This document shows, one piece after another, positions 1-33,929 of a stretch of 33,929 nt of DNA. The stretch is from Catajapyx aquilonaris. Its lineage: Eukaryota. A model generated the notes under the pieces. The model saw only the letters and a list, made by a program, of their open reading frames with translations, ran no database searches and was not told where the DNA came from. The position numbers and the translations under genes are program-made. Each line of letters starts with the position of its first letter. Position 1 is the stretch's first letter. The stretch lies in NCBI GenBank assembly GCA_000934665.2, contig JYFJ02004203.1:1-33929 (forward strand). Direction: 5' to 3'.

Positions 1-3000
1 CGATTACAATTGCAATTGGTTAAACTCTTATTTTTTTTCCAGATAATTTTTTTTCTTTACTTGAAACGTGACTTAGGAGTGTGTTACTTGCACGTAACTG
101 GCATCTGATTCAAAATAACAAAGGAACAAAAGAAACCTTTAATGGCCACTCTCGGACCGGACACGTACTTTTCACCTACTTGCTTTACAAATCGGTTTTT
201 TTTTATTATTTATTTCTCGGCCTTACCACTTTCGGCGAGTGAGACATGAATCGGGCCGATCAACCAGAGTTATAAAAAAAAATATTGTGTAATAAAAGAA
301 TTTTCCAGGCGACCTTGTTATGTACTTATTAACGGTAACTGTAGGCCATCAAGTCCGTCCTTTCATGCTGATCTATGCTTTTAAAACGACACCTGTTGGT
401 ATAATGAGTCTGTTACATTGTTATTAGTGTACAGAGTGGAGAGCCTTTGAAGTTAGCGCTTCCAGGAACTTACATTATTATCAATTTAAACAAAATTCAG
501 AAATTACAATTAAAAATTGTAATATGAACTACATGGTTTTAATGATCTTGTGATGCTGTTGCTAAAAAGCATTAAAATTGATGCTCTTTTTAATATTTTG
601 CGGTTTACAATGTTGCCAGTTAAAAAGATTTATAGCGCACCATTTGATATTTTGACGCTACGAAATTAGCAGATTGCAAATTCCCAAAAAATCAGATGGA
701 GCAATATTCCTGAGTACATTGCGCGTTGGTGCATAAAATGTGATAAATGTTCAGCATGTAATCCGTCAGCATAAAAACCAGATTACAAGGCTCAGTCATC
801 CGCTTAATAAACAGTAAAAGCATTGCTTAATAACATGCATAGCAACTTGCAGCCCATTATCCATTGAATTAATTACAATTTTTTTTTCCAAAAAAAGGGG
901 GTAAACCTTATACCACCAGTTTTTATTCCCCAAAAAATTATGTCACCTGCCTCTAACTGACTGACGCCCTTAAAGTAGTCCAGCTCCATTCACCAAAATT
1001 CATCCTTTGCCTTGAACACCTTGTGACCTGGAAATTTTCCAGCTCAGAATAAAAAGGCCCACGCCCTTTTCTATCCTAGCATATGGAAGGCGTGTTAAGA
1101 CACGACTTTTTCTGTTAAATTTTTTGGGGGGAAAACGAACTAGGTGGCATGGCCCCCCAAAAAAATCTTCCATCACTAATCCACTAATTGGCAGCAATGG
1201 ATTTTTCTCTGAGAGTTTTCTGATCAAAATGCCCTTGCAAGTGGTGTCACCTTAGGTTGGTGAAGGAAAAGGTCAACCACGAGTTGGGTCTCTGGTGGTT
1301 GCTGGAGCGTATCTAATACCTTTTGGAGAACGTGAGGGGGTGTGGGGTATGTATGTAAGGTTGCAATTGCCAGGGTATGATACAGTGCAAAAAGGGGAGA
1401 GATCCAGATCACGGATGTTGCGTAACATGATGAGAAAGTCTGTAGGTCGAGGACTTCTTGGGCATGGATGGGTGTGGACTGGGGAAGGATTGATGTGCAG
1501 CTTACATCTGTATGACTACATATTTCCATTAAGTTAGGTTGGTACAACTGGTATGCTCTCAATTTGACAAAAACAACAGCTTGAAATAATGAGAATAATT
1601 GTTATGTAATTACATACACACAAAAAAACTACCAGCCCATTTTTGTAAACAAACACTGAAGTTAGCATGCGTTAACTTGACATTTGTCAAAAACTGAGCT
1701 ATGCAATTATTATTAATGGCATACCTGTCATTGACCTGGATATGTGCACGAACAGCCGCGTTACTAACCTGACCTAAAATGAACTCCATTCACCGATACT
1801 CAAATTCTTTGTGCTTGTGTAATTTAGGAATCAAACTAAGGGGATGAGTGAGATCATTAGAAAATGTAAAATTACATGCATTAGTCTAATACAACAGTTT
1901 TGCGCACAGTGGTCGTGATAATTGGCATAAATTGCAATAGAAAGGGAGCGCTTATACTACTGTCCTTGAAGCTTGACCCAAGTAGACGTCATACCAATTG
2001 CAGTAGTACACATTTCAAGTGTATAAAACTCGTCTAATTACCTTTCACCTTGATTCAAAACAGCCAGGGGACTAATAACCTTCGCCGACTGAAGACAACA
2101 ATACTTATTGGCTACAGTAAAGTTTACAACGAGGGTCTCATCCCACTGAATTTTATGAGTCTCCAAACACACATTATTGCCTAACAAGAATGCCCCTATT
2201 TTCCACGAAGCTCTATAGAATCCGTAGCAAATACATATAAAAAACCGGATTTAATTCAGTAAGGTCGATCCAGGTCGTAAAAATTTCCTTACAAAGTGTG
2301 AACATTACCTGCCCTTGCCTTTTACTCGCGAATCAGTCAGTGCACTTTCACACTCGCAATTTTTTTTGGTCTGTTTGCGAATTGTGGCTGGAGAAACCTC
2401 GACGACCTTTGTGGTTTATAGAATCAAAAATGTGAACAAAATTTTTGCACACTTTGTATGACTTCACCGTGAAAATATTGTCCTTGAAGAGTATGCACGG
2501 TCATCACCAAAACTTGTGTTCAGTATAGTTGGGTGGTCCATTTCATCCCACCAAACAGAGGGCAAGGTCTAAGACTCAATTTGAGACCATTTGATAATTT
2601 GTCTCAGCGGGTAACCTATGCAAGGACGGTCACGAGGTCCATTACACGCAATGTATCAGAAGAGACTCAACAGTTTTGCCCATCAGAAAACGACAACAAC
2701 ATTAAGGAGGATATTACCACAGCCCCCACTTGTGGGTCCAAGTTTCCGCCCATTCAAAACCTGCTTCTCTATTATCGTATCCTTGCCAAGGCATTCTCTG
2801 CAATAAATTGCTGGCAGCAGTTCCGAACCATTGATTTTTAGAGACGATGAAGAAACAGGATCGACCTAAAAGATATTGTCAATTGGAAACAATCGAATTT
2901 GCTCTAGGCCGTCAGCTGTCACTAAAAATTCGGCCGATTTTTGTACAGAAACAGACAGGTAACGCCCAAGTGCGAAAATACGTCAGAAATATAATGTACA

Positions 3001-3374
3001 AGGTGGTTCACTCCTAAGAAGTTCACTCCTAAAAATATTCAATTTAATGAACAATATGAAAATTTTGTCCACAGTTTCTAATGTGGTCATTAGAAATGTT
3101 AACACTATTAATCATCCAATTTCTTCAAGTGACACAGCTTTTAGTGATTTTTTAAATTAGCAAGGCCGTTACGTTTGTGTTTTCAAGGTTGCACCACATT
3201 CTTTTCAAATGATAAGACATACTGGTCCCTATAGCCCCATTAATTTAAAGGTTAACCATGAAATTCTATCAATGCTTTTACAACCGGCTAAGATCTCTTA
3301 TCGACACGCATGTGTTGCAGCTGGTGATCGGAAGTCAGGCCAAACATGGTCGAAAGTGCATAAAATATCACCAA

Positions 3375-3394
3375 CTCTCTCTCTCTCTCTCTCT
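3375..3394. repeat. (CT)10 microsatellite
   Basis: Direct reading. Confidence 0.9.
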
Positions 3395-4467
3395 GAATAT
3401 GAATTTTAACCTTGATGGCAATGCAACAACTTTTTAGTTACTGTCGCTTTCACTGCGGTATGATTTTTCCCACACTTTGCAATATTTAACAGTTGATCCG
3501 TTATTTACTGCCTTAGTTTAGGTTAATAAGTGGAACACACTCTCCTCTGCCTTGTAAGGACAACAACTTCATAATGTTCGTCGTGTCGACACATTTGAGT
3601 GCGTTCAGGTTTTGTTTGTTTTTTTTCAGATGAAAAATTCGCCAAAAAAGGGCGTATCCCCCTAACTGGCAATCGGTCCGAAAAAAAGCATGAAATTTGC
3701 AAAAATTCGTCAAAATTACATAACATGCTGATTCTTCACTTTCCCTTCAGATTCTGTGGAAGCCCATTGTTCCTTTAAATACGAAACAATTGGTGCGGAT
3801 TAAATATATGCGAAAATATTATCGCATTGACGCATTGCACTTCCGGGTGAAAAAAGGGAAAGGAACTTGCAAACCTTGCAGGATCCATCTGAAGGCCATT
3901 GTTATACGCAGATTTTGTCGTTTACACCTCACCCCTCCTTTAAATTGATGAGGGCGTGGCCGTCTCGTACATATACGTCGCATCTAATTGTGACAATCAC
4001 AATTACCTGCGAAATATGACCTTAACCCTCCTGGTTTCAAGACCAAGCTCATCTTAGGGTAAAGGTTAGTAGAATGCAAAAAAAATAACGCCACACCTTT
4101 TATATTCGCATATGAGAGGGACAGGTCTTTTTTTTTAAATTCTTAAAGACTTGTGGGTAAAGGCCGCCAAGATATCACGCCAGGAGGGCTTCCTAGGAGA
4201 GCTGCCCAGTTCGGCTTCACTTTCACTTCTCCCTCATCGTACTGGCAAACTGGCCTGCCTGCAAGCAACTATCTACTTTTTTTTTATCCCCCTCAAAGGT
4301 CTTCCCACCCCCTCTTAGAATTGTCCTATCAAAAATGGCCTAGGCGGGGATCCTGGCCAAGAGTGACCTAATTCTAATTGGAGTATATGGGCGGGAAAAA
4401 GCGGTGGGTTAAAGGTGAGGTTTAGGGGGGGGGGGAGGGTTGGTGAGTGGGGTAGGTTCTGTCCTTA

Positions 4468-4593
4468 TATATAAATGATGACGCCAGTAAGGTACCACAC
4501 TTTGGTTGTGGTGACTTGGAGCTACCCAGGTGGGGAGTTTGGACCTCAGTGTTGTGAACAGTGCGGTGTTGAATTGTTGAAATTATTCCACAG
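4468..4593 (+). promoter_or_regulatory. TATA box and probable 5'-UTR intron of the cuticle-like gene
   Basis: TATATAAA at 4468-4475. CAG|GTGGGG donor at 4530 and TTCCACAG| acceptor ending 4593 (64-nt intron), 5 nt before the ATG. Confidence 0.6.
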
Positions 4594-4598
4594 GCACA

Positions 4599-6098
4599 AT
4601 GACGAGAATCCTTCTGGTTCTGGCCCTGGCCGCGGCTGTCCATGCCGGCAGCGTGGTAAATCTGCCATACACCAACCCGGCTGGCGTCACCTACATCAAT
4701 GGCGGACCAGCCGGTTACGCTGTCGACACTGGCGCCCACTTTGACCACGGCGTCGCAGCAGCCCCCGCCGGTCCCGTCCTGGATGGCCACGCATACGCTG
4801 GTCACGCTGTGGACGGTCACGCATACGCTGGGCACGCTCTGGCCGGTCATGGCTATGCTGGACACGGCCTGGCCGGACACGGCTATGCTGGACACGGCTA
4901 TGCTGGACACGGTCACGCTCACTTGGCAGCGTACGCCCCCGCACCAGTCATCGGTAAGGTTCCAGCTGTCGCTCATGTCCCGGCCGTATCTAAAGTTCCC
5001 GCTGTAGCCGATGTCCCTGTGACAACCCTACACGCCACTCCTGGCGTCGTTGGGAAATTTGTGGATGTTGCTCATCCTGCTGTGTCCAAGCGTCGCTTCC
5101 AGGTTCGTAGGCCTGCCATCCGTAAGGAGTACTACGATATCGAGCAGACCATCCGTCTGCGTCCTGTCGGTTCCACCCTGTTGGAGCTGGAGACCCCGAG
5201 GGTCAAGACCCAGCTGGGTCCCGCAGTCATCGCCCCATCTGACCACGTCCCTGCAGGTCCCGTGGTGGCTGCTGGTGTTGGCCGCCGTGTGGTCGACGGA
5301 CCAGTCCATCTCCGAGGCACCCTGTTCGACGCCCCAGCCCATATCGACGCCCCAGAGCACATCGAGTACCCACAGCACGGAGGAGTCTTCGAGGGCGTCG
5401 AGGTGAACGCCGCTGACTTCCGCGCCGTATCCCCATCCCCATCGCCATTCCCACAGTTCTCAACCCCAGCTCCATCCTTCCCATCCCCATCTCCTCTGCC
5501 CCAGGCCCAATCCAGGGGCGCACCACCCCAGCAGCGCCAGCAGCAGCCCCAGCAGGCACGCGGACCCGCCCCTCGCGGACCAGCCCCACAGGGACCCCCA
5601 GAGCACGCCCGCAGCCTGCCCATCCACGAGTCCGCCCATGCCCAGGAGTACCTCCATGGCATTCTGGAGAGCCCACCAGGTCCAGTCCTGGCTGTTGAGG
5701 GCGGCCCAGGGCCTGTGACCAGCGCCCGTGTGCTTGAGGCATTCGGGAGCACCGCCAACCTGCCTCTTCCAGGTGAGGAGCGTATGACCTCCCGTCGTAT
5801 TGCCCTTCTCCGTAACGTCGAGACCGTCCAGGATGTCGAGGTCAACGAGCCTGCTACCAAGCTGCACCGCCTGCATGTCGAGCAGCCCGTGGTGTACAAG
5901 ACCGCCCATACCAGCATCGCCCGTGTGCCAACCCACATCCCAGTGGCCACCTCCGTTCCAGTGGCCACCAAGGTGCCCGCAGTCGTCGGCCATGCCTACC
6001 CAGCCCATGCCCATGCCCATCTGGAGCCAGCCTACGCTGCACACGGGCATGCGCATGGTGCTTACCATGGTGCATACCAGGGTGCTTACAACTATTAA
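4599..6098 (+). CDS. Secreted low-complexity cuticle-associated protein (499 aa, no R&R chitin-binding consensus seen)
   Basis: GC3-rich 499-aa ORF. Signal peptide MTRILLVLALAAAVHA; GH(A/G)YA repeats; VPAV repeats; Pro/Gln-rich core; His/Ala/Tyr C-terminus. TATA box upstream and AATAAA downstream. Composition is typical of arthropod cuticular proteins. Confidence 0.85.
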   Translation: MTRILLVLALAAAVHAGSVVNLPYTNPAGVTYINGGPAGYAVDTGAHFDHGVAAAPAGPVLDGHAYAGHAVDGHAYAGHALAGHGYAGHGLAGHGYAGHGYAGHGHAHLAAYAPAPVIGKVPAVAHVPAVSKVPAVADVPVTTLHATPGVVGKFVDVAHPAVSKRRFQVRRPAIRKEYYDIEQTIRLRPVGSTLLELETPRVKTQLGPAVIAPSDHVPAGPVVAAGVGRRVVDGPVHLRGTLFDAPAHIDAPEHIEYPQHGGVFEGVEVNAADFRAVSPSPSPFPQFSTPAPSFPSPSPLPQAQSRGAPPQQRQQQPQQARGPAPRGPAPQGPPEHARSLPIHESAHAQEYLHGILESPPGPVLAVEGGPGPVTSARVLEAFGSTANLPLPGEERMTSRRIALLRNVETVQDVEVNEPATKLHRLHVEQPVVYKTAHTSIARVPTHIPVATSVPVATKVPAVVGHAYPAHAHAHLEPAYAAHGHAHGAYHGAYQGAYNY

Positions 6099-6192
6099 AC
6101 CGGACCCAGTAGGGTCGACAACTCCTCCGATTTACCCTTTCTCTCCACGATTGAAACTTACAGTTTCAATCATGGCGAAGAAAGGCTGTCTA

Positions 6193-6213
6193 AATAAAGA
6201 CTGGTCAAATAAA
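6193..6213 (+). terminator. Polyadenylation signals of the cuticle-like gene
   Basis: AATAAA at 6193-6198 and 6208-6213, about 100 nt after the stop, followed by T/GT-rich sequence. Confidence 0.6.
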
Positions 6214-7996
6214 GAGAACGGGACGCTTGTGGGGATTTTTTGTAGTAAAATTTTTGTAATATATGATCTTTAAAAAAAAATTATGAGATGTTGAAGCAAA
6301 ACGGAAGAGCGGATGTCAAATGTGCTTTCTTTTTTCAAGTTGTATTTATTTATTCCCCCATGTTATCATACTTGACCTTATTTTCCTCTGAGATCCAACA
6401 ATGGTTTTCAGCTCAGACCAAGATGATATTACTGTGACTTAGCTCCCGGGCCAAACAATTACACTACGTAATTGTTTGGCAGGCGAGCTATGATCCCCCC
6501 CAAATATGTCAATTTTTTCACAATGCTAATTTGTCTTCTATCGAAACAGGAATTTCATGTGCGAAATCCTCAACAGTGCTTAGAAAATGAAGAAAAAAAT
6601 AATAAATAAAAAAAGCGCTGTTACCAACAATGAGGGGTGCGTTTTAATTTGCCCTCAAACCGGAATCAGCTTTAAATCCCTTCCCCAAACATTCACCAAC
6701 CTTGGATCACACTATAATTTACAACGTACTAAATACGCCACCTTCACTCAATGTAAGAGGTCAGAATTAAACATGGGATAAAACTATATCATAGATAATG
6801 TTTTTTAGATGCATATCTAACTAACCGATCCCTGACCTCAAAAAAAATATGACAAATGCCTACAGGCTATATAATTTTTTTTATATATAGAAAGGGTACA
6901 CAATCTGTGATGTCTGTTTCTGCAAAAGTCCTCGATAGATATCGCCATTTTTTTCGCAACACACACGTAAATTTCGATATGCGTTTAATTGCTCCGACAA
7001 TGAAATCGTGCAAGTAGTCATCTAGTGAAAGGCATATCGGAATGAGCTGGAATTTTTTTTTCAAGAGTTGTTATCAATCATACACACCTGGCCTTATAAG
7101 GTATGCGCAAGTCACGGTCTATTTTTGCAAGTGGGCGAGTAATAAAATGTGCAGAATTCGCATCAACAATTGGTTAAATTGTTGAGTGCGTTGAAGTAGT
7201 AATAAATGCGTATGCAAATAAATAAAGTATGCAAAATTTAACATTGTTGAAATTTTGCTGATTTCATAACATTTTATTCCTGTTGGGATCACCATGTACT
7301 TTTTTTTTTAAATCGCCTTTCACTCCATGACTTATCTAGGAATCGAGTGATTCGGGTACAAAACGAAGAGAAGGGACCTGGAGTAACATTGTTTCCCATA
7401 AAAACTAGGGAGCAGCACCATGAATCAACCAGTGCTGCGCCTCAGCTTTTGCCCAATATGTCACTTGGACCATTAAACAGGCTTCTGTGTTCCTCCAAAA
7501 CCGGTAAGGTTGCAATTGGGATAGAACCTTTATGTGGAGCCAATATCTAATACCTGATCTTGAAGCCAACACCTACTTTTTAAGGTAGTTGCCAATCAGT
7601 TTGTGGGACACTGCGCCAAGATCATTCTTGATTGGAGGCAATAATAATGCTGCAATAAAACTGCTGCATTTTTATTAGTCTTATACACAGCTGATCGTAA
7701 TCTAAATGTGGGTGTACGATTTTGAATGTATGATGTTGGCATGTGTTGGATAGAAAGTAAACTCTTGGGAAGTATCCAGGAAGGACACAAGGTCAGGGAG
7801 TATCCTACGAGGTATGCAACACACAGGTTTTAAATTAATCATTTTCGCATTGTTATTGTGAGTGTAAATGTTGTTAAAGCTATTGTTATGTTGACTTGCT
7901 TTGGACGTGAGCTTGTAGCGAAACATACTTTGGCAATACCAATCCTTCGAGTTACTGGTTGAAAGACTGACATACCAGGCGAAATGCACATAATGT

Positions 7997-10684
7997 TTAA
8001 ATAAGCAGTTTTCTCCTGGTTAACCTCAACGCAATGAAGATCAGCAGCATGATCACCACTGTCCAAACAATGGTGGTGACAAACCCGAGCCAGACTCTCC
8101 AGTGAGTGATGTCCCATCCTCTGATCATCATGCTTCTGGTTGCCTCCGTGGCCCACATTGTTGGAGACAACCAGCAAAACCACTTCATGTGCCTGAATGG
8201 CGTTGCTTCCAAAGGCCAGAGAGTACCGCTTGTCAGAATCACTGGAAATAGTGTCCCCAGCATGAGGGCCGCCAGAGCTAACATGTCTGGAGTAAAGATG
8301 GACATCAACAGTCCTAAGGCCAGTCCCATCGAGCCTTGCAAGGAGACCAGAAGAAAGACCAATGGAAAGGTTGATAATACTGGAGGATTCAGGTAGAAGT
8401 AGAGGGTCAGCATCATGGCCAACACCTGGAGAACCAGAGTTGTGTGCATGGACAGCATACTGGCAGTCAGTGTCTCCCAGGCTGAAATTCCTGCAACAAT
8501 CAAAATTCACATTTTAGCATGGAATGAAAGAGATGTCCAATAATAATGCATCAGATGTATGTTAATCTCACCTGAAACTTCTACTCGACTGGATATTCCG
8601 GTTGTTCGATCCAGCATGGTGTAAACTGCTGCAGTCACTGTGCTGAATCCAACGCTCAAGCTGAATATGAACAAAAGTACAAGAGTGTCAGCAGCATATG
8701 TGCTAACCGAACAACTTACTGGATTAATATTCCTGGTGACATAAATTCGCTGAATTTGGGAGCGTCGGAGCCAAACACTGCATCACCGAACTGAAAGCAT
8801 TAATTTTAAAATGTTTATTCTTCAACAATCTGTACTAAACATCGTAATTTGTAATTAAGCAGTACGTTACCTCAATGGGTGGTCTGGATAAGTAATGGTT
8901 GATATTACATGTTTCTAGCATTTGCTGGATGAATTCACCAAACTTGATATTCACCATTCTCTGCACCATGTATCCAATTTGTTGATCTAAATAAGCGCAA
9001 CAATAAAAATAATAGGATAGTCCCAATTATTAATTTTTGTTGCAGTATACTTACTTGACATATCCATTTTAAATCTTACAACCGCATTATTCATGGTGTC
9101 ATTTTCACCAACAATGTTATTGATGAATCTGTTTCCCACAGCCTCTGAAAAAGTTACTGGAAACGTGATGACACCCCATGCCTCTCCTTTCATCACAGCA
9201 GTCGACGCACACGTCTCGTCATCGTATGGCACCTGTCCAAAATAAATATCTTAATTATATTCATGATGGCATATATAATTTCAAATATTATTACTAGTGT
9301 AATCATCTTGTGATCCAGAGTCTGAAGAAACCTGCAGCTGAAGTTGAGGAACTGACAATCGTTGTGCATTTGACACACCGGATCCTGAGGCCACTCGTGG
9401 TTCACCACGGCCATCTTAAGTCCCATTGGATCACCCCCAATCACGATACAGAAAATAAGTATGATTAATGGAGGAATCACGAAGAACGACGCGAAAAGAC
9501 TGGAACAACAAGAACCGTGGACGTATGAACATTACTTTTATGTATTTAAAAAAAAGTACTTACGGCCACATACGACGCTGTCGGACGAGTATCTTGATGA
9601 CAAGGGCCAATATGTGGTCGAAATAATATGAGCCACTGATTTGCTGCCAATTTGGCAGTGCCAAATTTTTCGCAGGAACATAGATTTTTGGTGAAATAAG
9701 ATCGTTTGCAGATGCCTGGTCCTCTTTGAGACAAAGGTGCAGGAAAACTTCTTCCAAGTTGTGTGAACCATGTTTTGAAACTATGGAAGAGGGCATATCT
9801 TGAGCTAAGAGGCTACCATTCCTCATAATGCCGACCATGTCAGCGTGTCGAGCTTCTTCGATGTAATGTGTTGTTAGAAGAACTGTACAGTTTCCTTTCG
9901 ATGTCAGTTGACGAAGATGACTCCACACCCTTTGAAATCAAGAAGAGTTTCAGCATTTCCGGATATTTTTGGTAAAAAAAATTATTAGAACGTACTAACA
10001 TTTGCCTGAGGAGAGGGTCAACTCCAACAGTGGGTTCATCCAACACAAGCAGTTCTGGTCCATGAAGAAGAGCCAAGGCGAAAGACACACGACGTTGTTG
10101 TCCTCCACTGTGTGTTTCATAATTTAGCCCACATCATCAGACATATGCATAAAATGTGTCTCACCTGAGGGTATGAATTAATCTACTTCTGTGTGGCAGC
10201 TGTAGAAAAGTGGTCAAGAAGGTTAATCGACATTTGATGGCATCCAGGGTCATTCTGTGAACGCGACCATAAAAGTGAATAGTTTCGTCTATCGAGAACT
10301 CCATGTTCAGCGATAACTCCTGTGGCATATAGCCTAATCTTGATCCAGGTACTCCAAGCCCTGGAGTTCTTGGAGGATGACCAAAAATATGAACGGCACC
10401 TGAATCCAGTTCGCTAATGCCAACAATGCACGACAAGATTGTTGTCTTTCCGCTGCCACTAGCTCCCAATAAAGCGTATCTAAAAAATATTTAAAAATTA
10501 TGACGTCATATTTTTTTTTAAATATATAATTTTGTGGTGCCACTTACATGCTTCCCTTTTTGACAGTCATTCTGTAGTTATGCAGCACATGAGAAGCCTT
10601 CATGCCTCTTCCGTATGACTTAAATGCATTTGAAACTACTATTGCATCTGGTGAATCGGGTATTTCAACCATAGATGGGTCCAT
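7997..10684 (-). CDS. ABCH: ABC transporter subfamily H (NBD-TMD half transporter), 692 aa, 10 coding exons
   Basis: Exons 10684-10548, 10479-10165, 10107-10000, 9929-9564, 9499-9295, 9232-9055, 8986-8871, 8790-8720, 8660-8572, 8490-7997; all GT-AG and phase-consistent (2079 nt). Walker [11 protein letters not shown]-loop GYMPQE, signature [10 protein letters not shown], Walker B/D-loop [14 protein letters not shown]-loop TTHYIEEA. Large extracellular loop ([21 protein letters not shown]) then an ABC2-type membrane domain ([11 protein letters not shown]). Confidence 0.92.
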
Positions 10685-10691
10685 TTTTCAC

Positions 10692-11364
10692 CTGTTGAGA
10701 TTGTAAGTGCGACAATGGATAAATAGCTGTTCTGACTTACCCAGGATTGAAACCAACTTGAAGAATCCAACCCTTCACTTGACAGCAGTAAACACACTGT
10801 GAGGCAACCTGGATAAACACGAAAATAGAAAAACAACACACCAGGCCTTCCTACCAAAGAGCATGATAACTATATTTAATCTCTTTGCTCCTTATCATCC
10901 GACGTCTTTAATTACACACTCAAGAATCACGCGAGGAACTTACATTTTCCCACTTCTGCTTATGAATCTGGTTGCATAATTTCACAACGAAAAGAAAACA
11001 ACTCATTAAAATTTTATTCCCTAACAAAATAATATTGCCTCATTGTTGAAGGGTCATGCAGTGTGCACTTGATATTTTAAAACAGCAATGTCAAGAATAA
11101 TCACAATCATTACGCCCAGATATATTTTGGACGAATTAAGTAATATATTCTCACCTGGATCAGAGTGTTGTTTGGCACATCTTTAGAGTCAGTTGCACTA
11201 ACACAATATTATAGACTTCCTCGTTGGATCAGATTATTATGATTGCAAAACATTCGTTGCCTGCTTTGTTTTGTTCCAAAATCCCGCCTACTTTTTACAC
11301 GCACATTAGAGTACTCTGTACAAAAAGGGGGGGAGGGGGGATTTAACACTGGTTTATTTATATA
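10692..11364 (-). promoter_or_regulatory. Probable spliced 5' leader of ABCH with candidate TATA
   Basis: Acceptor at 10692-10693; candidate non-coding exons 10741-10808 (strong pyrimidine tract, GTAAGT donor) and 10944-11020; CAG|GTGAGA donor at 11154; TATATAAA-like sequence near 11357-11364. Confidence 0.4.
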
Positions 11365-12718
11365 ATCACTGACGTGATTTCTTGCTAACAAAATATGATT
11401 TCATAAACTTCACAAAATGTAGGGAGACCAAATGATAAAATTGAATAATAATAATAATAGATGATGATAGTGATGATGATGATGATGTGCACTGCAGTTC
11501 TCCCTGGAATTGTGGCGGCATCATATAAAAAATGTGTGTTAAATTCCCCTAAGAACCCAAGGTCGCAATATCTTAATATACACCTCTACGTGTAACTTCA
11601 TTTTTTACGCATGAAAAAAGTAATGTCCAAGAGAACTCTGGAGTGTTAAAAAAACGGGCAGTGTACAGTTATAGCCATAACGTCTTCAGCTGTGGCCTTG
11701 GTCAGTTGCACTCACTTTATGCACAGAACTAGTCTGTAAAATTAATAATCTGACGGACATACGCTGAAAAAGGAAATACTAGTCATACAAAAATATGCAG
11801 TACAAAAAACAATACACAAGTAATCATTAAATAAAATGTAACTGTTTGGGTCTTAATAAGTGGGGTGTCAAATTGATTCAATGGGTCGTAACCCTGAGCA
11901 TTGCAATGTGACCCTTTTGAATCTAGATAAAATTGTCCCCTTTCCGGAGTCTAAACTCGATTCGTGATTCGAAAAATTATCAGTCGTTTTGTGTACGGTA
12001 CTCGATCGGGGGGAATGTTGGACCTGAGCTTCCGAGTGCCCTGCAGGTAAGTTCTTTATTGAATTATTCATAATTAATAATTTTGATGGCAGGAGTTTTG
12101 ATTCGATGGAAAAAAGTTATGGATTGCCTCACATGAAGTTCACTTACTTGAGATCCGATTGCAGGAAGACCTTTTTTTTTGTTCCAGATGCATAGTTATC
12201 CCTACTGTGCTAATTTACCCTGAGGTGTTCAGTACTTGACCTCGGATTAAATTGATTCAAAATAGTTATTTCCCAATGACGATTGTAATCATTCTACTTT
12301 TTTATTATGGTCAATTTTTTGACTTCTTTTTTGCCTTTTGTCAATTTTTTTGGACTTTTATTGAAAACTTGAGACCAAAAAGGAAGAATGGCATATTATA
12401 GATTTTTGAATATGACATGTTCATACGAAAGTGTTTTTTTTGTGCATGTTGTGTGTTTGCAATTTTTCGACATTCCGAAAAAGCAGTTAGGTTGGATAAT
12501 ATTATCAGGTGAATTTGAATAATTAGGATGGAACATGATGTATAAGAATTGAGTAAGGCACAAATATTTCCTTGAATGACATAAATAGGCCTAATATTCG
12601 TATACGTATTTTTCGCTATAAAATTTGTAAATGTTTATTCATAATGCTTATAATTATCTGCATAGATCAGATAGTTGCAGAAAACTAAAAATGAAAATTT
12701 CGGACGCCGGTTTACGGA

Positions 12719-12752
12719 CCCCCCCCCCCCCCCANNNNNCCCCCCCCCCCCC
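12719..12752. other. Poly-C tract containing ambiguous bases or an assembly gap (N at 12735-12739)
   Basis: Five N flanked by C homopolymers. Confidence 0.95.
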
Positions 12753-12904
12753 AGCCTATGGACTTAACCTGTCTTCCGATTCCTGGGTTCAATTGAATTT
12801 TAGATTTTTTTGATAGAGTGAAAAGAGTTAATGGCAGTATTAATCTATACAAGAATTTATGAATTTTTACAGGCGAGTTCGAATCCATTTATTTTAAAGA
12901 ATGG

Positions 12905-13249
12905 GGGGAGGTGTGGTGGCCGTGATGGTAACGTCACGGCTTGCTGAGTGAAAGGCCCCAGGTTCGATCCCCGCCTGGGGAACTTTCCTTTCACCTGCGT
13001 CAGGAGGGTCTCTGACCTGCACCAAGGAGGTGTCTGGCAACCTAACCCCTGCGGGACAGCACATGACCCGTTTTCAGACGTGCACTTGCACCATGTTCCC
13101 TCCCCGAAAATCCCTATCCTTTCCTCTTGTCCTTTCATCCTTGCACAGGTGTTAGAAGAAAATAATAAGAAAATTGAAGGAAAATGGTGGTAATCCACCC
13201 CCCTATAAGGGCCCACGGCCCTAGCACGGGGTAACGTTAAAAAAATATA
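12905..13249 (+). mobile_element. tRNA-derived SINE with 15-bp target-site duplication
   Basis: Pol III A box TGGCCGTGATGG (12917-12928), B box GGTTCGATCCC (12961-12971), A-rich tail. Perfect TSD TATTTTAAAGAATGG at 12890-12904 and 13250-13264. Confidence 0.9.
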
Positions 13250-13345
13250 TATTTTAAAGAATGGCGATTAAAATAAAATGAAACAATATTCACCTTTCCT
13301 GCATATAGGAAAGGTTTTGTGTGTCTGTTGCATAATTTAGCTTAC

Positions 13346-13436
13346 CTTATCCTCGATTTGAGACGCAGTGTGGGGAACAGATTCTGACGCCTCTTCGTGC
13401 AAAATAATATCTCGCCCCAAAGTCACTTCTTTTATA
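13346..13436 (-). promoter_or_regulatory. Orphan copy of the cis-prenyltransferase TATA promoter and non-coding first exon
   Basis: TATAAAA (13436-13430), a leader clearly homologous to 16339-16433 and 20247-20339, and an intact AAG|GTAAGC donor at 13345. No prenyltransferase CDS follows. Confidence 0.75.
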
Positions 13437-14166
13437 TGCTTGTATAAAAGAGGAATATTTCTGACACATGCCGTTTTTTTCTGGTTGTGTAAACATTTTT
13501 TATAATTAATTCTGATTTTTTACTGTTCTTGATGCAATTGCTTTGGAGTAATAATTAATTACGACACGAAAGTAGACCTTCTGCCTGCCTATCAGCTGTT
13601 ATTATTATTCATATTACACTATCACATACCCAACGTCACCCACGTTACATGACTCATAGGACGTAACAAAATATAAAATAATTTAAATTTAATTCGTAAT
13701 TTAATTTTTAATGCCCTGTGCACTGTAAAGGCAAAGGTGATTTTGTAACGTGCACTTTTCGTAATAATTTACTCCTGCAAAAAATGACTCAGGGTTAATG
13801 GTTAGATAACTTACGCACGTAATAATACACAAGGTAATATTTTCCATGATTGTAATTAAAATAATATACATTTTCGTTGAGTCTTGTTATACTAGATAAA
13901 ATATATCGTAAGCACCATAACTCTTACACTATGGGAACAGACAGATTCATGACAAATAATTTCTCAATATACACAGGTAATTCATCGGATTATTTTATTT
14001 CCGAAATATTTGCTTCATGAAGTTATTTTACAAAAATGGCTATTATTATGAAGCCTACCATTTCTGGTCACCTTGATATTCCCCTTACCCAATAGCTACC
14101 AACATAATATCGATTATTATAATAAAACTGACTCTCGAAAGGCCCAGGAGAGAAAATAAATATTAT

Positions 14167-15578
14167 TTATTGTTGGCCTGCTCCTCTGAGTGTCTCACGC
14201 CGAACACATTGTTCATTCGACAGTTGCTTCACATACTGAACATAATTCCTATCTATTGTCTGCAAGAAGTTCTTGATCCTCGATCCTTTTCCTCCATCTG
14301 ATTTCTCTCTTTGCAGTTCCTTCTCTGCTTTTATCAGATTTTCCTGCAATAAAATAGAATTCGAAGTTTTGAAGAGTTGTTACAGTGTAACATATTTCAT
14401 GAAATAGTCTTGATAACAGATATAGTGTTACGGCCACTGTAGCATTTGATTGTATCGTTGAGAAGAGCATTGAGTACAGTAATATTGGAAATATTACATA
14501 CCTTCAAATGGTGGGCATGACGCTGGTAAAGTAAGCCGCTCCAAATAAAGTTCCAGAATCCGTATTCAGGCCAGGTTACCTTTTCGAAGCAAATGTAACT
14601 GTACGAACTCTGCAACATGTACATTATTAATTTTAACAAAACGAATATCACAAAGCTATAATAATGAAGCCCCTGCGCAAAGTATGAACTGGAGACTGAC
14701 CTGCCAGAGCATGAAGTCCGAAAACCTCATTTCCCCTGATGTCCTTATGATCATGTCCACAGGAGGAAGGTCCCTGGTCTGGAGACACTTCTCCATCAGT
14801 CCCTCTGACACGTCCTCTGGTTGGATCAGACCGTTGCCCACTCCGTCCATCAGGTGGTGAATTGCAGAGGTCATGTCGTCACGGGCTGGAACAGAAAAGG
14901 AAAATGACAAAAGTGTGTTAGATAGTCTGAACATGATGAACTCTCGATTATCCAACATCCAGTGGACATGATACTCACAGGTGTAAGGACATGCCATATT
15001 TAGGACGTGCTTGGTGCAATGGGCCGTCTTGTCCATGATCTGTCCAGCCAGGGTTTGCAGTTTTTGGGGAAATAGTTCCAGTCGACCCATCACGCGGATC
15101 TGGACACCTCTCTTGATGGGTGTCTCACTGAAATGAGCATGAACTTATGCAACGAGTTTATCCTCAAGGCAAATGCTCCTGAAGGTGGAGCTAGAGAGAA
15201 AAAGATGTTGAAGTTGTGTGTAAGGGCCTGGTTGTTGGTTGTGGTACGGGTGTAAGTGGAAAGAGAAAAGTTGGAAAGAAGATAGTGAAGTCATTATTAT
15301 CAACCACATACCATCTGCATAGTACACATTCAATATGCAGAATGTTACACACCCATCAATACCATACACAGAACGCACTAAAATTTATAAATAATGATGA
15401 GGACTTTGCACTCACATGTTGTCCAGGACTTCTTGAAAAGCTTCCTCAAACAAGGCCATCAGACCATCCACCTCTTCCTTTGGTCTCTTGAAATTCTCTA
15501 TGCTGAAAGCATACGCTGTTAAGGCGTACACTCCCATCTCTCTGCACCACTCCTGGGCCTCCATCATCTTCTTGTAGC

Positions 15579-15632
<54 letters not shown>

Positions 15633-15795
15633 TCATTTACCCTTGCCTGTGTCCCTCTATGGTCGGCAGTCCTTTGCTCTTGGCGTATCTTCTGTTTCCG
15701 TCCATTATGACCGCCACATGTCGAGGAACCTCTCCTTGCTTCACTATCTGGGTCATGAAGCGTTGCATCCAACTCATGTTGCTTTTATCTGCCAT
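14167..15795 (-). CDS. DHDDS: cis-prenyltransferase, DHDDS-like, copy A (311 aa, 6 coding exons)
   Basis: Exons 15795-15641, 15577-15416, 15127-14979, 14885-14701, 14609-14502, 14343-14167 (936 nt, phase-consistent). Motifs [53 protein letters not shown]. Confidence 0.92.
15581..15631. repeat. (AAT)17 microsatellite forming most of the first CDS intron of copy A
   Basis: 51 of the 63 nt of intron 15578-15640. Confidence 0.95.
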
Positions 15796-16338
15796 TGTTG
15801 AAGATATTTTTCCTCCTGGCAACATTGGACGTGTAGCATGAGACTCTTATACGAGTAAAATATTTTCAATTCGCTCAGTTTGTATAATGAATAGAAAAGG
15901 CAATTTACATATTCTGGCTGGTAAACTCCTTGATGTTAGTTTATAGCTGTAATTTTACTGCATTGTTTCAAAGGGTAACAAAAGTCACTTCGAAGGAGCT
16001 GAAGCTTATTATCCATTGTAACCTGCAATGTATTGCTGGTATTTTTTATTAAATCTGATTCCCCTGCAGTTAAAACAATAGACTGCGCAACCTCTTCTCT
16101 AGGTCCCTCTTGAAGTTAAATTAGAATTTTCAGCTGATTAAAGGCGTTTATGGCAGTGTGAATCTAGAAAATTCACAAGCATCTGATTTTCACAGCTGAG
16201 CCTGAATCCAATAATATTGTTTTCGAGATTAGAACATCGATATTAAAGGGAACATCTATGGATTAGAGAATTAACAATAATAATCTCTGCTGCATAAAAT
16301 AAAAGGCATAACGATACAATTATTGCATAAATGCCTAC

Positions 16339-16433
16339 CTGATCCTCGATTTGAGATACAGTTTGCTGTCCAAGTTCTGATACCGCCTAGTGCAAAATGA
16401 TAATTATTTCGCACTAAAGTCGCGTCTTTTATA
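16339..16433 (-). promoter_or_regulatory. TATA promoter and non-coding first exon of copy A
   Basis: TATAAAA 16433-16427, Inr-like TCATTT near 16400, CAG|GTAGGC donor at 16338. The module is repeated at 13346 and 20247. Confidence 0.7.
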
Positions 16434-17458
16434 TGCTTGGTTAGAAAAATATTGTTTATGACGTATAACTGCCCTTCTTTTACTTGCGTTTTGCATAATC
16501 AAAGTTTTTTAAAACTGCTAATTGCTTTGCTTTCATTTACAATGCACACAATCTGCTTAGAAACACTATAATTATGGACGACAGCTTGTATTTTCCTATT
16601 TCTTTGTAGCATGCTGCAATATTATTTGCCAACTCCATGTACAGAGGCCGCTTTATTTTTCTAGTATATTTTCTCCCACGCCGTAATACGTAGACTATAA
16701 TGTTACGAGGCACTTCGATCGCTAGTTAGCACGGCAAATGGCATCAAAAATAGTGTCTGGTAATACAGTATTATTGAACTATTGAATTTTAAAAAAATGA
16801 ATTCGTATGTACAGAATGATGATAGTGACTTTTTCTGGATATTTTCAGCTGAATATCACCAATGCAACGGACAGACGGACAGTGAATTAGTATTACGCAG
16901 TCCTGCATGTCTTTGAGTGACACATGTTTCACATACATCAAGAATCTTCTAAATATTACGAAAAAATGTTATATTTCATCCTGTAAAGTGAAAGTGAACG
17001 AGGGAAAAAATTTGATATCACACCACTTTGCTTGCATAATATTTGTCAAAAAAAAATTCCACTGAAAACCAACCAAACGGATTTAATACGCCTAACCCTA
17101 TTCCGAGAAAATGCGACTTTTTAAGTTACAAATTGTGCAACTGAAAATTTGTAATTTTGTGATCATGCCACAATCAAGAGCTTAGGTACCGTACATGTCA
17201 TGATTGACGGAATTCAACAAAATCAGGCTCCTTAACCTTTTGACCTATTGCCTGATTTGAAGATAGCCGACTTTGGCTTGGTGTAGGTTTTGAACTGAGA
17301 ATTTCCTGAAGTGCCGGTAGATAAATTGCACTGTACTGGCACTGTAACACAGATTATTATCCGTGCCAATGAATGCACGAGTGTCGCCGAATAATAAAAA
17401 GACACGGATAATCGATAAAAGGCCGTAGATACAGTAAAAATGAGCTATTCACTAATAT

Positions 17459-17560
17459 AAATGCTTTTGGCCACTTTATCCTGGTCTTGCAGCAACCCTT
17501 CACATACGGGTCTGTGCGAAGGGTTGCTTCAAGACCAGGATAAAGTGGTCAAAAGTATTT
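17459..17560. repeat. Long inverted repeat (arms about 48 bp) or fold-back hairpin
   Basis: AAATGCTTTTGGCCACTTTATCCTGGTCTTGCAGCAACCCTTC... pairs with ...GAAGGGTTGCTTCAAGACCAGGATAAAGTGGTCAAAAGTATTT. Confidence 0.9.
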
Positions 17561-17993
17561 GAACCCGATAGTACGTAATAATACACAAAGAAATACCCTG
17601 ATATTTTCCATGATTGTAATGAAAATAATATACATTTTCGCCGAGTCTTGTTATACTTTAAGATAAAATCTATCGTAAGCACCATAACTCCTACACTATG
17701 GTGACATGTAGGTTCATGAAAAATAATTTATAATTATACACGGGTAATAAATCTGATTATTTTATTTCCGAAATATTTACTTCAAGACGTTATTTTACAA
17801 ATGGCTATTATTATGAAGCCTACCATTTCTGGTCACCTCGATATTCCCCTTACCCAATAGCAACCAACATAATATCGGTTATTATAATAAAACTTACTCT
17901 CGAAAGGCCCAGGAGAGAAAATAAATATTATTTATTGTTGGCCTGCTCCCCTGAGTGCCTGACGCTGAACACATTGTTCATTCGACAGTTGCT

Positions 17994-18110
17994 TCACATA
18001 TACTGAACATAATTCCTATTCATTGTCTGCAAGAAGCTCTTGATCCTCGATACTTTTCCTCCTTCTGATTTCTCTAGTTGCAGTTTTTCATCTGCTCTTG
18101 TCAGATATTC
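17994..18110 (-). pseudogene. Extra terminal exon of cis-prenyltransferase (remnant or alternative last exon) with a 2-nt insertion giving an early stop
   Basis: Intact TTACAG| acceptor; encodes EYLTRADEKLQLEKSEGGKVSRIKSFLQTMNRNYVQYM*. Downstream 17600-17990 is near-identical to the 3' region of copy A (13838-14230). Confidence 0.75.
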
Positions 18111-18389
18111 CTGTAATAAAATAGAATGTGTTCGACAAAGAATACAATAGGAATCACACATTCATGTGCAGGGGCCAAAAAACAAGTTCAATTTTTGTTC
18201 CCTAGTGTAAGCAGAAATTTATTATTACATAAGTTACTGTACAAATGGCTAGAAGCATTTCGATATTTCCACCATACCAAACAATCATATTTAATGTTAT
18301 TATTAAACTAAATACCTGTCGAATTTAAGTTCCTTTATTGTACACCTTCTCTCTTATGTGCCTTATACTGTTATACACAACACATTTGT

Positions 18390-20258
18390 TCAGTTTGACA
18401 ATTGCTTCACATGCTGAACGTAATTCCTGTCCATAGTATGCAAGAAGGTCTTGATCCTCGTTCCTTTCCCTTCTTCTGATTTTTCTTTCTGCAGTTCCTG
18501 GTCTGCTTTTGTCAGATTATCCTGCAAGTAAATAAAGTACTTCTATTATGAAATGTTTGTTGTCCCTTGAAATTTTTCAATAGTTTATTAGATCAGAAAG
18601 ACAGATTGATGCACGGGATAGTTAAAATTATTAAATAATTTTTTTAAATTTTATTTGTTTTATGAAACTGTCTCTATCTACAACCACTACAGGTGTAGTG
18701 CTTCGGCCACGGGCCCCTGTATGTATCGTTGAGAAGTGTGTAGAAAATATGAATATTGTAAATATTTCCTATACAGTGTGCATATACCATCAAATGGTGG
18801 GCATGGCGCTGGTAGAGTAAGCTGCTCCCAAGAAAGTTCCAGAATCCATATTCAGGCCAGGTTATCTTTTCAAAGCAAATGTAACTGTACGAACTCTGCA
18901 ACAAAACACAAAGGTCAGGAAACTTAATTCAGGTGACACTGCACAAGACTAACAAAATGGAGACCTGACCTGCCAGAGCATGAAGTCGGAGAATCTCATT
19001 TCTCCTGATGTCCTAACGAGCATGTCCACAGGAGGAAGGTTCCTGGTCTGGAGACACTTCTCCATCAGTCCCTCTGACACGTCCTCTGGTTCGATCAGAC
19101 CGTTGCCCACTCCGTCCATTAGGTGGTGAATTGCGGAGGTCATGTCGTCACGGGCTGGAACAGAAAAGGAAAACGACAAAAAATGTGTGATAGTATGAGC
19201 ATGATGAACTATAACTATACAGTCTTATTCCCAGTGGACATTATACTCGCAAGTGTAAGGAGCTGCAAGAGTAAGGACGTGCTTGGTGCAATGAGCCGTC
19301 TTGTCCATGATTTGTCCAGCCAGGGTTTGCAGTTTTTGGGGGAATAGTTCCAGTCGACCCATCACGCGGATCTGGACACCTCTTTTGATCCACGTCTCAC
19401 TGAAATGATTTTATGAAATAATGCAACAAACTATGATAAAGCGGTAACACCCTTGAAGCTTCATAATTCTAGGATCTGAATCCTATTCGTGTATTCAAGA
19501 CATGTCACATGACTTGTGAAGCGTCAATGTCAGATCAATATTAAAGTGGAGAGTGTTGCACTCGCATATTATCCAGGACATCTTGAAATGCTTCCTCGAA
19601 CAAGTCCATTAGACCATCCACCTCTTCCTTTGACCTCTTGAAGTTCTCTATGCTGAAAGCATATGCTGTTAAGGCGTAGATTCCCATCTCTCTGCACCAC
19701 TCCTGGACCTCCAGCATCTTCCTATGACTGCGATTAAACAAAAACAAAAGTTTCAACCATATGGTTCAACATCACCTCAGAGTTATTCTGTCCACTTGTT
19801 GAATCGAACCCAAATTGAGTCTCACTATTTCCATTCCCTATTATTCCACCATTCATCGTGCAAAGTAATCCATCACTTACCCCTGTTTGTGACCCTCTAT
19901 GACCGGCAGCCCTTTGCCTTTGGCGTATCTTCTGTTTCCGTCCATTATGACCGCCACATGTCGAGGAACATCTCCTTGCTTCACTATTTGGATCATGAAG
20001 CGCTGCATCCAACTCAAGTTGCTTTTTTCAGCAATGTCTAACTCCCTCTTTAAGTGAAAACCAGAATTTTCAGCTTATTACACTACTTGATAGAAATAAT
20101 GAATCTAGAAAAGTAACTAAAATCGAATTTTCTCATGTGATTCTAAATCAATATTTCCCTTAGAGAATGGATATTAGTAAAGGATCCAATATTCACCTGT
20201 GATGCATATATAAAAGGTGCTATGATGTAATTACGTAAATGCTTACCTGATCTTCCAT
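18390..20258 (-). CDS. DHDDS: cis-prenyltransferase, DHDDS-like, copy B (about 304 aa; two GC donors; start uncertain)
   Basis: Exons 20258-20247 (inferred new ATG), 20047-19881, 19727-19566, 19399-19251, 19154-18970, 18895-18788, 18521-18390. Internal exon sizes match the paralogs (162/149/185/108) and catalytic motifs are intact. Donors at 19565 and 19250 are GCGAGT. Fallback start is the ATG at 20008. Confidence 0.75.
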
Positions 20259-20339
20259 TTGAGACACTGTTTGCAAACCAAGTTCTGATGATTCCTAGTG
20301 CAAAATAATATCTAGCCCCAAAGTCACATCCCTTATATA
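20247..20339 (-). promoter_or_regulatory. TATA promoter and first exon of copy B
   Basis: TATATAA 20339-20333; leader homologous to that of copy A; CAG|GTAAGC donor at 20246. Confidence 0.7.
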
Positions 20340-21686
20340 TAATTTGGAGAATATGTGTTCATTACTGACGTACATGGCAATCATTTCTTTTCTTATAGGT
20401 GCGCTTTTTGTTACTTTCTACGTTTTTTTCCGGGTTTGATCCATCAACTCTGCTTATGTGAGTAATTATCATGACGTGGTAGAGAAACGAAACCCTTTTT
20501 CCTTATTCATGTTTGTGCTTCGGTATTATTTGCTGACATCACTAACTGAAATGTACTTTATTCTCGTATAGTACCGAAACACCTCATTCATTTACTGCAG
20601 CTGCTTTATTTTTTTCCAATATAAATTATTCCACTCATAATATAATGTTACGAGGATATTTGCTCTAATAATGTGGATTTCTACTTACCTATTTAGAGCA
20701 AATACCAGTGCCATTTTTGATAGCATCTAAAATGCCTGTATGTCTTTGAGTGACACGTGTTTCACAAAAATCAAGCGGATAATAATTAATCTTCTATATA
20801 TCACGTAATGAATGTTCTCTAGTTCTCTAGTTTTCTAGTGTGGAAAGTAACAACATTGCCATTTGATGCTCTATTGTGCAATTTCTACTGTTCAATTCCG
20901 CATTAATGAAGATTTGTACGTGACGAATAATGGAAAACTGCAATTGGTGTCTTTTAACGGTTAGCTTATTACATAACTGCAGGCACGATTCGTGATAACA
21001 AAAAATTATGGGGATATCAACAGATGGATGATATTCCCTTTGTTATTACAGTAAGTTATTAAATAAAAACCTTCCCACGTTACCGCTTGTAAGAGAGAAA
21101 AACATAATTTGCTAGAACTCCTATTTCTGAATCTTTTATTAACAGATGTACGTGAGGGGAGAGAGGAAAGGTACAAGGAAAACTCATCCGTCTTTTGTAA
21201 TGCTGAAGCAGGCCTAATTATCTTTTTTATATAAGATTATATCCGTCAGAGTGAGTCTCATTTTATCATTCCGCTGCCTCAGACGCGGAGAGTGACGTAG
21301 CTATTTTAGTTACGGATAATATCAGTACCATGTTTACAACTAATTTTTGCCAACTTGCTAATTCCATAAATTAATGGTTTGCATTCAATTAGTATAATAA
21401 CTGTAATTGTATGAGAAAGAGGACTGCCGGACAGGTGGGAATTAATTAATTAATGCTTACACTTCTGCTGGTAAAAATGTGCCGTTTAATAATATCCAAC
21501 AATCAAACCTCACTTATTTAATTGGATTACTCGTACTGTACATAATTATGCAACACCCTTAACACAATATGACGAAGTGCAACTCTACGGTACATCAAGT
21601 GGTCAATAACCGCAAGGGCCGGAGGCACAGTATTTAAAACCCCTATAGTAAATTATTTAATGCGACATGGAAATAACTGCTTTGTG

Positions 21687-22973
21687 CTAATTGCAGGATA
21701 ATTTTCCCACGTACTGAATATAACTTTTGTCCAGCGCCTGCAAAAAGTTATTTATTCTTGTTCCTCTTCCAGCTGTAGATTGTTCTCTTTGCAATTCCTC
21801 TCCCGCTTTTGTCAGACTTTTCTGCAATAATAGCAGTGCATATCATCAATGACATTCAATTATGAATCGATCATACACTGCGTATACAGTACCTTCAAAT
21901 AATGGGCATGTCGCTGGAAGAGTAAGCCGCTCCCAATAAAGTTCCAGAATCCGTATTCAGGCCAGGTTATCTTTTCAAAGCAAATGTAACTGTACGAACT
22001 CTGCAAAAATTATTATAATAAAATGAATATTGCAGATCTAATAATGTACTCTAAATATGAAGTACAAATGTGGAGACTGACCTGCCAGAGCATGAAGTCG
22101 GAGAATCTCATTTCTCCTGAAGTTCTAATTATCATGTCCACAGGAGGAAGGTCCCTGGTCTGGAGACACTTCTCCATCAGTCCCTCTGACACGTCCTCTG
22201 GTTCGATCAGACCTTTGCCCACTCCGTCCATCAGGTGGTGAATTGCGGAGGTCATGTCGTCACGGGCTGGACGAAAATGACAAGTGTGTTAGATAGTCGC
22301 TGAACATGATGAACTCTCGATTATTCAACAGCCAGTGGACATTATACTCACATGTGTAAGGAGCTGCCAAAGTGAAAACGTGCTTGGTGCAATGAGCCGT
22401 TTGCTCCATTATATTCCCAATTAAGACTTGCAGTTTCCTTGGGAATAGTTCCAGTCGACCCATCACGCGTATTTGAGTATCTCTCTTGATCCACGTGTCA
22501 CTGTAAGTCCACGAATTTAAAACATTAAATCATTTTTTTTGTTATTTTACTATACAACATATTCTGTCGCTATTGAACTCACATATCATCAGCAATATTT
22601 TGAAATGCTTCCTCGAACAAGGCCATTAGACCATCCACCTCTTCCTTTGTCCTCTTGAAGTTCTCTATGCTGAAAGCATACGCTGTTAGGGCGTAGATTC
22701 CCATCTCTCTGCACCACTCCTGGACCTCCAACATCTTCTTATATCTGAAATTTTATTACATATAATAACAGACAGTCCCAATCATTTACTTACAATTAGA
22801 TTATTATGAGATACGTACCCCTGCCTGTGTCCCTGTATGACCGGCAGCCCTTTGCTCTTGGCGTATCTTCTGTTTCCGTCCATTATGACAGCCACATGTC
22901 GAGGTAAATCTCCTTGTTTGATTATCTGGATCATGAAGCGCTGCATCCAAGTAATGTTGTTCTCTTCAGCCAT
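21687..22973 (-). CDS. DHDDS: cis-prenyltransferase, DHDDS-like, copy C (297 aa, 6 coding exons)
   Basis: Exons 22973-22819, 22744-22583, 22500-22352, 22266-22082, 22000-21893, 21821-21687 (894 nt); all GT-AG with all motifs intact. Confidence 0.92.
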
Positions 22974-23242
22974 CGTTGTTGATTGTCTGATCGCCTGCTT
23001 TTGTTGGAAAGGATTCCCAAATATATTTTTAAATAAACGCGGCAAACAATAGCATGTGAATTCTGCTGATAAATTAATTTACATGTGAATCACACAGTGT
23101 CGTTCACACTTCATTATGATTCGGGTTGCTGCCTTCTGAATGTATCGCTTATGCAAATCAACCTTGCGTAGATCATGTTTGTCCGTGAATGCTATACTTA
23201 CACAATATGCATCAGCTTCATTGTTACCATGATTTCACTTAC

Positions 23243-23323
23243 CCGAGCTTGATAATAAGCGATGTCGTACTGGGACTTCAGGAGACGAATAATTTATTAC
23301 CATCCAAACAGGACTGCTTTATA
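23243..23323 (-). promoter_or_regulatory. Candidate TATA promoter and non-coding first exon of copy C
   Basis: TATAAA 23323-23318, Inr-like TTATTC about 30 nt downstream, CGG|GTAAGT donor at 23242. Not visibly homologous to the A/B module. Confidence 0.55.
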
Positions 23324-24667
23324 GGCTAGGCTGACCTTCTGCTTCCAAAAGGTGCTACAGTCTGCGGTTGCTCAATTTATATCAAATTAATGTAATTAAA
23401 ATTATTATATAATTTCCCGTGTTTCGAAGAACTAAGCAAGAAGCACATGATTCGTGATCGTGATGGGGAAAATAAACCAACAGTCCCTTACGTCTGCGTC
23501 GGTCCAGGGTTGGTTTATATCACGTGAATTTGCAAATGACGTTGAACACTACGTGCATTTAATTACGCCACATGATTCACAATATTGTGTAATGCGCTAG
23601 CTATAACTCGGAGTGTAAATTGCATGTTGACACTGATTATAATGCAAACATCATGATGCTATTGTCCTCTCAGTCGTGAGTTTCATTAGTAGGTTCATTA
23701 TAGGTTTATTGCCTTGATTATCCAGGGTAGTCAACCTATTCTTGCTCTGAACGTAGTCACTGCGGCTTTCATTGGGTTACATTGGCCATGCTCAAGGCTA
23801 TGAGAAGCCTGCTTTTTTTTGAAACGAATGAGTGAGGTGCAAACTGAGATGATGAAGAAAAGGTGAAGACTGCCTCACTCGGAGAGCAATAACTAGATAA
23901 GGAATGCAGAATTCTATAAAGAATATTGTGAGTCAACTAAAGATCGGTGTCTGAACAATTGATTTTACTATTTACGACACTGCATCAGAAATGGATATGT
24001 TTAGACCGGATAAGAAATTTCTCCATTCCTTCCATTGATCCTGAATTCAACTCATCTCCTCTCTTGCAGACGCCAATGGTTCAAAATTAATGTTATTTCA
24101 TCTTTACATACGGTACGTGGTAATTGCAGGCACATCACACGTTCTGACAACAAAATTAGTGGTTTGTGGTGAGGTGCGAGTGATTCATACTTACATAAGG
24201 CCTGCACGAAGCTTTCGTTGCCTGGGAAAAATGGGTTTTCCTCTTGGAAGGGAGAGAAAAACATCCTGCATGCTCATCAGATTTGCAATTACCAGTTCGA
24301 GATTATTGACATATCCGTCACTCCAAAGCGTTTACAGACAATTCCTTATAAATTCAAGCATTGCATTGTGGGACTTTGTTTTTGAAGGATTATTTTGTCA
24401 GGCATGCAACTTTTCCTGAATATTCCAAAAACTTTTAAAATTATCCCAAATGATAACGTCCTTCACTTAGGGTCACATCTTCCCAGCAAACCAACTTTCT
24501 ACAGACTTTAAAGTAATTCGTCAGCATCGCAATAACTGAAAGTTGGACGAATAAAAATCATTTCAAAATTAATTGTCCGTTTCCATTCATTATATTAAAA
24601 AGGTAGGGTCCCAACGATACACTCCATCACCCTCTATGAACTGATATTCCCTATTGGCCGCAATATT

Positions 24668-26189
24668 TTATGGTAAATTACTGGACAGGCTCGCCACATA
24701 CTGGGCGTACTTTCTGTCCAGAGTATGCAAGAAACTACTAATCCTGCTTCCCTTGTCCGCTTCTAATCGTTCTCTCTGCAGTTCTTGCCCAGCTTTCATC
24801 AGACGATCCTGTAACAGGATTGTGTCAATATTCAGTGATATCGAATAACATTTCGATATAAGCTTATTATTTTGTAATACTATCAACCATGTGAAGTTCG
24901 GTTGAATGATGCAATCTTATAGGAGATAACGTAAATTGGTTAAACCGAAAGAGGACATACTGTACCATACCTTCAAATGGTGTGCGTGACGTTGAAAGAG
25001 CAAGATGCTTCCAAGGAAGTTCCAGAATCCATATTCAGGCCATGTTACTTGCTCAAAGCAAATGTAGCTGTAGGAGCTCTGCAAAATAGTAGTTACATGA
25101 CTATAGTGACCTAAAGCTGCAGCAGCACTTGGGACTGACCTGCCAGAGCATGAAGTCCGAGAACCTCATTTCCCCTGAAGTCCTAACGAGCATGTCCACA
25201 GGAGGAAGGTCCCTGGTCTGGAGACACTTCTCCATCAGTCCCTCTGACACGTCCTCTGGTTCGATCAGACCTTTGCCCACTCCTTCCATCAGCTGGTGAA
25301 TTGCAGAGGTCATGTCGTCACGGGCTGCATATATGAGAAAGGAAATATGTAGCATACTGCATACAGACATGTAGCCAGTATAGGAACCAATATTTTCTGA
25401 TCGACCATTTTCAGAGTGCATTTGACCGTGGGTGAGATGACCATCCATAACCACATTTACTGTGCGAATACAGCACTCGCAGAAGCCGTCAGCAGAGAGC
25501 GTAATATTTTGCACGCGCTTCGTGTATGGTTGGGTGCAAACCTGCCAGGATGTGCTTCACCACACTTGCTGTGTATAACAAAGTGGCTAATGGTGTAACT
25601 CACATGTGTAGGGAGCCGCCAGAGTAAGGACGTGCTTGGTGCAATGAGCCGTCTTCTCCATGATCTGTCCAGCCAGGGTTTGCAGTTTTTGGGGAAATAG
25701 TTCCAGTCGACCCATCACGCGGATCTGAGTACCCCTCTTGATCCAAGTGTCGCTGGAATAATTATTGAAAATATTGTTCACATTGAAGCCATGTTATCTG
25801 TGCATTGCCATTGACATATTATTCTTAGTACAAAATGTTCCTATTAAATTGCGATTTGTGGCACTAAACTGCTCATTATGTAGCAGTTTCTTTGGAACAG
25901 TTCCTTTTAGATGAGAATCTATAAGCTCGTTGATTATAAATTATTATGTCCAGCAGTGTGAAACAATTTCCTAGCTCTATTTTGCTTTCCAATCCTTCAA
26001 TTGTTTATCTCAGATATCACGACTCACATATCATCCACGATATCTTGAAACGCTTCCTCGAACAATGCCATCAGTCCATCCACCTCTTCCTTTGTCCTCT
26101 TGAAGTTCTCTATGCTGAAAGCATAGGCTGTTAGGGCGTACACTCCCATCTCTCTGCACCATTCCTGGGCCTCCAACATCTTCTTATGA

Positions 26190-26262
<73 letters not shown>

Positions 26263-26425
26263 TCATTTACCCTTCCCTGTGCCCATGAATGACCGGCAGC
26301 CCTTTGCTCCTGGCGTATCTTCTGTTTCCGTCCATAATGATAGCTACATGTCGCGGAACATCTCCTTGCTTCACTATCTGGATAAGAAAGCGCTGCATCC
26401 AACTCATGTTGCTCTCTTCAGCCAT
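24668..26425 (-). CDS. DHDDS: cis-prenyltransferase, DHDDS-like, copy D (299 aa, 6 coding exons)
   Basis: Exons 26425-26271, 26189-26028, 25752-25604, 25324-25140, 25078-24971, 24808-24668 (900 nt); all GT-AG with motifs intact ([38 protein letters not shown]). Confidence 0.92.
26193..26261. repeat. (AAT)23 microsatellite forming most of the first CDS intron of copy D
   Basis: 69 of the 81 nt of intron 26190-26270. Confidence 0.95.
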
Positions 26426-26612
26426 GTTTGATTGTGTTCACAGGAATCTTCAAATACTACATTTAGTAAGGAAACATCTCAATAGCAAATTAGCAATAAG
26501 GGATTCATTGTGGTGCATCACTTTTTGTCGTGAATACGTCTTTAAAATCGGATCCGTAGCCTATAGAGGGGGGGCATGCAGGCAAACTCGAGCGTTACAG
26601 AAAAGCGTTTCA

Positions 26613-26657
26613 GTATATTATAACCGAGTATATTATAACCGAGTCTACTATATCCGA
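26613..26657. repeat. 15-bp minisatellite, two perfect units and one degenerate unit
   Basis: GTATATTATAACCGA x2 then GTCTACTATATCCGA. Confidence 0.8.
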
Positions 26658-27979
26658 ACTACAACACTACACTATATTGCCGAAGGAAATGGTGTCGGTT
26701 GTGCGGTAGGCTACTTACTGTACTAAATTAGTAGGTCATTATCACAACTAAAGGGGTGGGGGTGGGACGGGTTGCTTGTAGGTTTATTTTCACAAGTTTT
26801 AATTTAGTTCATATATTGGGTTAGCTTGTCTCCCTGCATCGCTGACTACCCCCCTTACAGGGAAATGTCGTGTATGGTGGTGGTGATGATATGATTATCA
26901 CAACCAATCTATCTTCAAAATTATCGAAAAATTAGTTAGCAACGGAATTGGATAGTCCAGGCTAAATACCATCGTTCCACATAAGTGCAATTTTAATTGT
27001 CTGCCTATTTATCATTTAAAATTAATGTGAAATTTGTATGGACATAGGAAAATCACCCAGTGTCTGAATCTGCATTTAGAAACTACTGAAAACCAGTTGA
27101 TTGAAAGATAAATTAGATAGTTATATGGAAATAAATCAATGTAATGAAGACGACGTTGGATGACAAATTATTGCTTTTCATTGCTCTCATAATTATACAT
27201 TACTTTCATTATGCGTCACTTATGCTATTAAAATTTACGTTTTGTAGAGCTTTCAGTATTGACCTGCATTATCAGCCTGGCTTGAAGAAAGTATAGGAAA
27301 TCTTCCTTGGCAGTTTCACAACCATGGTATCATAATATATTTTCAATTTATCATTGTGATTTGTAAATCTGAAACATTTTTTCAAAGAGTCACGCGTAAT
27401 TTCACAACAATAATGTAAAGAAAATGTAGAACTATAATTATTATTTCATTAATGTGATTCGAGTGGAAGTTTCATCTCCAATTCATCTCCCTTTTCCTTC
27501 ATACACAGTGTCTGAATGAAGAAGCAGATCTAATTACGTTTGTCTAGTACTCTAGTCGGATAGTACAGGCGGAAAATTCTCATTGCATTTATATACCGCA
27601 TGTAATGGAAACCTGTCTTGCGAGGAAAATCTTTTGAGGAATTGATAAATTTCGAAATGAGCAGTTGGTAAAATCTGCATAATTTTGGCTTCGTTTTGGG
27701 TCCAAATTTGGACGCTGATTGTTAGAAACTTTGGTCAAACATCGACATTACCCCCGCATTTTATACCCAGTTTGGGTCCATATTTGTGTCTACGGAAGAT
27801 GTGTCACTACGTATTGTCGCCTTCAAATATTGTCAGGTCACCTGCTTGTAAACTATCTGAAAGTATTAAAATTCCTCCAAACCAATAATGCCCTTCGTGT
27901 CCTGCCACTGCAAAAACTGAATCTCGGACAGTACTCAGCATAATATTATGCAGCTGATATTCCTACCGACAATCTATTC

Positions 27980-30900
27980 ACTTACCTTCGTATGTCAATG
28001 TAAGAAACTATACGGTATTCTTCTCCGCCACTAGAGAAATGAGTATATGCTTACCTGCGAGGGTTCTTTATAGACTTGCATGATGCAAGAATGCTGACCT
28101 TGTCAACTCTGACGATGACACGAACTCATGAAGAAGAAAAAAAATCTCAATCTCTGCCTCATAACGATACAGTGTGTGCTTCCCACTTTTTAACAGTAAA
28201 CAAGCTTAGAACTAAAAATATTTCTCAACTTTCGACGCGCTGCTTGGAACTACGTAATTGGATGGAAAAGTGAGAAGAAACACGTGATTAGACAGTAAAG
28301 TGGGAAAATGCAGGAACTTTTGACTTTGATTGCATAATAACCTGATTATATAATAATTTAAACATGCCTTGACACATTAAATAATTTTCAAATAAAAGTT
28401 GACCTCTACTGAAATGTACAATTATGCCTTTATACACATAAACTTTTTTTTAGACATTATATGTACTACGATCTAAAAATGATTATATTTTAGTCTGAAA
28501 TTACTGGAATTTCCTTACACTTTCGCCTCTGAAATGACTCACTCTTGTCGCTAGGTGTCCAGGTATCAATTTAGCAATTAATTATCCAAGTAACTAATAC
28601 ATTGATATAACAATATTAACCATTGATTTTCTATTTAAAACTTCAACCGTTAAAATTTATGTATTTTCTTGAAGTGGCGTAAATGAAGTCAGAGTGAAAT
28701 GATTATTGAAATATATTTCTAATTACCACAGATAATAATCACTTATACCTAATTCAAGATAATTATCTGCTACTTCAGGAAACACATAAAATTAAGGCCG
28801 TATATAGCGCCTTACAGTGAATTTCATGATCTTGCAAATTAAAATAACTGCAGGTTTTATTACTAATTTTTATTATTAATACCGTGTCTGTTCTGTAATG
28901 GGGGCTAATTTCGTGCTTTATTACTAGAATATCACCGTAGTCATAGTGACTTGCTATATGTGATACTGTTGCATGATCGTCCTTGGTAGGAAGCACTGCA
29001 AAGGTTTCGTGAGCCCAAGCGTTATACAACATCAGTTTGTTATTAAGGAAGCATGTGACATTAAGGAAGCAGGTGAAATGTGCCGAAAGCTAAATTAATT
29101 TTGAAAATGCCTACTACTGGCAGGCCCAATTTAGTATTTAAAAATTCACAAAAAGTACCCCAAACTTAAACCACAATTATAATTGCGAATAATTGATACA
29201 TTTCTAGGTATAGTCACCCGGATAAACCGGGGAATAATCTCTCAGCAAATCTTGCTCAAAAATATATTGCACATCTGAAACGTCATAGTAATTATTGCTT
29301 TATATTTATTGCTTTAAAAATGTCAGTAAATAAAGCAATCAACGTGGCATGTAGCATGCACCTTTCAGATTAATGTGTATTTTTTTTACTGAAGAGATGG
29401 TGAGCACAGAGGGATGGGAGCTTATTACCATGGGAAATATTATCGCACATGCTTGTCGATTTCTTAATAATGCTTTTTTCTTCTGTTTACACGTGTGAGA
29501 AGATTCCATTATTTGGATATATGTTTTCTATATTTTTTCGCCACTTTCGTGCCGCAATATTACTCGACACGAAAGAAATTACATTTATTTAGGAAAGAAA
29601 ATCACCTATATCTAAAAGAGAAGGAAGTTTCTCTTTCTGTCCTTTTTTGAATCATGCTCCTGATGCGTGTGATAAACATGTACAGGTAACTTGTTTATAA
29701 ATCTTCCCGATCCAATGAATCGGCATGAACTCTTGATAGTTCATGCCCAAAATTAACATAACGTAGCATAATTTCACATAAATGCATGGGAATGTGCAGA
29801 AAAATAAACCAAACTGAGCCATTCATTGCTTCTAGCTCCAAGGTATAGATGGCCTTGACTGATTTTATCGAGGATTTTATGCCTTCTGAGCATGCAGACA
29901 TCACTATAGGATGATGTGTTTAATTACGAATTCCGTGATAATGGTGTGCACAGTCGTGTAAATAGACGTGGCCGCCTTTGCCTCAAAGATATGCATCTAA
30001 ACTACTGGTTTCATGTGAATCTCCAGGAAGTTCTCCGCCTTATGTTTTCCTTACAGAGATTTACTGCCTCCCAACTCCCGGTGTTATTTATTATGTAATT
30101 ATGCAGTGTTGTTTTGATGAGTCAGCTAATGTATGCTTCATGCAGCATTTCCTCTTTTCCAGTGTTTTACTTTTATGGTAGAATGTTAACTATAGGTCGA
30201 ATGAACTGCAGTAGCCGTACAATATAGATGCAGGGGTATAATATATCATAACGTGCAACACTGTCTGGTTAATTACAGACATTTTTTCACACGCCCTTCA
30301 TGTGACTGAGATAGTGAAAGTGTACTTAGTTCTCATTGTGCTATATACAAGCAGTCGTGTCATTCGCAATTTTTTTATAATTGTGTAGTATCAAGTACAG
30401 AATTGAATGTATGTTACAAAAGGTCTTACCCTTTCCTTAAGTGATGCCTTGGATAAACAGTTTCTTGGCTTCTGTTTTAATCCAGTGTCATGTAGAGGGA
30501 TATCTCAGTACTTAAACCATCAGTGAGGAAGAGATGTAGTCGCAAGCTTGATGTGGCCATCATATGGGAAGCATGAAAGGACAAAAATAATATAATATTA
30601 TTAATGTGAATGTTGCTTATGATAGAAATAATTGTGCTCACCACTTACATGCAATAATCAGGAGTGATGAATTCGTAACAGTATGTTAATTATTCAAAAA
30701 ATAATGCAATCGTAATCCATTTACAGACGATGTTAGAAAAAAATTGATGAGATTAGTTTTGCATAAGTTGTTATTAAAACCCCACTTTGAAACTTTTTGC
30801 AGTGTAATGTTGAAACATATCCTGTTTTGGACCAAAAAAAATTCGTCCGTTCCATGCAGTACTTGAGAATTGCTTGAGTAAGACCTGTGGTACATCTCAA

Positions 30901-33103
30901 ATCAATTGGTGAAGGTCTTACGTGCGCTTGCCTTGTTCTCCGTAAGACTAATTACTGCTTTGTTTTTTCACATGTGAAGCATGACATGTACCATTGCTCA
31001 ATCCTGTAGTGAAGTGTGATGATAGTCATTTTCAGAAATTATAGTGAAGTTTCCTCACCCTGCAGTGTTCACATTATTTGCTATGTTTGAGTCATGTAAT
31101 TCACGCGGCTAAAACAAGCAAAATTGAGGCCATGACACACGTCAGAAATACGCAAAAAAATATGTTGAAACCTCAGTCATTTTTGCAGAGCAGAACAGGT
31201 CCGATGGAGCTCTAGAAATGTAAACAAATAATTAACTAGTGTCTCATTATTTTATAACGAAATAGGTCGAAAACAAGGATTCAATTGGGAATAAAAAAGT
31301 TAGTAGCATCACATGACACAATATTAGTGACAAGATTATAGTGATAATTATCCTGCTTTTCGCTACATCACTTTATATTATCTATTCCCACGCTGCACAT
31401 ACCTATACGTAAGTCATTGCATAAGATATCCACCTAGCATGTTTGCTACTATTCAGTCTTCCCACAAAAAATTAATAGTTGCTTCACTGTGTCCCTCGGT
31501 AATCATCTTCTCCTAATGCTGCACTAACTTGTAAAGTTTCCGTCCATAACATGTCCAAGACCTTACATCAATACTGACGTATTGTTGCATTCCAGGTCAA
31601 CTTTTTGTTCTTATAGTCATGAAGCTCAAATTGTCTCTGAAAAATTAATCATACGAATCTATCGTGAGCAAACAAATATGCACTATATGCTGGAAAAGAA
31701 TGGGCATGACGTGACAATAGCAAACACTGGACGTAACGCCCAATGATAATAATAATTTAAGTAAATGTCTCATGCCCACTCTTTGCTTTTAACAATGATA
31801 TTACTCACATGAATTGTTTATATATCTCTCAGAGACATTTCACCATCAATCAGTCTTGGTATTGCTTAGGAAACAATATTGCTTTCGTTTATCAGATCGC
31901 TTTTCTTGGGATTGGAAGACGATGGAACTAATCAGAGTTAGTAACAAAAAACATGTATCATAACATTATTTATTGCACATGTCTCGTTGTAAGTAAATAG
32001 TAATACAACTTGAATATAGTGCACGCTACAAATCTGGCATTAAATTCGTCAGTAAATGTACTGCGATGGGCATGTGAATTCACCAACGTGAATCATGTAA
32101 TTCGCTTGACATAGCACTGATGTGTGGTGAGATCAATGATGAGATATCTATTTTTTCTGTTAATTACATAAGCAATTTCTGACGAAGAAATGGGTGGCCT
32201 GAGAATGTTTCCTTGTATTTTTTGCATTGTATCATTGCTCAAATACATGTATACCTGCACGAAATTCACATCATACATTGAAAATAATTCGCTTTACGTA
32301 ATTCCGCGTGCGAATCATGAACAGGTGTGTAATGATGTTTATCATCAATATTTAGCTATGAGATTAATATTAATTTCAGTGTGTTTTGTAATCAGCGATT
32401 CACGATCCATCTACAGGGTGATGCACAGGCCTTTTCCAATATTCAAAAGACGGAGGTTAAAAGGTTATACATCACTCTACTATTTTCAGAGGTTAAACCC
32501 GTTGAGACCAATAGACTCATGACCTCATCAGTCTGGATTGTTTCTTACCTTTCCATTGGGTTCTGGAGTAGACAATCCATTAGACACCGAACTTGAACAG
32601 TGCAGCAGTAGGAGTGCGCAAAATAATACCACCATATCTATGTACTGTCCATATGTAAAAATTTGACAGTAAAAATATTTAATAATTATGCAAAATGTCC
32701 TATAATTATTTTTAATCGTCATTATTGAGCATCATACAAAGCCGAGCCAACACCCATACACCAGAGCACCAGAGTGACTATTCTGTTTGGTGACGATATG
32801 TTAATGTTTTGCTTCGATTCCGGTTGTTTGAGATTTATAAAATATGTTTTGTTTGGAATCTGGAAAGGCAACATTCGCAATGAGTGAATATTGCTTACCC
32901 TTGCCTTGTAAAGAAAACCCTCTGATTACTTTTTGTCAGGAACCCCCACCTGCGGGGTCCCTGGCTCCGTACTAGCTCACGGGTTCAATCAAACACGGAC
33001 ACCGGATGAGGTATAAATGTAACTGTATTTGGCCACAGGCCCGCCTGCACAGTCGCAAAGCGGGGAAGGGAATGTTATATCGGGGAAGGGAAAGGGAAGA
33101 AGG
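27980..33103 (-). ncRNA. Possible spliced non-coding transcript (snoRNA-host-like), boundaries uncertain
   Basis: Series of minus-strand donors (GTAAG/GTGAG near 32898, 32548, 31808, 31566, 30921, 30648, 30429, 28054, 27985). The three candidate exons I translated have stops in all three frames. Introns contain C/D-like boxes and stems. Confidence 0.4.
32392..32531 (-). ncRNA. Candidate box C/D snoRNA
   Basis: Boxes in canonical order inside a putative intron: C TGATGA (32530-32525), D' CTGA (32489-32486), C' GTGATGT (32475-32469), D CTGA (32395-32392). Target not identified. Confidence 0.35.
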
Positions 33104-33732
33104 CGAACCCCCTCCTCCGACATGGTTGCCACTTTCCCGGCCACCACGTGGCGGAGTTGCCACATGGTGTCACATTTTCCACAAAATAATACTATCTTAT
33201 AACAAAACCTACTCGATGTGGTGTTCATTCCCTTTGGTGAAATAATTCATTGTGTTATGAAAGTTTCCTTTGTGAGAAATGTATGAAAAATGGAGAACAC
33301 GCCATTGAAAATTACAGGTTCACATTTCATAGTTAACTGCGCGTGCAAGATTGTGCGAAGAAAAATAGAAAAGAATTTTTTTGCATGGATAATAATTAAT
33401 CTGAGCACTGTACCCACCTACAGGTGAACAAATTGAATCATATGCATATACGTACTATTGTTGGTTCATGATAAATCATGCTGCGAGGGGAATTTTCGTA
33501 TATTTCTCAATTCGAGTTGCAAGTAGTGATATGTCACGAAAACCTGGCGGTAAAAATCATTATAGCTCATTAGTGCTGTGCGACTTACCGAGTGTTCTTA
33601 ATATGTCATAAATTCTACGGTATTAAATAAGGCATATAGACATACCGGCACAGAATAGTGGAATGCCATTTTGTAACTACGGTATAATGTAGAATAGACT
33701 GCCATTCTAAAATAATCTGGAAGAATCTGGAC

Positions 33733-33788
33733 CAGGGATGGAAAAAGAACCGCTTCCTCCCAAAGAAGCGGTTCTTTTTCCATCCCTG
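33733..33788. mobile_element. 56-bp hAT-like MITE (perfect 24-bp TIRs, 8-bp TSD)
   Basis: CAGGGATGGAAAAAGAACCGCTTC, 8-nt spacer, GAAGCGGTTCTTTTTCCATCCCTG; flanked by ATCTGGAC at 33725-33732 and 33789-33796. Confidence 0.85.
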
Positions 33789-33929
33789 ATCTGGACCTTA
33801 TATCATAAAGGGCGTTAGCATGCCCCATAGAAGGCCGAATTGCACCTATCATCTCGATATTATTGTGACAGGTGCTCTATGTATTCGACGTGATTCTTGT
33901 CAAGTTTCTCCAAAAAATTAGTTATTCGT

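Follow-up and report, generated by a model that had tools for sequence, protein, structure and literature searches.

The window, by which we mean the whole stretch of 33,929 nucleotides analysed here, contains four DHDDS-type cis-prenyltransferase genes (A to D), all on the minus strand and all following one six-exon plan, with common exon sizes of 155, 162, 149, 185, and 108 bases and then a last exon. Copy A (24668..26425) encodes 299 amino acids, copy B (21687..22973) 297, and copy D (14167..15795) 311, each from six exons, and copy C (18390..20035) holds an open frame of 296 codons. Copy B has its own TATA-like box at 23323, while TATA boxes at 20339 and 16433 and leader exons ending at 20247 and near 16340 lie upstream of C and D, respectively, on the same strand. 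The spliced frames are open in all four copies, and none of their 24 exons carries a stop or frameshift. The end of the window cuts through a fifth, more divergent copy on the minus strand, leaving its stop codon and the 3′ part of its final exon inside (33860..33929); a profile of the four last exons recovered this tail with an E value of 5.2e-07, the next unrelated match having an E value of 0.61. The array thus consists of at least five tandem copies and is larger than the four first seen. Its members are 87–91% identical in nucleotides over exons 1–5 and 85–88% identical in protein, and an assembly duplication was rejected because the copies differ by 9–13% in these exons.

Copy C starts with ATT where the other copies have ATG and has GC as the donor of introns 2 and 3 (two of its five introns), so that it may be impaired. 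Between C and D lies an orphan segment duplicating the final exon of D with its 3′ flank (17573..18127, minus strand); the two are 89% identical, and the orphan is frameshifted near its end. Downstream of the array on the same strand follows an ABCH-type half transporter gene (7997..10684), separated from D by 3.5 kb and by a scaffold gap of five N within a G/C homopolymer run (12735..12739); the sequence-only reading, which had placed the copies directly upstream of this gene, was right on strand and order but overlooked this distance. The fifth-copy tail, the lost ATG and two GC donors of copy C, and the gap are new here. No tRNA gene or Rfam match was found in the window.

Descent and maintenance of the copies

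Exons 4 and 3 of copy A matched Pfam PF01255 at 53.8 and 27.1 bits (cut-off 27), exon 1 reached 23.7 bits as a fragment, under the cut-off, and the D frame retrieved only PF01255 clusters from the Atlas. Human DHDDS was the best PDB match for two of three exon queries and the second for the remaining one. The catalytic and substrate-binding residues D34, N36, R37, R38, H51, S79, N82, R85, R205, R211, and S213 (human numbering) are all present in each copy, confirming the earlier statement of four co-oriented genes with intact catalytic motifs. The copies share with DHDDS (human, PDB 6W2L and 6Z1N; arthropod P0163 and P0022), their nearest relative by sequence, the PF01255 fold and the features of a heteromeric subunit, namely an N-terminal membrane helix, a helix-3 insert of canonical length, C-terminal helices, and no C-terminal RxG of their own (absent in 4/4). 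The membrane patch of the first helix is kept as well, with M10, F13, and I17 for human W12, F15, and I19. They differ from DHDDS in number (at least five), in their TATA-box promoters, and in their median identity of 43–46% to 117 canonical animal proteins, among which 61% is usual (1500 sampled pairs).

The four copies formed one clade (SH-aLRT 99) on a stem of 0.96 or 0.54 changes per site depending on the model. In a first tree, a quick search including the 67 of 160 proteins that covered the core, this clade was nested among animal DHDDS with a support of 96; in a second tree its placement was weak and affected by long branches. Horizontal transfer was rejected, since these are six-exon genes nested among animal DHDDS in the first tree, with the weaker placement noted for the second. 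An HMMER scan gave 2292 matches at E 0.001, and among the best 150 listed (top 25 per copy) no relative exceeded 49% identity to the full models. A word-based protein search with the exon 3–4 frame of D gave no match, and none of 145 pattern matches from a metagenome scan with exon 4 was confirmed. The phylogeny that had been proposed as a check thus set the copies apart as a long-branched clade rather than as plain DHDDS.

The premise that DHDDS is normally single-copy needs qualifying, as divergent or tandem duplicates occur in several arthropods. To our knowledge, none of these DHDDS-like paralogues is linked to an ABCH gene. They include cisIDS2/3/5 of the mealybug (PMC10960109), CHUAL_006274/006302 of the millipede Chamberlinius, genes of the beetle Holotrichia and the ant Monomorium, and tandem genes that are fused in the models of Nicrophorus and Lutzomyia. 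Like the copies described here, they are extra, fast-evolving genes, some of them on one contig or in tandem, with overlapping sites changed; they differ in that no supported common clade unites them with the window copies, the branches being long. The mealybug duplicates were listed but not assayed in PMC10960109.

Across exons 1–5, dN/dS was 0.13–0.29 in all six copy pairs (Fisher p ≤ 4e-07), and the copies are under purifying selection. In the last exon dN/dS was still below 0.4, at dS of 0.45–2.2. Third-position identity was 84–92% in exon 4 of all pairs versus 42–70% in the last exon, and this exon-wise mosaic points to gene conversion, a process that can make weak copies look intact and so counts against the functional reading favoured below. 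The array might be a set of birth-and-death duplicates of little function, which a single functional copy keeps alike through conversion, in a genome where tandem arrays arise readily. The lost ATG of copy C, its three silent versus six amino-acid private changes, two broken remnants within the array, and the mosaic itself would fit such a history. Nevertheless, we consider it very unlikely, given the low dN/dS even in the last exon, the absence of stops and frameshifts from all 24 exons of A to D, and the fact that both splice-site changes of copy C are of the tolerated GT-to-GC type.

The product channel and the probable products

At 95 sites conserved in at least 90% of the 117 canonical DHDDS proteins, the copies deviate 23–27 times, with 22 sites changed in all four, whereas a canonical protein deviates at a median of two and a maximum of nine; none of the 11 catalytic-site residues is changed. 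The shared changes map to helix 2, helix 3, strand D, and the plug at the N-terminus, elements that make up the product channel, and those found in all copies include W3 (lost), K42, F55, L62, A97, K100, E107, C148, and F154. W3 and F55 are invariant in 117/117 canonical proteins. Position 97 is F in the copies, A in 113/117 canonical proteins and F in none, and position 148, a small residue in at least 115/117, is His in all four; F154 is replaced by A or C. According to PMC9116609, the plug of DHDDS is formed by W3, F55, V152, and F101, and F154 bends the C20 product; C148 corresponds to the floor residue L137 of UPPS (PMC7573591). The copies thus lack both the conserved plug and channel residues (W3, F55, F154) and the orthologue-level conservation that mark canonical DHDDS. 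Residues named in the literature were changed at 6/8 sites versus 16/87 others (p 0.0017), a post hoc comparison made with the list already seen and including K42, which is not a channel residue. In representatives of the broader family, F at 97 occurred in 8/107 and Y at 55 in 15/76, and F at 97 is also found in the plant short-chain enzymes PDB 8wu6, 7vpc, and 8x35. Many of the same sites are changed in the divergent duplicates of other arthropods, which may reflect convergence or merely the first sites to drift.

These observations tilt us, with some reserve, toward a DHDDS paralogue that has expanded in this lineage, has left the housekeeping job, and makes polyprenoids of altered length, with the ABCH and cuticle-like genes as ordinary neighbours. 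The enzymes would still join IPP in cis to an allylic primer and, because the C-terminal RxG is missing while the membrane patch and helix-3 insert length are kept, would still need a NUS1/NgBR partner. The product is probably a polyprenoid different from dolichol, and most likely a shorter one, since the wall and the floor of the channel would be bulkier (A97 to F and C148 to H, respectively) and the W3/F55 plug is lost. The direction of this shift is nevertheless uncertain: the change of F154 to A/C would widen the pocket, the helix-3 insert keeps its length, and human W3L still complements yeast. The TATA-box promoters would suggest tissue-restricted expression of the copies, and the products could be specialised polyprenoids. 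Of the earlier proposal of non-dolichol Z-polyprenoids destined for export, the chemical part stands in qualified form, the long-branched clade, purifying selection, and shared channel changes being consistent with non-dolichol or altered-length products; the export role is not supported.

Alternatively, the copies could be extra dolichol synthases providing dolichol-type carriers or bulk dolichol, of somewhat other length, for a tissue or stage of high demand, for which yeast Rer2 versus Srt1 offers a parallel. The retained long-chain architecture (the M10, F13, and I17 patch, the helix-3 insert length, the C-terminal helices, and the missing RxG) agrees with this, and deletion of the helix-3 insert or mutation of the patch in human DHDDS changes product length by just ~3 units (bioRxiv 2020.06.03.132209). 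We regard it as possible but doubtful, as 22 of the 95 conserved sites were altered on the stem, many of them invariant in 117/117 canonical proteins, and five or more copies would exceed the dosage need of a housekeeping step.

An expansion of this kind could be compared with two known systems. Plant short-chain cis-prenyltransferases (neryl, nerylneryl, and Z,Z-farnesyl diphosphate synthases; PDB 7vpc, 8wu6, and 5hxn) are likewise duplicates serving specialised terpenoids and carry F at the A97 position; they differ in being homodimeric and UPPS-type (PMC9116609) and plastid, by their PDB names, whereas the genes of the window descend from heteromeric DHDDS. Arthropod trans-IDS expansions, such as the GGPPS-like genes of termites (PMC13143122) and the FPPS-like genes of mealybugs, are similar in that a housekeeping prenyltransferase was duplicated, partly in tandem, toward specialised terpenoids; these are trans-type enzymes with tested activities, in contrast to the unrelated cis-type fold in the window, predicted from sequence. 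Arthropod specialised terpenoids have been traced to trans-type duplicates or microbial-type terpene synthases (PMC13143122, PMC13638087), and our literature search turned up no tested specialised product for any duplicated cis-prenyltransferase of an animal. The copies are natural variants in which the DHDDS channel is altered at its plug, wall, and floor together, and they bear on how long-chain cis-prenyltransferases set product length.

The ABCH gene and the question of a cluster

The ABCH gene encodes 692 amino acids in 10 coding exons; all nine introns are GT-AG, and the spliced model is open. Walker A, Q-loop, signature, Walker B, and H-loop are intact, and the protein matches ABC_tran and ABC2_membrane in Pfam. 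It has a single set of domains with the NBD before the TMD and is nearer to ABCH than to ABCG or ABCA, its best PDB matches being 8z01/8yzp/9ju6, which we take to be Tribolium ABCH-9C (E 5e-28 for the NBD exon and 2e-13 for the last exon, far above ABCA). It resembles the insect proteins Snu, Osy, and ABCH-9C as a reverse half transporter whose best match is a solved ABCH, but it is a distant relative, with ~55/104 (~53%) and 38/122 (~31%) identical residues in two exons, counted by eye, so that the function of ABCH-9C or Snu is not simply transferable. A protein search with an ABCH exon gave two distant matches. A splice acceptor lies before the start exon, indicating that the gene has upstream leader exons.

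An orphan copy of the C/D promoter lies 2.7 kb before the ABCH ATG and aims at this gene (13238..13465, minus strand). It comprises a TATA box (13436), a leader exon, a donor (~13345), and ~100 bases of intron, and was detected by self-BLAST with E values of 5e-23 and 2e-16. The orphan and the C and D promoters are 71–72% identical among the three (z > 20 versus shuffles), while the B and A promoters gave no significant alignment with the C/D promoter; the orphan may have come from a lost array copy or may originally have been the ABCH gene's own. Under the favoured reading of an enzyme expansion beside ordinary neighbours, it would most likely be a remnant of another copy.

The sequence-only reading had the ABCH protein export the array's products as a unit. 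In a form extended here, surface polyprenoids made by the array would leave through the adjacent transporter, with both co-regulated, possibly via a C/D-type promoter and leader exon. The non-homologous genes are indeed linked on the same strand, across the scaffold gap, with no gene found between D and ABCH. The promoter copy facing ABCH has kept its TATA box and donor, and the leader exons implied for ABCH would accommodate it. ABCH proteins carry lipids to the cuticle, and ABCH-9C holds ceramide in a long tunnel (PMC12578276). Given the array, an ABCH gene would flank it by chance with a probability of roughly 0.05–0.2%, taking two flanks, the 5–22 lineage-specific ABCH genes of non-insect arthropods (PMC4587908), and an assumed ~20,000 genes, although this estimate is post hoc, and a neighbour from any of many lipid-handling families would have counted as a partner. 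Moreover, the orphan has diverged as far as the C and D promoters have from each other, and shows no added constraint; it is separated from ABCH by the scaffold gap and a tRNA-like element, and candidate leader exons belonging to ABCH itself lie closer, at ~10811-10740 and 11155 (by eye). The window showed no gene for a reductase, a phosphatase, or NUS1. The proposed analogy with springtail long-chain terpenoids points elsewhere, as these are ascribed to the trans-prenyl (ubiquinone) route (PMC11321324). The export claim comes down to adjacency, with the promoter copy as one lead toward linkage and a transporter distant from the ABCH-9C type, and we consider a synthesis-and-export cluster unlikely. 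That the duplicated promoter and leader exon drive C, D, and ABCH by promoter capture, so that one set of epidermal or gland cells would switch on synthesis and export together, seems quite unlikely. A metagenome scan with the ABCH exon found a cis-prenyltransferase in 0/22 ABC loci, most of them bacterial or short and uninformative for synteny. If the link were true, the locus would represent a synthesis-and-export unit of a sort rare in animals, with the cis-prenyltransferase fold as its basis; without it, the locus would be an enzyme expansion specific to its lineage, of a kind seen repeatedly.

Converging on the ABCH gene is a single-exon open reading frame of 499 amino acids on the plus strand (4599..6098), a putative cuticle-like secreted protein with a signal peptide judged by eye. 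Its convergent position agrees with the earlier description, while the label "cuticle-type" reflects its composition (A 16%, P 12%, V 11%, G 10%, H 8%) and a weak Atlas resemblance; no R&R chitin-binding domain was found in it, and no Pfam family matched at E 0.1. The nearest Atlas clusters are of arthropods and partly named cuticle proteins (score 0.91, of low recognition value), and the protein could be a member of a cuticle family without R&R. Taken with the ABCH gene, these clusters suggest that the window comes from an arthropod.

Organization and selection of the cis-prenyltransferase array

Every gene named by the sequence-only reading, namely four DHDDS-type cis-prenyltransferases, an ABCH transporter and a convergent open reading frame (ORF), is present in the window. 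The four cis-prenyltransferase copies lie on the minus strand (A, 26425–24668; B, 22973–21687; C, 20035–18390; D, 15795–14167), with spliced models of a common six-exon plan and open frames of 299, 297, 296 and 311 residues, respectively, and exons matching PF01255 in Pfam and human DHDDS in the PDB. The final 70 bases (33860–33929, E 5.2e-07) contain part of a fifth copy, likewise on the minus strand, comprising its stop codon and the end of its last exon, and the array extends past the window end.

Between pairs of A–D, exons 1–5 are 87–91% identical in DNA and 85–88% in protein, with dN/dS of 0.13–0.29 in all six pairs; in the last exon dN/dS is 0.14–0.36, with dS of 0.45–2.2. Identity among the copies is mosaic, differing exon by exon, which points to old duplications together with gene conversion. 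The array, comprising at least five DHDDS paralogues, is real, under selection and remodelled, and it is very improbable that it is largely decaying.

Copy C has ATT at the start position and GC donors at two of its five introns (19565 and 19250), both by a change from GT to GC, and it is the only copy with an ATG in its leader exon (20247–20258, minus strand). Speculatively, its translation might start at codon 10, or at the leader-exon ATG brought in frame by two minor acceptors. A duplicate of the last exon of D and its flank lies behind C, 89% identical and carrying a frameshift; this exon (17930–18111, minus strand) has a good acceptor, the correct phase and 38 codons to a stop, and could be a candidate alternative last exon for C. 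The duplicated flank ends in an inverted repeat (17459–17560), whose 46-base arms are 91% complementary around a loop of 10 bases and which may be a small mobile element; a second fold-back was seen at about 33730–33791. Intron 1 of A (26190–26270) and of D (15578–15640) is nearly all (ATT)n repeat, followed immediately in D by an AAG acceptor.

Divergence from canonical DHDDS and the product channel

The reference set was 117 canonical DHDDS proteins of animals, made up of P0059, P0107 and 115 new hits among the best 120 of the search; one fused model, one long one and one duplicate paralogue were excluded. The copies share 43–46% identity with this set, against 61% among the canonical proteins themselves. 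Two quick trees grouped A–D together with a support of 99; the stem of this clade is long and only loosely placed among animal DHDDS. All 11 catalytic-site residues are retained, and 22 of the 95 sites that are at least 90% conserved in the canonical proteins are changed in all four copies, including W3, K42, F55, L62, A97, K100, L104, E107 and F154 (human numbering via the vertebrate-like protein P0028, consistent with PDB alignments). Position 148, a small residue in at least 115 of the 117, is His in all four.

Structural studies on human DHDDS describe helices 2 and 3 as lining the product tunnel, W3 as plugging its outlet against F55, F101 and V152, F154 as holding the bent C20 product, and C148 as the position where L137 of the bacterial enzyme closes the tunnel (PMC7573591, PMC9116609). 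In the copies the plug is altered, His occupies the tunnel floor, and position 97 is Phe, as it likewise is in plant short-chain cis-prenyltransferases in the PDB alignments. They retain the membrane helix, have a helix-3 insert of unchanged length and lack an RxG motif, all of which a preprint gives as marks of the heteromeric class (bioRxiv 2020.06.03.132209). Because these heteromeric features are kept while plug, wall and floor residues are changed, we infer that the copies would still depend on NUS1 and would terminate the chain at a length other than the dolichol type, probably a shorter one. Changes are enriched among eight residues singled out in the literature, of which K42 lies outside the channel (6/8 vs 16/87, p = 0.0017, in a post hoc test). 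A shorter product has its counterpoints, however, since the change of F154 to Ala or Cys enlarges the space, the human enzyme is described as tolerating W3L (PMC9116609), and the same sites are also changed in divergent DHDDS duplicates of other arthropods. Continued dolichol synthesis by the copies is an unlikely though appreciable alternative, and neofunctionalization of the paralogues is the reading that their sequences slightly favor.

DHDDS had been regarded as normally single-copy, which needs qualification, as extra copies also occur in mealybug, millipede, ant, beetle and sandfly, and arthropod DHDDS duplication with channel-site change would appear to be a recurrent pattern. Like the array, the mealybug genes cisIDS2, 3 and 5 are extra, distant DHDDS-like copies (PMC10960109). 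The millipede Chamberlinius has two divergent copies on one contig, the ant Monomorium a divergent copy sharing a contig with its canonical gene, and in beetle and sandfly tandem copies are fused in gene models. Overlapping channel-site changes were observed in the divergent or tandem duplicates P0006/P0158, P0015, P0161, P0081 and P0083 (millipede, the beetles Holotrichia and Nicrophorus, ant, and the sandfly Lutzomyia). Tested arthropod recruitments involve trans-type enzymes (PMC13143122) or microbial-type terpene synthases (PMC13638087), whereas the present array is cis-type; a literature search, with most subscription journals outside its coverage, found no animal cis-prenyltransferase with a tested specialised role.

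The ABCH gene and the intervening region

The gene downstream of the array (7997–10684, minus strand) encodes a reverse half-transporter of 692 residues; its 10 coding exons are joined at canonical splice sites, and the ATPase motifs are intact. It was taken as ABCH because its best PDB matches, entries of 791–792 residues (E 5e-28), were far ahead of ABCA3 (2e-10). We take these entries to be Tribolium ABCH-9C. Array and ABCH gene are adjacent, on either side of a 5-N scaffold gap (12735–12739) inside a G/C run; a gap of this kind probably represents a true join.

Whether this adjacency represents a true synthesis-and-export cluster for surface polyprenoids, as had been proposed, could be weighed from several sides. 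The array and ABCH are on the same strand, ABCH proteins are known for delivering lipids to the cuticle (PMC12578276), and the stretch from D to ABCH carries an ABCH-facing orphan (13238–13465, minus strand) that is homologous to the promoter, leader exon and splice donor ahead of C and D. However, the three promoter copies are all alike at 71–72% identity, the orphan seemingly under no more constraint than expected of neutral copies, and we read it as probably the leftover of a partial duplication. In two exons the ABCH protein shares no more than about 53% and 31% of its residues with the solved ABCH protein (counted by eye), no tailoring enzyme was seen within the window, and non-insect arthropods have 5–22 lineage-specific ABCH genes (PMC4587908). 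A true cluster is quite unlikely. The ubiquinone pathway is trans-type. The long terpenes of springtails, to which the proposal had appealed, are assigned to that pathway (PMC11321324), which speaks against the analogy, itself of uncertain relevance to this animal.

The supposed cuticle-type protein was borne out in part: the convergent ORF (4599–6098, plus strand) exists, encoding 499 low-complexity residues, and its Atlas look-alikes, though weak, are arthropod proteins partly named cuticle proteins, but it had no Pfam match whatever. A tRNA-like element at about 12915–12975 (plus strand), called by neither ARAGORN nor Rfam, shows A-box and B-box-like motifs by eye and a folding z of −1.9, and probably heads a repeat of tRNA origin.
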